In this document: in pieces, positions 1 to 17,850 of the stretch | Numbering within the stretch: the stretch's first letter is position 1 | How the letters are laid out: every line of letters begins with the position of its first letter | Source of the DNA: a virus | Virus genome (UHGV): UHGV-0200089 | Length of the DNA: 17,850 bases | Strand: one strand, 5' to 3' | Made by a program: the position numbers and the translations under genes | Notes under the pieces: model-generated | Databases searched by the model: none | What the model saw: only the letters and a program-made list of their open reading frames with translations | Told to the model about the DNA's origin: nothing

Positions 1-1124
1 TCGCCGCTAAAGTGTCCATCGACACCTCTTCTCTGCAGTATGAGAACGATGACCTGATGCGTCCGGACTTCAACAACGATGACTACGCTATTGCTTGCTG
101 CGTAAGCCCGATGATCGTTGGTAAACAAATGCAGTTCTTCGGTGCGCGTGCAAACCTGGCGAAAACCATGCTGTACGCAATCAACGGCGGCGTTGACGAA
201 AAACTGAAAATGCAGGTTGGTCCGAAGTCTGAACCGATCAAAGGCGATGTCCTGAACTATGATGAAGTGATGGAGCGCATGGATCACTTCATGGACTGGC
301 TGGCTAAACAGTACATCACTGCACTGAACATCATCCACTACATGCACGACAAGTACAGCTACGAAGCCTCTCTGATGGCGCTGCACGACCGTGACGTTAT
401 CCGCACCATGGCGTGTGGTATCGCTGGTCTGTCCGTTGCTGCTGACTCCCTGTCTGCAATCAAATATGCGAAAGTTAAACCGATTCGTGACGAAGACGGT
501 CTGGCTATCGACTTCGAAATCGAAGGCGAATACCCGCAGTTTGGTAACAATGATCCGCGTGTAGATGACTTGGCTGTTGACCTGGTAGAACGTTTCATGA
601 AGAAAATTCAGAAACTGCACACCTACCGTGACGCTATCCCGACTCAGTCTGTTCTGACCATCACTTCTAACGTTGTGTATGGTAAGAAAACGGGTAACAC
701 CCCAGACGGTCGTCGTGCTGGCGCGCCGTTCGGACCGGGTGCTAACCCGATGCACGGTCGTGACCAGAAAGGTGCAGTAGCCTCTCTGACTTCCGTTGCT
801 AAACTGCCGTTTGCTTACGCTAAAGATGGTATCTCCTACACCTTCTCTATCGTTCCGAACGCACTGGGTAAAGACGACGAAGTTCGTAAGACCAACCTGG
901 CTGGTCTGATGGATGGTTACTTCCACCACGAAGCATCCATCGAAGGTGGTCAGCACCTGAACGTTAACGTGATGAACCGTGAAATGCTGCTCGACGCGAT
1001 GGAAAACCCGGAAAAATATCCGCAGCTGACCATCCGTGTATCTGGCTACGCAGTACGTTTCAACTCGCTGACTAAAGAACAGCAGCAGGACGTTATTACT
1101 CGTACCTTCACTCAATCTATGTAA
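1..1124 (+). CDS. pflB: Formate C-acetyltransferase (pyruvate formate-lyase), 5'-partial, C-terminal ~370 aa
   Basis: Open frame runs from the window edge to TAA at 1122-1124. The translation contains the active-site pair 'IACCVSPM' and the glycyl-radical motif 'RVSGYAV' near the C-terminus, and matches E. coli PflB as recalled. A hairpin terminator follows. Confidence 0.96.
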
Positions 1125-1166
1125 TTAGATTTGACTGAAATCGTACAGTAAAAAGCGTACAATAAA

Positions 1167-1192
1167 GGCTCCACGAAAGTGGGGCCTTTTTT
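1167..1192 (+). terminator. Rho-independent terminator downstream of pflB
   Basis: Stem GGCTCCAC / GTGGGGCC (one G-U pair) with GAAA loop, followed by TTTTTT. Confidence 0.7.
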
Positions 1193-1317
1193 AGCGCGAG
1201 AGCCTTTTTTGTCAGCTATCTATACTTTAAGGTGACTGCCAAAACAGACTCGACGTAGCCTTCGAGCTGCGCACCAACACGGCCTCAGATGGGCCACATC
1301 TGGAGAAACACCGCAAT

Positions 1318-1330
1318 GTCAGTTATTGGT
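1318..1330. repeat. attL core, direct repeat GTCAGTTATTGGT
   Basis: Identical 13-mer at 16868-16880. Here it is preceded by the native pflA RBS GGAGA and ATG (1316-1318) and followed by phage-type sequence. Confidence 0.8.
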
Positions 1331-1405
1331 GACATTTTTTGACATCTAATTGCATGAAATAAAAGGATTTATTTCTGGTCACGTCCACACATTGACCACA
1401 TCGAC

Positions 1406-1430
1406 AAAAAAAGCCCCTCAACTGAGGGGC
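1406..1430 (-). terminator. Rho-independent terminator downstream of ogr
   Basis: Stem GCCCCTC / GAGGGGC with a short loop; on the minus strand it is followed by a 7-nt T tract (A7 at 1406-1412 on plus). Confidence 0.65.
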
Positions 1431-1443
1431 TTTCTGTTTGTAA

Positions 1444-1662
1444 TTACATCCACATAATTTGCTGCCCTGACGGCAACGGGTGCGGCCTTACGGCGTGGAC
1501 TTCTCCCGGCTTCACGATGTATCTCTGTACCGACTCATAGGTGATGAACGTGGCGCTGCAATTCACGTTCTGACACTGGTGATAACGCTCTTTTGTCGTG
1601 TCAGTGATATAGCGACTTGTACGCGCATGTGCGGCATGCTGGCATAAAGGACAATGAAACAT
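1444..1662 (-). CDS. ogr: Ogr-type zinc-finger late-gene transcription activator (72 aa)
   Basis: Internal ATG at 1662-1660 gives MFHCPLCQHAAHARTSRYITDTTKERYHQCQNVNCSATF..., with CxxC...CxxxxC zinc-finger spacing, matching P2 Ogr as recalled. The 28-aa N-terminal extension in the ORF track is judged spurious. Confidence 0.88.
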   Translation of the reverse strand: MFHCPLCQHAAHARTSRYITDTTKERYHQCQNVNCSATFITYESVQRYIVKPGEVHAVRPHPLPSGQQIMWM

Positions 1663-1742
1663 CGCGAGCACCTCTTCCGGTTTTGTTGATGGTGCCATTT
1701 TAGTTAATTTATCCTTATAAAACAAACAGATAAAATAAAACA

Positions 1743-2906
1743 TCACTCATCATCTTCTGTTTCGTACTCCACATCAGAAAGCCTGACCTCAAGCTCCAAG
1801 GACGTCGTGAAGCCGCTATTATTCAGAAAATGTGTCACCTTAGTGATTGTCCAGTCCTGCTCGTCTATGACGCGCTTAAAGCCTGACACTTTGACCGGCG
1901 TTTCCGTGTAAATATCTGCCCGACCAGTGGCAAGGCTGATGGAGAACTCCGCAACGCCCCGTTGCAGTTTGTCCCACTTCGCCTGAGCGGCGCGCATGGC
2001 CTGCGCTTTCGTGGCATATACCGTGGTCAGGGCAAAAACGTTGTCAGCCTCACCGGCCATGTATTCACCTTCGCGCGCTTCCGGTACTTTTGGCTCTTTC
2101 TTCTGCGTGACCGGTTTCGCTTTCGGGTGCTCCAGTGCGCGCAGGTGTTTCTCTTTCTTTTTGCGTTTCAGTTTTACCTTCTGCTTTTGCGGCTTCGGGT
2201 CTTTGGTGTGTAACCACTTTGCCGTAACGCCGGTATAGGCTCCACGGTCAGCAATCGCAAAATGATGACGGTCGCCGTCGCTGCGGGTGATGGTGACCTG
2301 CGGGATTTTTTTACCGCTGGCCGTCACCCCCTGCCCCGCTTTGAGAAACAACAGTTTTCCCATTTTTACCGACACCTCACCGCCGTTGCGTTCTGCAAGA
2401 CGGGTCAGGAATTTCGCATCAGACTCCTGCGACTGGTCGATGTGCGGGATTTTAATTCCGGCCAGTGACGGAGCGACACTGGCCTCCAGCCTGTTACGGG
2501 TGGCTATCGCCTCAACAATCGCACCGAGCGTGGTGTCATGCCAGGAGCCTTCCCGGCGGGAATTGAGCGTCCCGCGGAAATCTGCACTCCGGGCGCGGAT
2601 GGTGACCACATCCGGTGCGCCCCGGTGTTCAACCTCATCAACGGTAAATTTCCCTTTGCATACCAGGGCAAAACCTTTCCAGCCGATATACACCGTCAGG
2701 ACAGCGCCACGAATCGGTAGCCCGACCTGCCCGTCGGCGTCGTTCAGTTCAATATCAAGCTGGTCAGCCTCAAAGCCCCGGTTATCCGTCAGGGTCATGC
2801 TCATCAGACGGTCGCTGATATTGCCGGTAATATCCCTGCTGTCGAGCATCAGCATGTAATCCGGCGTCAGCGTACTGCCTGCATCAAATGTCAGTGCATC
2901 CAGCAT
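1743..2906 (-). CDS. D: P2 gpD-like tail protein (387 aa)
   Basis: Full-length ORF with near-identity to P2 D as recalled (MLDALTFDAGSTLTPDYMLMLDSRDITGNISDRLMSMTLTDNRGFEADQLDIELND...). Its ATG overlaps the U stop as TAATG. Confidence 0.92.
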   Translation of the reverse strand: MLDALTFDAGSTLTPDYMLMLDSRDITGNISDRLMSMTLTDNRGFEADQLDIELNDADGQVGLPIRGAVLTVYIGWKGFALVCKGKFTVDEVEHRGAPDVVTIRARSADFRGTLNSRREGSWHDTTLGAIVEAIATRNRLEASVAPSLAGIKIPHIDQSQESDAKFLTRLAERNGGEVSVKMGKLLFLKAGQGVTASGKKIPQVTITRSDGDRHHFAIADRGAYTGVTAKWLHTKDPKPQKQKVKLKRKKKEKHLRALEHPKAKPVTQKKEPKVPEAREGEYMAGEADNVFALTTVYATKAQAMRAAQAKWDKLQRGVAEFSISLATGRADIYTETPVKVSGFKRVIDEQDWTITKVTHFLNNSGFTTSLELEVRLSDVEYETEDDE

Positions 2907-3385
2907 TATCCCGCCCCCGTCATACCCGTGAATCTGGTCGCCATACTGCCAGCCTTACCGATAAGCGATTCCGCCTGTTTACCGATATCGCCATAAAGCG
3001 CGGCCAGTGATTCATCAACGCGGGTGAGTGACAGCGTAAAATCAATTTTTCGGGGTGTGCCGTCTGCAAAGAAAATACTCCCTGTTTCATTCACCCTGCT
3101 GATGACATACATGCCGTAAATCATGCCGGTGCCATCCAGCAACGGCCACGCCCGGCCTTCCTCTGCCATCAGCCTGAGCGTGGTCATCGTCAGCTTGCCG
3201 CCGGTCAGTTCGGGATAAAGCACGCCGGCAAGCGTGATGTTTTCCTCACCCACACCGAGAAACTGAAAGGCATCCCGTTTACCGATACGGGAATTTGACG
3301 GCCAGCGATAATCTGATTCACGCTGCATGGTCTGGTGTGGCAGCGTCTGGCGCATAAAAACAAACATACCTAACGCGAGCATCAT
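2906..3385 (-). CDS. U: P2 gpU-like tail protein (159 aa)
   Basis: ORF beginning MMLALGMFVFMRQ..., lying between the T remnant and D as in P2. AGGAGG RBS (complement of 3394-3399) sits upstream of the ATG. Confidence 0.88.
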   Translation of the reverse strand: MMLALGMFVFMRQTLPHQTMQRESDYRWPSNSRIGKRDAFQFLGVGEENITLAGVLYPELTGGKLTMTTLRLMAEEGRAWPLLDGTGMIYGMYVISRVNETGSIFFADGTPRKIDFTLSLTRVDESLAALYGDIGKQAESLIGKAGSMATRFTGMTGAG

Positions 3386-3399
3386 TTTTCGTCACCTCC

Positions 3400-3681
3400 T
3401 TAACCGTCATGCATCATGCTGGCACGAGCGCGCGCACGTTTATCCCGCTCGTATTTTTCGAGCGCATCCTGTAACTGGCGGTCAAGCTGTGTCCCCGGCG
3501 CAGTACCACCCGTCAGGCTGATGTGATATTCGTTTTTACTCTGGTCCACATAAGAGCGGCCAGCCGGTGCCGTGACCGGCTGATAAGCCTGATAGCCTGC
3601 ATAAGAGCTGGTCGCCGGAATATAACCACCGGTGCCATACGTGGCGGCATGAGTTCTGGCGGCGGTCTGGTCAAGTGTGTC
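3400..3681 (-). pseudogene. T: C-terminal remnant of P2 gpT-like tail tape-measure gene (about 93 codons; upper boundary approximate)
   Basis: The frame ends in TAA at 3402-3400 just upstream of the U RBS, in the position T occupies in P2. The protein-like tail is ...YGTGGYIPATSSYAGYQAYQPVTAPAGRSYVDQSKNEYHISLTGG...EKYERDKRARARASMMHDG. Upstream of ~3690 the same frame reads antisense through the P remnant. Confidence 0.5.
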
Positions 3682-3684
3682 TGA

Positions 3685-3996
3685 CTCTTTGTTGATGACC
3701 CCGAGCTTTTCCAGTACACGCCGGAAATGAAAACCGCAATGGTGCTCAAGGCAAAAGACGTTATTCGCCGTGGCTGTCTGGAATATGACGTCAGCGCCAC
3801 CGACATCACCAGCTCGTTTATGGCTATCCGCAAGACCATGACCAGCAGCGGACGCAGCGCCACCTATGAGGCCAGCCGCAGCGAGGAAGCCAGCCACGCC
3901 GACCTCGCCTGGGCGACCATGCACGCTCTGTTAAATGAGCCACTCACCGCCGGTATCAGCACCCCGCTGACATCCACCATTCTGGAGTTTTACTGA
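3685..3996 (+). pseudogene. P: C-terminal remnant of P2 gpP-like terminase large subunit (5' boundary approximate)
   Basis: The frame opens after TGA at 3682-3684 and ends in TGA at 3994-3996, overlapping the Q start as TGATG, which is the P-then-Q arrangement of P2. Only ~100 codons remain, against ~590 for a full-length P. Confidence 0.5.
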
Positions 3997-5030
3997 TGAG
4001 CAAGAAAAAAGGGAAAACACCGCAACCTGCGGCAAAAACAATGACCGCCAGCGCCCCGAAAATGGAGGCATTCACCTTTGGTGATCCGGTGCCGGTACTC
4101 GACCGCCGTGACATTCTGGATTATGTCGAGTGCATCAGTAACGGCAGATGGTATGAGCCACCAGTCAGCTTTACCGGTCTGGCAAAAAGCCTGCGTGCTG
4201 CCGTGCATCACAGCTCACCGATTTACGTCAAACGCAATATTCTGGCCTCGACATTTATCCCGCATCCGTGGCTTTCCCAGCAGGATTTCAGCCGCTTTGT
4301 GCTGGATTTTCTGGTGTTCGGTAATGCGTTTCTGGAAAAGCGTTACAGCCCCACCGGTAAGGTCATCAGACTGGAAACCTCACCGGCAAAATATACCCGC
4401 CGTGGCGTGGAGGAGGATGTTTACTGGTGGGTGCCGTCCTTCAACGAGCCGACAGCCTTCGCGCCCGGTTCCGTGTTTCACCTGCTGGAGCCCGATATTA
4501 ATCAGGAGCTGTACGGCCTGCCGGAATATCTCAGCGCCCTTAACTCTGCCTGGCTGAATGAGTCGGCCACGCTGTTCCGCCGCAAGTATTACGAAAACGG
4601 CGCACATGCCGGATACATCATGTACGTTACCGATGCCGTGCAGGATCGCAACGATATCGAAATGCTTCGCGAAAACATGGTTAAGTCGAAAGGCCGCAAT
4701 AACTTTAAAAATCTGTTTCTCTATGCCCCACAGGGGAAAGCCGACGGCATTAAAATTATCCCGCTCAGTGAAGTGGCAACGAAGGACGATTTTTTTAATA
4801 TCAAAAAAGCCAGCGCCGCTGACCTGCTGGACGCGCATCGCATCCCCTTTCAGTTGATGGGGGGCAAGCCGGAGAACGTCGGGTCGCTGGGTGATATTGA
4901 GAAAGTGGCAAAGGTCTTTGTCCGCAATGAGCTTATCCCGTTACAGGACAGGATCCGCGAGATAAACGGCTGGCTCGGTCAGGAGGTCATCCGATTTAAA
5001 AACTACTCACTGGACACTGACAACGGCTGA
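3996..5030 (+). CDS. Q: P2 gpQ-like capsid portal protein (344 aa)
   Basis: Near-identity to P2 Q as recalled (MSKKKGKTPQPAAKTMTAS...AFTFGDPVPVLDRRDILDYVECISNGRWYEPPVSFTGLAKSLRAAVHHSSPIYVKRN...). GGAG RBS at 3984-3987; followed by a terminator and cos. Confidence 0.92.
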   Translation: MSKKKGKTPQPAAKTMTASAPKMEAFTFGDPVPVLDRRDILDYVECISNGRWYEPPVSFTGLAKSLRAAVHHSSPIYVKRNILASTFIPHPWLSQQDFSRFVLDFLVFGNAFLEKRYSPTGKVIRLETSPAKYTRRGVEEDVYWWVPSFNEPTAFAPGSVFHLLEPDINQELYGLPEYLSALNSAWLNESATLFRRKYYENGAHAGYIMYVTDAVQDRNDIEMLRENMVKSKGRNNFKNLFLYAPQGKADGIKIIPLSEVATKDDFFNIKKASAADLLDAHRIPFQLMGGKPENVGSLGDIEKVAKVFVRNELIPLQDRIREINGWLGQEVIRFKNYSLDTDNG

Positions 5031-5033
5031 ACA

Positions 5034-5055
5034 TCGCCGCCTGCGGGCGGCTTTT
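5034..5055 (+). terminator. Rho-independent terminator after Q
   Basis: GCCGCC / GGCGGC 6-bp GC stem with TGCG loop, followed by CTTTTTT. Confidence 0.7.
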
Positions 5056-5199
5056 TTACACCCCGTCATCACCCCCTCACACGCTCACCACCGCACAAAA
5101 CACCCCGCAGACACACCAACGCCTCAACGGGCAGACTAAGCGCCGTCACGACGCGCTCAGACGCTGAAAAAATAAAATCCGCACCACCGCCAGCGCGCA

Positions 5200-5218
5200 G
5201 TGCTTTCCCCGCCTCGCC
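5200..5218. other. cos: P2-type cos site (19-nt cohesive-end sequence)
   Basis: GTGCTTTCCCCGCCTCGCC is the reverse complement of GGCGAGGCGGGGAAAGCAC, the P2 cohesive end as recalled. It lies in a C-rich tract directly after Q, where cos sits in P2. Confidence 0.65.
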
Positions 5219-5459
5219 CGCCCGCTTCATGGGGAGGTTTTAATGCAAACGCATCAGGAAGGGCAGACCTAGTCACATGTAGAATACGATAGCAATAAAA
5301 AAGTCTAATTAGAATGCAAATTGATGCAACTCTATGCCCTCCAAGAACTCCAAACCTGAAAGATTTATGTAAAACATAGTGTTCGTTTCACCAAAATACA
5401 TATAAACTACATTAAAATAGAAATTTGTCTCACCTATAAGCCATTTAGACAACAGATTA

Positions 5460-6623
5460 ATGAGGTTTGTATCACAAATGACCACAAACGAGATACTTTC
5501 GCAGCTTATCAGTCTTGGACTCAAAGGGGATAAAGTTGCTTTTGTTCGGCAGGCTTCGAAACTCGCGCGTTCCTATGATTCTATGGGGCTGCCTGAGCTT
5601 GCTTCAGCCATTAGAGGTAGTATTCAAGATAAAAACACGTTTAACTTGCAGAAAGTATCACGCAGTACATCACCTATTTTTGAACGTCTTGATACATTAC
5701 CTGTAGATAAAGAAACTAAATTTGATTTAGCAGACGTAACTCAACCGTCTTCTGAAATTCAACTCCCATTGTTGAAAGATAGCACTCTGAAAAAAATTAA
5801 AGAATTTTTGACTTTCACTGAACGAGCTAAAGAATTAAAGGATGCCGGTCTTGGCGTGACATCCTCTATGATTTTATATGGGCCACCAGGTTGTGGTAAA
5901 ACCTTGACATCAAAATATATTGCATCCTGTCTAAATTTACCGCTTCTTACTGCAAGATGTGACTCCTTAGTCTCATCATATCTGGGGTCTACTTCTAAAA
6001 ATATCAGGCAGCTATTTGAGTATGCAAGTAAAGCACCATGTGTTTTATTTCTAGATGAACTAGATTCTCTAGCAAAGGCTAGAGATGATCAGCATGAGTT
6101 AGGTGAACTGAAGAGGGTGGTGGTTTCTTTATTGCAAAATATTGACAATCTACCTGAAGAAACAATATTGATTGCTGCAAGTAATCATGAAAATCTTCTA
6201 GATAGCGCAGTTTGGAGGCGCTTTGAGTATAGAATATCTATTGGATTGCCTGATTTTGAAGTCAGAAAACAACTATTTGAACAATATTCAAACATAAAAG
6301 CTACATATGACGATTTTGTTGATGACCTTGCGGAAATATCATCAGGGCTAAACTGCTCATTTATAGAACAATGCTGCTTAAGATCTGAGCGACATGCTCT
6401 GGTTTACAATAATAAACAAATCGATACCCGATTTTTAGTCGAGGCTATCTTAGAAGCGAAGGGAGTTACATTTGATGAAGAAGATAATTTACTTATAAAG
6501 ATTGTGACCACTCTCAGAGAATACAATCCCAAAAGATTTACAATACGAAAGATAGCAAAAATACTAGGGCTTTCAAATGCTAAAGTGTCAAGGCTAACTA
6601 AGAACTATAGAGAGATATTATGA
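5460..6623 (+). CDS. AAA+ ATPase with C-terminal HTH-like segment (387 aa); cargo gene 1 of an IetAS-like pair
   Basis: Walker A 'GPPGCGKT', Walker B 'VLFLDELD', and a sensor/arginine region 'SNHENLLDSAVWRRFEYRISIGLPD'. The C-terminal 'FTIRKIAKILGLSNAKVSRLTKNY' looks like a helix-turn-helix. The stop overlaps the next gene's start as ATGA. Start could instead be ATG 5478, which has a GAGG ~12 nt upstream. Confidence 0.85.
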   Translation: MRFVSQMTTNEILSQLISLGLKGDKVAFVRQASKLARSYDSMGLPELASAIRGSIQDKNTFNLQKVSRSTSPIFERLDTLPVDKETKFDLADVTQPSSEIQLPLLKDSTLKKIKEFLTFTERAKELKDAGLGVTSSMILYGPPGCGKTLTSKYIASCLNLPLLTARCDSLVSSYLGSTSKNIRQLFEYASKAPCVLFLDELDSLAKARDDQHELGELKRVVVSLLQNIDNLPEETILIAASNHENLLDSAVWRRFEYRISIGLPDFEVRKQLFEQYSNIKATYDDFVDDLAEISSGLNCSFIEQCCLRSERHALVYNNKQIDTRFLVEAILEAKGVTFDEEDNLLIKIVTTLREYNPKRFTIRKIAKILGLSNAKVSRLTKNYREIL

Positions 6624-8884
6624 GTAACAAAGAAAGACCAATAAAAATAATTGAGGCGACACCTCAAGATTTTACTGAAAAAACATATAATTTCGGAAAG
6701 AAACAACCTATCCGAACAGTAACAACTAGTCTAAAAAATAGACTCAAACAAGAAGTCGATGACGTTAAAAATTTTTTCCAGAGCTCATTTAAAAAATGGC
6801 CCAATATACCGGCGGTGGCTAGAGTTACTCTTCATGAAAAAGCTCTTGCTAAGTCACATCGCCCATCAAGCCTATTAGGTGATAATACATGTCCCGTAAT
6901 AGGCAGTGATAATTTTGGAGAATTACTTATAAGTGTTACTGAAAAAGGGTTAGCACAACTTCGCAAAAAAATTGAAAATAGCACTAATTCTCATAATGGG
7001 ACAGTACATATTGCTGTAATTGAAAAGATCGAACCTTTTAGTCTTAACCATGATGTTATAGATAAAAATAAATCAGATAGTTTTCTTCTGAAACTCTTTG
7101 ACCATAAAGATAGAACAACTAACCGCAGTATCGACAAAGAATTAATGGAATTTGCAGATGAACTAGGAATACAAAAACCCAAAAAGTATGATATCAGTTC
7201 AGATTTGAGTATATATGAAGTAAAAGGGAATGATAACATCGCCCAACTGGCAAGTTTTATTGGCATACGAAAATTAGAACCTATGCCAACATTTGGTCTT
7301 ACTCATACAGTATCGCAATATATTCCTGCTGAAACTCTAGACCTAGATGATTTTCCCTTACCTCAAGAGGATAAACATTATCCACTACTCGGAATTATAG
7401 ATAGCGGAGTCGATCCCAATAACAACATACTTAGGCCATGGATTTGGGATAGTTTAGATTTAGTAAAAGGAGAACACGACTATTCTCATGGGAACATGGT
7501 TGCAAGTTTAGCAATTAATGGAAGATGGTTGAATAACTATGCTGGTTTTCCTCAATGCCAAGCTGAAATTGTTGATGTTGCAGCCTTTCCCAAAGATGGT
7601 ACGCTCAAATTGCCACAATTAATGAAAGCTATCCGAGAGGCTGTGACCACCTATCCAGAAGTACGTGTATGGAATCTGTCATTAGGTTGTCAATCCCCAT
7701 GTTCTGAAGACAGCTTCTCTGAATTGGGGCATTTTTTAAATGCACTTCATGATGAGCATGATTGTCTTTTCGTCGTAGCATCCGGCAACTACATTTATGA
7801 TCCTCAACGAACCTGGCCTCCTCAAGAATTAGGTGGGCATGACAGAATATCAGCCCCCGCAGATTCTGTTCGTTCATTAACTGTTGGCTCAGTTGCCCAT
7901 TTAGAATCGTCTGACTCTGTGGTCAAAAGATTTGAACCTTCATCTTTTTCTAGAAGAGGTCCCGGCCCAGCCTTTATACCCAAACCAGAGATAAATCACT
8001 TTGGAGGTAATTGTGACAGTAAATTAAACTGTGAACATACCGGAATCATAGCTATTGGCGAGGACAATGCTCTTTGCGAAAGTATTGGCACAAGTTTATC
8101 AGCACCGTTAATCTCAAGTTTAGCGGCATCACTGTGGCATGAACTAGATGTTAATGGTTCTATTTCACCATCGCCTGAACGTATCAAGGCACTATTAATT
8201 CATTCTGCGTTAAAAAACTCACCAGCCAAAACGGAGCATTATGCGTTTAATTATCAAGGATTTGGACGCCCAAGCGATCATATAAATGATATTATTGGTT
8301 GCAATAAAAATGAGATTACATTTCTATTTGAAATAGATACCCGAGAAGGTATTGAATTCAGTAGAACGCCATTTGTAATACCACAGTCATTACGTACTGA
8401 GGATGGAAAATTCACAGGTGAAATTATTATGACACTCGTTTATTCTCCACCGCTTGATTATGACTACCCATCTGAATATTGCCGTTCTAATGTGGATGTG
8501 TCATTCGGGACTTACACTTATGATCCAGTTAACGCTAAATGGATACATAGCGGAAAAATTCCACAAATAAAAGAAAAGAGTGAATTATTTGAAAAGGTAC
8601 TGATAGAAAATGGCTTCAAATGGTCTCCAGTCAAAGTTTATAGAAAACAATTTCCGCAAGGTATAAATGGGGAGCAATGGAGACTTAAACTTGATGTTCA
8701 GAGACGAGCAGAGCAAGAGCCTCTATCTTCACCTCAACGTGCTGTATTGGCTATTACGTTAAGATCTCTTGCCAATTCTACTACAGTCTACAACGAAGCC
8801 GAGGTTGAAATAAATAATCTTGGTTGGAAAGAAACTGATATTGTTGTTCGTGAACAACCAAAAATCAGGATTCGTCAAAAATAA
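6620..8884 (+). CDS. Subtilisin-like (S8) serine peptidase with N- and C-terminal extra domains (754 aa); cargo gene 2
   Basis: S8 catalytic motifs in canonical order: Asp 'LLGIIDSGVD', His 'DYSHGNMVASLA', oxyanion Asn 'FVVASGNY', Ser 'GTSLSAPLISS'. AT-rich coding sequence; translationally coupled to the ATPase. Confidence 0.85.
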   Translation: MSNKERPIKIIEATPQDFTEKTYNFGKKQPIRTVTTSLKNRLKQEVDDVKNFFQSSFKKWPNIPAVARVTLHEKALAKSHRPSSLLGDNTCPVIGSDNFGELLISVTEKGLAQLRKKIENSTNSHNGTVHIAVIEKIEPFSLNHDVIDKNKSDSFLLKLFDHKDRTTNRSIDKELMEFADELGIQKPKKYDISSDLSIYEVKGNDNIAQLASFIGIRKLEPMPTFGLTHTVSQYIPAETLDLDDFPLPQEDKHYPLLGIIDSGVDPNNNILRPWIWDSLDLVKGEHDYSHGNMVASLAINGRWLNNYAGFPQCQAEIVDVAAFPKDGTLKLPQLMKAIREAVTTYPEVRVWNLSLGCQSPCSEDSFSELGHFLNALHDEHDCLFVVASGNYIYDPQRTWPPQELGGHDRISAPADSVRSLTVGSVAHLESSDSVVKRFEPSSFSRRGPGPAFIPKPEINHFGGNCDSKLNCEHTGIIAIGEDNALCESIGTSLSAPLISSLAASLWHELDVNGSISPSPERIKALLIHSALKNSPAKTEHYAFNYQGFGRPSDHINDIIGCNKNEITFLFEIDTREGIEFSRTPFVIPQSLRTEDGKFTGEIIMTLVYSPPLDYDYPSEYCRSNVDVSFGTYTYDPVNAKWIHSGKIPQIKEKSELFEKVLIENGFKWSPVKVYRKQFPQGINGEQWRLKLDVQRRAEQEPLSSPQRAVLAITLRSLANSTTVYNEAEVEINNLGWKETDIVVREQPKIRIRQK

Positions 8885-8889
8885 GCATT

Positions 8890-8914
8890 ATGGTCACCTT
8901 TTATAGGTGACCAT
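8890..8914. terminator. Perfect 9-bp palindromic hairpin between the two convergent cargo operons
   Basis: ATGGTCACC ttttata GGTGACCAT, located between the S8 stop (8884) and the membrane-protein stop (8918). U-tracts are weak on both sides, so termination efficiency is uncertain. Confidence 0.5.
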
Positions 8915-8917
8915 TTA

Positions 8918-9679
8918 CTACACCTTATTATTTTCAACTATTTTATGAATATCCATATCAAACCAAGAAACTTGCGAAATTTCTTTTAGTGGAAAGATGA
9001 TACTAGTATCAGCATCCTCAAGCTCTCTATATTCATTCACCAAGATTACTTTCAATGAATCCTTATCTCTATACCCAGAGATAATAGGATAGATTGAAAC
9101 ATACTGGTTAGGTCCTTCTTTCTCGTTAGGCTCACCTAATGCGTTAACAATTCCTACATATGTCTTTTTATTTTGCAACGTAATAAGTATTGAACGTCTA
9201 TCAACTAACGAATCAAAAAATATTTCATCCATTGGATTATCATTAATAAGCTCTTGCCTCATCCTTAGCATGACAAGATTCTCATAATCAATATTGGCAG
9301 CCTTTACCCCTTGGATATAATTTATAATTTTAGCTCTATATATAACCAAATATCTAGCACCGACACTCCATATCCAAGCCAAAAATATCGTTCCACATGA
9401 AAGTAAAATCATCCATCCTATGATTCTTTCAGTACCATTGTCACTAAGTTTGAGATCTAATTGTTCCCGAACCATCGTGACAGGATGGAAGCTCGGACAT
9501 ATCCATTTTATTAAGTAAGCTATAATCAATGTCCATATAAAACACCACAGACCAAAGGCGGCTGACTTCATATATAACAACTGCCCATCATAACGGTGTA
9601 ATCTATAGAAATGATAAGGATGAGTGGTTAATACAATATAACCACTCACAAGTAATGGAATAATTAATAAAGCAAACAT
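8918..9679 (-). CDS. Uncharacterised membrane protein (253 aa), three predicted N-terminal TM helices plus a ~140-aa soluble C-terminal domain; cargo gene
   Basis: Hydrophobic segments FALLIIPLLVSGYIVLTT, AAFGLWCFIWTLIIAYLIKWI and IIGWMILLSCGTIFLAWIWSV. The ATG lies 2 nt after the upstream gene's TAA. AT-rich. No family recognised. Confidence 0.7.
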   Translation of the reverse strand: MFALLIIPLLVSGYIVLTTHPYHFYRLHRYDGQLLYMKSAAFGLWCFIWTLIIAYLIKWICPSFHPVTMVREQLDLKLSDNGTERIIGWMILLSCGTIFLAWIWSVGARYLVIYRAKIINYIQGVKAANIDYENLVMLRMRQELINDNPMDEIFFDSLVDRRSILITLQNKKTYVGIVNALGEPNEKEGPNQYVSIYPIISGYRDKDSLKVILVNEYRELEDADTSIIFPLKEISQVSWFDMDIHKIVENNKV

Positions 9680-9681
9680 TA

Positions 9682-9918
9682 TTAATTCCCTTTAGCCATT
9701 TTTTCTTCTTGCTTTACCTGCTCAGAAACTATTTTTCTTGCTTTAATTTTCATCAATTTTACTGTATCTGAGCTTGCCAAGTCTTCTTTAGACGTGATAA
9801 TCGCGCCTCGACCTACCACCTCAACAGTGTTTGTTCCAGATGCTTCAAGCCTCCTCGCCAGTTCTCTTTCCTTTTCAATAGCAGCTTTACCTATAATACG
9901 TTCAAATATATTCATCAT
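9682..9918 (-). CDS. Uncharacterised small charged protein (78 aa), first gene of the minus-strand cargo operon
   Basis: GGAGG RBS 4 nt upstream of the ATG (complement of 9916-9918). Lys/Glu-rich, predicted helical. Tightly coupled to the downstream membrane-protein gene. Confidence 0.6.
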   Translation of the reverse strand: MMNIFERIIGKAAIEKERELARRLEASGTNTVEVVGRGAIITSKEDLASSDTVKLMKIKARKIVSEQVKQEEKMAKGN

Positions 9919-10009
9919 TTAACCTCCACTTGATTGATGCCAAGATAGTAATCACCTCCTCACAATATCTTACCAACCTAACAACTAACAGAACACTGTG
10001 TATAAGTCC

Positions 10010-10037
10010 AGTATAGTTTAATTAATAAATTAGGCAA
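10010..10037 (-). promoter_or_regulatory. Candidate sigma70 promoter for the minus-strand cargo operon
   Basis: On the minus strand: TTGCCT, 16-nt spacer, TATACT, about 90 nt upstream of the 9918 start. Sequence-only prediction. Confidence 0.3.
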
Positions 10038-10226
10038 ATCTATCAAAATGGTATTTTGTTAAAAATTCAGCTAACTCTGAGGTTGGTAAAACAGTCCACC
10101 AGATGTATCGCTAAAGCACTTAGAAACCACTATAACCATCCTAAGTGTACCAGTCAGTCTGTTTGTCTAATCGCATCACTATGCTCGTTATTCTATCCCC
10201 CGCCAATCCTGAGCTGGCTGCGTTCT

Positions 10227-10433
10227 CTATCGTCTGCGTGGTGGCGGTGCAGCGCTGGGCTGACCGATATAGTTAAGCCATACGTAATTATCCCGGACTA
10301 TTTCGGCACACCCGACCAGCTCATCGGGCGTCAGATTTTCGTTGACCATAATCTGCTGTAGACGGTGAACAATGGCCATCAGCTTGATATTTTTAGTTTT
10401 ATGCTGCGGTATCTCGCCTGGTATTCTGTGCAT
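10227..10433 (-). CDS. Hypothetical small protein (68 aa) downstream of the ASCH-like gene
   Basis: ATG at 10433-10431 overlaps the upstream TAA as TAATG; the translation ...ENLTPDELVGCAEIVRDNYVWLNYIGQ... looks protein-like. It competes with an overlapping plus-strand ORF at 10056-10361. Confidence 0.3.
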   Translation of the reverse strand: MHRIPGEIPQHKTKNIKLMAIVHRLQQIMVNENLTPDELVGCAEIVRDNYVWLNYIGQPSAAPPPRRR

Positions 10434-10888
10434 TATCCAAGCCACCCGTTTTGCTGTGCACGCTCCACCTGTTCATCTGAATAGTTCCATATCCCATCCG
10501 CACCAACCACTGCCCCGCCAGACATCCCCGTCTCTGGTTCATACACAACAGCAAGGCCGAGCTGATGCATAATTTCATGATTAATTCTGAATACCAGACC
10601 ACGCTCACTAAGTTCTTTCCAGTTCACAAACTCATATGCGCCTGTATTAAGCAGCTCAATACTTAGCAAGACATAATCTTCCAGCCAGTCTGACAAGTCA
10701 GTAACATCTGTTATCCGGGCTTCAACCTTTCGCCCCGTATACACACCCTGCACCCATTCATGCAAAATCAACGTGTCCCCGCGCTCATAATTACGGTCAT
10801 TTTTCCGAAACTCTGCGCGTTTCTTTCCTTCCAGCACAAGGTCAAAATATTTTGCGTGCAGCTTTACCTCGTGAATTTTTGCCATCAT
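10433..10888 (-). CDS. ASCH/PUA-like domain protein (151 aa) in the P2 'orf91' position
   Basis: From the first ATG (10888-10886), which overlaps the gene A stop as ATGA: MMAKIHEVKLHAKYFDLVLEGKKRAEFRKNDRNYERGDTLILHEW... resembles the ASCH/DUF3850 fold signature. The C-terminal region contains 'INHEIMHQLG' (an HExxH). The track's longer GTG-initiated version is rejected. Confidence 0.72.
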   Translation of the reverse strand: MMAKIHEVKLHAKYFDLVLEGKKRAEFRKNDRNYERGDTLILHEWVQGVYTGRKVEARITDVTDLSDWLEDYVLLSIELLNTGAYEFVNWKELSERGLVFRINHEIMHQLGLAVVYEPETGMSGGAVVGADGIWNYSDEQVERAQQNGWLG

Positions 10889-13170
10889 TTCCACTCCATT
10901 ACTGTTGAGAATCCCGGCCACTCATCAGCGACCGGATACGTGAATTTTTTCCCGTCATAATTTACGGTCGCGCCACGCGCCAGCGCCTCAAGCTCCCATC
11001 GCTGCGGCCTGATACCGTTCTGAGCAAGGTCAACGCGGATACGGGTAATTTGCATTCTTTCCGACCGGGTCAGTCTGGCCGATGGTGCAATTTCATGTGG
11101 TTTTAACGGGCTTCCGTTTCTTTGCTGACGGTTTGGCGTTCTCAGGTCGTGTTTTAATGCACCCCTGAGCGCCCTCACGACCTCCGGTTCATTCCATTCA
11201 ATAACACCGTCATCAACCAGATTAAGCACTGCTGCGGCGTGCTCAGAAGGTGTGGGAGCCGGTAACGAAGTATCACCACCGGTGAGCTTTCCACAGTTAT
11301 TGACAGGACTCCGAGGCGCGGCGATGCCGCTTTTTAAAGTCAAAGGCTCAACGACCGGAACTTTCGGCACAATGCGCCAGTCCGTCGTTCTGGTGATATG
11401 AATATGACGCGCGCCGAGATGCGGCGCGTAAATGCCGACCACTCTCTCGACTTCTTCCTCGTATTCGTTAACGTCATCCGACGGGCTACGGGCGACCCTG
11501 ACAGTCTGACAATCGCGCGGGACATTTGCCCCGCCCTGCGCGCTGATATACAACGCAAAATCGCCACTGTCTGCGGCGGCGCGTGCAGCCTCCACGCGTT
11601 CGTCAAATTCATCAGCAATGCTGACGCCGCGAGGCAATTTACGTAGCTCACGGTAAGCTCCCATTGTCGGCAGGCCAACCGTTTTAAATTGCGGGATGCG
11701 CCACGTTGACGCCCATGCGGTAACAGCCGCCGCAGTATCTTTCAGCGGTCTGCCGGTATCGTTATCGAGCTGACCATCCAGTGCATAGCCGTCGATATTT
11801 TTTGAAATGTATTTCGCGATATATCCCGCAGCACCGCCCCGGTTAAGGTGTTTTGCCTGAAAACGGTTTCGCGCGGCTCCTCTTTCGTCGCCATCCTCTT
11901 TGAGCGCATAGCGGCGCATGATTTCGATAATCTGGTTACGCTGGCGTGGATTACAAAAAAGCATCATATGCCAGTGCGGCGTTCCGTCGTGGTGTGGCTC
12001 GACGACTCGCAAACCGTAGACCTGTAAATCATTATCCTTGAATGCCGTGCGCATCAGGCTCCAGATACGGCAGAGATAACGCTGCGCATCCTTTGGATTA
12101 AATGCCTCATCATTCCAGCCGTGATTAAGCTGGACGGTTTTATTTTCGCCTTTTCCAACCTGACGTGTCGGGTGATACTTTGACGGCGCGGTCAGCGTGA
12201 TAAACATCCCCACATCACCCTCTGAGGCGGCGTAACGCTCAATACCGGCAATGGTGTTCATCAGCTCCATCCGGCGAATTTCAGGATTAGAAATACTGCC
12301 CATCACCTTACTGATAAGGTCGATGCGCTCGCCGGTTTCCCTGTTTTCAAGGTCACACGATTTAAGAAATTCCAGATTTGCCTGGCGGCGCGCACGCACA
12401 TCACGAATGGCATGTTTACTGGCATAAGGTGAACGGTCTTTATTGACCTCCCCGACAGCTATCAGTAACGCCTCATGCCAGCGCATACGCTGGCCTTTAA
12501 GCTGATGAGTCCACCACTCATCGTTAAACAGACGGGCAATGGCAGAATATGCCTGCCTCGTGGTCATCTGCCCTTTACGGTATTTGTTCCAGTAGAGAGG
12601 GGAAATATTGAAAGCACGTGCAGCGCCAGCAACATGACCATAGAGGTGAGCCTGCGCCTCATCCGTAAACAGCGATTCTTTTTCGCCATGTGCATCCACC
12701 CAGGCATCGCTGAGTTCCTCATACATCATGAAAAGCTGCGATGAGATACGGGCAGCAAACTTTTTCAGCTCCTTGTCATTCATTCCCGGCAGGCGCGCAT
12801 AGTGGTCACGCTCTGCCAGAAACAGTAACGACGCGTCGGTGTTCATTTCATGGCGCTGATTCACACGCTCAATGCGCGGCCATAAACGACGCTGAAAAGT
12901 GGATGTGAGGAAATAAAACCCGTGCACCGGGCTTTTATTGCGCCGGATGTAGTCATAGCGTGAAGTAAACAGCGAGCGCAAAAAGTAAGGCAGGCGGTTA
13001 ATCGTGGATAAAACACCTTGCACCTGACGCATCTCGTCACGTGTAAGAGGTCTTTCGCGCCCGACAGCCTCGCGTGGCGCGTTCCATGCATAAGCACCGG
13101 TAAACGCCTTACCGGTGCCTGCGGCAAATGCTGACGGAGGGACAAAACGCCCGGAGGCTTTAACGGCCAT
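10885..13170 (-). CDS. A: P2 gpA-like rolling-circle replication initiation endonuclease (761 aa)
   Basis: From ATG 13170-13168 the protein begins MAVKASGRFVPPSAFAAGTGK... and carries the tyrosine motif 'YIAKYISKNIDGY'. Length and sequence match P2 A as recalled. The track's start at 13212 is a TTG extension. Confidence 0.92.
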   Translation of the reverse strand: MAVKASGRFVPPSAFAAGTGKAFTGAYAWNAPREAVGRERPLTRDEMRQVQGVLSTINRLPYFLRSLFTSRYDYIRRNKSPVHGFYFLTSTFQRRLWPRIERVNQRHEMNTDASLLFLAERDHYARLPGMNDKELKKFAARISSQLFMMYEELSDAWVDAHGEKESLFTDEAQAHLYGHVAGAARAFNISPLYWNKYRKGQMTTRQAYSAIARLFNDEWWTHQLKGQRMRWHEALLIAVGEVNKDRSPYASKHAIRDVRARRQANLEFLKSCDLENRETGERIDLISKVMGSISNPEIRRMELMNTIAGIERYAASEGDVGMFITLTAPSKYHPTRQVGKGENKTVQLNHGWNDEAFNPKDAQRYLCRIWSLMRTAFKDNDLQVYGLRVVEPHHDGTPHWHMMLFCNPRQRNQIIEIMRRYALKEDGDERGAARNRFQAKHLNRGGAAGYIAKYISKNIDGYALDGQLDNDTGRPLKDTAAAVTAWASTWRIPQFKTVGLPTMGAYRELRKLPRGVSIADEFDERVEAARAAADSGDFALYISAQGGANVPRDCQTVRVARSPSDDVNEYEEEVERVVGIYAPHLGARHIHITRTTDWRIVPKVPVVEPLTLKSGIAAPRSPVNNCGKLTGGDTSLPAPTPSEHAAAVLNLVDDGVIEWNEPEVVRALRGALKHDLRTPNRQQRNGSPLKPHEIAPSARLTRSERMQITRIRVDLAQNGIRPQRWELEALARGATVNYDGKKFTYPVADEWPGFSTVMEWK

Positions 13171-13435
13171 ATGAGCCAAAAGCCTCAGAACAACGCTTGC
13201 TGAGTTGCTCAACCTGCGCGTTTAAATCAGCAAAAGACTTTGCGCTTCCGGTCAGAATATCGTGATGCATCAGGCCGGAAACGAGCTGGCTTAATTTCGG
13301 GTAATAACCAACCACCGCCAGCCATTCCTGACCGGCGTTTTTACCGCTTTCCGCTCTCTTTTTCTCGTGGAGAATAAACTGAAAGCTGTCACTGGTAACG
13401 ACATAACGTTCGCCAATTTCGATACGAATACTCAT
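13160..13435 (-). CDS. Small early-operon protein (91 aa), P2 orf83 position
   Basis: ATG overlaps the upstream stop as ATGA; ends 8 nt before the gene A start. Assigned by synteny with P2. Confidence 0.7.
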   Translation of the reverse strand: MSIRIEIGERYVVTSDSFQFILHEKKRAESGKNAGQEWLAVVGYYPKLSQLVSGLMHHDILTGSAKSFADLNAQVEQLSKRCSEAFGSYGR

Positions 13436-13656
13436 GCCATTCTCCGGTAATGCTTGTTTTTTGCTTCAAAGACTGACTGGCAGGAAACACAACGCGTGGC
13501 TGACGGATAAGCTGCACGACGGGCAGCAGGTATTGGCGCGTCACACTCTTCGCAAACCAGCGCAGAAACACCGCAATGTTTTACCCTTGCCGCGTTAATC
13601 TGGCGCTCCAGTAATTCAGCCTGTTGTTCCTGAATAAAATCTATGTTGTCCGGCAT
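13432..13656 (-). CDS. TraR/DksA-type C4 zinc-finger protein (74 aa), P2 orf82 position
   Basis: 'CEECDAPIPAARRAAYPSATRCVSCQ' gives CxxC-(17)-CxxC spacing typical of the TraR/DksA zinc finger. TAATG coupling to the upstream gene. Confidence 0.75.
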   Translation of the reverse strand: MPDNIDFIQEQQAELLERQINAARVKHCGVSALVCEECDAPIPAARRAAYPSATRCVSCQSVFEAKNKHYRRMA

Positions 13657-13958
13657 TACCAGCTCCTTTTGTCGTTCAGCTTCTTAAATTCATCAGCGCA
13701 ATAGCTGGCGATTTCTGTCGTTAATTTTGTCAGTTCATCCACGGATGAAATTTGCTTATGAAATACAGCGCGTTTAACAAGTAAATTGACCACATCAGAC
13801 AGGAGGTTTAATTCATTCTGATAAATCGCGATAACAGATTCAGTTATGTCGCGTTTTTCTTTATCAAGACAAAGTTGAATAAGAGACAAATCGCCATTTT
13901 TCATAACGGCGATTTTTAAGGCGTTATTCAGTAATACAACTGAATGAGAACAGGACAT
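13656..13958 (-). CDS. Small early-operon protein (100 aa), P2 orf81 position
   Basis: ATG at 13958-13956 overlaps the upstream stop as TGATG. The track's TTG start at 13961 is one codon longer. Confidence 0.65.
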   Translation of the reverse strand: MSCSHSVVLLNNALKIAVMKNGDLSLIQLCLDKEKRDITESVIAIYQNELNLLSDVVNLLVKRAVFHKQISSVDELTKLTTEIASYCADEFKKLNDKRSW

Positions 13959-14182
13959 CAAAGCACCTCCCCGCGAGACAATCCGATATTGTGAAATTTT
14001 TCCGACTCCTGACTGAGCAGCTCGACTATCTCCACGCGGGATAACTCCGCCTTTGTGATATGGCGAATCATGGCGTCAAGATGAGAAGAAAAGCGCGTCG
14101 CAGCGTCGGCCTGTGCTTCGGTTCTGGCCTGTTGCAGCAGTAATGCGTATTTACCGCACTGATTTTCAGAAACTGTATGCAT
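13958..14182 (-). CDS. Small early-operon protein (74 aa), P2 orf80 position
   Basis: ATG at 14182-14180 with GGAG upstream; position between B and the orf81-like gene matches P2 synteny. Confidence 0.65.
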
Positions 14183-14245
14183 GACTTTCTCCAGGCAAAA
14201 AGAAGCCCCGCACGATTAAGTGCGTTAAAAACTCTGGTTAATTAC

Positions 14246-14746
14246 TTAATGCAGATATTGCTCTGGTTTTACCGACGTCAGAATTGTCGGTGCATACTCA
14301 AACAGGCTGAATAATTCACGTAATGCACGGAATAAAGCATCACGCCAGTAACATGACTCTTCATTAATTCGCCAGTATGGCTGGTTGAATTCTTTTTCAG
14401 TCAATCCGGCATGCATAAATAAAGTACGACGCTGACTGACTGTTAAAAAACTAATATATGCATACTCACTTGCGCCAACCTGACGGCGTTTTGAGAATGC
14501 CCCACGCAATTCATCAATTGCACAAACCAGCCGTTCACGTTCGACGTCGTTCATTTCTTCAAAACGCATCGTTGCGTGACGCTGTTTTAACTGCGCATGA
14601 AAGCAAACCGTTAACCGTTCGCGCTCCATCATCTGATTATAATAATCACATGTATCCTGCCAGCGAGGGACGGCCAGATGCTTACCAATTATCCGGCGCA
14701 TAGTTGCTGGCTGTTTTTCGACGAGATTGAGCGTCATCACTGTCAT
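14246..14746 (-). CDS. B: P2 gpB-like replication protein (166 aa; helicase-loader function as described for P2 B)
   Basis: MTVMTLNLVEKQPATMRRIIGKHLAVPRWQDTCDYYNQMMERERLTVCFHAQLKQRH... is near-identical to P2 B as recalled. Confidence 0.9.
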   Translation of the reverse strand: MTVMTLNLVEKQPATMRRIIGKHLAVPRWQDTCDYYNQMMERERLTVCFHAQLKQRHATMRFEEMNDVERERLVCAIDELRGAFSKRRQVGASEYAYISFLTVSQRRTLFMHAGLTEKEFNQPYWRINEESCYWRDALFRALRELFSLFEYAPTILTSVKPEQYLH

Positions 14747-14913
14747 TTCCAGAACCTCCGGCTTTTCAGAAAGGTCAGAGCCTTTTTTAACGGACTCTGT
14801 TTTTTGGTGCGGATAATGATTCCCTTGCGACCCTTCCCGTGGGTGATGGTGAAGTCAATCGCCCTGGGGCTTTCGTTACGCAATAACTGAGCAATACAAC
14901 GAGGCTCGTTCAT
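14743..14913 (-). CDS. Small basic protein between cox and B (P2 orf78 position); start uncertain
   Basis: The frame ends in TGA overlapping the B ATG as ATGA. The preferred start is ATG 14913-14911, which follows the cox stop and has a GGTGG RBS 5 nt upstream. In-frame ATGs at 14940, 14979 and 15000 would overlap cox. Confidence 0.5.
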   Translation of the reverse strand: MNEPRCIAQLLRNESPRAIDFTITHGKGRKGIIIRTKKQSPLKKALTFLKSRRFWK

Positions 14914-14923
14914 CCTTTCCACC

Positions 14924-15295
14924 TTAAGCCGCACGGCCATGTCTTGATTTGCTGTAACTAATGCGATTTTTCCAGTCATGCCATTCTGTCGGAGCTTCAT
15001 CAACCAGTTGGGCTGCGTACTTGTCCCACTCACGGCGATTAATCCATAATTCAGCTTTCCCTCTTGGTTTTAATGGGTCTGTCATGTAGAAGGCTGGCAG
15101 CTTTCCTGCTTTAGCCATTTCAGCCACCGCGCGTGGTGTCTTACCGATGTAAAGAGCAAAACCTTCTTTCGACAGCAAATCAGATGGGCGCTCTGAAATC
15201 TGAATGCTTTTACGTTTGGCTTCATTTTCGAAACTTGCCTCATCGCTAGTTGGACAAGAAATTTCTACATTTGTCGTCACTTTGCTATCCTCCAT
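14924..15295 (-). CDS. cox: Cox-like protein (123 aa) of the P2-type lysogeny switch
   Basis: Divergent from C and first gene of the cox-B-A early operon. The central HTH-like segment 'FALYIGKTPRAVAEMAKAGKLPAFYMTDP' is Cox/AlpA-like. The sequence differs clearly from P2 Cox as recalled. Confidence 0.65.
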   Translation of the reverse strand: MEDSKVTTNVEISCPTSDEASFENEAKRKSIQISERPSDLLSKEGFALYIGKTPRAVAEMAKAGKLPAFYMTDPLKPRGKAELWINRREWDKYAAQLVDEAPTEWHDWKNRISYSKSRHGRAA

Positions 15296-15388
15296 AAGAT
15301 TTGCGATTCACCAACTGGAGCCATCTAGAGCCTTTTTGAGTGAATCACAAATTGCCAAGTAGCAATATAATTGGAGATTAGCAAAATT
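15296..15388. promoter_or_regulatory. Immunity switch region between divergent cox and C (expected to hold the early and repressor promoters and operators)
   Basis: 93-bp AT-rich spacer between divergent starts. Contains the inverted repeat GATTCAC (15303-15309) / GTGAATC (15336-15342) and a TATAAT at 15366-15371. The assignment is by analogy with P2. Confidence 0.45.
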
Positions 15389-15688
15389 ATGTCAAGTGAA
15401 CAAAGTGAGAAACTAAAGCTCATCCGTGAATCCGAACGCCTTAAAACTAAGGAACTTGCTGAATTAATTGGAATTAATTACTACACATATCATGGATATG
15501 AATCAGGAAAATCAAAAATGCCTATGGAAGCAGGTATGAAGCTGTTTAAGCATCCACGCTTTCGCAAGTATCGTGACTGGTTCATGTTTGATGAAACAGA
15601 TCCAGCAGCTGGACAAATAGCCCCGGCTCTCGCACACATTGGGCAAGACTCAACAACCTTGCACCACTCAGACCAGAAGACTGGCTGA
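15389..15688 (+). CDS. C: P2 C-type immunity repressor (99 aa)
   Basis: ATG 15389 with GGAG at 15373-15376. The C-terminal half '...QIAPALAHIGQDSTTLHHSDQKTG' matches the P2 C dimerisation region as recalled, while the N-terminal DNA-binding half is divergent. Same length as P2 C. Confidence 0.85.
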   Translation: MSSEQSEKLKLIRESERLKTKELAELIGINYYTYHGYESGKSKMPMEAGMKLFKHPRFRKYRDWFMFDETDPAAGQIAPALAHIGQDSTTLHHSDQKTG

Positions 15689-15781
15689 CGATTTATTCAG
15701 CATATGTGTGTAGTAAATGTACGAAAGAAAATTGCATTAATTTTCAAGTAGTAGAAGTAAACAGCGTCATCGGAGGGCTTT

Positions 15782-16777
15782 ATGTCTATTAAAAAGCTCG
15801 ATGATGGTCGTTATGAAGTGGACGTCAGACCGCAGGGTGCAGATGGAAAACGTATCAGGCGGAAATTTAAAACTAAAGGTGAAGCTCAGGCATTCGAACG
15901 TCATGTACTGGTTAACTACCACAACAAAGAGTGGTTGGAGAAACCAGCCGACCGCCGAACTCTTACAGAGTTGTTAGGTAGATGGTGGATATATCACGGA
16001 AAATCACATGAGCGTGGAGATATTGAACGGGGGCGTTTAACGACAATAATCGCCAAATTTGCAGAAATGGGAGTGTCCAGAGCTGACCAGCTAACAAAGA
16101 AAACGATAACTGATTATCGCGTTGTAATGATGAACGATGGTCTAAAACCAGCCAGCGTAAATCGACATCTGGCAATAATGAGCGGGATGTTCACCAAGTT
16201 AATTGACGCCGGTGAATACCACTCCCACAACCCGTTCCGTGAGATTAAACGGTTACGTGAAGCTGTTACGGAAATGGCTTTTTTGTCCAGTGAAGAGATT
16301 ACGCGGCTGTTATCCATGCTTGATGGTGATGAATTAAATGCAACTCTGGTCTGCCTTTCTACTGGTGGACGCTGGAGTGAAGTGTCTAATTTAAAAGCTG
16401 AACACATCATTAACCAGATGGTTACGTTTATGAAAACTAAAAACGGAAAACGCAGGACAATTCCCGTTTCGCAGGACCTGATTAAACGGATCAAGACCAA
16501 AAATTCAGGCAGGCTTTTTAATGCCAGTTACTACAAAGTGCGTAACGCTCTCAGGGAAGTAAAACCCGATTTACCTGACGGACAAGCAGTACATGTTTTG
16601 AGGCATACATTTGCCACACATTTTATAATGAATGGAGGTAACATAATCACATTGCAGCGCATCCTGGGTCATTCTAACATTCAGCAAACTATGACCTACG
16701 CACACTTTGCACCGGATTTCTTACAAGATGCTGTGACTCTTAACCCGGTGTCAGGAATGTCCATAATGCGTCCATAA
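15782..16777 (+). CDS. int: Tyrosine integrase, P2 Int family (331 aa)
   Basis: MSIKKLDDGRYEVDVRPQGADGKRIRRKF... N-terminus and the C-terminal catalytic region '...HVLRHTFATHFIMNGGNIITLQRILGHSNIQQTMTYAHFAP...' (R, H-x-x-R, Y) are colinear with P2 Int as recalled. Sits next to attR. Confidence 0.93.
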   Translation: MSIKKLDDGRYEVDVRPQGADGKRIRRKFKTKGEAQAFERHVLVNYHNKEWLEKPADRRTLTELLGRWWIYHGKSHERGDIERGRLTTIIAKFAEMGVSRADQLTKKTITDYRVVMMNDGLKPASVNRHLAIMSGMFTKLIDAGEYHSHNPFREIKRLREAVTEMAFLSSEEITRLLSMLDGDELNATLVCLSTGGRWSEVSNLKAEHIINQMVTFMKTKNGKRRTIPVSQDLIKRIKTKNSGRLFNASYYKVRNALREVKPDLPDGQAVHVLRHTFATHFIMNGGNIITLQRILGHSNIQQTMTYAHFAPDFLQDAVTLNPVSGMSIMRP

Positions 16778-16808
16778 ACCAGAGTTAACTAGAGCCAATT
16801 GAAGCGAT

Positions 16809-17606
16809 ATGAGTAATTTAACTAATTGTAATACAACAGAAAATACCGCTACGGCGGGGGCTACCAAGTCAGTTATTGGTCGCATTCACTCCTTTGAATC
16901 CTGTGGAACCGTAGACGGCCCAGGTATTCGCTTTATCACCTTTTTCCAGGGCTGCCTGATGCGCTGCCTGTATTGTCATAACCGCGACACCTGGGACACG
17001 CATGGCGGTAAAGAAGTTACCGTTGAAGATTTGATGAAGGAAGTGGTGACCTATCGCCACTTTATGAACGCTTCCGGCGGCGGCGTTACCGCATCCGGCG
17101 GTGAAGCAATCCTGCAAGCTGAGTTTGTTCGTGACTGGTTCCGCGCCTGCAAAAAAGAAGGCATTCATACCTGTCTGGACACCAACGGTTTTGTTCGTCG
17201 TTACGATCCGGTGATTGATGAACTGCTGGAAGTAACCGACCTGGTAATGCTCGATCTCAAACAGATGAACGACGAGATCCACCAAAATCTGGTTGGAGTT
17301 TCCAACCACCGCACGCTGGAGTTCGCTAAATATCTGGCGAACAAAAATGTGAAGGTGTGGATCCGCTACGTTGTTGTCCCAGGCTGGTCTGACGATGACG
17401 ATTCAGCGCATCGCCTCGGTGAATTTACCCGTGATATGGGCAACGTTGAGAAAATCGAGCTTCTCCCCTACCACGAGCTGGGCAAACACAAATGGGTGGC
17501 AATGGGTGAAGAGTACAAACTCGACGGTGTTAAACCACCGAAGAAAGAGACCATGGAACGCGTGAAAGGCATTCTTGAGCAGTACGGTCATAAGGTAATG
17601 TTCTAA
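16809..17606 (+). CDS. pflA: Pyruvate formate-lyase activating enzyme (radical SAM) with a prophage-derived 20-aa N-terminal extension replacing the native start
   Basis: From 16869 the translation is [40 protein letters not shown]..., i.e. E. coli PflA with the radical-SAM CxxxCxxC cluster. The only in-frame ATG upstream of the cluster is 16809, inside phage-arm sequence, with a weak GAAG RBS. Confidence 0.88.
16868..16880. repeat. attR core, direct repeat GTCAGTTATTGGT
   Basis: Identical to 1318-1330. It corresponds to codons 1-5 of native pflA, except that the native ATG is replaced by AAG here (A at 16866-16867). Confidence 0.8.
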
Positions 17607-17618
17607 TTTCCCCGTAAA

Positions 17619-17648
17619 GCGGCAACTTTATTGAGTTGCCGCTTTTTT
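17619..17648 (+). terminator. Rho-independent terminator after pflA (possibly bidirectional)
   Basis: Stem GCGGCAAC / GTTGCCGC with an 8-nt loop, followed by TTTTTT. Confidence 0.75.
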
Positions 17649-17687
17649 ATTCCGCGCTTCATTCTGCTACAGCGTTTTTAACACATC

Positions 17688-17850
17688 TTATAGTGCATCT
17701 ACCATATCCCGTACCTGAGATAATAACGACTGATAATAGCTCGCGTGAAGTTCTTCCCCATCGAATACCACTGTATTACACAAGAAAGTGACATCGGCAT
17801 CTTCAATACCAAGATAACTGCACATATTTTTTAAATAATCGCTTATATTT
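17688..17850 (-). CDS. 3' end of a convergent chromosomal gene (partial; product not identified)
   Basis: Minus-strand frame is open from the window edge to TAA (complement of 17688-17690); the C-terminus reads ...LGIEDADVTFLCNTVVFDGEELHASYYQSLLSQVRDMVDAL. About 53 codons, not assignable from sequence alone. Confidence 0.4.
   Translation of the reverse strand, partial: NISDYLKNMCSYLGIEDADVTFLCNTVVFDGEELHASYYQSLLSQVRDMVDAL

What the first reader, a model, noticed from the sequence alone, without database searches (positions are those of the whole stretch)
1318..16880. Prophage boundaries: 13-bp direct repeats identify the pflA start codon as the integration site
GTCAGTTATTGGT occurs at 1318-1330 and 16868-16880. 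Sequence left of attL (GGAGAAACACCGCA-ATG-TCAGTTATTGGT) joined to sequence right of attR (CGCATTCACTCC...) reconstitutes the canonical pflA 5' end ([12 protein letters not shown]), so the empty site can be inferred precisely. The integrase abuts attR. I do not recall a protein-gene start codon, rather than a tRNA or intergenic site, as an established P2-family attachment site, so this looks unusual.
Basis: seen in the sequence. Interest (0 to 1): 0.7.

Follow-up and report, generated by a model that had tools for sequence, protein, structure and literature searches.

The report
Known P2-like prophage site in pflA
The two 13-base repeats are the true ends of a defective P2-like prophage inserted in the first codons of the E. 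coli gene pflA, a real but already published and common phage attachment site, at which the phage supplies a substitute start codon for the gene.

Summary
GTCAGTTATTGGT occurs only at 1318-1330 and 16868-16880. The K-12 pflB-pflA sequence equals attL-left plus attR-right. A free phage (Peduovirus P24A7b) carries the matching attP. The element is a P2-like prophage that has lost about 20.3 kb of virion genes and carries an IetAS defence pair.

The claim that the site is unusual does not hold. Of 5426 complete E. coli genomes, 405 have this junction and the other 5021 have the intact site. Twenty sequenced phages share the integrase. A 2011 paper places phages PhiD145 and PhiD160 at MG1655 coordinate 950293 in the old numbering, which falls inside this core.

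Integration changes the pflA ATG to AAG, but the phage arm supplies an in-frame ATG at 16809. This gives a 265-residue PflA with a new 20-residue head. The ATG, exactly 60 nt upstream, is kept open in four diverged phage lineages (E. coli, Citrobacter, Rahnella and a decayed relic). That suggests selected gene repair, as with SXT at prfC. Whether the fused protein is expressed or active was not tested.

Verdict: real, correctly interpreted, already known, low interest.

The parts
12..1124 (+). 3' part of pflB (formate C-acetyltransferase), host DNA left of the prophage
   Evidence: ORF; annotated pflB at the same position in E24377A and K-12
1301..1344 (+). Native pflA ribosome-binding site (GGAGA), the ATG at 1315-1317 and a stranded 8-codon ORF (MSVIGDIF*) left behind at attL
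   Evidence: Read directly from the sequence. The part left of the core is identical to K-12
1318..1330 (+). attL core GTCAGTTATTGGT (third base of the pflA start codon plus codons 2-5)
1382..1400 (-). Two P2-type Int arm-binding repeats in the P' arm: TGTGGACG (1389-1382) and TGTGGTCA (1400-1393), 11 bp apart
   Evidence: Motif scan against the consensus tgTGGaCa given in PMC3448106
1410..1433 (.). GC-rich hairpin flanked by A and T runs. It is the likely bidirectional terminator for ogr and for transcripts from the stranded pflA promoter
1444..1662 (-). ogr, the late-gene activator
   Evidence: Pfam Ogr_Delta, E 1e-21
1743..2906 (-). Tail gene D
   Evidence: Pfam Phage_GPD
2906..3385 (-). 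Tail gene U
   Evidence: Pfam Phage_P2_GpU
3400..3717 (-). 3' remnant of the tape-measure gene T. The deletion junction lies at 3715-3717 (microhomology TAC) and fuses T to the 3' end of terminase gene P
   Evidence: blastn against P24A7b: window 1314-3717 matches phage 24202-21799 and window 3715-5218 matches phage 1504-1. Junction sequence
3996..5030 (+). Portal gene Q, intact, followed by the phage genome end (cos region) near 5218
   Evidence: Pfam Phage_portal; alignment to the end of the phage genome
5460..8884 (+). IetA (5460-6623) and IetS (6620-8884), an anti-phage defence pair in the variable cargo region next to cos
   Evidence: PADLOC IetA E 9e-132 and IetS E 1e-273; Pfam AAA and Peptidase_S8
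10885..13212 (-). Replication gene A
   Evidence: Pfam Phage_GPA, E 3e-123
14924..15295 (-). cox (excision directionality factor and repressor of Pc)
   Evidence: Pfam Phage_Cox, E 3e-29
15344..15395 (.). Face-to-face promoter-like sites: Pc-like on the + strand (15344-15371) and Pe-like on the - strand (15395-15367)
   Evidence: consensus matches only
15389..15688 (+). Immunity repressor C
   Evidence: HTH match, sub-threshold: Pfam HTH_19 at 24.6 bits against a gathering cutoff of 30.2, E 2.3e-5. Annotated helix-turn-helix regulator at the same place in E24377A
15782..16777 (+). Tyrosine integrase (331 aa)
   Evidence: Pfam Int_N and Phage_integrase. 100% identical to the pro483 integrase; the next phage integrases are about 55% identical
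16758..16776 (-). Two P2-type arm repeats in the P arm, TATGGACA (16765-16758) and TATGGACG (16776-16769), which overlap the end of int
16809..16868 (+). Phage-supplied ATG and 19 further codons ([20 protein letters not shown]) in frame with pflA
   Evidence: PGAP annotates the 265-aa pflA from this ATG in E24377A. The frame is conserved in four lineages
16868..16880 (+). attR core. In attP it sits inside the inverted repeat ACCAA-N8-TTGGT (16863-16880)
16809..17606 (+). Re-headed pflA ORF (265 aa). Residues 21-265 are identical to crystallised E. coli PFL-activating enzyme
   Evidence: PDB 3C8F match

Best explanation
A P2-like (Peduovirus) temperate phage with a PhiD145-type tyrosine integrase inserted by site-specific recombination between its attP and a 13-bp identical core at the very 5' end of pflA. 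The core is the G of the ATG plus codons 2-5.

The likely strand-exchange region is GTCAGTTA. In attP this is flanked by the inverted half-sites ACCAA and TTGGT, and the arms carry P2-type Int repeats. These last points are inferred from the sequence.

The prophage later lost about 20.3 kb (terminase gene P through most of tape-measure gene T) at a 3-nt microhomology. It can no longer build virions. It keeps int, cox, C, the replication genes, ogr, portal gene Q, cos and an IetAS defence cargo.

Integration separates pflA from its own promoter, ribosome-binding site and ATG, which stay at attL in front of an 8-codon stub. At attR the phage arm supplies an in-frame ATG 60 nt upstream, so pflA reads as a 265-residue protein with a new 20-residue head.

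The integration mechanism and the known identity of the site are shown; I put them at about 0.95. That the re-headed pflA is expressed and functional is inferred, at about 0.6. Transcription would most likely come from read-through of the phage C-int operon or from a weak promoter at the end of int.
For: - **Exact repeats:** the 13-mers are more than chance would give.
- **Empty site:** K-12 reconstructs it exactly.
- **attP:** the free phage attP equals the two prophage arms joined at the core.
- **Occupancy:** 405 occupied plus 5021 intact sites account for all 5426 complete E. coli genomes, so no other element uses the site.
- **Sequenced relatives:** 20 phages share int and attP at 98% identity or more.
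- **Identity as P2-like:** P2 gene set by Pfam and 97-98% nucleotide synteny with P24A7b apart from the deletion and the cargo region.
- **Arm repeats:** they match the published P2-type consensus.
- **Published site:** PhiD145 and PhiD160 are placed at 950293 in old numbering, inside the core.
- **Replacement start:** an in-frame ATG exactly 60 nt upstream with an open frame is present in four lineages that differ at 32-50% of leader positions. The other two frames carry 2-4 stops in each lineage.
- **Same architecture elsewhere:** Cox-C-Int-extended pflA occurs in Citrobacter and Int-extended pflA in Rahnella.
- **Extended PflA in other genera:** found in Salmonella and Klebsiella.
- **Transcription:** no terminator-like site on the + strand between int and the new ATG, and the leader RNA is not unusually structured.
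- **Tolerance of an extension:** other taxa have a native N-terminal extension of similar length directly after pflB with no prophage.
Against: - There is no expression or activity data for the fused PflA.
- The Shine-Dalgarno match before the new ATG is weak (GAAG).
- The promoter-like site at 16740-16767 scores only 9 of 12, and such sites are no more frequent here than in shuffled sequence.
- The first 21 nt of the leader are conserved at the DNA level. This could reflect a protein-binding site in the P arm rather than coding.
- The four lineages are related, so the roughly 0.005 chance estimate for four open frames overstates independence.
- In the relic locus L098, pflA carries a frameshift. 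It could be a pseudogene or an assembly error.
- I could not read Karlsson 2006 or Mandali 2010. The link to PhiD145 rests on a table coordinate, plus my own knowledge of the 777-bp offset between MG1655 sequence versions at this position.
Confidence: 0.9

Rival explanations
1. The prophage simply inactivates pflA. The upstream in-frame ATG is incidental, and lysogens lack PflA activity (insertional inactivation, as with comK or hlb phages).
For: The native promoter, ribosome-binding site and ATG are removed from the gene. The Shine-Dalgarno match at the new ATG is weak and the promoter-like match is poor. The relic locus L098 shows a frameshift in pflA.
Against: The ATG, the 60-nt length and the open frame are kept in four lineages with 32-50% leader divergence, while the other frames are full of stops. 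The pflA body is 100% identical to the crystallised enzyme even behind this old, degraded prophage. PGAP annotates intact 265-aa pflA in every listed lysogen.
Confidence: 0.3
2. The 13-bp repeats are a chance duplication or a transposon target-site duplication unrelated to the integrase.
For: Thirteen bases is short. Another exact 16-mer repeat (1304-1319 and 13564-13579) in the window does look like chance.
Against: None of 200 shuffles gave two copies. The same 13-mer sits in the attP of free phages between the same two arms. The junctions are identical in 405 genomes and all the others have the uninterrupted site. No transposase lies at the ends.
Confidence: 0.01
3. This is a new integration specificity distinct from PhiD145, so the site is novel for P2-like phages.
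For: I could not align the PhiD145 integrase with this one. No open-access paper found names pflA together with P2-like phages.
Against: The published PhiD145 and PhiD160 coordinate converts to a position inside the core. No other element occupies this site in any of 5426 genomes. Phages with this integrase have been in public records since at least pro483 and pro147, and PGAP annotates the junction routinely.
Confidence: 0.05

Closest known systems
P2-like coliphages PhiD145 and PhiD160 (Karlsson et al. 2006, J Bacteriol 188:3923; Mandali et al. 2010, Virology 408:64; Table 1 of PMC3448106)
   Same: They are P2-type phages whose E. coli attachment site is given as MG1655 950293 in old numbering, which falls inside the 13-bp core at pflA codons 1-5. 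They have P2-type arm repeats, and the site is used as an engineered integration site in pIT5.
   Different: Nothing is known to differ in the integration module. This copy is a defective prophage with a 20.3-kb deletion and IetAS cargo. I could not compare the integrase sequences directly.
Peduovirus P24A7b, P24E6b, Escherichia phages D8, 11W, 12W, pro483, pro147 and S164, and Yersinia phages vB_YpM_46 and vB_YpM_115
   Same: The int and attP arm are 97.9-100% identical. The whole backbone is 97-98% identical to P24A7b.
   Different: Those are complete genomes of about 29-34 kb. The window element lacks P through T and has a different cargo region.
Phage P2 (locI, intergenic) and phage 186 (tRNA-Ile)
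   Same: The family, gene order, C/Cox switch and Int/IHF/Cox-type attP architecture are the same.
   Different: The integrase is only about 55% identical to P2-type integrases. The target lies inside the 5' end of a protein-coding gene.
SXT/R391 integrative conjugative elements at the 5' end of prfC (Hochhut and Waldor 1999, from my own knowledge) and dusA-specific integrase islands (PMC4482086)
   Same: They integrate in the 5' end of a housekeeping ORF. For SXT, the element supplies a new 5' coding sequence so that a hybrid protein is made.
   Different: The element types and integrase lineages are unrelated. Expression of the hybrid PflA is not demonstrated here.

Membership tests
P2-like phage (Peduovirus) prophage | P2 gene set and order (ogr-D-U-T ... 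Q-cos ... A-B-cox-C-int) | tested here: met
   Pfam hits. Collinear at 97-98% nucleotide identity with P24A7b.
P2-like phage (Peduovirus) prophage | Complete head, lysis and tail modules, i.e. a viable phage | tested here: not met
   Phage coordinates 1505-21798 are absent, so this is a defective prophage. This deletion junction is not found in any of 5426 complete genomes.
P2-like phage (Peduovirus) prophage | C/Cox switch with face-to-face promoters | tested here: inconclusive
   Cox and an HTH repressor are present, and promoter-like sites face each other at 15344-15395. These are consensus matches only.
PhiD145-type integration module | attB at the published PhiD145/PhiD160 position | tested here: met
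   950293 (PMC3448106 Table 1) plus 777 gives 951070 in NC_000913.3, which is inside the core of pflA (950340..951080). The ileY check shows the paper uses old numbering. The 777 offset is from my own knowledge.
PhiD145-type integration module | Integrase and attP sequence identity to PhiD145 | not testable with these tools
   Accessions AM158280, AM159077 and AJ298559 and the primary papers are not held.
PhiD145-type integration module | attP x attB gives attL and attR with a shared core | tested here: met
PhiD145-type integration module | P2-type arm direct repeats (tgTGGaCa) | tested here: met
   Two repeats in each arm, 11 bp apart, with one or two mismatches each. Consensus from PMC3448106.
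Tyrosine recombinase | Catalytic domain with the R...HxxR...Y signature | tested here: met
   Pfam Phage_integrase and Int_N. The motifs GGRWSE, HVLRHTF and TYAHF are visible in the translation.
IetAS defence system | Adjacent AAA ATPase (IetA) and S8 subtilase (IetS) | tested here: met
   PADLOC E 9e-132 and 1e-273. The ORFs overlap by 4 nt. Defence activity was not tested.
Elements that repair the 5' end of their target gene (SXT at prfC type) | Element supplies a new in-frame start for the interrupted ORF | tested here: met
   ATG at 16809, conserved in four lineages.
Elements that repair the 5' end of their target gene (SXT at prfC type) | Element supplies transcription, and the hybrid protein is functional | not testable with these tools
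   There is only the absence of a terminator and a weak promoter-like site. No expression data are available.

The most novel reading that the evidence does not exclude
The attP arm of the PhiD145-type phage family encodes a conserved 'start-codon cassette'. In the free phage this is a 27-codon ORF. On integration it becomes the new translation start of pflA. This makes an N-terminally extended PflA and places a central enzyme of anaerobic metabolism under phage (C-int operon) transcription in about 7% of E. coli and in other Enterobacterales. In some lineages it persists as the gene's permanent 5' end after the prophage has decayed (L098). If it has not been described, this would be a phage example of SXT/prfC-style gene repair that also rewires regulation.
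Probability: 0.3. Interest if true: 0.45.

Novelty: already known. Interest (0 to 1): 0.2.

Why it matters
As posed, the finding matters little. The pflA 5' end is a published and common attachment site for one integrase class of P2-like phages, and genome pipelines already annotate the junction.

Three practical points follow. The 265-residue 'pflA' in RefSeq is a phage-host fusion. Prophage-boundary callers should expect boundaries inside a coding sequence here. Strains lysogenic at this site may express PflA from phage signals, which could affect mixed-acid fermentation phenotypes and the use of the D145 site for engineering.

The replacement start codon is conserved across genera. This is a small, testable example of a phage preserving the function of the gene it interrupts.

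Tried and rejected
- **Chance repeat:** rejected.
- **tRNA or other RNA target:** no tRNA or tmRNA and no Rfam family anywhere in the window.
- **Other elements at the same site:** none. 405 occupied plus 5021 intact sites account for all 5426 genomes.
- **Second exact repeat:** AGAAACACCGCAATGT at 1304-1319 and 13564-13579 looked like a possible secondary site. It is absent from the homologous position in P24A7b and E24377A, so I treat it as a chance match.
- **Literature searches:** combining pflA with P2-like, prophage, attB, insertion site or D145 found nothing relevant in the open library. A hit in PMC5382810 was a false match to 'Pflanzenfamilien', and PMC3149613 was irrelevant. Karlsson 2006 and Mandali 2010 are not held, and the PMC3448106 supplement is not held.
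- **IMG/VR integrase relatives:** they are cut at the integrase stop codon and give no attR flank.
- **Context of Salmonella extended PflA:** P0017 and P0028 could not be looked up.
- **Extensions of the MSTT... type:** P0066 and P0095 have no integrase upstream. P0095 lies directly after pflB. P0066 is on a 1.5-kb contig behind an unidentified gene. I treat them as native extensions, not phage-derived.


Full report
**Observation.** The 13-mer GTCAGTTATTGGT occurs exactly twice in the window, at 1318-1330 and 16868-16880. There are no near-matches, and none of 200 dinucleotide-preserving shuffles gave two copies. Identity continues imperfectly to 19 nt (D12). The integrase ORF (15782-16777) ends 90 nt before the right copy.

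**Empty site and attP.** The MG1655 pflB-pflA region (L002; pflA at 950340..951080 on the minus strand) aligns base for base with the sequence left of the left copy. It then runs through one copy of the core into the sequence right of the right copy. A free phage genome, Peduovirus P24A7b, carries between int and ogr the sequence ...GCTACCAAGTCAGTTATTGGTGACATTTTTTGA.... This is the window's attR left arm, the core and the attL right arm. All four att sites of a conservative site-specific recombination are therefore accounted for.

In attP the core lies within the inverted repeat ACCAA-N8-TTGGT. I infer that these are the core-type Int half-sites and that GTCAGTTA is the overlap region. Each arm carries two direct repeats 11 bp apart:
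- P' arm: TGTGGACG and TGTGGTCA at 1382-1400.
- P arm: TATGGACA and TATGGACG at 16758-16776.

These match the published P2-type arm consensus tgTGGaCa (PMC3448106).

**What the element is.** Pfam identifies Ogr, gpD, gpU, portal Q, replication protein A, Cox, an HTH repressor and a tyrosine integrase. Three blocks of the window align with P24A7b at 97-98% identity:
- Window 1314-3717 matches phage 24202-21799.
- Window 3715-5218 matches phage 1504-1.
- Window 10214-16886 matches phage 30853-24181.

Phage coordinates 1505-21798 are therefore missing. This stretch runs from most of terminase gene P through most of tape-measure gene T, about 20.3 kb of head, lysis and tail genes. The junction shows a 3-nt microhomology, TAC. 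The prophage is defective.

This particular junction occurs in none of 5426 complete E. coli genomes. The 5-kb stretch 5219-10213 next to the genome end replaces the P24A7b cargo. It encodes IetA and IetS (PADLOC E 9e-132 and 1e-273; AAA and S8 peptidase domains) plus two ORFs with no family match. This cargo occurs in 12 complete genomes. In at least two of them (NZ_CP090611.1, ABWA45) it lies about 22-27 kb from the attL junction, which indicates a full-length prophage.

**How common and how known.**
- Both junctions are present in 404-405 of 5426 complete E. coli genomes, including E24377A and APEC O78. The intact site is present in exactly the remaining 5021. The site is therefore used by this phage type and by nothing else.
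- Twenty phage records share the int and attP arm at 98% identity or more. They include P24A7b, P24E6b, D8, 11W, 12W, pro483, pro147, S164 and several phages isolated on Yersinia pestis. The next most similar phage integrases are only about 55% identical, so this is a distinct specificity class.
- Table 1 of Nilsson et al. [quoted passage not shown] It also says that four E. coli sites (P2, WPhi, PhiD145, 186) were identified previously.
- The same table places phage 186 at 2783812 in ileY, whereas ileY is at 2785762-2785837 in NC_000913.3. The paper therefore uses the pre-2013 sequence version.
- At 0.95 Mb the offset between versions is +777. This is from my own knowledge of the U00096.2 to U00096.3 changes, and it is consistent with the 1978 offset seen at ileY. 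It gives 951070, which is 10 nt inside pflA and within the 13-bp core (951066-951078).
- The D145 site is also one of the integration sites of the pIT5 engineering plasmids (PMC12765450).

I could not obtain the primary papers or the PhiD145 sequences, so this identification rests on the coordinate.

**Consequence for pflA.** At attL the native ribosome-binding site and ATG now head an 8-codon ORF (MSVIGDIF*). This runs toward the hairpin at 1410-1433 that also terminates ogr. At attR the start codon has become AAG.

The frame stays open upstream to an ATG at 16809, just after a TGA at 16800. This gives a 265-residue protein, [20 protein letters not shown] fused to SVIGRIHSF.... PGAP annotates pflA from this ATG in E24377A and in the other listed lysogens. 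Residues 21-265 are 100% identical to the crystallised enzyme, PDB 3C8F. In the free phage the same ATG heads a 27-codon ORF that ends just past the core.

**Is the replacement start selected?** Relatives of the integrase sit immediately upstream of pflA in several other hosts:
- Escherichia albertii, with 100% Int identity.
- Citrobacter portucalensis, with 79% Int identity and a Cox-C-Int-pflA arrangement.
- Rahnella ecdela and related viral contigs, with 76% Int identity.
- Locus L098, where only a decayed integrase fragment remains (42% identity over residues 258-323).

In all four DNA lineages an ATG lies exactly 60 nt before pflA codon 2, and the frame is open:
- [20 protein letters not shown] (E. 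coli type).
- MSNLTHCKDKENTAITAPVK (Citrobacter).
- MSNLTDCISTESTTESGGH followed by the retained M (Rahnella).
- MNKITDCITTDPSDLVEDKK (relic L098).

The leaders differ at 19-30 of 60 positions, and the other two frames contain 2-4 stops in every lineage. With leader base composition, a random 19-codon stretch is open with probability 0.27, so four independent ones would be open with probability about 0.005. The lineages are not fully independent, so this overstates the case. Only the first seven residues are conserved. The constraint therefore looks like 'a start and an open frame' rather than a particular peptide.

Extended PflA proteins with further leader variants are on record from Salmonella (MSNLNDCIKKENTAAAAEKK-PIIG and MTNESVAVTADKK-PVIG) and Klebsiella. 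I could not inspect their genomic context. Other taxa have a native N-terminal extension of about 20 residues: P0095 lies directly after pflB with no integrase. An extension is thus tolerated in nature.

On the + strand there is no terminator-like site between int and the new ATG. There is a weak promoter-like site at 16740-16767 and a better Pc-like site upstream of C. The leader RNA is not unusually structured (z = 0.63).

My reading is that pflA in lysogens is transcribed by read-through of the C-int operon or from the weak site, and is translated from the phage ATG. This is inference, and I put it at about 0.6. The main rival, at about 0.3, is that pflA is simply inactivated.

**Comparison with known systems.** The integration module belongs with PhiD145 and PhiD160. 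The backbone belongs with P24A7b-like Peduoviruses. The way it treats its target gene resembles SXT/R391 elements, which integrate in the 5' end of prfC and supply a new 5' coding sequence (from my own knowledge). It also resembles the dusA 5'-end islands (PMC4482086, abstract seen). Those elements and their integrases are unrelated to this one.

**Verdict.** The feature is real and correctly interpreted. It is an already known and common attachment site in a defective prophage, and interest is low. The one point that may deserve a short follow-up is the replacement start codon for pflA, which is conserved across genera.

Noticed in passing
window 3400-3996 (junction at 3715-3717): A 20.3-kb internal deletion fuses the 3' end of tape-measure gene T to the 3' end of terminase gene P at a TAC microhomology, removing all head, lysis and most tail genes. 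This junction is absent from all 5426 complete E. coli genomes searched. E24377A has a different decay pattern at the same site (an IS21-family insertion in T and a different deletion).
   Followed up: yes
window 5460-8884: An IetA (AAA ATPase) and IetS (S8 subtilase) anti-phage defence pair lies in the variable cargo region next to the phage genome end. GC content is about 35%, against about 52% for the backbone. The same 5-kb cargo occurs in 12 complete E. coli genomes.
   Followed up: partly
window 8918-9918, minus strand: Two adjacent low-GC ORFs (253 aa and 78 aa) lie between IetS and the conserved ASCH/DUF3850 gene. They have no Pfam or PADLOC match. They travel with IetAS in all 12 genomes and could be further cargo of unknown function.
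   Followed up: partly
window 1304-1319 and 13564-13579: An exact 16-nt repeat, AGAAACACCGCAATGT, links the pflA ribosome-binding-site/ATG region to the inside of the TraR/DksA-like phage gene. The internal copy is not present at the homologous place in P24A7b or E24377A, so it is probably chance (about 0.04-0.07 expected).
   Followed up: yes
L098 (Logan SRR2175557 contig), 1800-2841: Only a decayed integrase fragment remains upstream of a pflA that still carries a phage-type 20-codon leader. This suggests the phage-derived 5' end can outlive the prophage. In this contig pflA is split by a 1-nt frameshift, which may be an assembly error or a pseudogene.
   Followed up: partly
L099-L101 (Logan contigs); L102 (ENA contig): In some other bacteria PflA has a native N-terminal extension of about 20 residues (MSTTTNIIPTADLSTTAPPATLGRIHSF...) with no integrase nearby. 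In L099-L101 the gene lies directly after pflB. L102 is too short to show its neighbours.
   Followed up: no
L007 (Terrisporobacter mayombei assembly, 513-bp contig at 0.8x coverage): A 99% identical fragment of this E. coli phage integrase sits in a Firmicute draft assembly on a tiny low-coverage contig. It is almost certainly contamination.
   Followed up: no
E. coli genomes: Three of the 394 matches to the phage leader arm are on records labelled as plasmids, and 11 genomes that have the junction were not matched by the 103-nt leader query.
   Followed up: no

Follow-up and report, generated by a model that had tools for sequence, protein, structure and literature searches.

The P2 gene order and, in the shared genes, nucleotide identity of >97% are common to cryptic P2-like prophages (the ogrK-D' remnant of Escherichia coli K-12, yegQ/yegR) and to the DNA analysed here, a stretch of 17,850 nt from virus genome UHGV-0200089, which as a whole is called the window. 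With the K-12 ogrK remnant the window has in common a P2-family attachment site and the loss of morphogenetic genes by internal deletion. It is much less decayed, with a single deletion and with early, immunity and integration genes, cos and cargo intact, and it differs further in being located in pflA and in having an integrase and immunity of a non-P2 type. Intact P2-like prophages carrying IetA/IetS (e.g. CP146893.1, locus L083) share the cargo, early region and integrase type with the window and are 99.0% identical to it over 12.2 kb; prophages of the CP146893.1 type have complete P, O, N, M and other late genes, and the similarity starts at window position 3715. The satellite P4 and other helper-dependent elements resemble the window element in their small size, P2-type cos, own integrase and replication, and absence of structural genes. 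Unlike them, the window element is derived from a helper genome and has neither sid/psu/delta-type genes nor the P4 alpha primase.

Deletion hot spots are also known at replication-arrest or topoisomerase sites, examples being terB-associated deletions and the gyrase-mediated formation of lambda bio. The recurrent deletion end described below, at position 1502 of P2 (site A), is like these hot spots in its base-fixed endpoint, variable partners and very short homology, whereas it has no Ter-like sequence and its match to the gyrase motif is partial.

Judged by its sequence, the element in the window is a defective P2-like (Peduovirus) prophage of E. coli, of an ordinary kind. The prophage has a size of 15.6 kb, is inserted at the 5′ end of pflA and runs in the window in reverse of the P2 map, as seen from the ORF listing and from blastn against P2 (NC_001895). 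The host flanks are 99.9–100% identical to E. coli pflB/pflA. Collinearity with P2 is found in three blocks with identity of 97.1–97.7% (blastn, NC_001895): window 1355–3717 corresponds to P2 24342–21980 (attR side, ogr, D, U and the 3′ end of T; 97.4%), window 3715–5218 to P2 1502–1 (3′ end of P, Q, tQ and cos; 97.7%) and window 10665–14927 to P2 30539–26277 (orf91', A, orf83–80, B and orf78). The proteins Q, U, D, Ogr, B, A and orf78–83 are full length and 93–100% identical to those of P2, while the module of cox, C and int (14924–16777) is of a type unlike that of P2, with protein identity of 35–53%. The features, with positions in the window, are as follows.

1318–1330: attR core GTCAGTTATTGGT, the prophage end beside ogr; the same repeat is found at attL
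1444–1662, minus strand: ogr (late-gene activator), intact; tblastn 72/72 aa, 100% identical to P2 Ogr
1743–2906, minus strand: tail gene D, intact; 387/387 aa, 99.0% identical to P2 gpD
2906–3385, minus strand: tail gene U, intact; 159/159 aa, 99.4% identical to P2 gpU
3400–3717, minus strand: T' remnant, the last 105 T codons and stop; collinear with P2 22297–21980
3715–3717: deletion junction TAC, common to both parents, from base-by-base alignment to both P2 flanks
3715–3996, plus strand: P' remnant, the last 93 P codons and stop; collinear with P2 1502–1221
3996–5030, plus strand: portal gene Q, intact; 343/344 aa aligned, 99.1% identical to P2 gpQ
5036–5051, plus strand: tQ-like terminator, a terminator-like stem-loop at the same place as tQ in P2
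5200–5218: cos, 19-nt cohesive-end sequence in single copy; exact reverse complement of P2 cosL, with matching flanks
5460–6623, plus strand: cargo IetA (AAA ATPase), near full length; PADLOC E=9e-132, Pfam AAA
6620–8884, plus strand: cargo IetS (S8 protease), near full length; PADLOC E=1e-273, Pfam Peptidase_S8
10885–13212, minus strand: replication gene A; 760/761 aa, 98.4% identical to P2 gpA
13160–15295, minus strand: orf83, orf82, orf81, orf80, B, orf78 and cox, all full length
15371–15688, plus strand: immunity repressor C, full-length ORF, 50.5% identical to P2 C
15782–16777, plus strand: integrase, full length, 53% identical to P2 Int; Pfam Int_N and Phage_integrase
16868–16880: attL core GTCAGTTATTGGT, inside pflA; the phage provides the first 20 codons of pflA

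The 13-nt att repeats bound the element, and a 331-aa tyrosine integrase is encoded beside attL; GTCAGTTATTGGT is the sole direct repeat of at least 13 nt between the prophage ends and coincides with native pflA codons 1–5. The IetA/IetS pair (5460–8884) occupies the old/tin position of P2. When all non-P2 ORFs were searched with Pfam and PADLOC, IetA/IetS alone were matched, the other ORFs having no family match. The products of orf83–orf78 and B are 93–99% identical to those of P2, Cox, matched by Pfam Phage_Cox (E=3e-29), belongs to another type, and across ∼40 nt the nick region of the origin, near 11312 inside A, is identical to that of P2. Thus, the repressor, Cox, integrase, replication genes with their origin, cos and the defence pair appear to be still encoded. 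The original prediction, made from the letters of the window, that the element keeps replication, lysogeny, integration, cos and cargo functions intact is borne out for ORFs and sites, the word ‘functions’ going beyond that level.

The same prediction had placed remnants of the tape measure gene T and the terminase gene P at 3400–3996, fused by an internal deletion with possible microhomology at the joint. Blastn confirms the derivation of this region from T and P of a P2-family phage, in two collinear P2 blocks, and a deletion with microhomology is indeed seen, TAC at 3715–3717. Alignment to P2 puts the breakpoint at these three bases, 15–65 nt to the right of the expected 3650–3700. The two remnants lie on the strands foreseen, minus for the T C-terminus and plus for the P C-terminus; their extents had been given as 3400–3681 and 3685–3996 and have to be corrected to 3400–3717 and 3715–3996, the plus-strand open frame from 3685 consisting of 30 nt of antisense T followed by P'. 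The arrangement of T stop, GGAGG and U start and the TGATG overlap of P and Q were correctly described. Public gene callers lengthen T' to a chimeric ORF of 165 aa, which continues through P' in antisense, while the P' remnant holds an 89-aa ORF beginning at 3727.

Absent from the window is P2 1503–21979 (20,477 bp), and the blocks meet at 3715–3717. They overlap by 3 nt, TAC, with flanks CCAGTAC on the T side and CCGCTAC on the P side (5/7 match); T and P have no long repeat. Blastn and base-level alignment found no foreign DNA between the T and P blocks, such as an IS-adjacent deletion would have left. Nor does the joint look like an integrase-promoted deletion, the att cores being intact at the prophage ends and the junction sharing nothing with GTCAGTTATTGGT.

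The same 66-nt junction was found in an ENA metagenome scaffold, in NCBI GCA_052990205.1 and in the Logan assembly of SRR35729993, with flanks of 5.4–6.4 kb that are 99.98–100% identical to the window. The exact D protein of the window is present on eight contigs with the same gene order, while the junction itself was found in none of the 5,426 complete E. coli genomes of the RefSeq set. Intact relatives match the window at 98.5–99.0% over 12,170 nt, from exactly 3715 onward; the virion genes missing from the window are thus missing relative to existing complete relatives. Since complete IetAS relatives are up to 99.0% identical with the match starting exactly at 3715, the window is probably a recent deletion derivative of that lineage. 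The scar is very probably a single internal deletion of ∼20.5 kb, joined by microhomology, with a P-side end that is recurrent and non-random; no finding speaks against the deletion as such.

The parent was very probably a complete, pflA-integrated phage of this lineage that carried IetA/IetS and encoded the 331-aa integrase. Illegitimate joining of a RecA-independent type would have connected the P2-equivalent position 21980 (T codon ∼710) to 1502 (P codon 498) via TAC. With this event went 84% of P from its 5′ side, the genes O, N, M, L and X, the lysis genes, R, S, V, W, J, I, H, G, FI, FII and E, the greater part of T and the four Ogr-dependent late promoters, none of which remains. In the original prediction the whole morphogenetic core was missing, which is right for most of it and overstated in that portal gene Q and tail genes U and D remain.

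The four Ogr-dependent late promoters of P2 (pP, pO, pV and pF) are all located within the deleted interval, and a search of both strands about the junction gave no sigma-70-like promoter. P' covers positions 93–154 of the 155-position RNaseH-like Terminase_6C profile, i.e. its last 62 positions, and is a domain fragment. With the late promoters deleted, no junction promoter and P' reduced to a fragment, none of Q, U, D, P' and T' has a recognisable promoter, and all five are most probably silent relics. Having lost its capsid, terminase and lysis genes, most of its tail genes and every late promoter, the element would presumably be able neither to build virions nor to lyse its host. The junction taken alone thus describes an E. 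coli with a defective P2-like prophage that would still supply immunity and IetAS, which has annotation value and is otherwise unremarkable.

The P-side end is at P2 1502, and the retained side begins with TACACGCC. At least 17 junctions with different left sequences share a right end at P2 1502/1501, within one base. Fifteen of their partners were mapped, to the distinct P2 positions 2092, 2538, 2650 (inverted), 5593, 8546, 11319, 12759, 18033, 18478, 18759, 20595, 21297, 21983, 22305 and 22412; two of the 17 partners had no P2 match. Site-1502 junctions occur at three attachment sites (pflA, cpxP/fieF and yegQ/yegR), with unrelated att cores and three integrase types, and the cargo differs among these elements as well.

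One sample was anchored on D/U: complete E. coli genomes with D/U close to P/Q were taken, and the loci were read. Nine distinct deletion events were obtained, five of which end at P2 1502.

Window: in pflA, left end T 21980, right end P2 1502
NCTC9100: in pflA, left end T 21296, right end P2 1502
98-3133: in pflA, left end T–U spacer, 22302, right end P2 1502
PE15: in pflA, left end T 20593, right end P2 1502
K_EC180: in cpxP/fieF, left end U 22409, right end P2 1502

Both the integrase and the att core of K_EC180 differ from those of the pflA elements. The other four events end at 2117 (two), 1046 (one) and 2652 (one).

A second sample came from the 89-aa P' ORF, which is present in exact form on 490 contigs. 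This look-up gave ten further contexts, eight of which end at 1502/1501 with new partners: J at 11317, FI/FII at 18756, M at 5591, FI at 18030, a P-internal site at 2090, a stretch of P in inverted orientation that ends at 2652, and two tail-fibre regions of divergent sequence. Sampling by the P' ORF, through which many of the junctions were gathered, favours ends near 1502; it also caught one junction at 1595 and one frameshift. IMG/VR added a partner in FI (18475) and one mapping to P-internal 2538, a food metagenome added H at 12757, and an IetS look-up added a partner at 8544. Each junction type was seen in few genomes. Sampling bias and selection are possible contributors to the pattern; neither explains the base-exact identity in the D/U-anchored sample.

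The end is visible at the protein level, too: short P protein fragments (P0001–P0005, P0129) have unrelated N-termini followed by YTPEMK, and in one such fragment site 2117 is fused in frame to site 1502. A Yersinia lineage, GCCGCA/TACACGCCAGAA (here and below a slash marks the break), has its break at the homologous position, and so does a lineage 61% identical at the protein level, GGCTGT/TACAACCCC. Use of the same codon boundary with different downstream sequence in the divergent lineage could indicate selection on the product. A scan of metagenomes with a degenerate junction pattern gave 15 matches, two of them real, and the same scan of genome contigs produced unrelated chance matches only. 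A pattern scan of IMG/VR for an insertion or a left-retained counterpart at site A likewise gave chance matches only.

The joints have a common anatomy. TA stands at the crossover in 12 of the 15 mapped partners of site 1502, versus 4% in the background (for an earlier subset of 11 partners, p about 1e-9), and in the eight informative joints the base preceding TA comes from the partner and the base following it from P. Partners have G at −2 (13/17) and C at +4 (13/15), where about 0.30 is expected, a bias which implies that the parental sites resemble G-N-T-A-N-C with GC-rich shoulders. G(−2) and C(−4) of the partners mirror the left flank of site 1502, CCGC (p=0.0008, four positions), whereas C(+4) does not. 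Among ∼20 unrelated junctions in the same elements, about half have their crossover in TA and show this flanking bias too, and the remaining ones use classical 6–12-nt repeats. Site A itself stands out for none of the motifs that were scored and is one of ∼25 TA sites of similar quality in the P–Q region. That the P-side end recurs and that the joints carry a TA signature is a robust observation, apparently undescribed; no account of such a breakpoint in gene P of P2 turned up in our literature searches.

A sequence of events consistent with these observations would start with a recurrent break or stalled 3′ end between P2 1503 and 1502, giving a duplex that starts 5′-TACACGCC. The fixed end would then join another site via 0–3 nt of terminal homology, usually TA, the partner site tending toward C-S-G-K/T-A-N-C. 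Our best guess for the fixed end is a double-strand break or nick made with some sequence preference and then mended by microhomology-mediated joining. We tentatively suggest that gene P of P2-family phages may hold a conserved fragile site, CGC/TACACGCC (between P2 1503 and 1502), that is cut or stalled by a specific activity. Possibly cellular, phage or satellite in origin, with a poisoned type IIA topoisomerase or an unrecognised TA-specific nuclease/recombinase as candidates, the activity, so far not connected with prophage decay, might act on G-N-T-A-N-C-like sites and so repeatedly make complete P2-like prophages of Enterobacterales into immobile islands in which immunity, cos and defence cargo are kept.

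It is the wider pattern that gives the junction its interest: deletions disabling P2-like prophages appear to begin repeatedly at one base of the terminase gene and to have their crossovers in TA, in short sites that resemble one another. If true, the decay of prophages in Enterobacterales is mechanistically biased, in a way open to direct tests by cleavage mapping and by deletion spectra in defined mutants, with a bearing on the bacterial domestication of prophages and the keeping of defence cargo. If the tentative fragile-site reading is right, prophage domestication would be partly directed and sequence-specific, as opposed to random erosion.

Several candidate causes of the fixed end were tried and rejected. 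Hairpins or cruciforms were sought by DNA folding of 120 nt around P2 1502, 2117 and 1046, where 50-nt windows fell between the 6th and the 83rd percentile, a stability that is not unusual. A junction-made promoter was set aside, none being found around the joint, and so was protein-level selection at domain boundaries, given that sites A and B fall within the nuclease and ATPase domains. If 4-nt overhangs were simply exchanged, the bases expected at the junction, on reasoning, would differ from those seen, except where 5′ mismatches undergo repair. In all, hairpins, the origin nick, integrase cores, IS, domain boundaries and the gyrase motif were considered, and none of these explains the fixed end.

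The joints could also stem from replication slippage or microhomology-mediated end joining of the ordinary sort, starting from no special break, CCGCTAC finding many imperfect CCGNTA partners and a sampling effect adding to the picture; we regard this as doubtful. The resemblance of the partner left flanks to that of site A at −4 (C) and −2 (G), with the p-value of 0.0008 given above, is what such pairing would produce, the rarity of CTA (8% of TA sites) explains the constant mismatch at −1, and the classical 6–12-nt repeats at other junctions of the same elements speak for the same processes. Homology of 2–3 nt nevertheless fails to account for one of the 88 P–Q TA sites taking five of the nine D/U-anchored events. 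Furthermore, C at +4, on the deleted side of the partner, has no homology with site A, where the base is A; deletions of 0.6–21 kb are long for slippage, and one event has an inverted segment.

Gyrase-dependent illegitimate recombination is an established phenomenon, and a type IIA topoisomerase (gyrase or Topo IV), acting either spontaneously or under a poison (quinolones, CcdB, ParE or microcin B17), might make the fixed end; we keep this as a lead, though we hold it unlikely. Cleavage at GATAT/CCGC/TACACG would put the bottom-strand cut exactly between P2 1503 and 1502, in coincidence with the observed breakpoint; the protein-linked 4-nt overhang would then be lost, and joining would proceed via the TA beside the cut. 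The published gyrase consensus is CGGCGGTAT-NNNN-ATACCGCCG, and the determinants common to gyrase and Topo IV are −4G/+8C, −2A/+6T and −1T/+5A (PMC6379681, PMC10117906). With scoring by the published consensus, not by a real position weight matrix, site A matches 16 of 32 central positions and so ranks, in a single register, among the best 0.5% of positions in P2. Counted from a cut beside the TA, the symmetric G(−4)/C(+8) corresponds to the observed G(−2)/C(+4) bias, whereas the −2A/−1T determinant is AT and TA is seen here. The partner sites are marginal versus a late-gene TA background, and their registers are inconsistent (p from 0.006 to 0.77): initial p-values of 0.0007–0.005 were inflated by an AT-rich background, and with the late-gene TA background one of eight tests fell below 0.01. 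Many P–Q positions score like site A, and the hot sites B, C and D score poorly.

It is rather improbable that the architecture has been selected, the element being a helper-dependent mini-P2, satellite-like or a domesticated defence island, with cos, replication, integration and cargo kept for mobilisation by intact P2-like phages and with the P-side end set by selection on a product, e.g. P'+Q. The intact state of cos, the origin, A, B, int, cox, C and the defence cargo agrees with this, as do the 490 contigs with the P' ORF and the codon boundary shared by the divergent lineage, and two 15.6-kb copies (31 kb) would fit the P2 head, as inferred from P2/P4 packaging biology. Against it, P' comprises residues 498–590 and the RNaseH-like domain residues 413–571, so that folding is unlikely; the internal ATG is missing from the divergent lineage, and no promoter was found for P'/Q. 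Sister elements vary widely in size, many with further deletions in A, B or cox that abolish replication, and each junction type occurs in few genomes. Selection alone cannot fix a single-base endpoint. Pfam and PADLOC gave no capsid-size, helper-activation or anti-helper gene typical of known satellites. A packaging signal compatible with a helper is present (the exact P2 cos 19-mer with matching flanks), while genes for helper exploitation (capsid size redirection, helper derepression, own primase) are absent, and on this gene content the element is outside every satellite family.

Deletions promoted by Int or an IS classically show one fixed end and variable partners, and a site-specific recombinase or mobile element might be invoked in the form of an integrase at a secondary att, the A protein (HUH nickase) at a pseudo-origin, or an IS; such an origin is very improbable. 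The P2 att core does contain TACACG, the hexamer of site A, with 11 of 15 positions in agreement. Neither deletion end is at att, however, the core of the window itself has no TACACG, and site A is used in elements with the mutually unrelated cores AATCTCCCTTACACGGGCTTATTTTTT, GTCAGTTATTGGT and CATGTGGGGGAAGACAGGGATGGTGTC. A secondary integrase site was rejected on these grounds (three integrase types with unrelated cores use site A) and on polarity, the retained arm not fitting first-strand exchange by a tyrosine recombinase. Nicking by the P2 A protein was rejected as well, the origin nick site GCGCCTCGG/AGTCC being unlike site A and the other TA sites, and no IS is located at or near any 1502 junction.

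That T'/P' is a chimeric contig or collapsed repeat from a strain whose prophage is complete can be dismissed, even with the exact junction missing from the complete RefSeq genomes: three independent records from different projects and assemblers share the junction and its flanks, the D protein is on eight contigs, T and P have no repeat able to collapse, and sister elements with other left ends are present in finished genomes.

If the pattern holds, the 89-aa P' ORF would also serve as a simple marker for finding elements of this kind. Site 1502 is not the only recurrent end, and the others start with TA as well: TACCCG at 2117, TAACCG at 2652, TACCGG at 1045 and TATCCG at 1455. The 1046/1047 type was seen in three of 60 evenly spaced rows sampled from 1,741 matching records, which would scale up to perhaps some 90 records in all. 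P2 29940, in gene A, recurs as an end too, having been used twice with different partners.

Deletion ends recur at four further places in the terminase gene P and the neighbouring gene Q, in addition to the window's own P-side end at P2 1502 (all P2 coordinates are those of NC_001895). In each of the four the first dinucleotide is TA. The right-hand deletion ends are as follows.

P2 2117: prophage loci L004 and L009; first bases TACCCG
P2 2652: prophage loci L008 and L013; first bases TAACCG
about P2 1455: short P-fragment proteins P0119, P0008 and P0009; first bases TATCCG
P2 1046/1047: prophage locus L007 and sampled records H182-H184; first bases TACCGG

Of 1,741 E. coli records that matched, 60 rows were sampled at even intervals, and the 1046/1047 type was present in three of these; by extrapolation, some 90 records may carry it.

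Outside these P hot sites, junctions were sampled from loci L007-L057 (n about 20). Approximately half of them have a TA crossover with G at position -2 and C at position +4, and the others lie at direct repeats of 6-12 nt; this division of the sample suggests that the P2-like prophages considered here carry two classes of deletion, one made at TA crossovers and the other at 6-12-nt repeats.

A more complex event is seen in L013 (GCA_022354705.1), where locus positions 5682-5990 hold an inverted copy of P2 2343-2652. At one boundary of the copy a 24-nt stretch aligns by BLAST to both P2 2636-2659 and P2 2343-2366, while the opposite boundary is a TA joint to P2 1502. The structure is template-switch-like or of an inversion-plus-deletion kind.

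A second family of deletions (L007, L014, L018 and L049) removes cox, B, orf80-83 and part of A. Its left end at P2 29940 is recurrent (L007 and L014), reads CCGG|TA and is situated 48 nt from the origin nick; the right ends, P2 25995-26179, cluster in the cox/C control region. In the two remaining loci an end lies elsewhere.

P2 30158-30162: end of the second deletion family in L018 and L049

A breakpoint homologous to the window's P-side end is also present in L115 (Logan ERR1082442), a divergent P2-like element with a gene in the cargo position that adjoins the portal gene.

L115 locus positions 4438-6195: reverse-transcriptase (RVT_1) gene, 585 aa

In the window itself, the joint between P′ and T′, the remnants of P and of the tape-measure gene T, gives rise to an ORF called by public gene callers, also in L091 and L093.

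3400-3897, minus strand: chimeric ORF, 165 aa

It consists of 60 codons antisense to P′ and the last 105 codons of T, and has no family match. This ORF is an annotation artefact made by the junction.

The insertion point of the prophage is in the opening codons of pflA (window 1316-1330 and 16809-16880). At attR the native pflA start, ATGTCAGTTATTGGT, remains, and the new N-terminus of 20 codons is supplied by the phage, giving a PflA product of 265 aa.

The cargo occupies the P2 old/tin hot spot.

5460-8884: defence pair of IetA (AAA ATPase) and IetS (S8 protease), near full-length
8918-9918, minus strand: ORFs of 253 aa and 78 aa at the P2 tin location

An IetS protein of identical sequence has index entries in 1126 blocks of a public collection. 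Of the 10 places shown, nine are P2-like prophages in complete form, and these nine include two types of integrase. The 253-aa ORF equals P2 Tin in length and has no similarity to it by blastp; neither this ORF nor the 78-aa one has a match in Pfam or PADLOC. Both are kept beside the IetA/IetS pair in complete relatives.

Follow-up and report, generated by a model that had tools for sequence, protein, structure and literature searches.

The window, i.e., the whole stretch of 17,850 nucleotides of the virus genome UHGV-0200089 analysed here, holds a P2-like prophage of E. coli which, judging from its sequence, has very probably been made defective by a single recent illegitimate deletion of 18.2 kb that left a genuine P2-type cos site intact. 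The element carries attachment-site repeats together with a cognate integrase and has lost the genes for virion production, which are the marks of a defective (cryptic) P2-like prophage. On present evidence it counts as a further defective P2-like prophage, in which cos happens to fall outside the deleted segment. A more original and more useful lead than the retention of cos is the recurrence of the right-hand deletion endpoint within gene P.

A P2-like prophage in the first codons of pflA

The window extends from the 3' part of pflB (12-1124) to pflA, which ends at 17606, and the prophage lies between the two. Its boundaries are marked by a 13-bp direct repeat, GTCAGTTATTGGT, present at 1318-1330 (the ogr-side junction) and at 16868-16880 (the int-side junction, within the 5' end of pflA). 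The two copies are the att cores and are spaced by 15,550 bp, in agreement with the size of about 15.5 kb given by a first-pass annotation of this DNA. Joining the int-side and ogr-side flanks rebuilds the attP region of the isolated phage 11W, the int arm being identical at 111/111 positions and the other showing a few SNPs, and joining the outer flanks rebuilds the wild-type start of pflA, ATGTCAGTTATTGGTCGCATTCAC. Because both attP and the pflA start are recovered in this way, the prophage can be placed in the first codons of pflA, to which it gives a new 5' end, and the parts required for excision are present, as had been claimed. The native start of pflA (MSVIGR...) is replaced by a phage-encoded 5' end (16809-16880), resulting in an ORF of 265 aa, and the displaced original ATG (1315-1317) persists with the core at 1315-1330. 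This arrangement recurs in DCE7, E24377A and 98-3133, where it is annotated as pflA.

The gene inventory begins on the ogr side with an intact ogr for the late-gene activator (1444-1662, minus strand, 72 aa, without internal stops; ogrK is annotated at the equivalent place in DCE7), followed by two intact tail genes, D (1743-2906, minus strand, 387 aa), which is without its late promoter, and U (2906-3385, minus strand, 159 aa). Next to them lie a 318-nt 3' fragment of the tape-measure gene T (3400-3717, minus strand), identified by its collinearity with the DCE7 prophage, and a 282-nt 3' fragment of the terminase large-subunit gene P (3715-3996, plus strand), which comprises the last 93 codons and gives PHROG matches to the terminase large subunit. 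The portal gene Q (3996-5030, plus strand, 344 aa) is intact, its product being 99.1% identical to P2 gpQ. The deletion has given rise to two chimeric ORFs here. One (3727-3996, plus strand) encodes an 89-aa C-terminal fragment of the large terminase from its own ATG directly upstream of Q; the other (3400-3924, minus strand, 174 aa) fuses the C-terminus of T to antisense P sequence. PHROGs contains families of comparable short terminase fragments.

The early region lies to the right of the cargo genes. It opens with a 68-aa ORF and an Orf91-like protein with DUF3850/ASCH and DUF7415 domains (together 10227-10885, minus strand). The Orf91 homologue itself (10433-10885, minus strand) has 150 aa versus 109 aa in P2 and matches P2 Orf91 over the first 74 residues only, its C-terminal part being DUF7415. 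Gene A, for the rolling-circle replication endonuclease (10885-13170, minus strand, 761 aa), is 98.4% identical to P2 A and contains the origin at 11291-11330 (minus strand), which is identical at 40/40 positions to the P2 sequence surrounding the annotated nick, the nick itself lying near 11311. It is followed by intact homologues of orf83, orf82, orf81 and orf80 (13160-14182, minus strand), 93-99% identical to the P2 proteins, by B (14246-14746, minus strand, 166 aa, 98.8% identical to P2 B), and by a small orf78-like ORF (14743-14922, minus strand) that belongs to phrog_273 and has Orf78 annotated at the equivalent position in phage 11W. Then come cox (14924-15295, minus strand, 123 aa; Pfam Phage_Cox, 3e-29), which is 35% identical to P2 Cox and of another specificity class, the C immunity repressor gene (15389-15688, plus strand, 99 aa), 50.5% identical to P2 C, and int, for a tyrosine integrase of 331 aa with Pfam Int_N and Phage_integrase domains (15782-16777, plus strand). 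The low identity of C and Cox to their P2 counterparts implies that the immunity class is other than that of P2. The arm B-cox-C-int-att is 99.2% identical, over its full length, to that of the isolated phages D8, 11W, 12W, P24E6b and pro483.

The first-pass annotation had described a capsid-less remnant with intact int, cox, C, B and A. This holds in all respects: the five genes are full-length and free of internal stops, the near-identity of A, B and the origin to those of P2 provides the parts for replication, and the element lacks capsid genes, terminase genes (except for the P 3' fragment), lysis genes and most tail genes.

The interval between cos and the early region is occupied by cargo. 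Two adjacent plus-strand genes encode an AAA ATPase (5478-6623; PADLOC IetA, 9e-132; Pfam AAA) and an S8 peptidase (6620-8884; PADLOC IetS, 1.1e-273; Pfam Peptidase_S8), and by these profile matches 5478-8884 is a predicted IetA/IetS pair of the IetAS anti-phage system. The IetAS cargo is absent from isolated phage records and present in several E. coli prophages. Two further ORFs of 253 aa and 78 aa (8918-9918, minus strand) match only PHROGs families of unknown function and have no Pfam or PADLOC match; being co-oriented and adjoining IetAS, they may constitute another accessory or defence module.

The cos site and its flanks

Of the 19-mer GTGCTTTCCCCGCCTCGCC the window has a single copy, at 5200-5218 of the plus strand, and no match to it appeared in 200 dinucleotide-preserving shuffles of the window even when 3 mismatches were tolerated. 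It had been put forward as the reverse complement of the P2 cohesive end, and this is exact: the cohesive-end sequence, GGCGAGGCGGGGAAAGCAC, read on the minus strand of the window, is identical (19/19) to bases 1-19 of P2 (NC_001895), annotated as cosL, and also to bases 1-19 of P4 (NC_001609), and the cos of phage 186 differs from it at 2 positions.

The comparison with the published P2 cos and its flanks, which the first-pass annotation had proposed as a check, was made by rebuilding the circular cos junctions of P2, P4 and 186 and then aligning them with the window. Alignments with these three and with four isolated phages delimit a conserved block of about 56 bp at 5193-5248 that is common to P2 and P4. 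The window is identical to P2 at 54/56 positions of this block and has no mismatch in the core. The two differences are a T at 5230, which is found in the isolated phages 9W, PhiR44_1 and vB_YpM_22, and an A at 5235, which is found in the isolated, propagated phage vB_YpM_22 and breaks one pair of the CCGCCC/GGGCGG inverted repeat adjoining cos. Similarity to all P2-like phages ends at about 5247-5254 of the window, where the cargo hotspot next to cos ordinarily begins on its left side (Rousset et al., PMC9122126). Several phage records start exactly at the base matching 5217 or 5218 of the window (three such matches), as expected for genomes deposited from the cohesive end.

The surroundings are also those of a P2 cos. 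The site had been said to sit just past Q, and Q does stop 169 nt upstream of it, versus 167 nt in P2. A tQ-like intrinsic terminator, a GC hairpin with a T run, can be read at 5036-5057 (plus strand), in the same place as the annotated tQ of P2, so that cos lies between the portal gene with its terminator and the cargo hotspot upstream of A. By its sequence and position, 5200-5218 is a genuine, intact P2-type (Peduovirus) cos, which a P2-type gpM/gpP terminase would be expected to cleave, leaving 5' overhangs of 19 nt, and use for packaging.

A recent deletion of 18.2 kb

A full-length relative of the element occupies the same pflA locus in E. coli DCE7 (NZ_CP090611.1; L010). In a BLAST comparison, the window falls into two blocks collinear with it, 1-3717 and 3715-17648; the left block ends at L010 position 5628, inside T (5311-7758), and the right one begins at codon 498 of P. 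The window thus lacks 18.19 kb from the middle of T to this codon, and the BLAST blocks and junction sequences place the deletion junction at 3715-3717, where a TAC microhomology joins T to P. The segment lost comprises most of T, E+E', FI, FII, the tail fibre, baseplate, R, S and lysis genes, as well as X, L, M (small terminase), N, O and most of P. Q, cos, the defence cargo and the entire early region are all to the right of the right-hand endpoint and were spared.

From 3715 to 17648 the window is 99.8% identical to the DCE7 prophage, and there are 0 mismatches from 4629 to 14451, a stretch of 9.8 kb that spans cos, the cargo and A. This identity indicates that the deletion is recent. The survival of cos can therefore be accounted for by its position outside the deleted interval and by the recency of the event, not by demonstrable selection. 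No copy of the window's junction was found among 5,426 complete E. coli genomes, whose best matches all begin at the junction, nor in IMG/VR, GTDB representative genomes or JGI metagenomes; being unique in every collection searched, it shows no sign of spread.

A deletion hot spot in gene P

The junctions in the window, in 98-3133 and in EC3 have different left partners, namely T, the U-T intergenic region and gene I, respectively, and share the same right-hand base, the T of the sequence CGC/TACACGCCGGAAATG in P (the slash marks the endpoint). The shared endpoint lies at 3715-3718 of the window, which corresponds to L010 23818-23821, codon 498 of P, CGC/TACACGCCGG. Further junctions were sought as the hot-spot sequence of P preceded by any base other than C, and four more types were found: L026, with the sheath gene as the left partner; L040, which is deleted internally in P and still has its capsid genes; L048, with a divergent tail-fibre region; and L051, with a baseplate gene region at about L010 14876. 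The 98-3133 type is present in two more copies (L035 and L052), one of them 2.4% diverged and with different cargo. In total, seven independent junction types have one right endpoint: those of the window, 98-3133, EC3/AB104, L026, L040, L048 and L051. Wherever the left partner could be mapped, the microhomology is T, TA, TAC or TACA. The same junction search at two other positions in P returned none. Taken together, these sequence comparisons argue for a nucleotide-precise deletion hot spot in P at CGC/TACACGCC, codon 498.

With its position 1.5 kb left of cos, the hot spot provides a mutational, not a selective, reason for remnants to keep Q, cos and cargo, and it would explain why many P2 remnants retain Q, cos and the defence hotspot. 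It also points to a site-specific break or recombination activity acting on P2-like prophages. Several candidates for such an activity were considered. A homing endonuclease or intein in P was rejected since, in a tblastn of the C-terminal part of P against 489 phage records, the alignments were in a single piece and of normal length, with one exception, a two-piece match also of normal length. The HNH gene of ETEC prophages was rejected as well, since it belongs to the hotspot cargo and does not interrupt P. An invertase (cix/gix-like) site was dropped, with only about 3/12 matches by eye to the half-site consensus, and, as to a gpA pseudo-origin, the hot spot has no convincing similarity to the nick region of ori. 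There are no Chi sites in the window or in the DCE7 prophage, and the hot-spot sequence has a folding energy like that of its shuffles (z = -0.2) and no notable inverted repeat.

Could a helper phage mobilise the element?

By sequence, all the cis and trans parts are in place: att sites, Int, Cox, ori, A, B and cos. From the biology of P2 and P4 we infer how these intact parts could bring about excision, replication, cleavage and transfer. When repression by C lapses, Cox and Int would excise a circle of 15.55 kb, and A, by nicking ori, would with B replicate it. If any P2-type phage resided in the same cell or superinfected it, its gpM/gpP terminase could use the circle as a substrate, would cut it at 5200-5218 and would package it as a monomer or a dimer. 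The element has also kept ogr, which the first-pass annotation had not mentioned, and through it a remnant released from repression could, as P4 delta does, activate in trans the late genes of a P2-like helper resident in the cell. Helper-driven mobilisation is mechanistically plausible, with no novelty of concept, and without a helper the element would simply be a non-lytic, domesticated IetAS carrier.

The first-pass annotation had worried that a monomer of about 15.5 kb falls well below the headful tolerance of P2. The size is right, and the objection is weaker than it seemed: the P2/P4 terminase works not by headfuls but on covalently closed circles, its preferred substrate, which it cuts at one cos of 55 bp (PMC2231350). 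Plasmids of 5-10 kb with the P4 cos are packaged, in monomeric form as it appears (PMC2231350). With a P2 delta-cos lysogen, a small cos plasmid was transduced in P2-size heads at about 2e9 transducing units/ml; substrates of P2 or P4 genome size are reported to be packaged most efficiently (PMC9942202). In P4 sid mutants, P2-size heads are filled with multimers (bioRxiv 10.64898/2026.03.30.715334), and a dimer of the element, at 31.1 kb, would be within the 28.9-34.8 kb of the Peduovirus records matched by the window. Potential helpers abound: the P-Q region is intact in 1,595/5,426 complete E. coli genomes, in agreement with the figure of "almost 30%" in PMC3936717.

The main obstacle to mobilisation is regulatory, i.e., derepression in the helper-infected cell. 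P2-type prophages are not SOS-inducible (PMC2669165), and their phage release is spontaneous only and Cox-dependent (PMC3936717). The repressor of the element is P2-type, with no LexA box found, and no tum- or epsilon-like antirepressor was recognised among its ORFs. P2 gpA is said, after work by Lindahl in 1970, to act in cis. With a P2-type non-SOS repressor, no recognised antirepressor and a cis-acting gpA, a heteroimmune helper would contribute terminase and virions and would not by itself excise or replicate the remnant. The proposal of a mobilisable remnant is partly supported: it stands as far as the true cos and the excision and replication parts are concerned. In view of the identity to the DCE7 prophage around cos, the intactness of the site reflects recency and not selection. 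If the element is mobilisable, a helper phage would have been turned into its own satellite by a single deletion, and a route would exist for horizontal spread of IetAS without lytic cost to the carrier.

Comparison with known systems

The element is like P2 (NC_001895) in the 19-nt end, the 54/56 block, the order Q/tQ-cos-hotspot and the 98-100% identity of Q, A, B and ori. It differs in the absence of 18.2 kb, in its C (50% identical) and Cox (35%), in the class of Int and in the location of att in pflA. The DCE7 prophage, at the same locus, is full length, and the element lacks its 18.2 kb. With P4 and the P2/P4 cosmids, the element has in common the cos core, the absence of capsid and lysis genes, and, near cos, defence cargo, along with its own integrase and replication; it also has an activator of the delta family (its ogr) and would likewise need P2 terminase and virions. 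Unlike P4, it has no sid, psu, epsilon or alpha primase, and hence no capsid downsizing and no helper derepression; it would replicate by the P2 A/B rolling circle, its 15.55 kb exceed the 11.6-kb small-head genome of P4, and it arose by deletion of a helper-type phage, not as a distinct lineage. All ORFs of the element could be assigned to P2 homologues or to cargo. Apart from the delta homologue ogr, they include none of the genes that form the core of P4-like satellites (sid, psu, delta, epsilon, the primase-helicase gene alpha, alpA) and none of the PICI/cos-PICI genes (helper-inducible master repressor, pri-rep, terS, rpp, cpm). PICIs have dedicated helper-sensing repressors and often packaging redirection, whereas the element has P2 C/cox and A/B instead. 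With these defining genes absent from its inventory, the element is best classified as a defective prophage, potentially helper-dependent, and not as a P4-like satellite or a PICI. Defective transducing phages of the lambda dgal type and cos-type PICIs are likewise cos-bearing elements devoid of morphogenetic genes; they are packaged only with the terminase and virions of a helper, and the phage family is another one.

Excision, replication and encapsidation of such remnants already have an experimental precedent in Sp13 of E. coli O157:H7 Sakai. This capsid-less P2-like prophage, the nearest precedent by experiment, forms circles and replicates, and its DNA was obtained in DNase-resistant form (Asadulghani et al. 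2009, PMC2669165); it gave zero transductants (Table 2 of the same paper). By its description, Sp13 resembles the element in lacking head, packaging, tail and lysis genes and in keeping those for integration, regulation and replication. It differs in having no portal gene and in having a P4 epsilon-like gene, which may explain its response to mitomycin (PMC2669165); the element has Q and no epsilon-like gene. Defective P2 elements that keep near-identical defence genes have recently been catalogued (PMC13586616). Two other records were considered and rejected: ON470613.1, a 14.8-kb "phage" record, is a partial assembly with structural genes and not a packaged remnant, and O157:H7 MB41-1, examined as a source of an Sp13-like element, has a full-length prophage at the locus.

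Other remnants and alternative explanations

Capsid-less P2 remnants of similar layout are present at pflA in 98-3133 and E24377A, at yegQ in EC3 and AB104, whose loci are identical, and at fieF in W13-16, where the remnant is about 10 kb and ogr is fused directly to the P fragment. The exact 19-mer cos is kept in all of them, in a sample for which the presence of the P-Q region was required and which is thus biased toward cos-retaining remnants. The same U/'P junction in E. coli 98-3133 (L011) and in the metagenome contig OGPO01007986.1 (L052) is accompanied by different cargo and by 2.4% divergence in 'P-Q-cos, which leaves two readings: a repeat of the deletion with both endpoints the same, or an exchange of cargo within an old remnant lineage.

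That the deletion is an artefact of assembly or collapse, the true locus holding a full-length prophage, is hardly credible. The uniqueness of the junction to the window is what one would expect of such an artefact, but the junction is clean, with a 3-nt microhomology and no repeat of a length that could collapse an assembly, and the right endpoint is shared by six other junction types from assemblies made independently, closed genomes among them, from which it follows that such deletions are real biology. It is also quite unlikely that the element is an immobile island because its cos is non-functional in context, owing to the substitution in the inverted repeat or to the replacement of distal packaging sequences by IetAS. 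The A at 5235 does disrupt one base pair of the repeat beside cos, the sequence to the right of 5250 is unrelated to P2, and packaging efficiency is said to vary with substrate size (PMC9942202). However, the A variant occurs in the propagated phage vB_YpM_22, every P2-like phage diverges at the same point, cos and the surrounding 9.8 kb are identical to those of the full-length DCE7 prophage, and P4, which has only the block of about 56 bp in common with P2, is nevertheless packaged by it (PMC9122126).

Another reading, which we regard as very unlikely, is that the element belongs to an evolved, helper-dependent lineage of reduced P2, functionally a satellite, in which ogr, Q, cos, the early region and att have been kept by selection for transfer. 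It would account for several independent remnants with the layout ogr ... 'P-Q-cos-cargo-A-B-cox-C-int at three att sites (pflA, yegQ and fieF) and for the occurrence of the 98-3133-type junction in two diverged backgrounds, and ogr, like P4 delta, could turn on the late genes of a helper in trans (PMC7552001). The layout is more simply explained, however, by a mutational hot spot that fixes the right endpoint 1.5 kb to the left of cos, and one of the hot-spot deletions (L040) retains the capsid genes. The EC3 remnant has decayed further, with A frameshifted and int truncated, 98-3133 and E24377A contain IS elements, the junction of the window is a singleton undiverged from its full-length relative, no genes for size redirection, antirepression or interference were found in the element, and the sample of remnants, by requiring P-Q, is biased toward those with cos.

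A single recent deletion in an otherwise ordinary prophage thus remains the preferred explanation of the element. It is unlikely, and we offer it as speculation, that remnants of the type ogr-('P)-Q-cos-defence cargo-A/B-cox-C-int-att form a recurrent class which arises from the hot spot in P and acts as helper-dependent satellites. Were this the case, the element of the window and smaller ones such as the W13-16 remnant of about 10 kb would excise and replicate upon spontaneous derepression, their Ogr would activate the late genes of a resident heteroimmune P2-like prophage, and the remnants would be the only cos-bearing circles available for packaging, so that the defence cargo would spread.

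The remnant in E. coli W13-16 (NZ_CP080235.1; L015, at about 8800-18196) is a minimal P2 derivative of about 10 kb, near P4 in size. Its ogr runs directly into the final 177 nt of P; then come an intact Q, the exact cos, a retron-type reverse transcriptase as cargo, A, B, cox and C. A remnant of another kind, at the fieF site of E. coli ETEC4067 (NZ_CP122685.1; L043), has T fused to the holin gene; it has lost tail and lysis genes and still has its head genes, the two terminase genes, Q and, as hotspot cargo, a gene for an HNH protein.

Follow-up and report, generated by a model that had tools for sequence, protein, structure and literature searches.

The AT-rich segment at 5248-10262 of the window (the whole stretch analyzed here, 17,850 nt of the UHGV virus genome UHGV-0200089, read on one strand 5' to 3') very probably fills, as cargo, the accessory/defence hotspot that a P2-like (Peduovirus) prophage has near cos, between gpA and gpQ. 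It consists of two modules, ietAS and ORF78-ORF253, and is subject to cassette exchange (Table 1). This gpA-gpQ defence hotspot has already been described by Rousset et al. 2022 (Cell Host Microbe, PMC9122126), who found 1,650 arrangements in 18,150 loci and whose Table S5A lists the exact arrangement of the window with identical WP accessions. The island itself is already known, and its second operon offers a modest lead. What is new here is that ORF78/ORF253 constitute a conserved two-gene module across Proteobacteria, usually without IetAS, that the present IetAS subtype is always found beside ORF78/ORF253, in P2-like as well as lambdoid prophages, and that the host prophage in the window is a deletion remnant from which T to P are missing.

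Table 1. Features of the cargo island and its flanks in the window
Feature	Coordinates	Strand	Evidence
gpQ portal gene, left backbone anchor	3996..5030	+	Pfam Phage_portal; RefSeq 'phage portal protein'
Terminator-like hairpin 3' of Q, GCCGCCTGCGGGCGGC then TTTTTT	5036..5051	+	Terminator scan
P2 cos cohesive-end sequence GGCGAGGCGGGGAAAGCAC	5200..5218	-	Identical over all 19 nt; 0 chance matches expected
Variable AT-rich cargo segment, GC 0.368	5248..10262	.	P2-like backbone homology breakpoints and composition
AT-rich leader, presumed ietAS promoter region	5248..5459	+	Position only
ietA, AAA+ ATPase with C-terminal HTH	5460..6623	+	PADLOC IetA E=9e-132, full length; Pfam AAA E=1e-31
ietS, S8 subtilisin-like serine protease	6620..8884	+	PADLOC IetS E=1e-273, residues 1-747 of 749; Pfam Peptidase_S8
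Stem-loop, perfect 9-bp stem	8890..8914	.	ATGGTCACC (8890-8898), TTTTATA loop, GGTGACCAT (8906-8914)
ORF253 (WP_000457800), three N-terminal TM helices, helical linker, C-terminal Sm/Hfq-like beta-barrel	8918..9679	-	
ORF78 (WP_021570510), small soluble partner, conserved VVGRG motif	9682..9918	-	phrog_37504, no assigned function
AT-rich leader, presumed ORF78-ORF253 promoter region	9919..10226	-	Sigma-70-like sites
orf72 (WP_000554775), small semi-conserved gene, right edge	10227..10445	-	phrog_11386 match, no assigned function
DUF3850/ASCH gene, backbone accessory, P2 Orf91 equivalent	10433..10921	-	Pfam DUF3850, ASCH, DUF7415
gpA replication endonuclease, right backbone anchor	10885..13212	-	Pfam Phage_GPA E=3e-123; RefSeq annotation

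Prophage backbone and position of the island

The gene order of the window matches that of phage P2 (NC_001895), which runs A, Orf91 (DUF3850), tin, old and cosR. On the left, gpQ shows 96-99% amino acid identity to the Q proteins of P2-like phages, and the cos site lies at the position equivalent to that of the cosR annotated in P2. The cargo begins 29 nt beyond cos and ends ahead of DUF3850/gpA, with the DUF3850/ASCH gene in the position of P2 Orf91 and the RefSeq start of gpA at 13170; in P2 the equivalent of this locus is occupied by tin and old. At the right edge orf72 is variably retained, being present in locus L002 and absent from L003 and L004. The location, the combination of conserved flanks with variable cargo and the presence of recognised anti-phage genes all identify the island as a member of the hotspot, which Moura de Sousa et al. 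2026 (NAR) confirmed as the main defence hotspot of P2 and found to be engaged in exchange with non-P2 prophages. As the genes T to P are gone, the prophage in the window is incapable of virion production; the cargo in this remnant is nonetheless intact.

Composition, junctions and cargo exchange

In 500-nt windows the GC content drops from 0.52-0.57 at 3500-5250 to 0.32-0.39 at 5251-7500 and 8001-10000, rising locally to 0.43 within ietS (7500-8250), and recovers to 0.48-0.58 to the right of the cargo. Pooled values are 0.531 for 1-5247, 0.368 for 5248-10262 and 0.477 for 10263-17850. GC3 is 0.55-0.64 in the backbone genes D, U, Q and A but 0.25-0.31 in the four cargo genes, and the RSCU correlation is about -0.2 between the cargo and either backbone or host, as against +0.81 between operon 1 and operon 2. 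The original prediction of an abrupt shift to an AT-rich island with different codon usage, as opposed to a uniform composition, is thus borne out. It had further named Q, the cos tract and gene A as GC-rich flanks, and it is with these three that the contrast is strongest: the right flank as a whole is poorer in GC than the left, B and int having a GC content of 0.44-0.45. When four independent P2-like backbones are compared with the window, homology ends exactly at 5247 and resumes at 10263 in phage vB_EcoM-12474III or at ~10907-10921 in other backbones, which places the limits first proposed (5230-10226) within ~20-35 nt of the true junctions.

The flanks were detected in 2,154 of 5,426 complete E. 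coli genomes and the cargo in 12. Between the same junctions, related phages and prophages carry tin-old (in P2), the cytolethal distending toxin, ParaMORC3 with Dcm, VbhT, DUF4209, ParB-N with a methylase, an ABC-three-component system or a 537-aa hypothetical protein, so that at least eight distinct cargoes are seen at the gpA-gpQ site, and the alternatives are all AT-rich (0.33-0.38 GC). Alignment against other P2-family prophages, which had been suggested as a check, gave the predicted outcome of a conserved backbone with differing cargo; we saw no case of the backbone varying together with the cargo, nor of the four genes residing at a chromosomal locus that is conserved in E. coli and not mobile. 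The conserved flanks, the rarity of the cargo and the shared breakpoints support the earlier view of this region as horizontally acquired, swappable cargo between cos and the replication genes. Because no terminal or boundary repeats were found at the cargo edges, we favour homologous recombination through the conserved flanks as the most probable means by which such cassettes would be exchanged.

The sharp step in GC and GC3 at the junctions is also what horizontal acquisition in the strict sense would produce, in which the segment was imported recently from a donor of low GC. Such an import is very improbable as the explanation of the AT-rich composition, given that all the alternative cargoes at the site are equally AT-rich, that copies of the block with 55-60% amino acid identity in other enterobacterial genera are still AT-rich (0.374 in L021 and 0.381 in L018), and that the homologues come overwhelmingly from Enterobacterales and other Proteobacteria. 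Near-identical cargo genes in a low-GC genome, such as that of a Firmicute, were not found. Together, the AT-rich alternative cargoes, the diverged copies and the proteobacterial homologues indicate that low GC is a stable trait: the AT-richness is the mark of a long-lived mobile gene pool and not of recent import from a single low-GC donor.

Operon 1 encodes a divergent IetAS system

The genes of the island had initially been left unidentified; operon 1 can now be assigned to IetAS and operon 2 to a two-gene module. Judged by its sequence, operon 1 encodes IetA and IetS (Gao_Iet) in a divergent form, both at full length. IetA has intact Walker A (GPPGCGKT, residue 141) and Walker B (LFLDELD, 196) motifs, and IetS displays the catalytic D (GIIDSGV, 258), H (SHGNMVA, 289), N (ASGN, 387) and S (GTSLSAP, 490) motifs. 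The two genes are adjacent and co-oriented, the start of ietS at 6620 overlapping the stop of ietA at 6623 (ATGA); RefSeq places the start of ietA at 5478. NCBIfam IteA and IteS are by far the top matches with full-length coverage, but the scores fall below the equivalog cut-offs (387 versus 510 bits for IteA; 782 versus 900 bits for IteS), which points to a divergent IetAS subtype rather than to a non-member. No site above thresholds was obtained in a sigma-70 scan of the presumed promoter region. The start of the P2 old-tin mRNA also adjoins cos, and ietA-ietS would likewise be transcribed from the cos side.

The ietAS genes were reportedly recognized originally, by Yamamoto and coworkers in 2009, as a toxin-antitoxin pair of pTiC58. 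The literature presents IetAS as first described in the form of a plasmid-stabilising pair of protease toxin and ATPase antitoxin, with a requirement for the protease activity, and a homologue stabilises SGI1 (PMC5006074, PMC13069673). By analogy with characterised IetAS, the IetS protease would be a toxic effector that the AAA+ ATPase IetA restrains until phage infection sets it free. This family history raises the possibility that the cargo is mainly an addiction or stabilisation module that punishes loss of the element, a role that would account for its retention in a defective remnant producing no virions. We consider this unlikely to be its principal role: validated anti-phage activity of the IetAS family that needs the protease is credited to Gao et al. 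2020 by both PMC13069673 and Rousset et al. 2022, the tested cargoes of the gpA-gpQ hotspot protect against phages (PMC9122126), and intact prophages hold the same cargo as the remnant. Moreover, the two roles are not exclusive. Anti-phage defence is thus the reading we prefer for the subtype in the window, which by analogy with the family would depend on its protease; with scores below the NCBIfam cut-offs, this activity is extrapolated.

A conserved hairpin at the convergent junction

Two convergent operons with a hairpin between them had been proposed, and both are present where they had been placed. The predicted folding energy of the hairpin is -16.6 kcal/mol on the + strand and -18.1 kcal/mol on the - strand (z = -5.5 and -4.4, respectively), and none of 200 shuffles folded equally well. 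A stem-loop occurs at the same junction in all seven diverged copies of the block, with two families of stems and variable loops. The terminator scan flags the hairpin on the - strand only, where the tail is AATGCTTATT; on the + strand, that of ietAS, the tail TTACTACACC has no U-tract. It is probably a bidirectional terminator or a 3'-end stabiliser, and as such may end the transcripts of both operons.

Operon 2 defines an autonomous prophage module

In operon 2, ORF78 ends 2 nt upstream of ORF253, the products being 78 aa and 253 aa long. In the leader ahead of them, the - strand has sigma-70-like sites (10037-10010, 9943-9914 and 10157-10129) whose region-wide count is not above chance, and there is an imperfect inverted repeat (9970-9993 and 10066-10089). 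Almost all full-length homologues of ORF253 are preceded by a small ORF homologous to ORF78, at a distance of -4 to +24 nt. The pair is found alone both in lambdoid prophages, at the end that carries the integrase, and in the gpA-gpQ hotspot of other P2-like elements, and ORF78-ORF253 is hence an autonomous prophage 'moron' across Proteobacteria.

The C-terminal domain of ORF253, a bent beta-barrel of five strands, can be superposed on Sm proteins and is thereby Sm-like in fold; it is also similar to WYL sensor domains from defence regulators. The Pfam models for LSM, Hfq and WYL gave no match to ORF253 at E<=0.01, and searching PDB sequences with a profile yielded no hit. The AF2 model of ORF78 is of low confidence (pLDDT 55) and unreliable. 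Neither protein matched any family among the PADLOC 2.0 (PADLOC 2023) models, and both are missing from the systems evaluated in Table S2 of Rousset et al. 2022 (PMC9122126), appearing only in the catalogue of their Table S5B. We propose that the pair may act at the membrane as an exclusion or abortive-infection module: ORF253 would form oligomers at the inner membrane by means of its Sm-like domain, and ORF78, encoded in the same translationally coupled operon, would be its regulator or partner.

An alternative, which we regard as less probable but deserving of real weight, is that ORF78/ORF253 serve lysogenic conversion or prophage housekeeping, for instance as an envelope modification, a stress-responsive channel or a control of lysis/lysogeny. 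The pair lacks similarity to any known defence protein in PADLOC, Pfam or NCBIfam, and in lambdoid prophages it lies between int and att. This int-att region is also the site of O-antigen-modifying and other conversion genes. Furthermore, about a quarter of P2 hotspots hold non-defence cargo such as partition systems and toxins (PMC9122126), and position in the hotspot alone is therefore no proof of defence. Against this, several P2-like lineages have ORF78/ORF253 in their defence hotspots, the pair also recurs next to IetAS, the combination of a small soluble protein with a multi-TM protein bearing a ligand-binding-type barrel resembles two-component exclusion or abortive-infection modules, and the barrel's likeness to the WYL sensors likewise suggests defence.

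One composite system or two modules

The IetAS subtype with its pair was recovered from 12 E. coli genomes at >=99% identity and from 3 more at ~68-71% nucleotide identity, as well as from Enterobacter, Citrobacter, Scandinavium and Salmonella/Citrobacter loci and 7 IMG/VR contigs. That every copy found of the subtype has the adjoining pair in the same convergent layout, kept even in an unrelated Rac-like lambdoid prophage, raises the question of whether all four genes belong to a single composite system, with ORF78/ORF253 as an accessory (sensor, effector or substrate) of the IetAS subtype, comparable to the helicase of ietHAS. The four proteins also show similar divergence (55-60% aa), the two operons have like codon usage, and the recruitment of further essential components by IetAS has precedent (PMC13069673). 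We nevertheless find such a composite quite unlikely, because the operons are convergent, separated by the hairpin and not co-transcribed, and because the pair family mostly occurs without IetAS, namely in 54 of 57 species-representative loci and in most viral contigs, including P2 hotspots. Arsenophonus loci, for example, have a 59-69% identical pair beside gpA fragments and no IetAS. Conversely, the common IetAS variant of P2 hotspots has no such pair, and Rousset et al. 2022 (PMC9122126) curated ietAS (system #7, 400 occurrences) and the ORF78/ORF253 pair (Table S5B, system #57, 75 occurrences) as separate systems. The sample of the IetAS subtype is, moreover, small and partly clonal. We therefore retain the interpretation of two modules sharing one island.

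Relationship to known systems

The island agrees with the P2 hotspot, of which tin-old is the prototype, in its position in the order A, DUF3850/Orf91, cargo, cos and Q, in its sharp junctions, in the AT-richness of its cargo (P2 tin 0.33, old 0.35) and in a cos-proximal first operon transcribed outward to A. It differs only in the state of the host, a remnant without T to P, which is not emphasised in the hotspot surveys.

ORF253 is set apart from Sm/LSm/Hfq and WYL domains by the absence of Pfam-level membership, by the fusion of its barrel to three TM helices and by its conserved motifs KVYVG, EPNE, SGYRDKD and SWF, which are not Sm1/Sm2 or WYL signatures. With lambda RexAB, Rst_2TM_1TM_TIR and Hydrolase-3TM, the ORF78/ORF253 pair shares the organization of a soluble and a multi-TM protein encoded by a prophage in a moron or hotspot position. 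This likeness is architectural only, with no sequence or fold relationship detected: ORF78 is far smaller than RexA, and the Sm-like cytoplasmic domain of ORF253 is not reported for RexAB or the TM-containing hotspot systems.

Like other IetAS/Gao_Iet systems, operon 1 has an AAA+ ATPase gene followed by an overlapping S8 protease gene, with intact Walker and catalytic-triad motifs; it differs from the common ietAS of P2 hotspots in sequence and in that each copy found stands beside a convergent ORF78/ORF253. The ietHAS system (Liu-DS4; PMC13069673) provides a parallel, in that it shows IetAS cores gaining an extra, essential, antitoxin-like component. However, the addition in ietHAS is an SNF2 helicase encoded in the same operon, whereas here it is a small protein and a membrane protein encoded in a separate convergent operon that also occurs on its own.

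A compositionally distinct segment in the remnant of a P2-like prophage

The DNA flanking the AT-rich segment belongs to a P2-like prophage which, in addition to the portal gene Q and the replication endonuclease gene A (see table), carries the tail genes D and U along with B, cox, C and int. Sliding-window analysis showed a GC content of 0.52-0.57 over positions 3500-5250, 0.32-0.39 in most of 5251-10000 (with a local peak of 0.43 within ietS), and a return to 0.48-0.58 past 10250. The original prediction of an abrupt shift in base composition accompanied by a different codon usage is borne out on both counts. When pooled by junction, GC steps sharply from 0.531 (1-5247) to 0.368 (5248-10262) and back to 0.477 (10263-17850); the GC3 of the four cargo genes is 0.25-0.31 as against 0.55-0.64 for D, U, Q and A; and RSCU values of cargo and backbone or host genes correlate at about -0.2, against +0.81 for the two cargo operons.

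On the left, homology to all four independent P2-like backbones compared (one Scandinavium prophage, two remnants in E. coli, and phage vB_EcoM-12474III) ends exactly at 5247. On the right, homology restarts at 10263, or at about 10907-10921 in cases where orf72 and the DUF3850 gene are also replaced. Hence, we delimit the cargo as 5248-10262, beginning 29 nucleotides past cos. The adjoining stretch 10227-10921, with orf72 and a DUF3850/ASCH gene equivalent to P2 Orf91, is only semi-conserved: both genes are kept in phage vB_EcoM-12474III and replaced in the remnants of E. coli NCTC9100 and O157:H16 98-3133, implying that the right edge of the locus is not fixed.

Features of the prophage remnant and its cargo (window coordinates)
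Feature	Position	Strand	Remarks
pflB, C-terminus	12-1124		
Gene T, 3' end	3400-3717		
Gene P, 3' end	3715-3996		
Portal gene Q	3996-5030		
P2 cohesive-end sequence (cos)	5200-5218		19 nt
ietA	5460-6623	+	PADLOC IetA match over full length, E=9e-132
ietS	6620-8884	+	PADLOC IetS, E=1e-273, residues 1-747 of 749
Hairpin	8890-8914		
ORF253	8918-9679	-	
ORF78	9682-9918	-	
Replication endonuclease gene A	10885-13212		
int	15782-16777		
pflA	16809-17606		annotated 265-aa ORF

The prophage is a deletion remnant situated between pflB and pflA. The stop codon of int lies just 31 nucleotides ahead of the start of the annotated pflA ORF, so that the end of the prophage adjoins the 5' region of pflA or reaches into it. 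A TAC microhomology (junction 3715-3717) links the 3' end of the tape-measure gene T with the final ~280 nucleotides of the terminase gene P; the genes from T to P, and with them nearly all the virion genes, have been lost. This junction was not found in any complete E. coli genome of the collection. The pflB-pflA remnants in NCTC9100 and O157:H16 98-3133 differ from it in their left endpoints and carry other cargo in the hotspot, but share the identical endpoint in gene P (TACACGCCGG..., in the regions 4846-4966 and 3840-3960 of the respective loci). The remnant in NCTC9100 additionally contains a 1,782-nucleotide CDS (10216-11997 of its locus) annotated as a 'Cox family DNA-binding protein', which matches gpA over 516 aa and appears to be a gpA'-cox fusion created by a second deletion. 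Three further loci with the same cargo (L079, L081 and L082; IMG/VR UViG_2541047936_000006 and UViG_2778261676_000006) are viral contigs in which gpA is truncated and the integrase lies close by, pointing to a further deletion variant of this prophage. That the cargo is intact though the virion genes have been lost illustrates how defence cassettes can outlive their vehicles.

A divergent IetAS system and a hairpin at the convergent junction

The cargo consists of two convergent operons separated by a hairpin, in agreement with the arrangement originally predicted. The first operon encodes an IetAS (Gao_Iet) system, whose genes overlap by ATGA and whose products match the Pfam AAA and Peptidase_S8 domains, with intact Walker A and B motifs and D/H/N/S subtilase motifs. 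The best NCBIfam matches, IteA (387 versus 510 bits) and IteS (782 versus 900), both fall under the equivalog cut-offs, and we therefore regard this system as a divergent subtype. IetS has been described as the toxin and IetA as the antitoxin, with defence requiring the protease activity, while the anti-phage mechanism 'remains unknown' (PMC13069673); PMC5006074 likewise cites a toxin-antitoxin origin. Within ietS we also observed a 20-nucleotide inverted repeat (6786-6805 and 7723-7742, 95% complementary, arms 917 nucleotides apart), which in such AT-rich coding sequence is probably due to chance.

The hairpin is present at exactly the predicted position, with the arms ATGGTCACC and GGTGACCAT enclosing the loop TTTTATA. 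Its folding energy is -16.6 or -18.1 kcal/mol, depending on the strand, and none of 200 shuffled sequences folded as well. All eight versions of the block examined have a stable stem-loop where the two operons converge, and the stems fall into two families, GGTCACC(TG) in the clade with at least 85% identity and (A)AGAGGCC in the 55-60% clade, with variable loops. This retention of position while the sequence turns over supports a structural role for the element as a terminator or 3'-end stabiliser. The U-tract of the window's hairpin is evident on the - strand only, so that termination in both directions remains presumptive. A Rfam scan of the whole window for RNA genes yielded no family reaching its gathering score.

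Association between the operons

Every copy that we found of the window's IetAS subtype has the ORF78-ORF253 pair convergent to it. Both operons are present at 99% identity or more in 12 E. coli genomes and at about 68-71% nucleotide identity in three more; the block also occurs in P2-like prophages of Enterobacter bugandensis, Citrobacter youngae and Scandinavium, in Salmonella/Citrobacter loci, and in 7 IMG/VR contigs. All four proteins diverge in step, down to 55-60% amino acid identity. A copy of the whole block diverged to this extent, in E. coli NRZ103545 (NZ_OZ501623.1; positions 4619-9116 of its locus), retains the convergent layout and has its own hairpin; it is situated not in a P2-like element but in a Rac-like lambdoid prophage, with the ydaU/ydaV replication genes on one side and a Hok/nin region on the other. 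The block of ~4.6 kb is therefore transferred as one piece from one phage family to another. The Salmonella/Citrobacter loci (L010-13) were also considered as P4-like/AlpA islands unrelated to P2; this reading was dropped as tblastn revealed gpA fragments adjoining the pair, and they are probably remnants of the P2 hotspot. The Rac-like prophage, rather than these loci, thus provides the independent non-P2 context.

The linkage is compatible with either the co-transfer of a mini-island of two systems or a functional coupling of the pair with this IetAS subtype. The strict association, with each copy found of the subtype adjoining the pair, is what speaks for coupling; nevertheless, we consider it unlikely, because the pair is widely independent of IetAS and the operons are presumably terminated separately. 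We accordingly favour co-transfer of two systems. The constant company of this subtype in two unrelated phage families could still offer a handle on the mechanism of IetAS.

The ORF78-ORF253 pair

Neither ORF78 nor ORF253 has a match in Pfam, PADLOC or NCBIfam, and in PHROGs each falls in a family of unknown function. Across 57 species-representative loci and 52 viral contigs, we traced the family to Pseudomonas, Lautropia, Brachymonas, Novosphingobium, Asticcacaulis, Legionella and Turneriella. Nearly every full-length member of the ORF253 family is preceded, at -4 to +24 nucleotides, by a small homologous ORF of ~60-95 aa with the motif VVGRG(T/A)(I/V)..DP. In this sample the pair mostly stands alone: in E. 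coli and Klebsiella it is found by itself in lambdoid prophages, at their integrase end, and in other P2-like lineages (L089, L090, L101, L102, L105, L110, L111 and L127) it is the sole cargo detected in the gpA-gpQ hotspot. It therefore constitutes an autonomous mobile module.

ORF253 might form a membrane-anchored Sm-like ring, combining three TM helices with an Hfq/WYL-type barrel, that would sense a phage-derived ligand and then perturb the membrane. The small VVGRG protein would regulate this ring, and in the window's clade the pair may also cooperate with the dedicated IetAS subtype. Genomic positions and architecture hint, if only faintly, at a membrane-acting role in exclusion or abortive infection. 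The full proposal, an autonomous two-gene anti-phage or superinfection-exclusion system widespread in proteobacterial prophages, with a Sm-like-ring mechanism and possible IetAS cooperation, is tentative, and we hold it to be possible rather than probable. A fold search against BFVD gave no significant full-length match. Matches limited to the Sm-like C-terminal domain of ORF253 (~residues 145-250) were recovered from Acidobacteria, Bryobacteraceae and Flavobacterium (L064, L070, L072, L073 and L074), which suggests that the barrel exists in other protein architectures too.

For ORF78, the AF2 model was unusable (pLDDT 55). An AbrB/SpoVT-like swapped-hairpin, which the VVGRG..I motif had brought to mind, was rejected as unsupported: comparing a profile of 22 sequences with all PDB sequences produced a single 26-residue match, to PH0536 (E=0.004), and Pfam and NCBIfam produced none. 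The AT-rich leader upstream of ORF78 contains an imperfect 24-nucleotide inverted repeat (9970-9993 and 10066-10089, 75% complementary, 72 nucleotides apart) that may represent an operator or have arisen by chance. A module ranging from E. coli to Legionella, with an unusual, putatively membrane-anchored Sm-like protein and recurrent in defence or moron sites of prophages, is a cheap candidate for cloning, and we see the function of the conserved small protein and its predicted 3TM-Sm-like partner, together with the strict association of the two with this IetAS subtype, as the only real lead.

Cargo exchange in the gpA-gpQ hotspot

The flanks match in 2,154 of 5,426 complete E. coli genomes and the cargo is present in only 12, supporting the predicted status of the segment as swappable P2 cargo between cos and the replication genes. 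Alignment to other P2-family prophages showed the backbone to be kept while the cargo differs at the same junctions, where we found tin-old, cytolethal distending toxin, ParaMORC3+Dcm, VbhT, DUF4209, ParB-N+methyltransferase, an ABC-three-component system and a single 537-aa protein. All alternative cargoes measured are AT-rich (GC 0.33-0.38 versus 0.50-0.53 in their own backbones). The cargo edges showed neither direct nor inverted terminal repeats; site-specific insertion or transposition was rejected on this ground, and we infer that cassettes are exchanged by homologous recombination in the conserved flanks, a mechanism that such ends fit.

A literature search by RefSeq accession of the four proteins found no paper. 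The hotspot itself has been catalogued by Rousset et al., with 1,650 arrangements among 18,150 occurrences and several cargoes shown to be phage-protective. Their Table S5A contains precisely the window's arrangement, with identical RefSeq proteins (WP_000210436, WP_000066157, WP_000457800, WP_021570510, WP_000554775 and WP_032144906). In the curated Table S5B ietAS is system #7 (400 occurrences), and the exact ORF253 and ORF78 sequences are system #57 (75 occurrences), annotated as '2 TM in protein 1' without a function. Moura de Sousa et al. 2026 (PMC13586616) confirmed gpA-gpQ as the main P2 hotspot, with very rapid swapping and homologues in non-P2 prophages. The island is thus an already catalogued case of this defence hotspot, carrying a divergent IetAS and 'system #57'; as an island it exemplifies, in textbook fashion, what has already been published, adding little beyond the soundness of what had been deduced from sequence. 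The resemblance extends to phage P2, whose order A, Orf91, tin, old, cosR corresponds to the A, DUF3850, cargo, cos, Q of the window. Its old-tin mRNA likewise begins beside cos and is directed toward A, and its cargo shows the same GC contrast (tin 0.33, old 0.35).

Follow-up and report, generated by a model that had tools for sequence, protein, structure and literature searches.

Credit for describing IetAS as a toxin-antitoxin system of pTiC58 reportedly belongs to Yamamoto et al. in 2009, and its anti-phage activity is said to have been established by Gao et al. in 2020. The system was initially presented as a toxin-antitoxin pair that stabilises the Ti plasmid pTiC58 (as cited in PMC13069673). 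In other members of the family, IetS is the toxin and IetA the antitoxin, and defence depends on the active site of the protease (PMC13069673). The IetAS of B. cereus m1293 acts by abortive infection, and its toxicity is triggered by a single phage protein, SPbeta yosG (Stokar-Avihail et al., bioRxiv 10.1101/2022.08.27.505566). A relative named ietHAS (Liu-DS4) shows toxin-antitoxin behaviour and requires its protease, and an ietA mutant of this system could not be cloned (PMC13069673). The ietAS of E. coli ECOR52 was tried against 29 phages and gave limited protection alone (bioRxiv 10.1101/2022.08.21.504612). The gpA-gpQ locus of P2 is a published defence hotspot, and ietAS is among the systems found there (Rousset et al. 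2022, PMC9122126).

The locus described here lies in a window of 17,850 nucleotides, the whole stretch of the virus genome UHGV-0200089 that was analysed, and is very probably a canonical two-gene IetAS carried as cargo of the cos-proximal (old/tin) hotspot in a P2-like prophage. Within the window, the host prophage is inserted between pflB and pflA and is defective (deleted, non-inducible), so that selection could act on the host instead of the phage. The left edge of the hotspot is marked by a 19-mer, which we take to be the P2 cohesive end, and the GC content falls from 63% to 34% at about position 5231. As in the P2 hotspot, variable cargo is found between A and Q, adjoining cos, and the placement of the pair between cos and gene A in the first-pass annotation agrees with both flanking features. 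The annotation also described the two genes as more AT-rich than the phage backbone, which is borne out by GC contents of 36.9% in ietA and 37.5% in ietS, whereas the D, U, Q, and A genes have 53-56%. In P2, the same slot between gpA and cos/gpQ is occupied by old and tin, which likewise serve the prophage as exclusion cargo. The proteins are unrelated, however; Old is an ATPase-TOPRIM nuclease, Tin targets the single-stranded-DNA-binding protein of T-even phages, and old/tin include no protease.

Table 1. Features of the ietAS island and its flanks. Positions are those of the window.
Feature	Position	Strand	Description
Portal gene Q	3996-5030		phrog_68, E 6e-176
P2-type cos cohesive-end 19-mer (GGCGAGGCGGGGAAAGCAC)	5200..5218	-	Exact match; 0 expected in shuffles
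AT-rich region upstream of ietA	5231..5477	+	34% GC; presumed promoter/operator
ietA (WP_000210436)	5478..6623	+	Classic-clade AAA+ ATPase, 381 aa
IetA Walker A, GPPGCGKT	5880-5903	+	
IetA pore-loop-like SYLG	5976-5987	+	
IetA Walker B, VLFLDELD	6042-6065	+	
IetA arginine-finger region, WRRF	6213-6224	+	
IetA HTH-like tail	6537-6602	+	C-terminus
ietS (WP_000066157)	6620..8884	+	Cytoplasmic S8 subtilisin-like peptidase, 754 aa
IetS N-terminal alpha/beta region	6620-7369	+	aa 1-250
IetS S8 domain	7382-8266	+	aa 255-549; Pfam Peptidase_S8
IetS D261	7400-7402	+	Catalytic
IetS H290	7487-7489	+	Catalytic
IetS N390	7787-7789	+	Catalytic
IetS S492	8093-8095	+	Catalytic
IetS C-terminal beta-sandwich		+	aa ~560-754
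Candidate bidirectional terminator	8890..8914	.	Perfect 10-bp hairpin ATGGTCACCT-TTTAT-AGGTGACCAT; pattern match only
253-aa gene (WP_000457800)	8918..9679	-	Three hydrophobic segments; C-terminal Sm/Hfq/WYL-like beta-barrel
78-aa gene (WP_021570510)	9682..9918	-	phrog_37504; directly upstream of the 253-aa gene, on the same strand
Replication endonuclease gene A	10885-13212	-	

Assignment to IetAS is based on near-full-length profile matches of two adjacent, co-oriented genes. The ATPase matched the PADLOC IetA model PDLC02196 (E 9.1e-132, 438 bits, protein residues 9-382 against profile positions 3-370 of 374) and three additional IetA models. The protease matched the IetS model PDLC02197 (E 1.1e-273, 908 bits, residues 1-747 against positions 1-747 of 749) and seven additional IetS models. 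Further PADLOC matches of the ATPase to TRIP13 (E 1e-14) and DolB (E 4e-4), compared with 9e-132 for IetA, were attributed to the similarity among AAA+ proteins in general and set aside. Pfam matched AAA in IetA (E 1.1e-31) and Peptidase_S8 in IetS. The proposal in the first-pass annotation of an IetAS-like ATPase and S8-peptidase defence pair in the old/tin hotspot, offered there as a candidate and with PADLOC and Pfam suggested as the check, is thus upheld by these full-length matches and by the published hotspot. The corresponding NCBIfam models, IteA_antiphage (NF042959) and IteS_antiphage (NF042956), align over 8-367 of 367 and 2-744 of 747 positions with scores of 387.3 and 782.4 bits, under their cut-offs of 510 and 900, respectively. 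Because the scores fall under these equivalog cut-offs, the RefSeq names of both proteins are generic ("AAA family ATPase" and "S8 family peptidase"). By the NCBIfam cut-offs, which are those of one narrow model and lie outside the published definition of IetAS, the locus is, judged from sequence, a diverged IetAS subfamily.

The locus has been tabulated before. Table S5A of Rousset et al. lists all four protein accessions given in Table 1 at the P2 gpA-gpQ locus (PMC9122126). In that study, a different AAA+S8 pair at the hotspot is labelled ietAS and is the 7th most frequent system, with 400 occurrences. The IetA described here is 34% identical to the ietAS representative in the portion of Table S5B searched, and the N-terminal sequences of our IetA and IetS gave no match in that portion. 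For this reason, we keep the claim to the listing of the accessions at the locus and of an AAA+S8 pair labelled ietAS. The IetAS pair itself is therefore already described and its P2-hotspot location with these accessions already tabulated, and its recovery here adds little, since the system is named, experimentally validated, and detected by standard tools such as PADLOC.

The two genes are arranged as in the first-pass annotation, with a 4-nt overlap (ATGA at 6620-6623) that was read directly off the sequence. At its full extent, the ATPase ORF spans 5460-6623 (+, 387 aa), and the annotation had placed the start at 5460. The ORF stands, whereas the start does not; RefSeq and all aligned homologues begin at the ATG at 5478, six codons downstream, and we regard this alignment-based start as the more likely one. 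The Walker A and Walker B motifs, the arginine-finger region, and the S8 catalytic set, all called from the letters alone, were located and are intact. The catalytic residues of IetA are invariant among 10 homologues, and D261, H290, N390, and S492 of IetS do not vary across 119 aligned homologues. The call of an HTH-like tail on the ATPase stood in part. The tail is conserved, as the pattern FTIRKIA..G.S..KVSR is kept in IetA proteins down to 33-43% identity, whereas Pfam gave only sub-threshold HTH matches (HTH_28, E 0.001; HTH_50, E 0.014; both under the gathering score). The S8 domain of IetS is flanked by about 250 aa on the N-terminal side and about 200 aa on the C-terminal side, and neither region, when isolated, returned a Pfam family even at E up to 10. 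Comparison with the homologues does not support the suggestion of a distinct variant marked by the HTH and the extra domains. The 119 aligned IetS proteins are about 720-766 aa long with a query coverage of 94-100%, both flanking domains hold invariant residues in them, and the tail is shared by the IetA homologues.

A search of the PDB by sequence identified no IetA or IetS structure. The nearest solved relatives of IetA are the D2 domains of VAT/p97/Cdc48, which are unfoldases (E about 1e-50), and for IetS only generic subtilases were found (E about 5e-4). A literature search for structural work on IetAS returned nothing relevant. The structure model of IetS has high confidence (pLDDT 91.8), and an E. 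coli allele with such a model is a convenient subject for work on the IetAS mechanism.

Compared with the described systems, the locus resembles IetAS (PADLOC; IteA/IteS in NCBIfam) in its two adjacent co-oriented genes, full-length profile matches, and intact catalytic residues, in the length (about 370-390 aa) and C-terminal HTH-like tail of its AAA+ ATPase, and in an S8 peptidase of about 750 aa that is built from the same three parts. It differs in scoring under the NCBIfam cut-offs and in belonging to a clade that is always accompanied by a convergent two-gene neighbour. The B. cereus m1293 locus is the same named system, but its donor and host are Gram-positive and the yosG trigger has no known relevance to coliphages. 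The IetA and IetS modules are also those of ietHAS; the latter, however, depends on a further gene, which encodes an SNF2-family helicase, and no helicase gene was found among the ORFs in or beside the island (5231-10000), which sets the locus apart from ietHAS.

The identical island is present in 12 of 5426 complete E. coli genomes and a copy of about 68% identity in 3 more, the one case examined being inside a Rac-like prophage. Overall, the system occurs in 12-16 of the 5426. No deposited phage genome matched the island at the DNA level, and a protein search of phage genomes recovered only two distant IetS relatives (28-32% identity). An IetS relative (25-100% identity) is encoded in 42 IMG/VR loci, and in these IetA is directly upstream wherever the contig has room. 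This A-then-S order was seen in 38 IMG/VR loci and in all bacterial loci examined (L002-L025), including distant relatives.

In the enterobacterial IetAS clade, whose IetS proteins are at least about 60% identical, the convergent pair is always linked, across unrelated mobile elements. The 78-aa gene is the first gene of the pair, the product of the second (253 aa) is a membrane protein whose Sm/WYL-like barrel is cytoplasmic, and the two genes are conserved together wherever the block occurs. Neither ORF matched a family among the PADLOC, Pfam, and NCBIfam profiles. Table S5B of Rousset et al. (PMC9122126) gives the pair the number 57 among its systems and counts 75 occurrences. Pair-linked IetAS was seen in P2-like hotspots of E. 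coli and Yersinia, in a Rac-like prophage, at a chromosomal locus of Enterobacter, on integrase islands of Providencia and of Salmonella/Citrobacter, and on metagenomic contigs. Strict linkage of this kind is not mentioned in the IetAS and hotspot literature consulted and may be new; it could point to an accessory module or to a further prophage-borne defence system. In a separate comparison, the 216-aa convergent neighbour of a 51%-identical IetAS (L019) was considered as a homologue of the 253-aa protein and rejected (hhalign probability 0.9%).

This linkage raises the possibility, which we consider rather unlikely, that the functional unit is a four-gene cassette in which the convergent genes serve ietA-ietS as membrane effector, sensor, or regulator. 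In 7/7 IMG/VR loci whose IetS is at least about 60% identical, the pair occurs in the same convergent arrangement, and the four proteins diverge in parallel (e.g., 69/77/77/63% and 55/60/56/54% identity), both of which speak for a cassette. The same pattern, however, would be produced by two neighbouring systems co-inherited as one block. In addition, the pair is present in 0/35 IMG/VR loci whose IetS has no more than 43% identity, and it is also absent beside IetAS of 42-51% identity. Pair homologues in turn occur without IetAS; those of 33-48% identity adjoin prophage integrases, one prophage has a very weak match (13% of the pair region), and the 253-aa protein has homologues in isolated temperate phages for which no match to IetS was obtained. 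The literature, moreover, defines and validates IetAS as a two-gene system. As an alternative to the cassette, the pair would be an undescribed exclusion module of prophages in its own right, carried along with IetAS.

For the two-gene IetAS, a mechanism can be proposed by analogy, in which toxin-antitoxin behaviour and protease-dependent defence are carried over to this allele from other members. In the uninfected cell, an IetA hexamer would spend ATP to restrain IetS by binding, remodelling, or unfolding it, and the HTH tail would probably autoregulate the operon, as is common in antitoxins. A phage product, or a consequence of infection, may then disable or divert IetA. IetS freed in this way could cut essential host or phage proteins, and the infected cell would halt growth before the release of progeny, which would protect the lysogen population and the prophage.

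The same toxin-antitoxin behaviour would also serve a module that acts mainly in addiction (post-segregational killing) and stabilises the mobile element, with phage defence incidental or absent. This reading has the plasmid-stabilising role first reported for IetAS in its favour, together with the restriction of the block to mobile elements, some of which have RepB/ParB genes, and the limited protection by the ECOR52 system alone. We nevertheless judge it improbable, as validated defence systems are concentrated at the hotspot (Rousset et al. 2022, PMC9122126) and other members block phages by abortive infection (bioRxiv 10.1101/2022.08.27.505566). Addiction and defence are not mutually exclusive, and persistence in a deleted, non-inducible prophage can be explained by either role. 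A housekeeping AAA+ protease pair in a conserved non-mobile context, named by the first-pass annotation as one outcome that would overturn its proposal, is suggested by the resemblance of the AAA+ domain to Cdc48, FtsH, and PAN unfoldases but is effectively refuted by the distribution of the system in so few E. coli genomes, always in prophages or islands with differing neighbours, and is further opposed by a composition foreign to the backbone and best profile matches that are defence-specific.

Regarding expression of the IetAS operon, a consensus promoter scan of 5000-10100 gave 18 sites versus 18.0 expected in shuffles, with none in 5231-5477, and we therefore claim no promoter for ietA. 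At the other end, ietS and the 253-aa gene converge, and the candidate terminator hairpin sits between their stop codons.

The gene pair that follows portal gene Q in this P2-like prophage had been read in the first-pass annotation as IetAS-like defense cargo, and profile searches of both proteins bear this out. Against PADLOC-DB, the ATPase matched the IetA model PDLC02196 (E 9.1e-132, profile positions 3-370 of 374) and the peptidase matched the IetS model PDLC02197 (E 1.1e-273, positions 1-747 of 749), in each case over the full length. Pfam agreed, with AAA found in the ATPase (E 1.1e-31) and Peptidase_S8 in residues 255-549 of the peptidase (E 6.7e-24), and both proteins matched PHROGs families of unknown function full-length. 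The NCBIfam models IteA_antiphage and IteS_antiphage also align end to end, scoring 387 bits vs a cut-off of 510 and 782 bits vs a cut-off of 900, respectively. Because these scores fall below the cut-offs, the RefSeq names are generic ('AAA family ATPase', WP_000210436; 'S8 family peptidase', WP_000066157). They also show the pair to be a diverged subfamily relative to NCBI's seed.

The two genes are translationally coupled, as gagatattATGAgtaaca can be read at 6620-6623, where the stop of ietA overlaps the start of ietS by four bases. The ATPase start had been placed at 5460; RefSeq and every aligned homologue instead use the second ATG, at 5478, which gives 381 aa. The catalytic machinery is intact in both proteins. 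As first described, ietA carries Walker A, Walker B, and an arginine-finger region, and ietS has the complete S8 set. In addition, ietA has SYLG at the position of pore loop 1, and the ietS residues D261, H290, N390, and S492 sit in motifs typical of subtilases (IIDSG, HGN, SGN, and GTS). Both genes are AT-richer than the phage backbone, with GC contents of 36.9% (ietA) and 37.5% (ietS) vs 53-56% for the flanking genes D, U, Q, and A. The placement between cos and gene A also holds. An exact match to the P2-type cos cohesive-end 19-mer lies at 5200-5218, and the pair comes immediately after.

Coordinates of features in the window (ORFs from the ORF list; motif positions follow the 381-aa numbering of ietA)
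Feature	Position	Strand	Remarks
pflB, C-terminal part	12-1124		left end of window
Tail gene D	1743-2906
Tail gene U	2906-3385
Tape-measure fragment	3400-3924
Portal gene Q	3996-5030		phrog_68, E 6e-176; IetAS pair downstream
ietA (gene 1, ATPase ORF)	5460-6623	+	387 aa
Walker A GPPGCGKT	5880-5903	+	ietA
SYLG	5976-5987	+	ietA, pore loop 1 position
Walker B VLFLDELD	6042-6065	+	ietA
WRRF	6213-6224	+	ietA, arginine-finger region
ietS (gene 2, peptidase ORF)	6620-8884	+	754 aa
Perfect 10-bp hairpin	8890-8914		separates ietS from convergent pair
253-aa gene	8918-9679	-	three hydrophobic segments, Sm/Hfq/WYL-like C-terminal barrel
78-aa gene	9682-9918	-	with 253-aa gene, directly downstream of and convergent with ietS
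Hypothetical gene, 68 aa	10227-10433	-
DUF3850/ASCH-like gene	10433-10885	-	RefSeq coordinates
Replication gene A	10885-13212		strand opposite to IetAS pair
Integrase	15782-16777		abuts pflA
pflA	16809-17606		right end of window

The flanking domains of IetS and the HTH-like tail of IetA, first read as possible marks of a distinct variant, are family-wide. The best 120 IetS homologues span 94-100% of the query, and almost all of them have a length of 740-766 aa. An alignment of 119 sequences revealed invariant residues in the S8 core and on both sides of it, in the N-terminal region (A75, A77, K78, R81, and P82) and in the C-terminal region (E619, Y620, N624, K667, W668, K672, W687, R696, and W736). 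Pfam matches to the IetA tail are sub-threshold. The motif FTIRKIA..G.S..KVSR terminates 10 of 10 aligned IetA proteins at identities down to 33%, the ietAS representative of Rousset et al. for the P2 hotspot included, and those authors labeled the ATPase described here 'AAA/HTH_50' (PMC9122126). IetA is an unfoldase-type ATPase, the closest solved relatives of its ATPase domain being VAT, p97, and Cdc48 (E about 1e-50); a sequence search of the PDB returned no IetA or IetS structure.

Neither the system nor its location is new. Rousset et al. 2022 (PMC9122126) defined the P2 locus beside cos, bounded by gpA and gpQ, as a hotspot of anti-phage systems, with 1,650 gene arrangements among 18,150 occurrences. 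Table S5A of that study lists WP_000210436, WP_000066157, WP_000457800, and WP_021570510 at this locus with a DUF3850 gene, and the entry for the AAA and Peptidase_S8 pair in Table S5B reads 'ietAS (Gao et al, 2020)', ranked 7th with 400 occurrences. The IetA in this representative entry shares 34% identity with the one described here.

As summarized in PMC13069673, IetAS was originally reported as a plasmid-stabilizing toxin-antitoxin in which the protease is the toxin and the ATPase the antitoxin, and its anti-phage mechanism is given there as unknown. An addiction-only role, a less likely rival reading, is compatible with defense. The ietHAS variant needs the protease active site, and its ietA mutant was not clonable (PMC13069673). 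IetAS of B. cereus m1293 acts by abortive infection, with expression of SPbeta yosG sufficient for toxicity (bioRxiv 10.1101/2022.08.27.505566). ECOR52 IetAS, assayed in E. coli, protected to a limited extent by itself and was synergistic with Zorya II (bioRxiv 10.1101/2022.08.21.504612). By analogy with other members, the present pair may be a toxin-antitoxin that acts through abortive infection, responds to a phage protein, and requires its protease. A hexamer of IetA with ATP would hold IetS inactive via binding, remodeling, or unfolding, and the HTH tail may autoregulate the operon. Infection would then disable or divert IetA, and free IetS could cleave essential proteins, arresting the cell before phage release. 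The window sequence reveals neither the trigger nor the substrates.

The convergent 78-aa (WP_021570510) and 253-aa (WP_000457800) proteins had no match in PADLOC, Pfam, or NCBIfam. Their genes recur in the same arrangement at every locus with an IetS at least about 60% identical, including 7 of 7 such IMG/VR loci. The pattern extends across unrelated mobile elements, namely P2-like hotspots in E. coli and Yersinia, a Rac-like prophage, and integrase islands in Providencia and in Salmonella/Citrobacter, and also to a chromosomal locus of Enterobacter and to metagenomic contigs, and all four proteins diverge in parallel. This could point to a functionally coupled four-gene unit, which we nevertheless consider unlikely. 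With IetS at most 51% identical, the pair is present in 0 of 35 IMG/VR loci and in none of four individual loci (L002, L005, L019, and L024). Moreover, homologues of the pair (33-48% identity) adjoin prophage integrases without IetAS in many E. coli genomes, and homologues of the 253-aa protein occur in temperate phages, namely phiES15 of Cronobacter and two Pseudomonas phages, which gave no IetS match. The pair region also matched an E. coli prophage without IetAS, though very weakly (13% coverage, about 70% nucleotide identity). The simplest reading is that of two modules inherited as one block; the entries of Table S5B include the convergent pair as a separate system 57 with 75 occurrences (PMC9122126), and we found no record of its being tested. 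The clade-specific four-gene cassette is possibly the sole new element. Metagenomic contigs L019-L021 (IetS 51% identical) have their own convergent two-gene neighbor (57 aa and 216 aa). The 216-aa protein, whose hydrophobic N-terminus resembles a signal peptide by eye, was rejected as a homologue of the 253-aa protein (hhalign probability 0.9%).

The identical 4.77-kb island (5231-10000) was found in 12 of 5426 complete E. coli genomes, chromosomal in all, and in the two examined (DCE7 and ETEC4089) it lies in an intact P2-like prophage adjoining pflA. Pig ETEC genomes among these matches fit PADLOC-based surveys that placed ietAS in 35 ETEC strains from pigs, all in a single clade of phylogroup A (PMC11267873). 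Three further complete E. coli genomes carry an about 68% identical copy, which in the one examined is flanked by ydaV and hok within a Rac-like lambdoid prophage. Across 42 IMG/VR viral contigs with an IetS relative (25-100% identity), IetA is directly upstream in every case where the contig extends far enough. This distribution makes the pair a mobile module of patchy occurrence, gained by horizontal transfer, rather than a housekeeping protease.

The host prophage, integrated between pflB and pflA, is defective (1444-5030). D, U, and the tape-measure fragment are fused to the final ~280 bp of terminase gene P (about 3715-3995) and Q, so that the prophage lacks about 20 genes for capsid, lysis, and tail. 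NCTC9100 is the one complete E. coli genome to cover the junction region (97.8% identity), and its match is split in two by additional DNA. The DUF3850/ASCH-like and 68-aa genes that separate the AT-rich cargo from gene A (10227-10921, minus strand) have an intermediate GC content of 43-47%. Many of the P2 hotspot arrangements in Rousset Table S5A also contain these two genes, which resemble semi-conserved backbone more than cargo.

Follow-up and report, generated by a model that had tools for sequence, protein, structure and literature searches.

A conserved two-gene membrane module in the P2 A-Q hotspot, linked to IetAS in one clade, is a candidate phage-defence system

In lambda RexAB, the membrane component RexB has four transmembrane (TM) helices and no soluble domain and is thought to collapse membrane potential; its partner RexA is about 280 aa long. 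MscS forms a pore as a ring oligomer. Domains of the Sm, Hfq and LSm type characteristically form six- or seven-membered rings and bind nucleic acids, and WYL relatives of this fold serve in ligand sensing in defence regulators. IetAS, a known anti-phage pair of an AAA ATPase and an S8 protease (Gao et al. 2020), was first described as a plasmid-stabilising toxin-antitoxin system. The cargo of phage hotspots is reported to be exchanged very fast. Three of eight further P2-hotspot systems tested were active, as was AC1 (PMC9122126), and six of eight randomly chosen P4 loci of unknown function gave protection, while machine-learning estimates hold only 15-32% of P2 unknown-function proteins to be antiviral (both bioRxiv 10.64898/2026.02.27.708500).

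Here we characterize a pair of genes that lies beside an IetAS operon in the window, by which we mean the whole 17,850-nt stretch analysed from virus genome UHGV-0200089. The pair consists of a small gene followed by a large one:

8918 to 9679, minus strand: large gene, a 253-aa ORF
9682 to 9918, minus strand: small gene, a 78-aa ORF
9923 to 9927, minus strand: Shine-Dalgarno sequence GGAGG of the small gene, seen directly in the sequence
10010 to 10037, minus strand: candidate sigma-70 promoter TTGCCT-16-TATACT, from a consensus scan, weak
8890 to 8914, no strand assigned: perfect 10-bp hairpin between the two convergent stop codons
5460 to 6623, plus strand: IetA (PADLOC, 9e-132)
6620 to 8884, plus strand: IetS (PADLOC, 1e-273)

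An earlier note on this DNA, made from the letters alone, had described a strong GGAGG ribosome-binding site and a 2-nt gap between the stop of the small gene and the start of the large gene, and both can be read off the sequence. The distance from GGAGG is 4 nt for the first ATG (9918) and 7 nt for the second (9915); translation of the small gene may therefore begin at the second, and 77-aa forms of the small protein are found in databases. The sigma-70 promoter that the note called plausible is a weaker case. It agrees with the consensus at 9 of 12 positions, but a scan of the region returned 10 such sites against 6.6 ± 2.8 in shuffled sequences, which is no enrichment. As nucleotide homology to a Citrobacter youngae cassette extends to 10061, the candidate promoter lies inside the conserved unit. 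The hairpin at 8890-8914 is likely a shared bidirectional terminator, and an Rfam scan of the whole window matched no RNA element. Compared with the C. youngae copy, dN/dS is 0.07 for the small gene and 0.054 for the large gene; these low values, together with conservation of the pair across phyla, indicate that the two are not chance ORFs. Both genes are real, coupled and under purifying selection.

The pair occupies the P2 A-Q cargo hotspot, between gene A with an orf91-like gene (10433-13212) and the portal gene Q (3996-5030), in keeping with the P2 slot next to gene A that had been proposed for it. Its AT-rich composition also holds up, with 32-36% GC in the pair region versus about 51-58% in the P2 backbone. 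The ATPase/protease pair with which it had been reported to converge, at 5460-8884 on the plus strand, is IetAS, also matched by the NCBIfam models IteA and IteS under equivalog cut-offs. The window prophage is a defective P2 remnant that lacks genes P to T and retains the pair.

For the large protein, hydropathy and an AF2 model both return the three N-terminal TM helices and soluble C-terminal domain foreseen in the note, the soluble part being about 145 aa rather than ~140:

9356 to 9679, minus strand: membrane region (hydropathy and positive-inside count, 49 homologues)
9623 to 9679, minus strand: TM1, aa 1-19
9500 to 9565, minus strand: TM2, aa 39-60
9356 to 9424, minus strand: TM3, aa 86-108
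9566 to 9604, minus strand: cytoplasmic loop 1, RLHRYDGQLLYMK, aa 26-38, the most conserved stretch of the protein
8960 to 9235, minus strand: predicted Sm-like (Hfq/LSm/WYL-type) beta-barrel, aa 149-240

The charge balance in the 49 homologues predicts an N-out/C-in orientation, with which AF2 agrees. A Phobius run by Rousset et al. (2022) assigns the protein a signal peptide and two TM helices. Invariant residues are P8, S12, G13, L27, G32, Q33, L35, Y36, K38, G43 and S94. In the AF2 model (pLDDT, 80.9), a helical linker connects the three TM helices to a cytoplasmic barrel. Within the C-terminal domain, an N-terminal helix precedes a strongly bent five-stranded beta-barrel, and the domain is on this model predicted to have an Sm/Hfq/WYL-like fold. 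The conserved barrel motifs are KxYVG, EPNExxGP, SGYRDKD and SWF.

The small protein is Lys/Glu rich, as had been noted, with 10 K, 10 E, 6 R and 2 D in its 78 residues. AF2 (pLDDT, 75.8) predicts it to be mostly helical, as expected, with a single beta-hairpin in the order helix, beta-hairpin, helix, long helix; the strands cover residues 32-36 and 39-42. The hairpin carries the conserved core of the protein:

9793 to 9825, minus strand: beta-hairpin core of the small protein, aa 32-42, VEVVGRGAIIT

The family motif is [RK]VVGRG[TA]. Across 53 sequences G38 is invariant, and V34, V35, G36 and R37 are each at least 90% conserved. A search for fold matches gave no recognisable one, and no known antitoxin DNA-binding fold was found. 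Structure prediction had been suggested as a check for both proteins; it has thus yielded an Sm-like barrel in the large one and helices with a hairpin in the small one.

That neither protein would belong to a recognised family was also borne out. PHROGs entries match both over nearly their whole length (phrog_3630 for the large protein, 3.3e-86 over residues 1-252; phrog_37504 for the small protein, 3.2e-53 over residues 1-78), each annotated as of unknown function. In Pfam neither protein was matched, and 49 homologues likewise gave nothing beyond noise; the sole NCBIfam match, to STM3941_fam, scored 16 bits against a cut-off of 40. In PADLOC-DB v2.0.0, including its PDC candidates, neither protein was matched at an E value of ≤1, nor were homologues from three phages, and among 49 family members there was one marginal match (E = 0.0024). 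A comparison of PDB chain sequences with the family profile gave nothing significant, and the DefensePredictor supplements held no match to the pair. Searches of the literature by accession, by PHROG identifier and for "Sm-like" found no earlier name for the pair, nor any effector built from an Sm-like domain anchored in the membrane and an obligatory mini-partner. The claim of a previously undescribed system needs qualifying: Table S5B of Rousset et al. (2022) lists the exact pair as P2-hotspot "system #57", with 75 occurrences, and the pair is absent from that study's tables of cloned systems.

Nearly every large-gene homologue found is directly preceded by a homologue of the small ORF, with a spacing of −4 to +21 nt in most of the more than 40 loci. 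These loci span Gamma-, Beta- and Alphaproteobacteria, Legionella and Turneriella, with recognisable versions in Acidobacteria and Flavobacterium, and the large-protein family comprises 2,626 clusters at 50% identity (E ≤ 1e-3). Judged by sequence comparison, the two genes form an ancient, obligate couple. Pairs of Enterobacterales and Vibrionaceae are usually cargo of a prophage, plasmid or island. Where the pair stands alone, it is found in lambdoid prophages in the stretch from int to attP or to the end of the prophage (P0032, the E. coli variant of this int-adjacent slot, is indexed in 1,851 blocks), in P2/186-like hotspots without IetAS, in lysis or nin regions, and on an IncC plasmid and AlpA islands. 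Adjoining defence genes include IetAS, bSEFIR, methyltransferases, an MmeI-type enzyme and a RecD-like helicase that resembles PDC-S68 and is accompanied by a DNA methyltransferase; a Hok/Gef gene is a further neighbour. In a Klebsiella P2-like phage the homologue adjoins a TIR-domain gene, which the PADLOC bSEFIR model matches. The Plesiomonas pair sits inside a lysis cassette, with endolysin and AntA genes on one side and a spanin-like DUF2514 gene on the other. In Pseudomonas luteola, P. asuensis and P. duriflava, the pair has a conserved chromosomal context (GGDEF/pair/MFS) with no mobile element nearby. Pfam and PADLOC searches of 124 neighbouring ORFs in distant loci found heterogeneous, mostly ordinary genes and no clear defence-island signal.

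The clade to which the window pair belongs is tied closely to IetAS. All 15 complete E. coli genomes with this IetS clade carry the pair, 12 copies being near-identical and 3 having 67% nucleotide identity. The identities of the small protein, large protein, IetS and IetA to those of the window, in that order, were 90/87/91/85, 72/76/78/65, 52/59/63/55, 54/55/60/55 and 54/56/60/56. The convergent layout is kept in P2-like, 186-like and Rac-like prophages and in a Pectobacterium locus adjoining an IS-type transposase gene. By these comparisons, IetAS and the closest clade of the pair have diverged together in several different mobile elements. IetAS loci at 44% identity (a Dongshaea plasmid) and 34% identity (the canonical iteAS of E. 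coli CT282) lack the pair, and the window IetAS is not among the entries listed in the accessible portion of Table S5B of Rousset et al. (2022). A second protease partner appears in Photobacterium, Pseudoalteromonas and Shewanella, where an SDH-type ClpP-like serine protease is divergently adjacent to the pair; these proteases are 55-63% identical to one another, and the Pseudoalteromonas locus additionally has an IetA-like AAA ATPase. Directly after the hairpin, the motif [LI]ASS is present in 7/8 small proteins of protease-linked pairs and in 0/8 of stand-alone pairs, a comparison based on a small, phylogenetically non-independent sample. The Sm-like fold, the pairing throughout the family and the lasting IetAS linkage of this clade all go beyond the earlier note.

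We tentatively favour, at somewhat less than even chances, an autonomous phage-exclusion or abortive-infection module in which an oligomeric effector in the membrane is paired with a small regulator. From the ring-forming habit of Sm, Hfq and LSm domains, we infer that the large protein oligomerises through its C-terminal domain. Such a ring would bundle 18 to 21 TM helices into a gated pore or a membrane-perturbing assembly, with the conserved barrel loops or cytoplasmic loop 1 as the possible sensing site. The small protein is made first, in translational coupling with the large protein, and its invariant VVGRG hairpin may bind the large protein and hold it inactive in the manner of an antitoxin or gate; alternatively, the small protein could itself be the sensor. 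At infection, a phage product or loss of the small protein would open the assembly, which would then collapse the membrane potential, keep phage DNA from entering or stop phage development. Genomic context favours a defence or exclusion role, and the earlier suggestion of such a module is partly supported by the accessory slots and defence neighbours of the pair. The chromosomal Pseudomonas clade and the ordinary genes around distant loci count against the defence reading, as do the 15-32% estimate for P2 proteins and the small protein's lack of a fold match.

Three other explanations compete with an autonomous module. The pair could work together with the convergent IetAS or, in marine Gammaproteobacteria, with the ClpP-like SDH protease, which we regard as rather doubtful. 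By analogy with gasdermins, the protease might cut either the small protein, as the inhibitor, or the linker within the large one and so cause the effector to fire, or else the pair might regulate a protease toxin. The 15/15 co-occurrence in E. coli, the parallel divergence of the four proteins and the persistence of the convergent cassette across elements despite fast exchange of hotspot cargo all speak for such a link, and so do the second partner in three genera and the distribution of [LI]ASS, although that motif comes from few and related sequences. However, the genes form separate operons, convergent or divergent, most pairs stand alone with no protease close by, the more distant IetAS loci (44% and 34%) do without the pair, and the literature treats IetAS as a two-gene system. 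The linkage could also be due simply to co-transfer of two adjacent defence cassettes. A specific version, in which a membrane-tethered Sm-like ring is shut by the hairpin protein and freed by infection-activated IetS (here) or by the SDH protease (in marine Gammaproteobacteria), strikes us as distinctly unlikely.

A role outside defence, including a housekeeping one in the membrane, is unlikely in our estimate; the pair would then act in the envelope or in membrane stress, regulate DNA entry or the timing of lysis in the phage's own cycle, or confer some other lysogenic conversion trait. Such a role would suit a family that spans several phyla, in some Pseudomonas lies on the chromosome in a conserved setting, has mostly ordinary neighbours at distant loci and in Plesiomonas sits among lysis genes. 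In other cases, O-antigen modification genes take up the int-proximal slot of CPS-53-like prophages, but surface modification is hard to square with a C-terminal domain predicted to be cytoplasmic. Moreover, the pair recurs in dedicated defence hotspots adjoining defence genes, and most members of each phage type lack it, so that it is no core life-cycle function. We consider it very unlikely that the pair is solely an addiction module, in which a membrane toxin and a labile small antitoxin stabilise a prophage, plasmid or island with no specific anti-phage role. A small upstream gene coupled to a large downstream one resembles antitoxin-toxin operons, and the 2-nt gap gives the pair this type II layout. 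Its scatter over prophages, IncC plasmids and islands, its retention in the P2 remnant, and its Hok/Gef and IetAS neighbours are in line with addiction as well. Yet no DNA-binding fold known from antitoxins was found in the small protein, and an addiction module has no need of the stable vertical inheritance seen in the Pseudomonas clade. Since many modules of toxin-antitoxin type protect against phage as well, this explanation overlaps with the autonomous exclusion module that we favour.

Taken together, the pair is a good candidate for a new phage-defence system. If it defends, a widespread family (about 2,600 clusters in several phyla), which the tested Pfam, NCBIfam and PADLOC v2 models do not recognise, joins the defence catalogue. 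Since a very common type of E. coli prophage has the pair in its int-att slot, and P2/186 hotspots carry it as well, the module may influence how susceptible many clinical and veterinary isolates are to phage. Its long-term linkage to two serine-protease partners offers a concrete way into how IetAS might act. Were the protease-gated version true, it would supply a killing mechanism for this IetAS clade and constitute a new class of effector, teamed with a protease in some lineages and acting without one in most.

Among described systems, lambda RexAB is likewise prophage-encoded and presumably lysogen-expressed, and it also joins a soluble partner to a polytopic inner-membrane protein; the pair differs in its tiny soluble partner and in a 3-TM membrane protein bearing an Sm-like domain. 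Identity with RexAB was rejected, since both profiles scored <1 bit against a RexB-like protein (one of them, −0.6 bits) and no Pfam or PADLOC match was found. The 2TM+1TM+TIR, Hydrolase+3TM and gop-beta-cII systems of Rousset et al. (2022) share the P2/P4 cos-proximal niche, small operons and proposed TM effectors. Against all of their membrane components, however, both profiles reached at most 8.5 bits, and the pair operon has no TIR or hydrolase gene. A connection to Rst 2TM+1TM+TIR through the Klebsiella homologue was discarded too, as the neighbouring TIR gene is a bSEFIR match and the AC1 TM proteins gave no profile match. The Table S2 sequences of 3HP, Hydrolase+3TM, Peptidase+TM and RexAB-like showed no similarity to the pair.

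Bacterial gasdermins, too, are membrane-active effectors with a genetic tie to serine or cysteine proteases and may offer an analogy for the IetS- and SDH-linked clades, but the pair has no gasdermin fold, its large protein is integral in the membrane from the start, and the operons are separate. Sm, Hfq and LSm rings and the WYL domains of BrxR, CapW and DriD show no sequence-level match to the pair in the Pfam LSM, Hfq and WYL models, and the predicted domain here is membrane-tethered rather than free or fused to a DNA-binding domain. MscS-type channels also have three TM helices, N-out/C-in, followed by a small cytoplasmic beta-barrel; the PF00924 signature and MscS-like beta domain that mark the MscS family are absent from the large protein. 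Neither protein matches the IetA or IetS models or shares a domain with them, most pairs occur without IetAS, and the more distant IetAS loci do without the pair; as defined by its ATPase and protease components, that system does not include the pair. IetAS is nevertheless its immediate convergent neighbour, which has diverged in parallel with this clade of the pair and travels with it from element to element.

The earlier note had the anatomy right: the 78-aa and 253-aa ORFs and the 2-nt gap between them lie exactly where it placed them, and the TM segments and hotspot location also stand. The window is E. coli DNA in which a P2-like prophage is flanked on one side by the 3′ end of a formate acetyltransferase gene, presumably pflB judging by its translated sequence, and on the other by pflA. 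Its features are as follows.

12-1124, formate acetyltransferase gene, 3′ end
1444-3924, minus strand, ogr, D, U, and a C-terminal fragment of T (the fragment at 3400-3924, minus strand)
3996-5030, plus strand, portal gene Q
About 5300-10000, AT-rich cargo block (32-39% GC, versus about 51-58% in the prophage backbone)
8918-9679, minus strand, large gene (253 aa), 2 nt from the small gene
9682-9918, minus strand, small gene (78 aa)
9923-9927, minus strand, GGAGG (distance to the first ATG, 4 nt; to the second, 7 nt)
10227-10433, minus strand, 68-aa hypothetical gene (RefSeq), directly after the DUF3850 gene
10433-10921, orf91-like DUF3850/ASCH gene
10885-13212, gene A, beyond which lie cox, C, and int
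16809-17606, pflA

The prophage in this presumed pflB-pflA interval is defective. Portal gene Q stands directly against the T fragment, and the same prophage in E. coli DCE7, also adjoining pflA, retains terminase and capsid genes, indicating that genes P to T are missing from the window. The remnant has nevertheless kept its defense cargo. The cargo is situated between A and Q, the interval that constitutes the cos-proximal P2 hotspot of Rousset et al. 2022 (PMC9122126), and we place its boundary at 10061, where nucleotide homology to the Citrobacter youngae cassette ends. About 510 bp (9919-10432) separate the small gene from the orf91-like gene, which shares 37 nt with the 3′ end of gene A and encodes a 162-aa DUF3850/ASCH plus DUF7415 fusion that has only its N-terminal part in common with the P2 reference orf91.

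Both ORFs are real genes under selection. The C. youngae copy of the pair is 79% identical to the window at the nucleotide level, with dN/dS values of 0.07 (small gene) and 0.054 (large gene). A 10-bp perfect inverted repeat with a 5-nt loop (8890-8914; ATGGTCACCT / AGGTGACCAT) falls exactly between the stop codons of the convergent IetS and 253-aa genes and is probably a shared bidirectional terminator. The sigma70 promoter proposed previously has a candidate at 10037-10010, but this matches only 9 of 12 consensus positions, and such matches are not enriched in the region.

Structure prediction, suggested as a check in the earlier note, yielded three TM helices plus an Sm-like barrel for the large protein and helices plus a hairpin for the small one. 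The hydrophobic segments of the large protein (n = 3) span residues 1 to 19, 39 to 60, and 86 to 108. Across 49 homologues, the flanking loops have mean net charges of +2.1, −0.3, and +2.2, which places the N terminus outside and the C-terminal domain in the cytoplasm. In the AlphaFold2 model (49 homologues as input; pLDDT, 80.9), TM3 extends into the cytoplasm to residue 122 and is followed by helices at 132 to 145 and 149 to 160 and a five-to-six-stranded barrel at 164 to 239. The top Foldseek matches of this model were all spliceosomal snRNP/LSm entries (E about 1.5e-3), and the soluble domain as modeled is of the Sm/Hfq/WYL fold class. Conservation is highest in TM1 (P8, S12, and G13), cytoplasmic loop 1 (RLHRYDGQLLYMK), and the barrel (KxYVG, EPNExxGP, SGYRDKD, and SWF), whose motifs would occupy the loops corresponding to the nucleotide-pocket lining of Sm/Hfq rings. 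For the small protein, prediction from 53 sequences (pLDDT, 75.8) gives a helix, the hairpin (VEVVGRGAII), a short helix, and a long helix; a fold search with this structure gave no informative match.

The pair is an obligate unit. Loci fetched via the large protein have an ORF of 59 to 93 aa immediately upstream, mostly at −4 to +21 nt, with the motif [RK]VVGRG[TA]-x-x-[IV]D...E[VI]...F...A..IV, and this holds for Gamma-, Beta-, and Alphaproteobacteria, Legionella, and a spirochete. Homologues from Acidobacteria and Flavobacterium retain the 3-TM-plus-barrel architecture and a small upstream ORF of similar pattern. Searching 1.84 billion representatives with the large-family profile returned 2,626 clusters at a cut-off of E ≤ 1e-3 and 1,286 at the stricter E ≤ 1e-10.

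Many settings of the pair are mobile. In lambdoid prophages, it stands alone directly after int, at the att end, as in Cronobacter phage phiES15, Klebsiella, and an E. coli variant represented by 1,851 collection blocks in the index. Stand-alone copies also occupy the P2/186-like A-Q hotspot in SEN5, a Yersinia prophage, and a Klebsiella phage, the last followed by a gene matching the PADLOC bSEFIR model. A Plesiomonas lambdoid prophage (L085 3356-7411) has the pair with AntA and a 139-aa ORF inserted in the lysis cassette, between endolysin and a DUF2514 spanin-like gene. The pair is further found in an accessory region of a Providencia prophage, in a Serratia AlpA island, and on an IncC plasmid, where a gene for a RecD-like helicase (PADLOC PDC-S68 models) lies on one side and a DNA methyltransferase gene on the other; homologues occur in 26 Salmonella plasmid records (tblastn). 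In Pseudomonas phages, it lies at the genome end, followed by a conserved 164-aa gene that has no Pfam or PADLOC match and may be a lineage-specific third component (65% identity between the phage copy, L002 777-1271, and that of P. pseudonitroreducens, L038 8814-9305). In P. luteola, P. asuensis, and P. duriflava (L031, L033, L035, and L077-L081), the pair has one conserved chromosomal context, with an ANTAR regulator and CHASE3-GAF-GGDEF on one side and an MFS transporter and PP2C-kinase on the other. No mobile-element genes were found there, which suggests vertical inheritance in that clade. This context, together with the heterogeneity of 124 flanking ORFs from distant loci (Pfam and PADLOC survey), argues against the pair being exclusively mobile.

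The convergent ATPase and protease genes noticed in the first reading proved to be IetA (5460-6623; PADLOC, 9e-132) and IetS (6620-8884; PADLOC, 1e-273). Their NCBIfam equivalog scores fall below the cut-offs (387 versus 510 bits and 782 versus 900 bits, respectively), which places them in a divergent IetAS subfamily, the one that invariably accompanies the small-large pair, and they match a dedicated PADLOC IetS sub-model over the full length. A 2026 paper (PMC13069673) describes the two as a protease toxin with its ATPase antitoxin, acting against phages by an unknown mechanism. In the clade closest to the window (large protein identity of at least 54%), six of seven dereplicated cases have the pair convergent with IetAS: the E. 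coli P2-like prophage of the window, a C. youngae P2-like and a Y. enterocolitica 186-like prophage, a Salmonella/Citrobacter island retaining a gene A remnant, an E. coli Rac-like lambdoid prophage, and a Pectobacterium locus adjoining an IS-type transposase gene. In the seventh, from an Arsenophonus endosymbiont, the copy is disrupted. In the Rac-like prophage, a Hok/Gef family toxin gene (L069 9496-9621) follows the four-gene cassette. Identities to the window drop in parallel across five comparators (small/large/IetS/IetA, 90/87/91/85, 72/76/78/65, 52/59/63/55, 54/55/60/55, and 54/56/60/56%). Of 5,426 complete E. coli genomes, 15 have the IetS clade of the window, and each of these also has the pair; the pair is absent beside IetAS at 44% identity (a Dongshaea plasmid) and beside canonical iteAS (34%).

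There is a second, independent protease linkage. Next to the pair, in divergent orientation, Photobacterium, Pseudoalteromonas, and Shewanella carry a gene for a ClpP-like SDH serine protease (cassettes at L074/L075 4160-6903, L023 5554-7801, and L037 6299-9005). The proteases are 55 to 63% identical to one another and their mobile contexts differ, with a lambdoid prophage in Photobacterium and, in Pseudoalteromonas, an integrase island that also encodes a double AAA ATPase resembling IetA. Just after the hairpin (residues 47 to 50 in the window), [LI]ASS occurs in seven of eight protease-linked small proteins (L016, L019, L023, L028, L037, L069, L074, and the window) and none of eight stand-alone ones, a sample that is small and phylogenetically non-independent. 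The motif could be a recognition or cleavage site or, alternatively, a phylogenetic coincidence.

We tentatively prefer to read the pair as a self-sufficient module, carried as cargo by temperate phages and other mobile elements, that most likely serves to exclude phages or to abort infection. The small partner would contact the large protein and regulate it as an oligomeric membrane effector, and the cytoplasmic Sm-like domain would serve assembly, sensing, or both; ring formation, pore activity, and a trigger are presumed steps of this scheme. The main rival at this locus, functional coupling to IetAS here and to the SDH protease elsewhere, draws on a linkage unusually durable for a hotspot in which cargo otherwise swaps rapidly, but the pair and protease genes form separate operons and the majority of pairs stand alone, and we regard it as rather unlikely. 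A role outside defense seems slightly less probable still, and one in addiction only is improbable. Abortive infection or exclusion, as first proposed, therefore remains plausible for what is a good defense candidate, to which the present analysis chiefly adds the Sm-like domain, the universal pairing with a small protein, and partnerships with two proteases.

The earlier suggestion of a previously undescribed system holds only in part: two sequences identical to these form "system #57" in Table S5B of Rousset 2022 (PMC9122126), which gives 75 occurrences among 18,150 P2 hotspot loci and a Phobius prediction of a signal peptide plus two TM helices for protein 1, and PHROGs holds them as phrog_3630 and phrog_37504, of unknown function. 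Characterization is another matter; the pair is absent from Table S2 of that survey (validated and additional cloned systems), and searches by accession, PHROG id, or keyword, not covering Brenes & Laub 2025, found no later description. The RefSeq entries (WP_000457800.1 and WP_021570510.1) are hypothetical, and, in line with the initial failure to recognize a family, neither protein matched Pfam, NCBIfam, or PADLOC, nor did 49 family members match Pfam or PADLOC. By sequence, the module fails every test of membership in RexAB, gasdermins, MscS, Sm/Hfq/WYL, and all PADLOC v2 systems. Its likeness is functional to RexAB-type prophage abortive-infection pairs, and possibly to protease-fired membrane effectors such as gasdermins, and architectural to MscS, with a soluble domain whose predicted fold belongs to the Sm/Hfq/WYL class.

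Follow-up and report, generated by a model that had tools for sequence, protein, structure and literature searches.

The two genes that follow the replication gene A in the DNA analyzed here (hereafter the window, the whole 17,850-nt stretch of UHGV virus genome UHGV-0200089) form the end of the early replication operon in a P2-like prophage: a two-domain homolog of the P2 protein Orf91 and a 68-aa gene. The pair sits on the gpA (backbone) side of the border of the gpA-gpQ defense hotspot. The identity and anatomy of both genes are held with high confidence. The best explanation as a whole, which joins this anatomy to an accessory nucleobase or nucleotide role, is considered to have about an even chance of being correct, and the specific nucleobase or nucleotide mechanism put forward below for Orf91 is tentative.

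Locus organization

The window is a P2-like (Peduovirus) prophage of E. coli that is reversed relative to the P2 map. By blastn, P2 positions 1278-5540, from cox to Orf91 residue 75, match window positions 14927-10665 at 97% DNA identity, which confirms the placement in the P2 orf91 slot made in the preliminary description. Based upon blastn and the P2 annotation, homology to the reference P2 ends at 10665, after Orf91 residue 75. The gene for the replication initiator/nickase gpA (10885-13170, minus strand) was identified from its translation and its 97% DNA identity to P2 A, and its equivalents in RefSeq relatives are labelled 'replication endonuclease'. The 3' end of this gene reads ATG GAG TGG AAA TGA, with the stop codon at 10887-10885. 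As previously described, this stop is overlapped (ATGA) by the first ATG of the Orf91 homolog at 10888-10886; PGAP places the start instead at a second in-frame ATG (10885-10883), which yields 150 aa.

From the first ATG, the full-length Orf91 homolog (10433-10888, minus strand) has 151 aa, with the translation MMAKIHEVKLHAKYFDLVLEGKKRAEFRKNDRNYERGDTLILHEW...INHEIMHQLG... and a TAA stop, and its assignment is based upon Pfam, PHROG, AlphaFold2 and pN/pS results. It comprises a DUF3850-type ASCH (PUA-like beta-barrel) domain at residues about 4-80 (10649-10879, minus strand) and a DUF7415 domain at residues about 86-146 (10451-10633, minus strand). The ATG of the 68-aa gene (10227-10433, minus strand) lies at 10433-10431 and shares one base with the Orf91 TAA (TAATG), so that the second coupling that had been described is also present. 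A decayed remnant of a 74-nt hairpin element (10167-10229, minus strand) was located at the end of the small gene by covariance model (25.5 bits) and alignments.

The hotspot of the window carries IetA (5460-6623, plus strand) and IetS (6620-8884, plus strand), two neighboring open reading frames (ORFs) that match the PADLOC/NCBIfam models of this defense pair, followed by a convergent hairpin terminator (8890-8914). The cargo past the small gene also includes two minus-strand ORFs, one of 253 aa whose N-terminus is hydrophobic (8918-9679, PHROG 3630) and one of 78 aa (9682-9918, PHROG 37504). The 253-aa ORF was considered as a Tin homolog on account of having the same length as P2 Tin, and was rejected in view of the absence of BLASTP similarity. 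Past IetAS lies cos, with a match to its right end near 5200-5247, and then the portal gene.

The ASCH domain of the Orf91 homolog

The proposed N-terminal ASCH/DUF3850 domain is supported both by sequence and by fold. Pfam DUF3850 matched residues 5-77 (E 6.6e-18, 65.1 bits against a cut-off of 22.9), Pfam ASCH was also recovered (E 5.9e-11, 43.4 bits against a cut-off of 21.2), and PHROG 1812 covered the protein end to end (3.6e-79). Residues 4-79 align with PDB 3iuw (E 1.4e-13), a DUF3850 structural-genomics structure of an Enterococcus faecalis 'activating signal cointegrator' which differs from Orf91 in being a stand-alone 83-aa domain without DUF7415. With an alignment of 92 sequences, distant DUF7415 proteins among them, AlphaFold2 gave a model with a mean pLDDT of 89 and values of 91-96 in the C-terminal domain. 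This model superseded an earlier run on a 19-sequence alignment in which the C-terminal domain had a pLDDT below 50. The pTM of the model is 0.53, and the mutual orientation of the two domains is uncertain. In the model the N-terminal domain forms the ASCH beta-barrel, strands 1 and 2 being separated by helix alpha1, and YTH, EVE and McrB-N are among the structural neighbors of the model. Across 39 alleles, the N-terminal and C-terminal domains had pN/pS values of 0.24 and 0.38, respectively, indicating that both domains of the intact protein are under purifying selection.

The cavity motif of ASCH domains, GxKxxExR, is located in the alpha1-beta2 region (PMC6803910). The corresponding octapeptide of Orf91, G21-K-K23-R-A-E26-F-R28, lies between helix H12-19 and strand E25-28. 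This GKKRAEFR sequence is kept in 38 of the 39 alleles, and in two more distant enterobacterial orthologs E26 is replaced by Leu, which weakens a strictly catalytic reading of the motif.

The DUF7415 domain and the HExxH motif

The C-terminal ~60 residues noted in the preliminary description do form a distinct region, which is no mere tail and constitutes a separate, named Pfam domain, DUF7415 (PF24187), matched at residues 88-128 (E 3.6e-13, 49.9 bits against a cut-off of 27). In the model this domain is a helix/beta-hairpin/helix module of ~55 residues, with helices at 90-95 and 98-110, a beta-hairpin at 112-117/122-128, and a further helix at 138-146. Searching residues 78-151 against 1.84 billion cluster representatives yielded 189 homologs with the family core iDWNelS-lGLi-RINrEILHPLGLA--RdpeTG-SgGalvs-DG-WeY. 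Its residues N103, E105, H108, G111, L112, A113, G121, S123, D131, G132, W134 and Y136 are all present in Orf91. Likewise, the core RIN-E--H-GLA...TG-S-GA...DG-W-Y of Pfam DUF7415 and of PHROGs 3954, 2502 and 33705 is common to the C-terminal domain of Orf91.

The HEIMH at residues 104-108 (10565-10579, minus strand; from the translation and DSSP of the model) had been raised as a possible metal-binding or peptidase-like site. A zincin-like metallopeptidase or zinc site would be in keeping with the placement of H104 and H108 one helical turn apart on helix 98-110, as in zincins, and with the retention of E105 (118/139 family members) and H108 (136/140), and D131 (kept in 122/135) could in principle supply a third ligand. 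This reading is largely refuted by a residue census of 140 non-repeat DUF7415 representatives. The position of H104 was occupied by Arg in 54, Lys in 24, Thr in 17, His in 13 and Asn in 12 members (n=138), a complete HExxH was found in only 9 of the 140, and one enterobacterial ortholog has YEVLH in place of HEIMH. The family motif around the site is [RK]-I-N-x-E-[IV]-[LM]-H-P-x-G-L-A; of the HEIMH residues, conservation across the family extends to the Glu and the second His only. The Orf91 lineage departs from the family at two positions: the Glu is preceded by His where Arg/Lys is usual, and the conserved His is followed by Gln where the family has Pro. The HExxH, then, is not conserved across homologs, and the ~55-residue module lacks a zincin fold. 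No metallopeptidase fold was among the matches listed for the structural model, the query being the whole two-domain model, for which weak matches to the C-terminal domain only would rank low; with the same whole two-domain query, Foldseek recovered stand-alone DUF7415 proteins from a viral library. A metallopeptidase or zinc site is accordingly regarded as highly improbable. Judged from the family alignment, the HExxH is a chance match, an accident of the window lineage that arose with His in place of Arg/Lys before a conserved Glu.

The domain is found in varied architectures and contexts. It was N-terminal in 88 of the 140 representatives, and 47 of the 140 were stand-alone proteins of up to 100 aa. 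Among 83 longer members, the partners were dATP/dGTP pyrophosphohydrolase (three members), DUF3850/ASCH (two members), thymidylate kinase, an Rv2179c-like 3'-5' exoribonuclease, PGDYG, DUF551 and a ClpX-type zinc finger, and most DUF7415 proteins had no recognizable partner domain. One pyrophosphohydrolase-DUF7415 fusion lies in a Rac-like early operon adjoining RecE/RecT, and another P2-like phage carries a stand-alone copy next to Ogr and the portal gene. DUF7415 and DUF3850 also occur, separately, in the virulent phages Vibrio nt-1, Morganella MP1, Proteus phiP4-3 and Salmonella SE11. From the stand-alone copies, the fusions and the varied contexts, DUF7415 is a portable module of early proteins of temperate and virulent phages. 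The known fusion partners work without exception on nucleotides or nucleic acids and appear to point to nucleotide metabolism, on the basis of six or seven fusion architectures among the 83 longer members. A search of the DUF7415 family profile against PDB sequences returned no match. Giant repeat proteins (P0161, P0060, P0096) resemble DUF7415 in no more than the beta-hairpin GxYGSxxxxxDGxWxY, and this was set aside as a local resemblance and not taken as functional homology.

The 68-aa gene

The small ORF matched PHROG 11386 (9e-40) and had a pN/pS of 0.17 in frame; read in the two alternative frames, the values were 1.08 and 1.86. Stop codons were absent from all 50 distinct alleles, and variable sites were distributed 26/19/52 over the three codon positions. 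These matches and pN/pS values, together with those of Orf91, indicate that both ORFs are more than chance. Residues 1-50 of the protein form a conserved core, followed by a Pro-rich tail of variable length ending in PPRR[RP]. In comparisons with phages whose gpA is from 84% down to 40% identical, these first 50 residues stay 84-94% identical. In the same comparison the small gene is as diverged as gpA at synonymous sites (pS 0.54-0.77) and has a pN of 0.03-0.07, versus 0.09-0.42 for gpA; low pN at a gpA-like pS is evidence of long-term constraint and not of recent transfer. On these substitution patterns the ORF is a real protein-coding gene under very strong purifying selection.

It could be argued that the ORF is a non-gene, conserved DNA that serves solely as a recombination anchor at the hotspot border, given that it ends exactly at a conserved junction element and that homology between phages with different cargo stops just past it. 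The substitutions, however, are of the protein type, with in-frame pN/pS far below the out-of-frame values that exceed 1, third-position changes dominating and stops absent from all alleles, while synonymous sites approach saturation at a minimal pN. A role as an anchor with no coding function is thus very unlikely; a dual role, as a gene plus a recombination anchor, may apply.

All 195 homologs of the 68-aa protein are annotated as 'hypothetical', all are from Enterobacteriaceae, and all lack a Pfam domain. Its profile had no solved-structure match in the PDB; matches to Talin and VBS in that search (E 0.4 and 0.09, respectively) were dismissed as noise. NCBIfam and PADLOC scans gave no match for either the Orf91 homolog or the 68-aa protein. 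The latter is likely a small, mostly helical early protein that acts through a conserved partner.

The junction hairpin

At nearly all related loci a 74-nt element starts at the stop codon of the small gene, with the hairpin consensus UAGaaAACGCCGCCAGucgUGAAACUUGUUUUCAGggCUGGCGGGGUUGAACAACGAGCg-aGCGAGGCGUUAG. In phages with different cargo, homology ends exactly at GGCGTTAG. The 15-pair helix of the hairpin is 97.3% paired, with compensatory changes at eight pairs, and exceeds all 500 shuffles and all slid controls; across the aligned loci this is evidence that the hairpin is a selected structure. The intact hairpin folds at -38.9 kcal/mol (z -4.35) as sense RNA and at -25 kcal/mol as antisense, the sense strand folding better because of G-U pairs. 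For the same reason a DNA-level, attC-like site was considered less likely, the fold being far better on the sense RNA strand. Rfam gave no match for the region or for the intact hairpin.

A covariance model found one copy after the small gene per locus, at 70-104 bits in relatives, and in a clade with divergent gpA a second, direct copy just after a DinI-like gene. The window copy is decayed, with a 15-nt deletion in the stem-loop and no fold (z +0.7), and P2 and L-413C do not have the element. In phage 186, the hairpin lies after orf97, with the annotated terminator t95b and cos beyond it. Loci without cargo have this same order of elements, from which it follows that cargo is inserted between the hairpin and the terminator. 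The hairpin was also considered as an intrinsic terminator, which was rejected in that the terminator scan made no call, there is no U-tract, and t95b of 186 lies 24 nt further on. Recent work on cargo swapping at the P2 hotspot leaves the mechanism open (PMC13586616).

Occurrence and loss across P2-like phages

Conservation across P2-family genomes had been proposed as a check, and many of these genomes do carry an Orf91 homolog. The Orf91/68-aa pair was found in 403 of 5426 complete E. coli genomes, where PGAP labels its members 'DUF3850 domain-containing protein' and 'hypothetical protein'; copies 100% identical to the window Orf91 bear the first of these labels. Rousset et al. 2022 listed 'DUF3850/ASCH' among the genes of the gpA-gpQ locus and assigned no function to it. 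Among 80 viral contigs fetched via the small ORF, 54 had an ungapped, full-length Orf91 (39 alleles), one of them with a premature stop; two further loci were frameshifted or fragmentary. About 20 loci had no Orf91; in these, the space between gpA and the small ORF is taken by other genes, which encode a DinI-like protein (Pfam 7e-24), DUF2158 together with a protein of 226 aa, an acidic protein of 58 aa, or products of 101 and 114 aa.

Orf91 of the reference P2 (NP_046796.1) occupies the same locus after gene A, with an overlapping stop and start, and differs from the window protein at two positions within the first 75 residues. It is 109 aa in length, however, with unrelated sequence after residue 75 and without the DUF7415 half. 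This sequence continues HRILGEIL..., and tin, which is convergent, lies directly next to it. The HRILGEIL stretch looks, from the alignment, like a remnant of the N-terminus of the small ORF (MHRIPGEI). In P2, the tin-old cassette has taken the place of the DUF7415 half and of nearly all of the small gene. The two-domain protein of the window recurs as Orf91 of L-413C (150 aa) and as RefSeq WP_032144906.1, and in L-413C the small ORF is reduced to its first ~14 codons. Wphi has the gene in two pieces owing to a 7-bp indel, namely orf91 (93 aa) and gp92 (64 aa); gp92 is the DUF7415 part and matches the DUF7415 half at 70% identity. The losses in P2, the frameshifts in Wphi and several prophages, and the other genes in the slot indicate that, as read from these genomes, the Orf91 homolog and the 68-aa gene are dispensable. 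The earlier suggestion that the pair might be auxiliary to replication or part of the cargo therefore holds in so far as these are accessory genes of the early operon; they are neither essential replication genes nor swapped cargo.

Proposed function and alternatives

A literature search returned no paper on the function of DUF3850 or DUF7415 and nothing relevant under 'orf91'. Two characterized ASCH proteins offer a comparison. N4-acetylcytidine is hydrolyzed by YqfB with the catalytic residues K21/T24/R26/E74 (PMC9599836), and human EOLA1, with K21/E24/R26, has been reported to deacetylate free ac4C in nucleotide salvage (bioRxiv 10.64898/2026.08.01.741249). By motif register, K23 and R28 of Orf91 align with K21 and R26 of YqfB, and K23/E26/R28 are the same residues as K21/E24/R26 of EOLA1. 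Two residues upstream of this Arg, Orf91 has Glu (E26), as in the TRIP4/EOLA1 clade, and not the Thr/Ser nucleophile of the YqfB clade. Overall identity to YqfB and EOLA1 is about 14%, the Thr nucleophile of YqfB is absent from Orf91, DUF3850 is a separate Pfam family, and no Orf91 equivalent was identified for E74 of YqfB or for the Ser/Thr conserved in the TRIP4-like clade.

Orf91 would be produced alongside gpA in the early lytic phase. The cavity of its ASCH domain probably binds a modified nucleobase, a nucleoside or an accessible RNA base, and possibly deacylates this ligand or processes it in another way. DUF7415 would probably supply a partner- or ligand-binding function that it shares with the phage nucleotide-pool enzymes to which it is attached. 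The net role would be that of an accessory in nucleotide or nucleic-acid metabolism that aids phage DNA synthesis or host takeover, with no proteolysis involved. The residue likeness to YqfB and EOLA1 and the fusion partners of DUF7415 make recognition, and perhaps processing, of a modified nucleobase or nucleoside by the ASCH cavity, with DUF7415 as a shared accessory module, the most economical reading, and this mechanism is possible, on analogy with these proteins, without being favored to be right in its specifics.

The main rival, judged unlikely, is that Orf91, and perhaps also the small gene, is a counter-defense or host-takeover factor, in which the ASCH cavity would sequester or destroy a nucleotide-derived immune signal or mask a modified base, or DUF7415 would bind and inhibit a host protein. 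These are early, dispensable genes in a variable slot beside a defense hotspot, the slot otherwise holds the DinI-like, the 58-aa acidic and other small proteins, and DUF3850 and DUF7415 are spread over unrelated temperate and virulent phages. Furthermore, ParB-CTPase-DUF3850 fusions are enriched in prophages, for which their authors suggest an anti-defense role, and the small gene is more constrained than gpA, as expected of a protein fitting a conserved host target. Strong sequence conservation is nevertheless unusual for arms-race genes, nothing ties either domain to a defined immune pathway, PADLOC, a library of defense-system models, gave no match, and a systematic survey found anti-RM and anti-CRISPR genes only, in 28 P2 elements (PMC13586616).

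A closer tie to replication would have Orf91 assist gpA specifically during rolling-circle replication, for instance through binding to the ori, to the nicked strand or to an RNA primer. Such a role would suit the ATGA-coupled start within the same operon as A and the binding of nucleic acids by ASCH/PUA domains, among whose fold neighbors are YTH, EVE and McrB-N. It is nonetheless improbable, in that P2 itself replicates although its Orf91 is truncated, Orf91 is missing or replaced by unrelated genes in P2-like phages whose gpA is 75-98% identical, pseudogenized copies are common, and phages that have no gpA-type initiator also carry DUF3850 and DUF7415. Unlikely as well, at a level between these two, is that the pair and the hairpin of its relatives form a conserved, two-function border module of the hotspot, with DUF7415 and the 68-aa protein as host-directed early effectors of counter-defense or host takeover and the sense-strand RNA hairpin, ending ...GGCGTTAG, setting the exact point of cargo exchange. 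That the 68-aa protein changes so little while gpA drifts to 40% identity suggests a fit to an invariant host target. The junction hairpin might insulate or stabilize the early transcript.

Implications for P2-like phages

Both proteins are already catalogued in RefSeq, Pfam and PHROGs, and the pair is an ordinary one; novelty is therefore low. What interest remains attaches to the 68-aa protein, with its strong constraint, to the DUF7415 module and to the border hairpin of the hotspot. The textbook P2 Orf91 is a truncated gene whose ancestral form has two domains, and the fusion partners of DUF7415 provide an entry point into this uncharacterized family. Furthermore, the gpA-side edge of the hotspot is placed to the base, after a constrained 68-aa gene and a covarying RNA hairpin.

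Hotspot cargo and the cos site

The cargo of the gpA-gpQ defence hotspot in the window is a defence pair composed of IetA, an AAA ATPase, and IetS, an S8 subtilase. Both genes lie on the plus strand (window 5460-6623 and 6620-8884) and were identified with PADLOC at E-values of 9e-132 and 1e-273, respectively, while the NCBIfam IteA and IteS matches of the pair were under the equivalog cut-offs. Two further cargo ORFs are encoded on the minus strand, which is the strand of the early operon: a 253-aa ORF with a hydrophobic N-terminus (window 8918-9679; PHROG 3630) and a 78-aa ORF (window 9682-9918; PHROG 37504). Neither had a match in Pfam, NCBIfam or PADLOC. The 253-aa ORF was considered as a homologue of P2 Tin, which is of equal length, but it has no similarity to Tin. 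IetS and the 253-aa ORF converge, and their ends are separated by a 10-bp palindromic hairpin (ATGGTCACCTATAAAAGGTGACCAT, window 8890-8914), likely a bidirectional terminator.

A stretch of 48 bp at about window 5200-5247 matches the region of the right cohesive end of P2 (cosR; 96%), and the window therefore spans cos in its joined state, the arrangement of a prophage or circular form.

Hotspot boundary and junction hairpin

The position of the hotspot boundary on the gpA side varies among phages. Projected onto the window, it lies at 10665 in reference P2, within Orf91 at the domain border; at 10392 in L-413C, within the small ORF that follows Orf91; and at about 10214 in most other relatives, beyond the small ORF and a hairpin. 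The tail of P2 Orf91 starts with HRILGEI, resembling MHRIPGEI, the first residues encoded by the small ORF.

Nearly all related P2-like and 186-like phages carry a hairpin element of 74 nt that begins at the small gene's stop codon and finishes (...GGCGTTAG) at the precise point from which the cargo extends. Its helix comprises 15 pairs, 8 of them compensatory, the fold favours the sense RNA strand, and no Rfam entry was found for it. Intact copies occur, for example, in the related loci L060 (4205-4278) and L017 (4211-4284) and in phage 186 (NC_001317, 30339-30412), and some loci carry a second direct copy. The window copy (10167-10229, minus strand) is decayed, with a 15-nt deletion and loss of folding.

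A variable slot at the Orf91 position

In E. coli E302 (NZ_AP022362.1; L086:8509-10808), ISEc12, an IS21-family element, is inserted in gene A, and that prophage is therefore defective despite an intact, 100% identical Orf91/small-ORF pair. The position occupied by Orf91, from gpA to the small ORF, is a variable slot in its own right. Corresponding slots were located in five other loci (L045:3572-3802, L068:375-548, L067:3686-3988, L073:3001-3927 and L077:3656-3997). Alternatives to Orf91 in related loci include a DinI-like protein of the kind that forms the C-terminal portion of Tum in phage 186, a DUF2158 protein together with a 226-aa protein, a very acidic 58-aa protein and further small proteins, and in L066 the DUF7415 domain is fused to another, non-ASCH N-terminus.

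Follow-up and report, generated by a model that had tools for sequence, protein, structure and literature searches.

The integration site studied here has already been catalogued for P2-like coliphages: ΦD145 (sequences AM158280, AM159077 and AJ298559) has its attB at MG1655 coordinate 950293 (Table 1, PMC3448106), and ΦECA29 of Pectobacterium atrosepticum shares the ΦD145 integration site (PMC3448106). The ECA29 prophage lies in pflA, and a review calls the insertion a disruption (PMC13492144). At torS, the temperate phage HK022 provides a separate promoter next to int that drives the host gene; this promoter has been mapped and is independent of int (PMC6814406). We found no paper in the open-access literature linking pflA with P2-like integration in E. 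coli. In NC_000913.3, pflA occupies 950340–951080 on the complement strand. If, as we presume, an older MG1655 version is offset from NC_000913.3 by ~777 bp, coordinate 950293 would fall in the first pflA codons, a placement that depends on the NC_000913.3 annotation and the presumed offset.

Pyruvate formate-lyase is the central enzyme of enterobacterial mixed-acid fermentation and is inactive without PflA, its radical-SAM activase. The window analysed here, the whole 17,850-nucleotide stretch of UHGV virus genome UHGV-0200089, holds a defective P2-like prophage with its attB in the first pflA codons, and by this integration site we assign the prophage to the ΦD145 class. We propose, with a probability of about 0.72, that a phage of this integration class rebuilt pflA with a phage start, and that the rebuilt gene is transcribed from phage DNA by read-through from the repressor promoter Pc, by local promoters or by both.

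Anatomy of the insertion

The insertion was dissected by a junction repeat search, ORF translation and alignment with E. coli K-12 MG1655. Joined together, window positions 901–1330 and 16881–17700 are 100% identical to K-12 over 1,250 nt without a gap; the 15.5-kb element is a clean insertion, and the reconstructed empty site matches K-12. The 13-bp att core GTCAGTTATTGGT is present twice, at 1318–1330 on the left, pflB side and at 16868–16880 on the right, int side. It is the longest exact repeat between both junctions, corresponds to nucleotides 3–15 of pflA, and its left copy matches the attP of the free phages D8 and vB_YpM_46. The insertion point lies within the pflA reading frame (codons 1–5), not upstream of the gene, so that pflA has lost its own Shine–Dalgarno sequence and start codon besides its promoter. 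That promoter was reportedly placed in the pflB–pflA intergenic region by Sauter and Sawers in 1990. The native ATG, stranded beyond the pflB stop at 1124, now opens a stub ORF that stops ahead of the phage P′-arm terminator (Table 1).

The earlier note had pflA physically cut off from its native promoter, as the junction anatomy and the K-12 comparison confirm, and had the native pflB terminator and intergenic region lying far upstream and pointing into the prophage. The latter holds for 1125–1315, but the native ATG and codons 2–5 were also left there. What the note overlooked, while right about the loss of the promoter, is that the phage replaces the start codon and N terminus: the frame in the window begins at the phage ATG at 16809, not at 16868/16869.

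Within the prophage, Pfam bears out the identities proposed for C, int and cox. C and cox are divergent across a 93-bp switch spacer, as in a P2-like lysogeny module, and the C–int module is 99.9% identical at the nucleotide level to the Peduovirus phages P24E6b, D8 and 11W. The free phages D8 and vB_YpM_46 have the gene order int–attP–terminator–ogr; in the window the prophage carries int at one end and ogr at the other, in agreement with the P2-like int/attP/ogr order. The element also carries an internal deletion junction near 3714/3715, where a tape-measure fragment meets a terminase fragment, and this junction was found in 0 of 5,426 complete E. coli genomes.

The attP of D8 and vB_YpM_46 consists of an ATG, 19 codons, the core, four codons and a stop, followed by the terminator. 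In the free phage this terminator would end a C–int–mini-ORF transcript; in the lysogen, transcription from the orphaned native promoter would be halted there. Two direct repeats, GTCCATAA, overlap a candidate -10 element and the int stop codon and, by analogy with P2, are probably Int arm-type binding sites. Similar GTCCAC/GACCAC motifs can be read from the sequence of the P′ arm at ~1380–1400.

Table 1 Features of the pflA locus and its prophage, in window coordinates.
Feature	Position	Strand	Evidence
pflB 3′ part (pyruvate formate-lyase)	12–1124	+	ORF; flank 100% identical to K-12, annotated pflB there
pflB intrinsic terminator	1164–1192	+	11-bp stem, GAAA loop, UUUUUU; -24.7 kcal/mol, z = -4.46
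Native pflB–pflA intergenic region, orphaned, with Shine–Dalgarno GGAGA	1193–1315	+	Identical to K-12 upstream of pflA
Native pflA ATG and codons 2–5, now 8-codon stub ORF MSVIGDIF* entering phage DNA	1316–1342	+	Translation
Defective P2-like (Peduovirus) prophage	1331–16867
Phage P′-arm terminator, ends ogr on the minus strand	1410–1433		10-bp GC-rich stem, z = -6.07; directly after core in D8 attP
ogr	1444–1662	-	ORF list, Pfam
D, U, tape-measure fragment, then terminase fragment	within 1331–16867		ORFs, Pfam
Portal Q	3996–5030		ORFs, Pfam
IetA (AAA+ ATPase) and IetS (S8 peptidase), anti-phage defence cargo	5460–8884	+	PADLOC (E = 9e-132 for IetA, 1e-273 for IetS); Pfam AAA and Peptidase_S8
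A	10885–13212	-	ORFs, Pfam
B	within 1331–16867		ORFs, Pfam
cox	14924–15295	-	Pfam Phage_Cox, E = 3e-29
Lysis–lysogeny switch region with Pe and Pc	15296–15388		Consensus scan
C immunity repressor, 99 aa	15389–15688	+	Pfam HTH_19; annotated C or immunity repressor in phage records
int, tyrosine integrase, 331 aa	15782–16777	+	Pfam Int_N and Phage_integrase
Candidate local promoter TTAACC-16-CATAAT, inside int 3′ end, just upstream of phage ATG	16740–16767	+	Consensus scan
Two direct repeats GTCCATAA, 11 nt spacing	16759–16777	+	Repeat search on D8 attP
Spacer from int stop to phage ATG, 31 nt	16778–16808	+	Weak Shine–Dalgarno, -2.1 kcal/mol; no RNA structure
Phage start codon and 19 codons, part of attP P arm	16809–16868	+	Junction and free-phage attP
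Fusion pflA ORF, 265 aa (20 phage-encoded residues and PflA residues 2–246)	16809–17606	+	Translation
pflA intrinsic terminator	17616–17645	+	13-bp stem and U-run, z = -5.13

The fusion gene and its open frame

A P2-like temperate phage of the ΦD145 class would have recombined through the 13-bp core in pflA codons 1–5, stranding the native promoter, ribosome-binding site and ATG at the pflB-side junction, where they would drive the 8-codon stub. Since the int-side attP arm carries an in-frame ATG and 19 codons, integration rebuilds a complete pflA, which would of necessity be transcribed from phage DNA. Residues 21–265 of the fusion are identical to PDB 3C8F/3CB8, native PflA residues are unaltered from Ser2 onward, and the 265-aa protein is already annotated as pflA by PGAP/RefSeq (WP_000067979.1). 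The AlphaFold2 model of the fusion has a confident core (pTM 0.82) and pLDDT < 50 for residues 1–18, and the 20-residue N-terminal tail is probably disordered, judging by this model. Other PflA orthologues are annotated with different N-terminal extensions, for example a 262-aa protein in Providencia.

The Shine–Dalgarno duplex at the phage ATG (-2.1 kcal/mol) is weaker than that of native pflA (-6.4 kcal/mol), which makes translation efficiency uncertain. Between 16809 and Met51 of the fusion, no canonical in-frame start was found; Met51 is Met32 of native PflA, within the cluster-binding motif CLMRCLYC. For the window, initiation at the native start position was rejected: that codon is AAG, despite a strong SD-like G-run ahead of it (-8.6 kcal/mol). 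We infer that translation begins at the weakly preceded ATG at 16809 and yields an active tailed enzyme. A start at the native position may serve in the Rahnella type (ATG), in L093, a locus that has lost the prophage, and in locus L096 (GTG in both).

The phage-side junction is present in 405 of 5,426 complete E. coli genomes (~7%), once per genome and always abutting pflA. Full-length int is kept at 394 of these junctions and the shortfall matches a divergent E. coli type, S42 (Int 87%, different C class); fossil junctions without int are accordingly not evident in E. coli. All inspected lysogen records annotate a full-length pflA, the exact 265-aa fusion protein is found on at least 1,000 public contigs, and 336 contigs carry a Klebsiella PflA with the identical extension. 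Relatives with 76–100% identical Int occupy the same site in five other genera.

Among these relatives, the in-frame replacement of the 5′ coding sequence is supplied by the element and is conserved. In seven junctions from six genera (Int 76–100% identical) and in the S42 type, the ATG never varies; despite 65–77% nucleotide identity, stops number 0 in the pflA frame and 2–5 in the other two; IMG/VR loci agree in keeping the ATG and open frame. Selection on the peptide itself is a different matter. Substitutions in the extension fall at all codon positions with no third-position bias, and pN is 0.20–0.34 in the extension versus 0.01–0.10 in the core, leaving codon-level purifying selection on the extension peptide unsupported. 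As read from these alignments, what is conserved is the start codon and the open frame, not the peptide sequence. The junction alignment has no indels at all, so that spacing constraints on the attP arm, for instance from Int arm sites or a possible IHF site, could help to keep the frame independently of translation.

Where the prophage has been lost, fossil junctions retain an intact fusion gene with dN/dS of 0.01–0.06, dS being saturated in the comparisons. Two Salmonella contigs have kept the phage-derived pflA 5′ end while Pc, C and ~80% of int are deleted; their fusion pflA is intact with dN/dS ~0.01 (dS saturated), indicating strong purifying selection. No homologue of the native pflB–pflA intergenic region is detectable at the Salmonella junction, and all in-frame canonical starts before the Cys motif are phage-derived. 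In all three fossil loci, the last ~175–200 nt of int persist ahead of the fusion ATG as dead, non-coding sequence. The left edges of these remnants are similar (window-equivalent ~16585–16603) but not identical; a shared identical edge was considered and dropped, as the Salmonella alignment may extend further left. L093 has GTG at the native start position and may retain part of the native intergenic region, and for both reasons is not a clean promoter test. The Salmonella contigs carry a SopD-family effector gene between pflB and pflA, which we take to be sopD2 from its 319-aa length and position.

Transcription of the rebuilt gene

In P2, Pe and Pc converge in the switch region and Pc drives C and int in the lysogen (PMC3936717). 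The consensus scan of the switch region in the window gives ATCACA-16-TATAAT (15344–15371) as the best plus-strand match and TTGACA-17-AATTAT (15395–15367) as the best minus-strand match; with converging promoters in P2 and the scan as guide, any exact placement of Pc is tentative. Downstream of the switch region, the first plus-strand terminator predicted is that of pflA, with none from 15296 up to 17616. The int–pflA and C–int spacer RNAs fold no better than shuffles (z = -0.71 and z = +1.27, respectively), and a hidden terminator or structured RNA in either spacer is rejected by terminator prediction together with these z-scores. The earlier note, which had pflA as the next gene after C–int on the same strand and saw no hairpin terminator between the int stop (16777) and pflA, is correct on both counts, with no terminator-like site at 16778–16868. 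Given the shared strand and the absence of a predicted terminator, a Pc–C–int–pflA transcript is structurally expected and Pc read-through to 17616–17645 is unobstructed. Integration shifts the terminator that normally follows attP to the opposite prophage end, and by this relocation Pc transcripts can pass C and int into pflA and end at the pflA terminator. Intrinsic-terminator prediction would not reveal Rho-dependent termination, or processing of the RNA, between int and pflA.

The int 3′ end also holds promoter-like sequences. The candidate at 16740–16767 has a weight-matrix score of 7.8, above the 99th percentile of shuffles, and would start transcripts close to the int stop codon; a second candidate, with its -10 at 16675, likewise scores above the 99th percentile. 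Promoter-like matches in the region as a whole are not above shuffles (7 found, 5.1 ± 2.7 expected). The first candidate has counterparts at the same position in L093 (score 9.3) and in the Rahnella prophage (8.1); the S42 and Scandinavium types have a weak version of the site, L096 has none, and the -35 is not conserved. No single σ70 promoter was found whose alignment position is common to every prophage and fossil lineage; at the best shared site, three of eight sequences have a good match and one has none. The overlap of the 16740–16767 candidate with the putative Int arm sites suggests that Int binding might modulate it.

With these candidates, pflA might be driven mainly by a dedicated outward promoter situated in the P arm or at the 3′ end of int, Pc read-through adding little; to this arrangement we give somewhat less than even odds. 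It would account for the best candidate and its high scores in two further loci and is consistent with the ~175–200 nt of int kept upstream of the fusion ATG in the three fossil loci; precedents exist in HK022/torS (PMC6814406) and in dusA islands with putative promoters (PMC4482086). The variable -35 and the weak or missing site in three lineages argue against it, the -10-like element may be conserved only through its overlap with the GTCCATAA repeats, and the strong L093 match comes from a locus with a GTG and a possible native intergenic remnant.

At the other extreme, pflA would have no promoter of its own and be only the third cistron of Pc–C–int–pflA, with PflA supply tracking the immunity state. 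The common strand, the lack of any terminator prediction or stable hairpin between the switch region and 17616, the role of Pc in P2 (PMC3936717), the relocation of the free-phage operon terminator upon integration, and local promoter matches that are neither enriched over shuffles nor positionally conserved across lineages all agree with such a strict arrangement. We nevertheless consider exclusive dependence on Pc unlikely, given the two candidates above the 99th percentile and the Salmonella fusion, intact without Pc, C, most of int or a native intergenic homologue. From the latter it follows that pflA there can do with a promoter other than Pc, located near the int 3′ end, although this promoter could postdate prophage decay. 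The claim of the earlier note that pflA transcription depends on the lysogenic promoter and is coupled to immunity state is hence unsupported as stated, in view of these contigs, the HK022/torS precedent and the candidate at 16740–16767.

Simple disruption, in which pflA is broken, the in-frame ATG is incidental to attP and lysogens tolerate the loss of PflA, can draw on the review statement that ECA29 ‘disrupted the pflA gene’ (PMC13492144), on the weak Shine–Dalgarno sequence and on an indel-free attP arm that could keep frame for non-translational reasons, but is very improbable against an invariant ATG with no in-frame stop in any lineage, a fusion under strong purifying selection long after prophage loss, 405 E. 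coli junctions with full-length pflA in the inspected lysogen records, and Salmonella contigs that offer no non-phage start codon.

We therefore favour a pflA rebuilt with a phage start and transcribed from phage DNA, in which at least one weak promoter within the final ~200 nt of int probably adds to Pc read-through and may suffice alone. A more far-reaching idea, which seems doubtful to us, is that selection has led this phage family to preserve pflA function through a surrogate translation start, and probably a promoter, carried in its attachment-site arm, that the arrangement has become permanent in some lineages such as Salmonella enterica, and that in live lysogens PflA supply is at least partly tied to Pc–C–int. 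If this were true, the pflA 5′ region of Salmonella enterica would be a phage start codon and a dead int fragment, the SopD-family effector gene would be cargo left by a decayed ΦD145-class prophage, and mixed-acid fermentation capacity would be linked to prophage immunity state in live lysogens (~7% of complete E. coli, also Klebsiella).

Significance and comparison with described systems

On our reading, the promoter, ribosome-binding site and start codon of pflA would be phage DNA in ~7% of completely sequenced E. coli, in Klebsiella and in several other genera. If pflA expression differs from native expression or follows the C–int operon, a widespread prophage would be changing anaerobic physiology unnoticed, as HK022 has been shown to do for TMAO respiration (PMC6814406). 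For the 265-aa PflA of two Salmonella contigs, and for the SopD-family gene that separates their pflB from pflA, the locus offers a concrete origin; it also corrects the reading of pflA insertions in the accessible literature as ones that ‘disrupt’ the gene.

With its P2-type C/Cox/Int module, the prophage resembles the ΦD145/ΦD160 class of P2-like coliphages. The insertion of ΦECA29 is called a disruption in the literature, whereas the evidence in the window indicates restoration. HK022 at torS is similar in three respects: a temperate phage sits at the 5′ side of an anaerobic-metabolism host gene, no phage gene separates int from the junction, and the native promoter is displaced so that the host gene is, or for pflA would be, transcribed from inside the prophage (PMC6814406). 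However, HK022 inserts upstream of the torS coding sequence and leaves its start codon intact, whereas the pflA prophage replaces the start and adds 20 residues; and HK022 int is repressed in lysogens, whereas a P2-type int shares the active repressor promoter.

Displacement of a native promoter by integration at or in the 5′ end of a gene, as found here, also characterizes prophages and genomic islands with dusA-specific integrases, which integrate within the 5′ end of a protein-coding gene and have putative promoters present after integration (Farrugia 2015, PMC4482086). They differ in integrase family, target gene and hosts, and their replacement sequence mimics a structural beta-strand, whereas the residues added to PflA form a fast-evolving tail that is predicted to be disordered. 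As in tRNA and phage 186-type integration, the target gene stays intact through a phage-carried copy of the displaced part (PMC3448106). In the 186 type, the 3′ end of the gene is duplicated and its promoter and start are untouched, whereas in pflA the 5′ end is replaced by non-homologous sequence and regulation is necessarily rewired.

Insertion of the prophage within pflA

Joined together, positions 901–1330 and 16881–17700 match E. coli K-12 MG1655 at 100% identity over 1,250 nt without a gap, so the prophage is a clean, site-specific insertion. A 13-bp core, GTCAGTTATTGGT, is present twice (1318–1330 and 16868–16880) and covers the final base of the pflA ATG plus codons 2–5. The left junction keeps the native pflA ATG (1316) and its Shine–Dalgarno sequence, and this ATG now heads an 8-codon stub (MSVIGDIF, then a stop codon) with a strong phage terminator on its 3′ side. 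Read upstream from the right junction, the frame of pflA stays open into phage DNA as far as ATG 16809, the sole canonical start after an in-frame stop at 16800. The fusion product has 265 amino acids, 20 of them phage-encoded and followed by PflA residues 2–246, and PGAP annotates exactly this reading frame as pflA in lysogens (WP_000067979.1).

The earlier note had placed the pflB terminator and native intergenic region at 1125–1330, directed into the prophage, with C (the immunity repressor) and int on the strand of pflA and int (stop at 16777) as the last phage gene ahead of it; the feature positions bear this out. Its observation that pflA is separated from its native promoter is partly confirmed: the separation holds, but the position of the crossover was missed, as the duplicated core puts it inside pflA. 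The insertion is better termed a replacement of the 5′ end than a promoter cut-off.

Features of the pflB–prophage–pflA stretch
Feature	Position	Strand	Score
pflB 3′ part	to 1124		
pflB terminator	1164–1192		z = −4.5
Native pflB–pflA intergenic region	between pflB terminator and prophage		
P2-like prophage remnant, 15.5 kb	1331–16867		
Strong phage terminator 3′ of stub	1410–1433		z = −6.1
Anti-phage defence pair IetA (AAA+ ATPase) and IetS (S8 peptidase)	5460–8884		PADLOC E = 9e-132, 1e-273
ORFs of 253, 78 and 162 aa between IetS and gene A	8918–9918, 10433–10921	minus	
pflA terminator	17616–17645		z = −5.1

Pfam matches cover C (HTH), Int, Cox, the portal protein and the radical-SAM PflA, and the C–int module is 99.9% identical to those of the isolated peduoviruses P24E6b, P24A7b, D8, 11W and 12W and 99.6% identical to that of pro483. 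The prophage is defective: at about 3400–5030, a tape-measure fragment abuts a terminase fragment and portal, and the deletion near 3714/3715 takes out capsid, lysis, baseplate and tail genes; its junction is absent from all 5,426 complete E. coli genomes searched. The IetA/IetS cargo occupies the P2 variable region. The three minus-strand ORFs, which had no PADLOC match (nor, for the 253-aa ORF, a Pfam match), may be further hotspot cargo.

A predicted phage-derived start for pflA

In the free phages D8 and vB_YpM_46, int is directly followed by a 31-nt spacer, an ATG, 19 codons, the core, four codons and a stop, and the terminator shared with the ogr end comes after this mini-ORF. The start codon of pflA is a phage feature: integration joins the first 20 codons of the 27-codon mini-ORF to pflA, and the terminator at which the C–int transcript would end is shifted to the other prophage end. 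At the int stop lie two GTCCATAA repeats with a spacing of 11 nt, probably arm sites for Int.

This replacement of the pflA 5′ end is real and common. Among the 5,426 complete E. coli genomes, 405 contain the phage-side junction (16690–16868), in a single copy each and invariably directly beside pflA; 394 of these retain full int. At least 1,000 public contigs encode the exact 265-aa fusion protein, and the identical extension is joined to a Klebsiella PflA on 336 contigs. An Int 76–100% identical to that of the window, followed by pflA at equal spacing, occurs in E. albertii, three Scandinavium species, Pseudescherichia vulneris and Rahnella ecdela. The prophage type of E. coli S42 has the same layout, with Int 87% identical; because its C is only 74% identical, it represents another immunity class.

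Selection appears, from the pattern of substitution, to keep the start codon and an open frame rather than any particular peptide, because in every lineage examined the ATG never varies and the frame of pflA is stop-free (with 2–5 stops in the other two frames, at 65–77% nucleotide identity), junction substitutions are distributed over all three codon positions, and pN is far higher in the extension (0.20–0.34) than in the PflA core (0.01–0.10). Spacing constraints on the attP arm probably also help to hold the frame, since the junction alignment contains zero indels.

Searching with the fusion PflA as protein query recovered 264–265-aa forms in other clusters, three of them in prophage-free loci, hereafter fossils. 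In two Salmonella enterica contigs (L098 and L099, 1394–3798), pflB is followed by an opposite-strand gene for a 319-aa SopD-family protein, presumably sopD2, then by 571 nt and a 265-aa fusion pflA. A Yersiniaceae-like locus (L093; Logan contigs L093 and L094) has pflB, 431 nt and the fusion pflA; in the third (L096; Logan contigs L096 and L097), a GntP permease gene precedes the fusion pflA, and pflB is not adjacent. About 200 nt 5′ of the fossil ATG show homology to the 3′ end of int (window-equivalent about 16585–16849, 68–75% identity), and this remnant is full of stops and frameshifts; the fusion gene itself is intact, with dN/dS of 0.01–0.06 at saturated dS. The Salmonella locus, where no homologue of the native pflB–pflA intergenic region was detected and the in-frame starts before the cluster-binding cysteines are all phage-derived, is the cleanest of the fossils. 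The L093 locus, with GTG at the native start position, is less clean and may keep part of the native intergenic region. From the fossils, the phage-derived start appears to be functional. Salmonella PflA, as seen in two contigs, may begin at a phage-derived codon, and the SopD-family islet may be a remnant of a ΦD145-class prophage.

Within the window, pflA has no canonical start option other than ATG 16809; the next in-frame ATG sits within the CLMRCLYC cluster motif. ATG 16809 has a weak Shine–Dalgarno sequence, at −2.1 kcal/mol compared with −6.4 kcal/mol at native pflA. A G-run resembling a strong Shine–Dalgarno sequence, GGCGGGGGCT (16853–16868, −8.6 kcal/mol), lies ahead of the codon at the native start position, which is AAG in the window, ATG in the Rahnella type and GTG in the L093 and L096 fossils. 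This G-run may represent the relic of an internal start, or an alternative to one. Residues 21–265 of the fusion match the crystallised enzyme (3C8F/3CB8) exactly, and in an AlphaFold2 model built from a 30-sequence alignment the core is confident (pTM 0.82) and residues 1–18 have pLDDT below 50. Other N-terminal extensions are annotated on some PflA orthologues, for example in Providencia (262 aa). Four orthologues of 258–264 aa from Providencia and other taxa (P0007, P0012, P0079 and P0080) carry an annotated 12–18-residue Thr/Ser-rich extension of their own, which may be native, the product of a misassigned start or an older phage fossil.

Possible sources of pflA transcription

Two compatible, non-exclusive sources could supply pflA transcripts: read-through from the repressor promoter Pc and a local promoter. 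We put the probability that Pc read-through contributes measurably at about 0.6. As the earlier note had stated, no terminator is visible between int and pflA: a plus-strand scan from 15296 to 17616 predicted none, and neither the int–pflA spacer (z = −0.71) nor the C–int spacer (z = +1.27) folds better than shuffled RNA, so a Pc transcript would meet no predicted stop before the pflA terminator. Around the switch, the best consensus matches for its two promoters lie back-to-back at 15344–15395 with overlapping −10 elements, unlike P2 Pe and Pc, which are described as converging (PMC3936717).

The odds that a promoter exists in the 3′ end of int are about even. The best candidate, TTAACC-16-CATAAT (16740–16767), has a predicted start near the int stop codon. 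Its score exceeds the 99th percentile of shuffles in the window and, at the equivalent position, in the Rahnella prophage and L093; in the S42 and Scandinavium types the site is weak, and L096 lacks it. Total promoter-like matches do not exceed chance. Phage HK022 speaks, as a precedent, for a local source: there the host gene torS is driven by a mapped phage promoter beside int and not by the int promoter (PMC6814406).

That Pc is the sole source, although compatible with the lack of predicted stops, is unlikely, as the fossils show Pc, C and most of int to be apparently dispensable for keeping pflA in use. The earlier interpretation, that pflA transcription depends on the lysogenic promoter, is thus partly supported: nothing predicted blocks Pc read-through, but fossil pflA persists without Pc.

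Relation to known integration systems

Versions of the MG1655 genome are presumably offset by about 777 bp, which would put coordinate 950293 about 10 nt inside pflA (950340–951080, complement strand, in NC_000913.3) and within the core. For coliphages ΦD145 and ΦD160, attB is listed at this coordinate, and Pectobacterium atrosepticum ΦECA29 is given the same site identity (Nilsson et al. 2011, PMC3448106); the pflA attachment site is already catalogued and not new. A 2026 review states that ECA29 'disrupted the pflA gene' (PMC13492144). The accessible literature yielded no account of a phage-supplied start codon or of how pflA is expressed in lysogens. The finding would gain in weight if the supply of PflA in lysogens were altered or tied to immunity, or if the Salmonella fossil were species-wide.

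The mechanism is of a known kind, integration into the 5′ end of a gene with replacement sequence from the element, as in the dusA islands (PMC4482086), or promoter replacement by a prophage, as with HK022 at torS (PMC6814406). An integrase about 70% identical to Int of the window, on IMG/VR contig L086 (2485–2700), belongs to a related phage that targets another site: it lies beside pyrE rather than pflA, and a GC-rich hairpin separates int from the host gene.

Follow-up and report, generated by a model that had tools for sequence, protein, structure and literature searches.

A P2-like prophage that sits in the first codons of pflA carries, in the attachment arm abutting the gene, an in-frame ATG and leader for the very gene that it interrupts, and we regard it as likely that this arm is an evolved replacement for the pflA 5′ end, the phage removing one start, bringing a new one and leaving pyruvate formate-lyase (PFL) activation intact. 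The window, by which we mean the whole 17,850-nt stretch of virus genome UHGV-0200089 that was analysed, begins in the 3′ end of pflB (ORF 12..1124) and runs past pflA at its right edge, with an element of 15.5 kb between the two genes. On this explanation, a prophage with an integrase of the PhiD145/PhiD160-site type would enter codons 1-5 of pflA by site-specific recombination, and every integration would strip the gene of its native ATG, Shine-Dalgarno sequence and promoter. The phage P arm would then bring an ATG lying in AU-rich, almost unstructured RNA and about 19 further codons in frame with pflA, the gene would probably become the last of the prophage C-int transcript, and lysogens would make a PflA with a 20-residue and probably non-functional N-terminal tail that still activates PFL.

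The two ends of the element share a 13-nt core, GTCAGTTATTGGT, found at 1318-1330 (attL) and 16868-16880 (attR) by repeat search (family D12) and by direct reading, both on the plus strand, and this core spans pflA gene positions 3-15, so that the element is inserted among the opening codons of a gene that encodes a protein. At attL, the native pflA Shine-Dalgarno sequence GGAGA (1301..1305, plus strand; -6.4 kcal/mol) is the same as in the empty site, and the native ATG (1316-1318) with codons 2-5 is fused to the phage P′ arm, forming an 8-codon ORF, MSVIGDIF* (1316..1342, plus strand). The P′ arm (1331..1443, plus strand) is identical to the attP of the intact phage P24A7b and contains the ogr-side terminator hairpin and GTCCACA-type elements, which from their resemblance to P2 are putative Int arm sites. 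At the opposite end, the P arm, from the int stop to the core (16778..16867, plus strand), is identical in the free phage attP, and direct reading and attP comparison of the crossover region (16863..16880, plus strand) show an inverted repeat, ACCAA-N8-TTGGT, around the core, with AAG (16866-16868) occupying the native Met codon position of pflA.

The origin of this AAG can be read from the parental sites. The uninterrupted pflB-pflA locus of a genome without the insertion reads GGAGAAACACCGCAATGTCAGTTATTGGTCGCATT and has ATG, whereas attP of P24A7b reads GCTACCAAGTCAGTTATTGGTGACATT (also given as ...GGGGGCTACCAAGTCAGTTATTGGTGACATTTTTTGA) and has AAG, with the identical leader upstream. To the left of the core, attP has ACCAA, which completes the symmetric ACCAA-N8-TTGGT, whereas attB has GCAAT. 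Since the sequence shared by attP and attB starts at the G of the start codon, the crossover must fall to the right of the T, and the “AT” of ATG always remains with attL; with AAG carried by attP in its symmetric core, the native ATG is thus lost each time. ACCAA is presumably a core half-site of Int, which would explain why AAG is found instead of ATG. A sequence-only reading of the window had proposed that attR of a prophage lies inside pflA, that the native ATG is replaced by AAG and that the GGAGA ribosome-binding site is stranded at attL; all of this is borne out by the paired cores, the empty site and the phage attP, and the opposite case, in which the native start would be the same as that seen in the window, is contradicted by the differing empty site, confirming the recoding. 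As a separate observation, the 16-nt stretch from the native pflA ribosome-binding site to the start, AGAAACACCGCAATGT (1304-1319), recurs exactly at 13564-13579 inside a phage early gene; about 0.03 such repeats are expected by chance in a window of this size by our own estimate, and the flanks differ.

When the frame is followed upstream from Gly5 of PflA, a stop is reached at 16800-16802 and the sole ATG, GTG or TTG on the way is the ATG at 16809; by sequence reading, no other in-frame ATG, GTG or TTG lies between it and the first Cys of the radical-SAM CX3CX2C cluster. The ORF that starts there (16809..17606, plus strand) is 265 aa long, is named pflA in RefSeq (WP_000067979.1) and translates as 20 leader residues followed by SVIGRIH..., the leader being the ATG and 19 codons (16809..16868, plus strand), of which the last is the AAG at the native Met position. 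This leader is in frame in all relatives. Given that the same leader stands in the attP of P24A7b and that the empty site is different, the 20 added codons are phage DNA, and in the free phage they are part of a 28-codon ORF. The continuous 265-codon ORF at attR means that a start and an N-terminus in the right frame come from the element and that the full-length ORF is kept; in-frame walk and translation agree here with the earlier proposal of one ATG in the phage arm that lengthens the protein by 20 aa.

The enzyme encoded downstream of the leader is well preserved. PflA has the Pfam domains Radical_SAM and Fer4_12 and the CX3CX2C cluster, and over residues 21-265 it matches the crystallised E. 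coli PFL-AE (PDB 3C8F/3CB8) at 100% identity, despite the loss of phage structural genes from the element beside it. Providencia-type PflA, with pflB directly upstream, naturally has 16-18 extra polar N-terminal residues, so extensions of similar size exist in native orthologues; a literature search found no report on the activity of N-terminally tagged PflA. In two independent samples, gene calling breaks a Providencia-type pflA with a native long N-terminus into two ORFs at one and the same point (L135, 2025-2650; L136, 3001-3791; 48 aa plus 159 or 214 aa); a frameshift, a pseudogene or an assembly error that recurs may lie behind this. The sequence-only reading had suggested that lysogens may have altered anaerobic fermentation unless the chimeric start is used efficiently; a leader shared across genera, an intact pflA and a leader that outlives the phage, all of them comparative evidence, point away from it.

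By its gene content, the element is a decayed P2-like (Peduovirus) prophage remnant. On the minus strand it carries ogr, D, U and a tape-measure fragment, and on the plus strand, in order, a terminase C-terminal fragment, the portal gene Q, cargo, the replication gene A with early genes, cox, C and the integrase gene. It is not a complete phage genome, being only 15.5 kb long and missing capsid and tail genes. The deletion junction lies at about 3400-4000 (near 3715), where the minus-strand tape-measure fragment abuts the last ~89 terminase codons and then portal Q; this exact junction is absent from all complete E. coli genomes in the collection. For that reason the idea that the window derives from the P2 remnant of E. 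coli B or BL21 was dropped, and a paper on BL21 physiology makes no mention of it. The variable cargo (5460-8884, plus strand) encodes an IetA/IetS anti-phage defence pair, made up of a 387-aa AAA ATPase and a 754-aa S8 subtilase-like protein, with PADLOC E-values of 9e-132 and 1e-273.

At the right end of the element, the immunity repressor gene C (helix-turn-helix; 15389..15688, plus strand) is placed by the RefSeq annotation of an identical stretch in another genome (L001), with coordinates converted. It is followed by a P2-family tyrosine integrase of 331 aa (15782..16777, plus strand; Pfam Int_N and Phage_integrase), which is of PhiD145 type by its integration site rather than by the PhiD145 records (AM158280, AM159077, AJ298559). 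RefSeq annotation gives the order cox-C-int-pflA, int being transcribed toward the attachment site and pflA. This Int is 99-100% identical to those of the Peduoviruses P24A7b, P24E6b, pro483, pro147, D8, 11W and vB_YpM_46, and the next phage relatives are P88 (60% identity) and P2 (~55%). Two GTCCATAA repeats at the end of int (16759..16777, plus strand), which alignment A3 shows to be conserved in each of its seven arms, are putative Int arm-type sites. Searches with the integrase were used because a scan of viral contigs with a 15-nt core pattern gave only three real loci out of 120, the rest being mostly chance. “Phage” records of the P88 type that match pflA turned out to be prophage predictions with intact host pflB-pflA flanks and no insertion at the core, and a 513-nt low-coverage contig in a Terrisporobacter mayombei assembly (L131), which encodes the first 141 residues of the integrase at 99% identity, probably stems from contaminating DNA of enterobacterial or phage origin.

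The configuration is common, and its locus and annotation are already known. The phage arm was found in 405 of 5,426 complete E. coli genomes (7.5%, about 1 in 13), in a single copy each, and the int-arm-pflA junction was likewise counted in 405 complete E. coli genomes, which means that the arm adjoins pflA in every case. Exact copies of the 265-aa protein occur on at least 1,000 contigs. The P2-like coliphages PhiD145 and PhiD160 have been placed at MG1655 coordinate 950293, and the Pectobacterium atrosepticum prophage PhiECA29 has been assigned to the same site, in a paper that does not mention pfl (Nilsson and Haggard-Ljungquist, PMC3448106, Table 1). In NC_000913.3, pflA occupies 950340..951080 on the minus strand. 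After conversion between MG1655 record versions, which we take to be offset by 777 bp, 950293 becomes gene position 11 (10 nt inside pflA) and falls within the core, and hence the integration site has already been published. The system for site-specific recombination in PhiD145 and PhiD160 was reportedly the subject of work by Karlsson et al. in 2006 and Mandali et al. in 2010. In the literature accessible to the analysis, no discussion of the effect of integration on PflA was found, searches on pflA and prophages giving nothing relevant, and neither the conserved leader in frame with pflA nor its copies at fossil loci have, as far as could be found, been described.

Leaders of the same kind occur on diverged relatives of the element. 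A second E. coli type (11 genomes, e.g., S42) has an Int 87% identical to that of the window and a leader that differs at 8 nt out of 60 (7 non-synonymous and 1 synonymous by our own reading of the alignment), with ATG, length and frame kept. A scan of species-representative genomes with Int alignment gave matches in E. albertii (100%), Rahnella ecdela (76%), Serratia proteamaculans (74%) and an Enterobacterales MAG (71%), all with int directly upstream of pflA, and on a Citrobacter contig the order is cox-C-int-leader-pflA. The Int relatives of 71-87% identity (S42, Citrobacter, Serratia, Rahnella and the MAG) all adjoin pflA with an in-frame ATG leader, and protein searches recovered further leaders on Salmonella and metagenomic PflA proteins. 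The window leader of 20 residues leads into SVIG, as does that of S42 (MSNLNHCNTTENPAASGATK), while the others read MSNLTHCKDKENTAITAPVK before AVIG in Citrobacter, MNNVNACITDESPAGAGVTK before SVLG in the MAG, MSNLTDCISTESTTESGGH before MSVQG in Rahnella, MTNDCIIKETPDAAGAA before MSVTG in Serratia, MSNLNDCIKKENTAAAAEKK before PIIG and MTNESVAVTADKK before PVIG in two Salmonella proteins (P0123 and P0133), 20 residues before PVLG in P0136, MGNLIGCIATEEIATATTVK before PVTG in P0167, and MNKITDCITTDPSDLVEDKK before PVLG in L134. The native Met position holds ATG in Rahnella and Serratia, GTG in P0136 and AAG in the others.

Every arm thus has an in-frame ATG leader of 13-20 codons. Two length variants exist, with differences of 6 and 21 nt, each divisible by three, and the position of the ATG is shared by all except Serratia, which has a 6-nt in-frame deletion. 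Nine leaders were read as DNA, and all nine have an open frame 0 and stops in frames +1 and +2. Dinucleotide shuffles of seven leaders gave a probability of an open frame 0 of 0.15-0.34 per sequence, and the product over six diverged leaders is ~1e-4, a value that makes the result look more significant than it is, the lineages having ancestry in common; the chance of an in-frame ATG ahead of a stop in a single sequence is about 1 in 4 by our own estimate. Judged by these estimates, the recurrence of an in-frame ATG in every diverged arm examined is beyond chance. Identity between lineages is 46-70% over the leader and 27-61% over its 3′ half, so that, going by these alignments, the leader peptide is poorly conserved and what is kept would be its translatability; poor peptide conservation together with an open frame fits selection for translatability only.

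A GC-rich inverted repeat in the window leader, CCGC-TACG-GCGG (16846..16860, plus strand), ends in a Shine-Dalgarno-like G-run 5 nt before the AAG. A GC-rich inverted repeat of other sequence is found at the same position in most lineages (L125, L128, L129 and L130) and is absent in Citrobacter. A conserved RNA hairpin was considered and not adopted: RNAalifold gave -1.5 kcal/mol, and a hand-set leader helix had 70% paired cells, compared with 37-46% when slid, and a covariation score reached by 22 of 500 shuffles, all of which is suggestive only.

The start signals at ATG 16809 are of an unusual kind. Its pairing energy with the anti-Shine-Dalgarno is -2.1 kcal/mol, close to the mean of random positions in the window (-1.96 kcal/mol) and far from that of the native start (-6.4 kcal/mol), in line with the weak ribosome-binding site that had been predicted for it, and the leader ATGs of all relatives are similarly poor. 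The 63 nt around ATG 16809 fold at -2.7 kcal/mol, against -15.4 kcal/mol at the native start, which puts them in the 2.3% of comparable window stretches with the least structure. Initiation without a Shine-Dalgarno sequence on open, AU-rich RNA is well established, and the weak structure at ATG 16809 fits such initiation, which we infer to take place at this codon. As for transcription, the native pflA promoter is 15.5 kb distant from the chimeric ORF. A Pc-like promoter, ATCACA-16-TATAAT (15344..15371, plus strand; consensus match only), lies upstream of C and faces a minus-strand Pe-like promoter. Nothing resembling a terminator was found on the plus strand from 15000 to 17000, so int and pflA are not separated by such a site, and since pflA lies downstream of int in this way, it is probably the last gene of the C-int transcript; C-int read-through would be the simplest source of a pflA transcript. 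A promoter within the arm itself was also considered: a promoter-like TTAACC-16-CATAAT (16740-16767 in the window) is present in the window, Rahnella and Serratia, and is absent in S42, Citrobacter and the MAG.

The leader can persist where the prophage does not. In three samples (L138-L140), the locus consists of focA, pflB, 431 nt holding only int codons 269-331, leader-pflA and ycaD; the prophage is gone, and leader-pflA is intact at 265 aa. In a second group (L141-L143), the int fragment is more decayed and leader-pflA is again intact at 265 aa, now preceded by AAGGA. A third locus (L134) retains an int fragment and the leader, with a 1-nt insertion in a C-run of pflA that could reflect a pseudogene or an assembly error. 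The prophage has therefore been lost and the leader kept in three lineages, two of which have an undamaged pflA of 265 aa. Precise excision would restore the native start, which indicates that these loci arose by deletion. In L134, the former place of the prophage, flanked by pflB and the int fragment, holds a gene of glycosyltransferase family 25 (446-1120).

Several observations tell against a replacement 5′ end, and one way to read them is that the insertion attenuates pflA: the chimeric ORF would be poorly translated or not at all, lysogens would be pflA hypomorphs or nulls, and the ATG would be an artefact of gene calling. The lack of a Shine-Dalgarno sequence at the leader ATG, with a pairing energy at background level, the displacement of the native promoter and ribosome-binding site to attL, the arm promoter that is not conserved and the 1-nt insertion in the pflA of L134 all suit such a loss. 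However, pflA is undamaged inside a prophage that has long decayed, the configuration has reached 7.5% of complete E. coli genomes, intact 265-aa ORFs are found on at least 1,000 and on 291 contigs, the leader is in frame across genera, and fossil loci hold an intact leader-pflA after the loss of the phage, and we therefore consider attenuation unlikely.

The open frame of the leader might instead be a by-product of constraints on attP as DNA, that is, of IHF, Int and Cox sites and of arm-to-core spacing, rather than of selection on translation. The conservation of leader DNA indeed coincides in part with an IHF-like motif and with spacing that recombination may constrain, the conserved nucleotides including the GTCCATA repeats and the IHF-site-like YAANNNNTTGTAW, and the peptide sequence is not conserved. 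Yet the 3′ half of the leader, poorly conserved among the more distant pairs, remains open in frame 0 only, an ATG is present in every leader and, Serratia apart, at one position, the 6- and 21-nt indels alter spacing and still preserve frame, and the leader persists where the recombination functions are gone, which together make this reading decidedly improbable. Still harder to credit is initiation at a non-AUG codon, AAG 16866 or AUU 16875, through the G-run, which would yield a near-native PflA. The G-run has a pairing energy with the anti-Shine-Dalgarno of -8.6 kcal/mol, and Rahnella and Serratia retain an ATG there behind a similar G-run that is a plausible Shine-Dalgarno for it (-9.4 and -5.7 kcal/mol, respectively). 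In E. coli, however, the G-run has no usable codon downstream: the AUU lies 14 nt beyond it by our own count, and AAG is to our knowledge not an established E. coli initiation codon. Moreover, the Citrobacter arm has no G-run. Judged by the comparative evidence, all three explanations appear to fit less well than a replacement 5′ end.

If the arm does replace the pflA 5′ end, about 1 in 13 complete E. coli genomes encode a PflA that owes its start and a 20-residue tail to a phage and whose transcription apparently relies on signals of the prophage. Should the extended enzyme be fully active, this would be a clean natural case of a phage repairing the gene that it hits, and would mean that PflA tolerates N-terminal extensions; should expression be altered, a common prophage would change the mixed-acid fermentation of many isolates from clinics and animals. 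That a phage-derived start can outlive its phage is shown by the fossil loci. For annotation, PflA proteins of 246 and 265 aa are to be read as absence and presence of the prophage, not as miscalled start sites. A bolder version, which we hold only tentatively and with considerable doubt, is that the arm is an evolved gene-replacement cassette that wires pflA into the C-int immunity transcript and has repeatedly become the permanent pflA start after decay of the prophage. PFL activation would then depend on the lysogenic state, and the 5′ end of a housekeeping gene would have been remodelled by phages, as L138-L143 suggest.

Among known systems, the Listeria comK prophage is an active-lysogeny switch, in which the gene is split and restored only by excision. 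The present element resembles it in lying inside a host protein-coding gene, but the pflA ORF is continuous at attR and stays whole in the lysogen, which is not the arrangement of such a switch. PhiD145 and PhiD160 are close counterparts, sharing the P2-type switch (cox, C), the type of integrase and an integration site within the present core. The dusA-associated integrases are likewise tyrosine integrases that hit the 5′ end of a conserved housekeeping gene, with sequence of the element replacing that end and the full-length ORF kept, and putative replacement promoters have been noted in these elements (Farrugia et al. 2015, PMC4482086). They differ in integrase family and target, and the segment replaced there encodes a structural beta-strand, whereas in pflA only residues 1-3 are replaced and a tail of 13-20 residues is added. 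Phage 186 and Fels-2 integrate in tRNA/tmRNA genes and carry a copy of the gene end (PMC3448106). They share with the pflA phage an attP that copies part of the target, through which integration restores a gene that works or, for pflA, probably works; however, they regenerate an identical 3′ end of an RNA gene, whereas the pflA phage changes the product itself, giving it a new start and an added tail.
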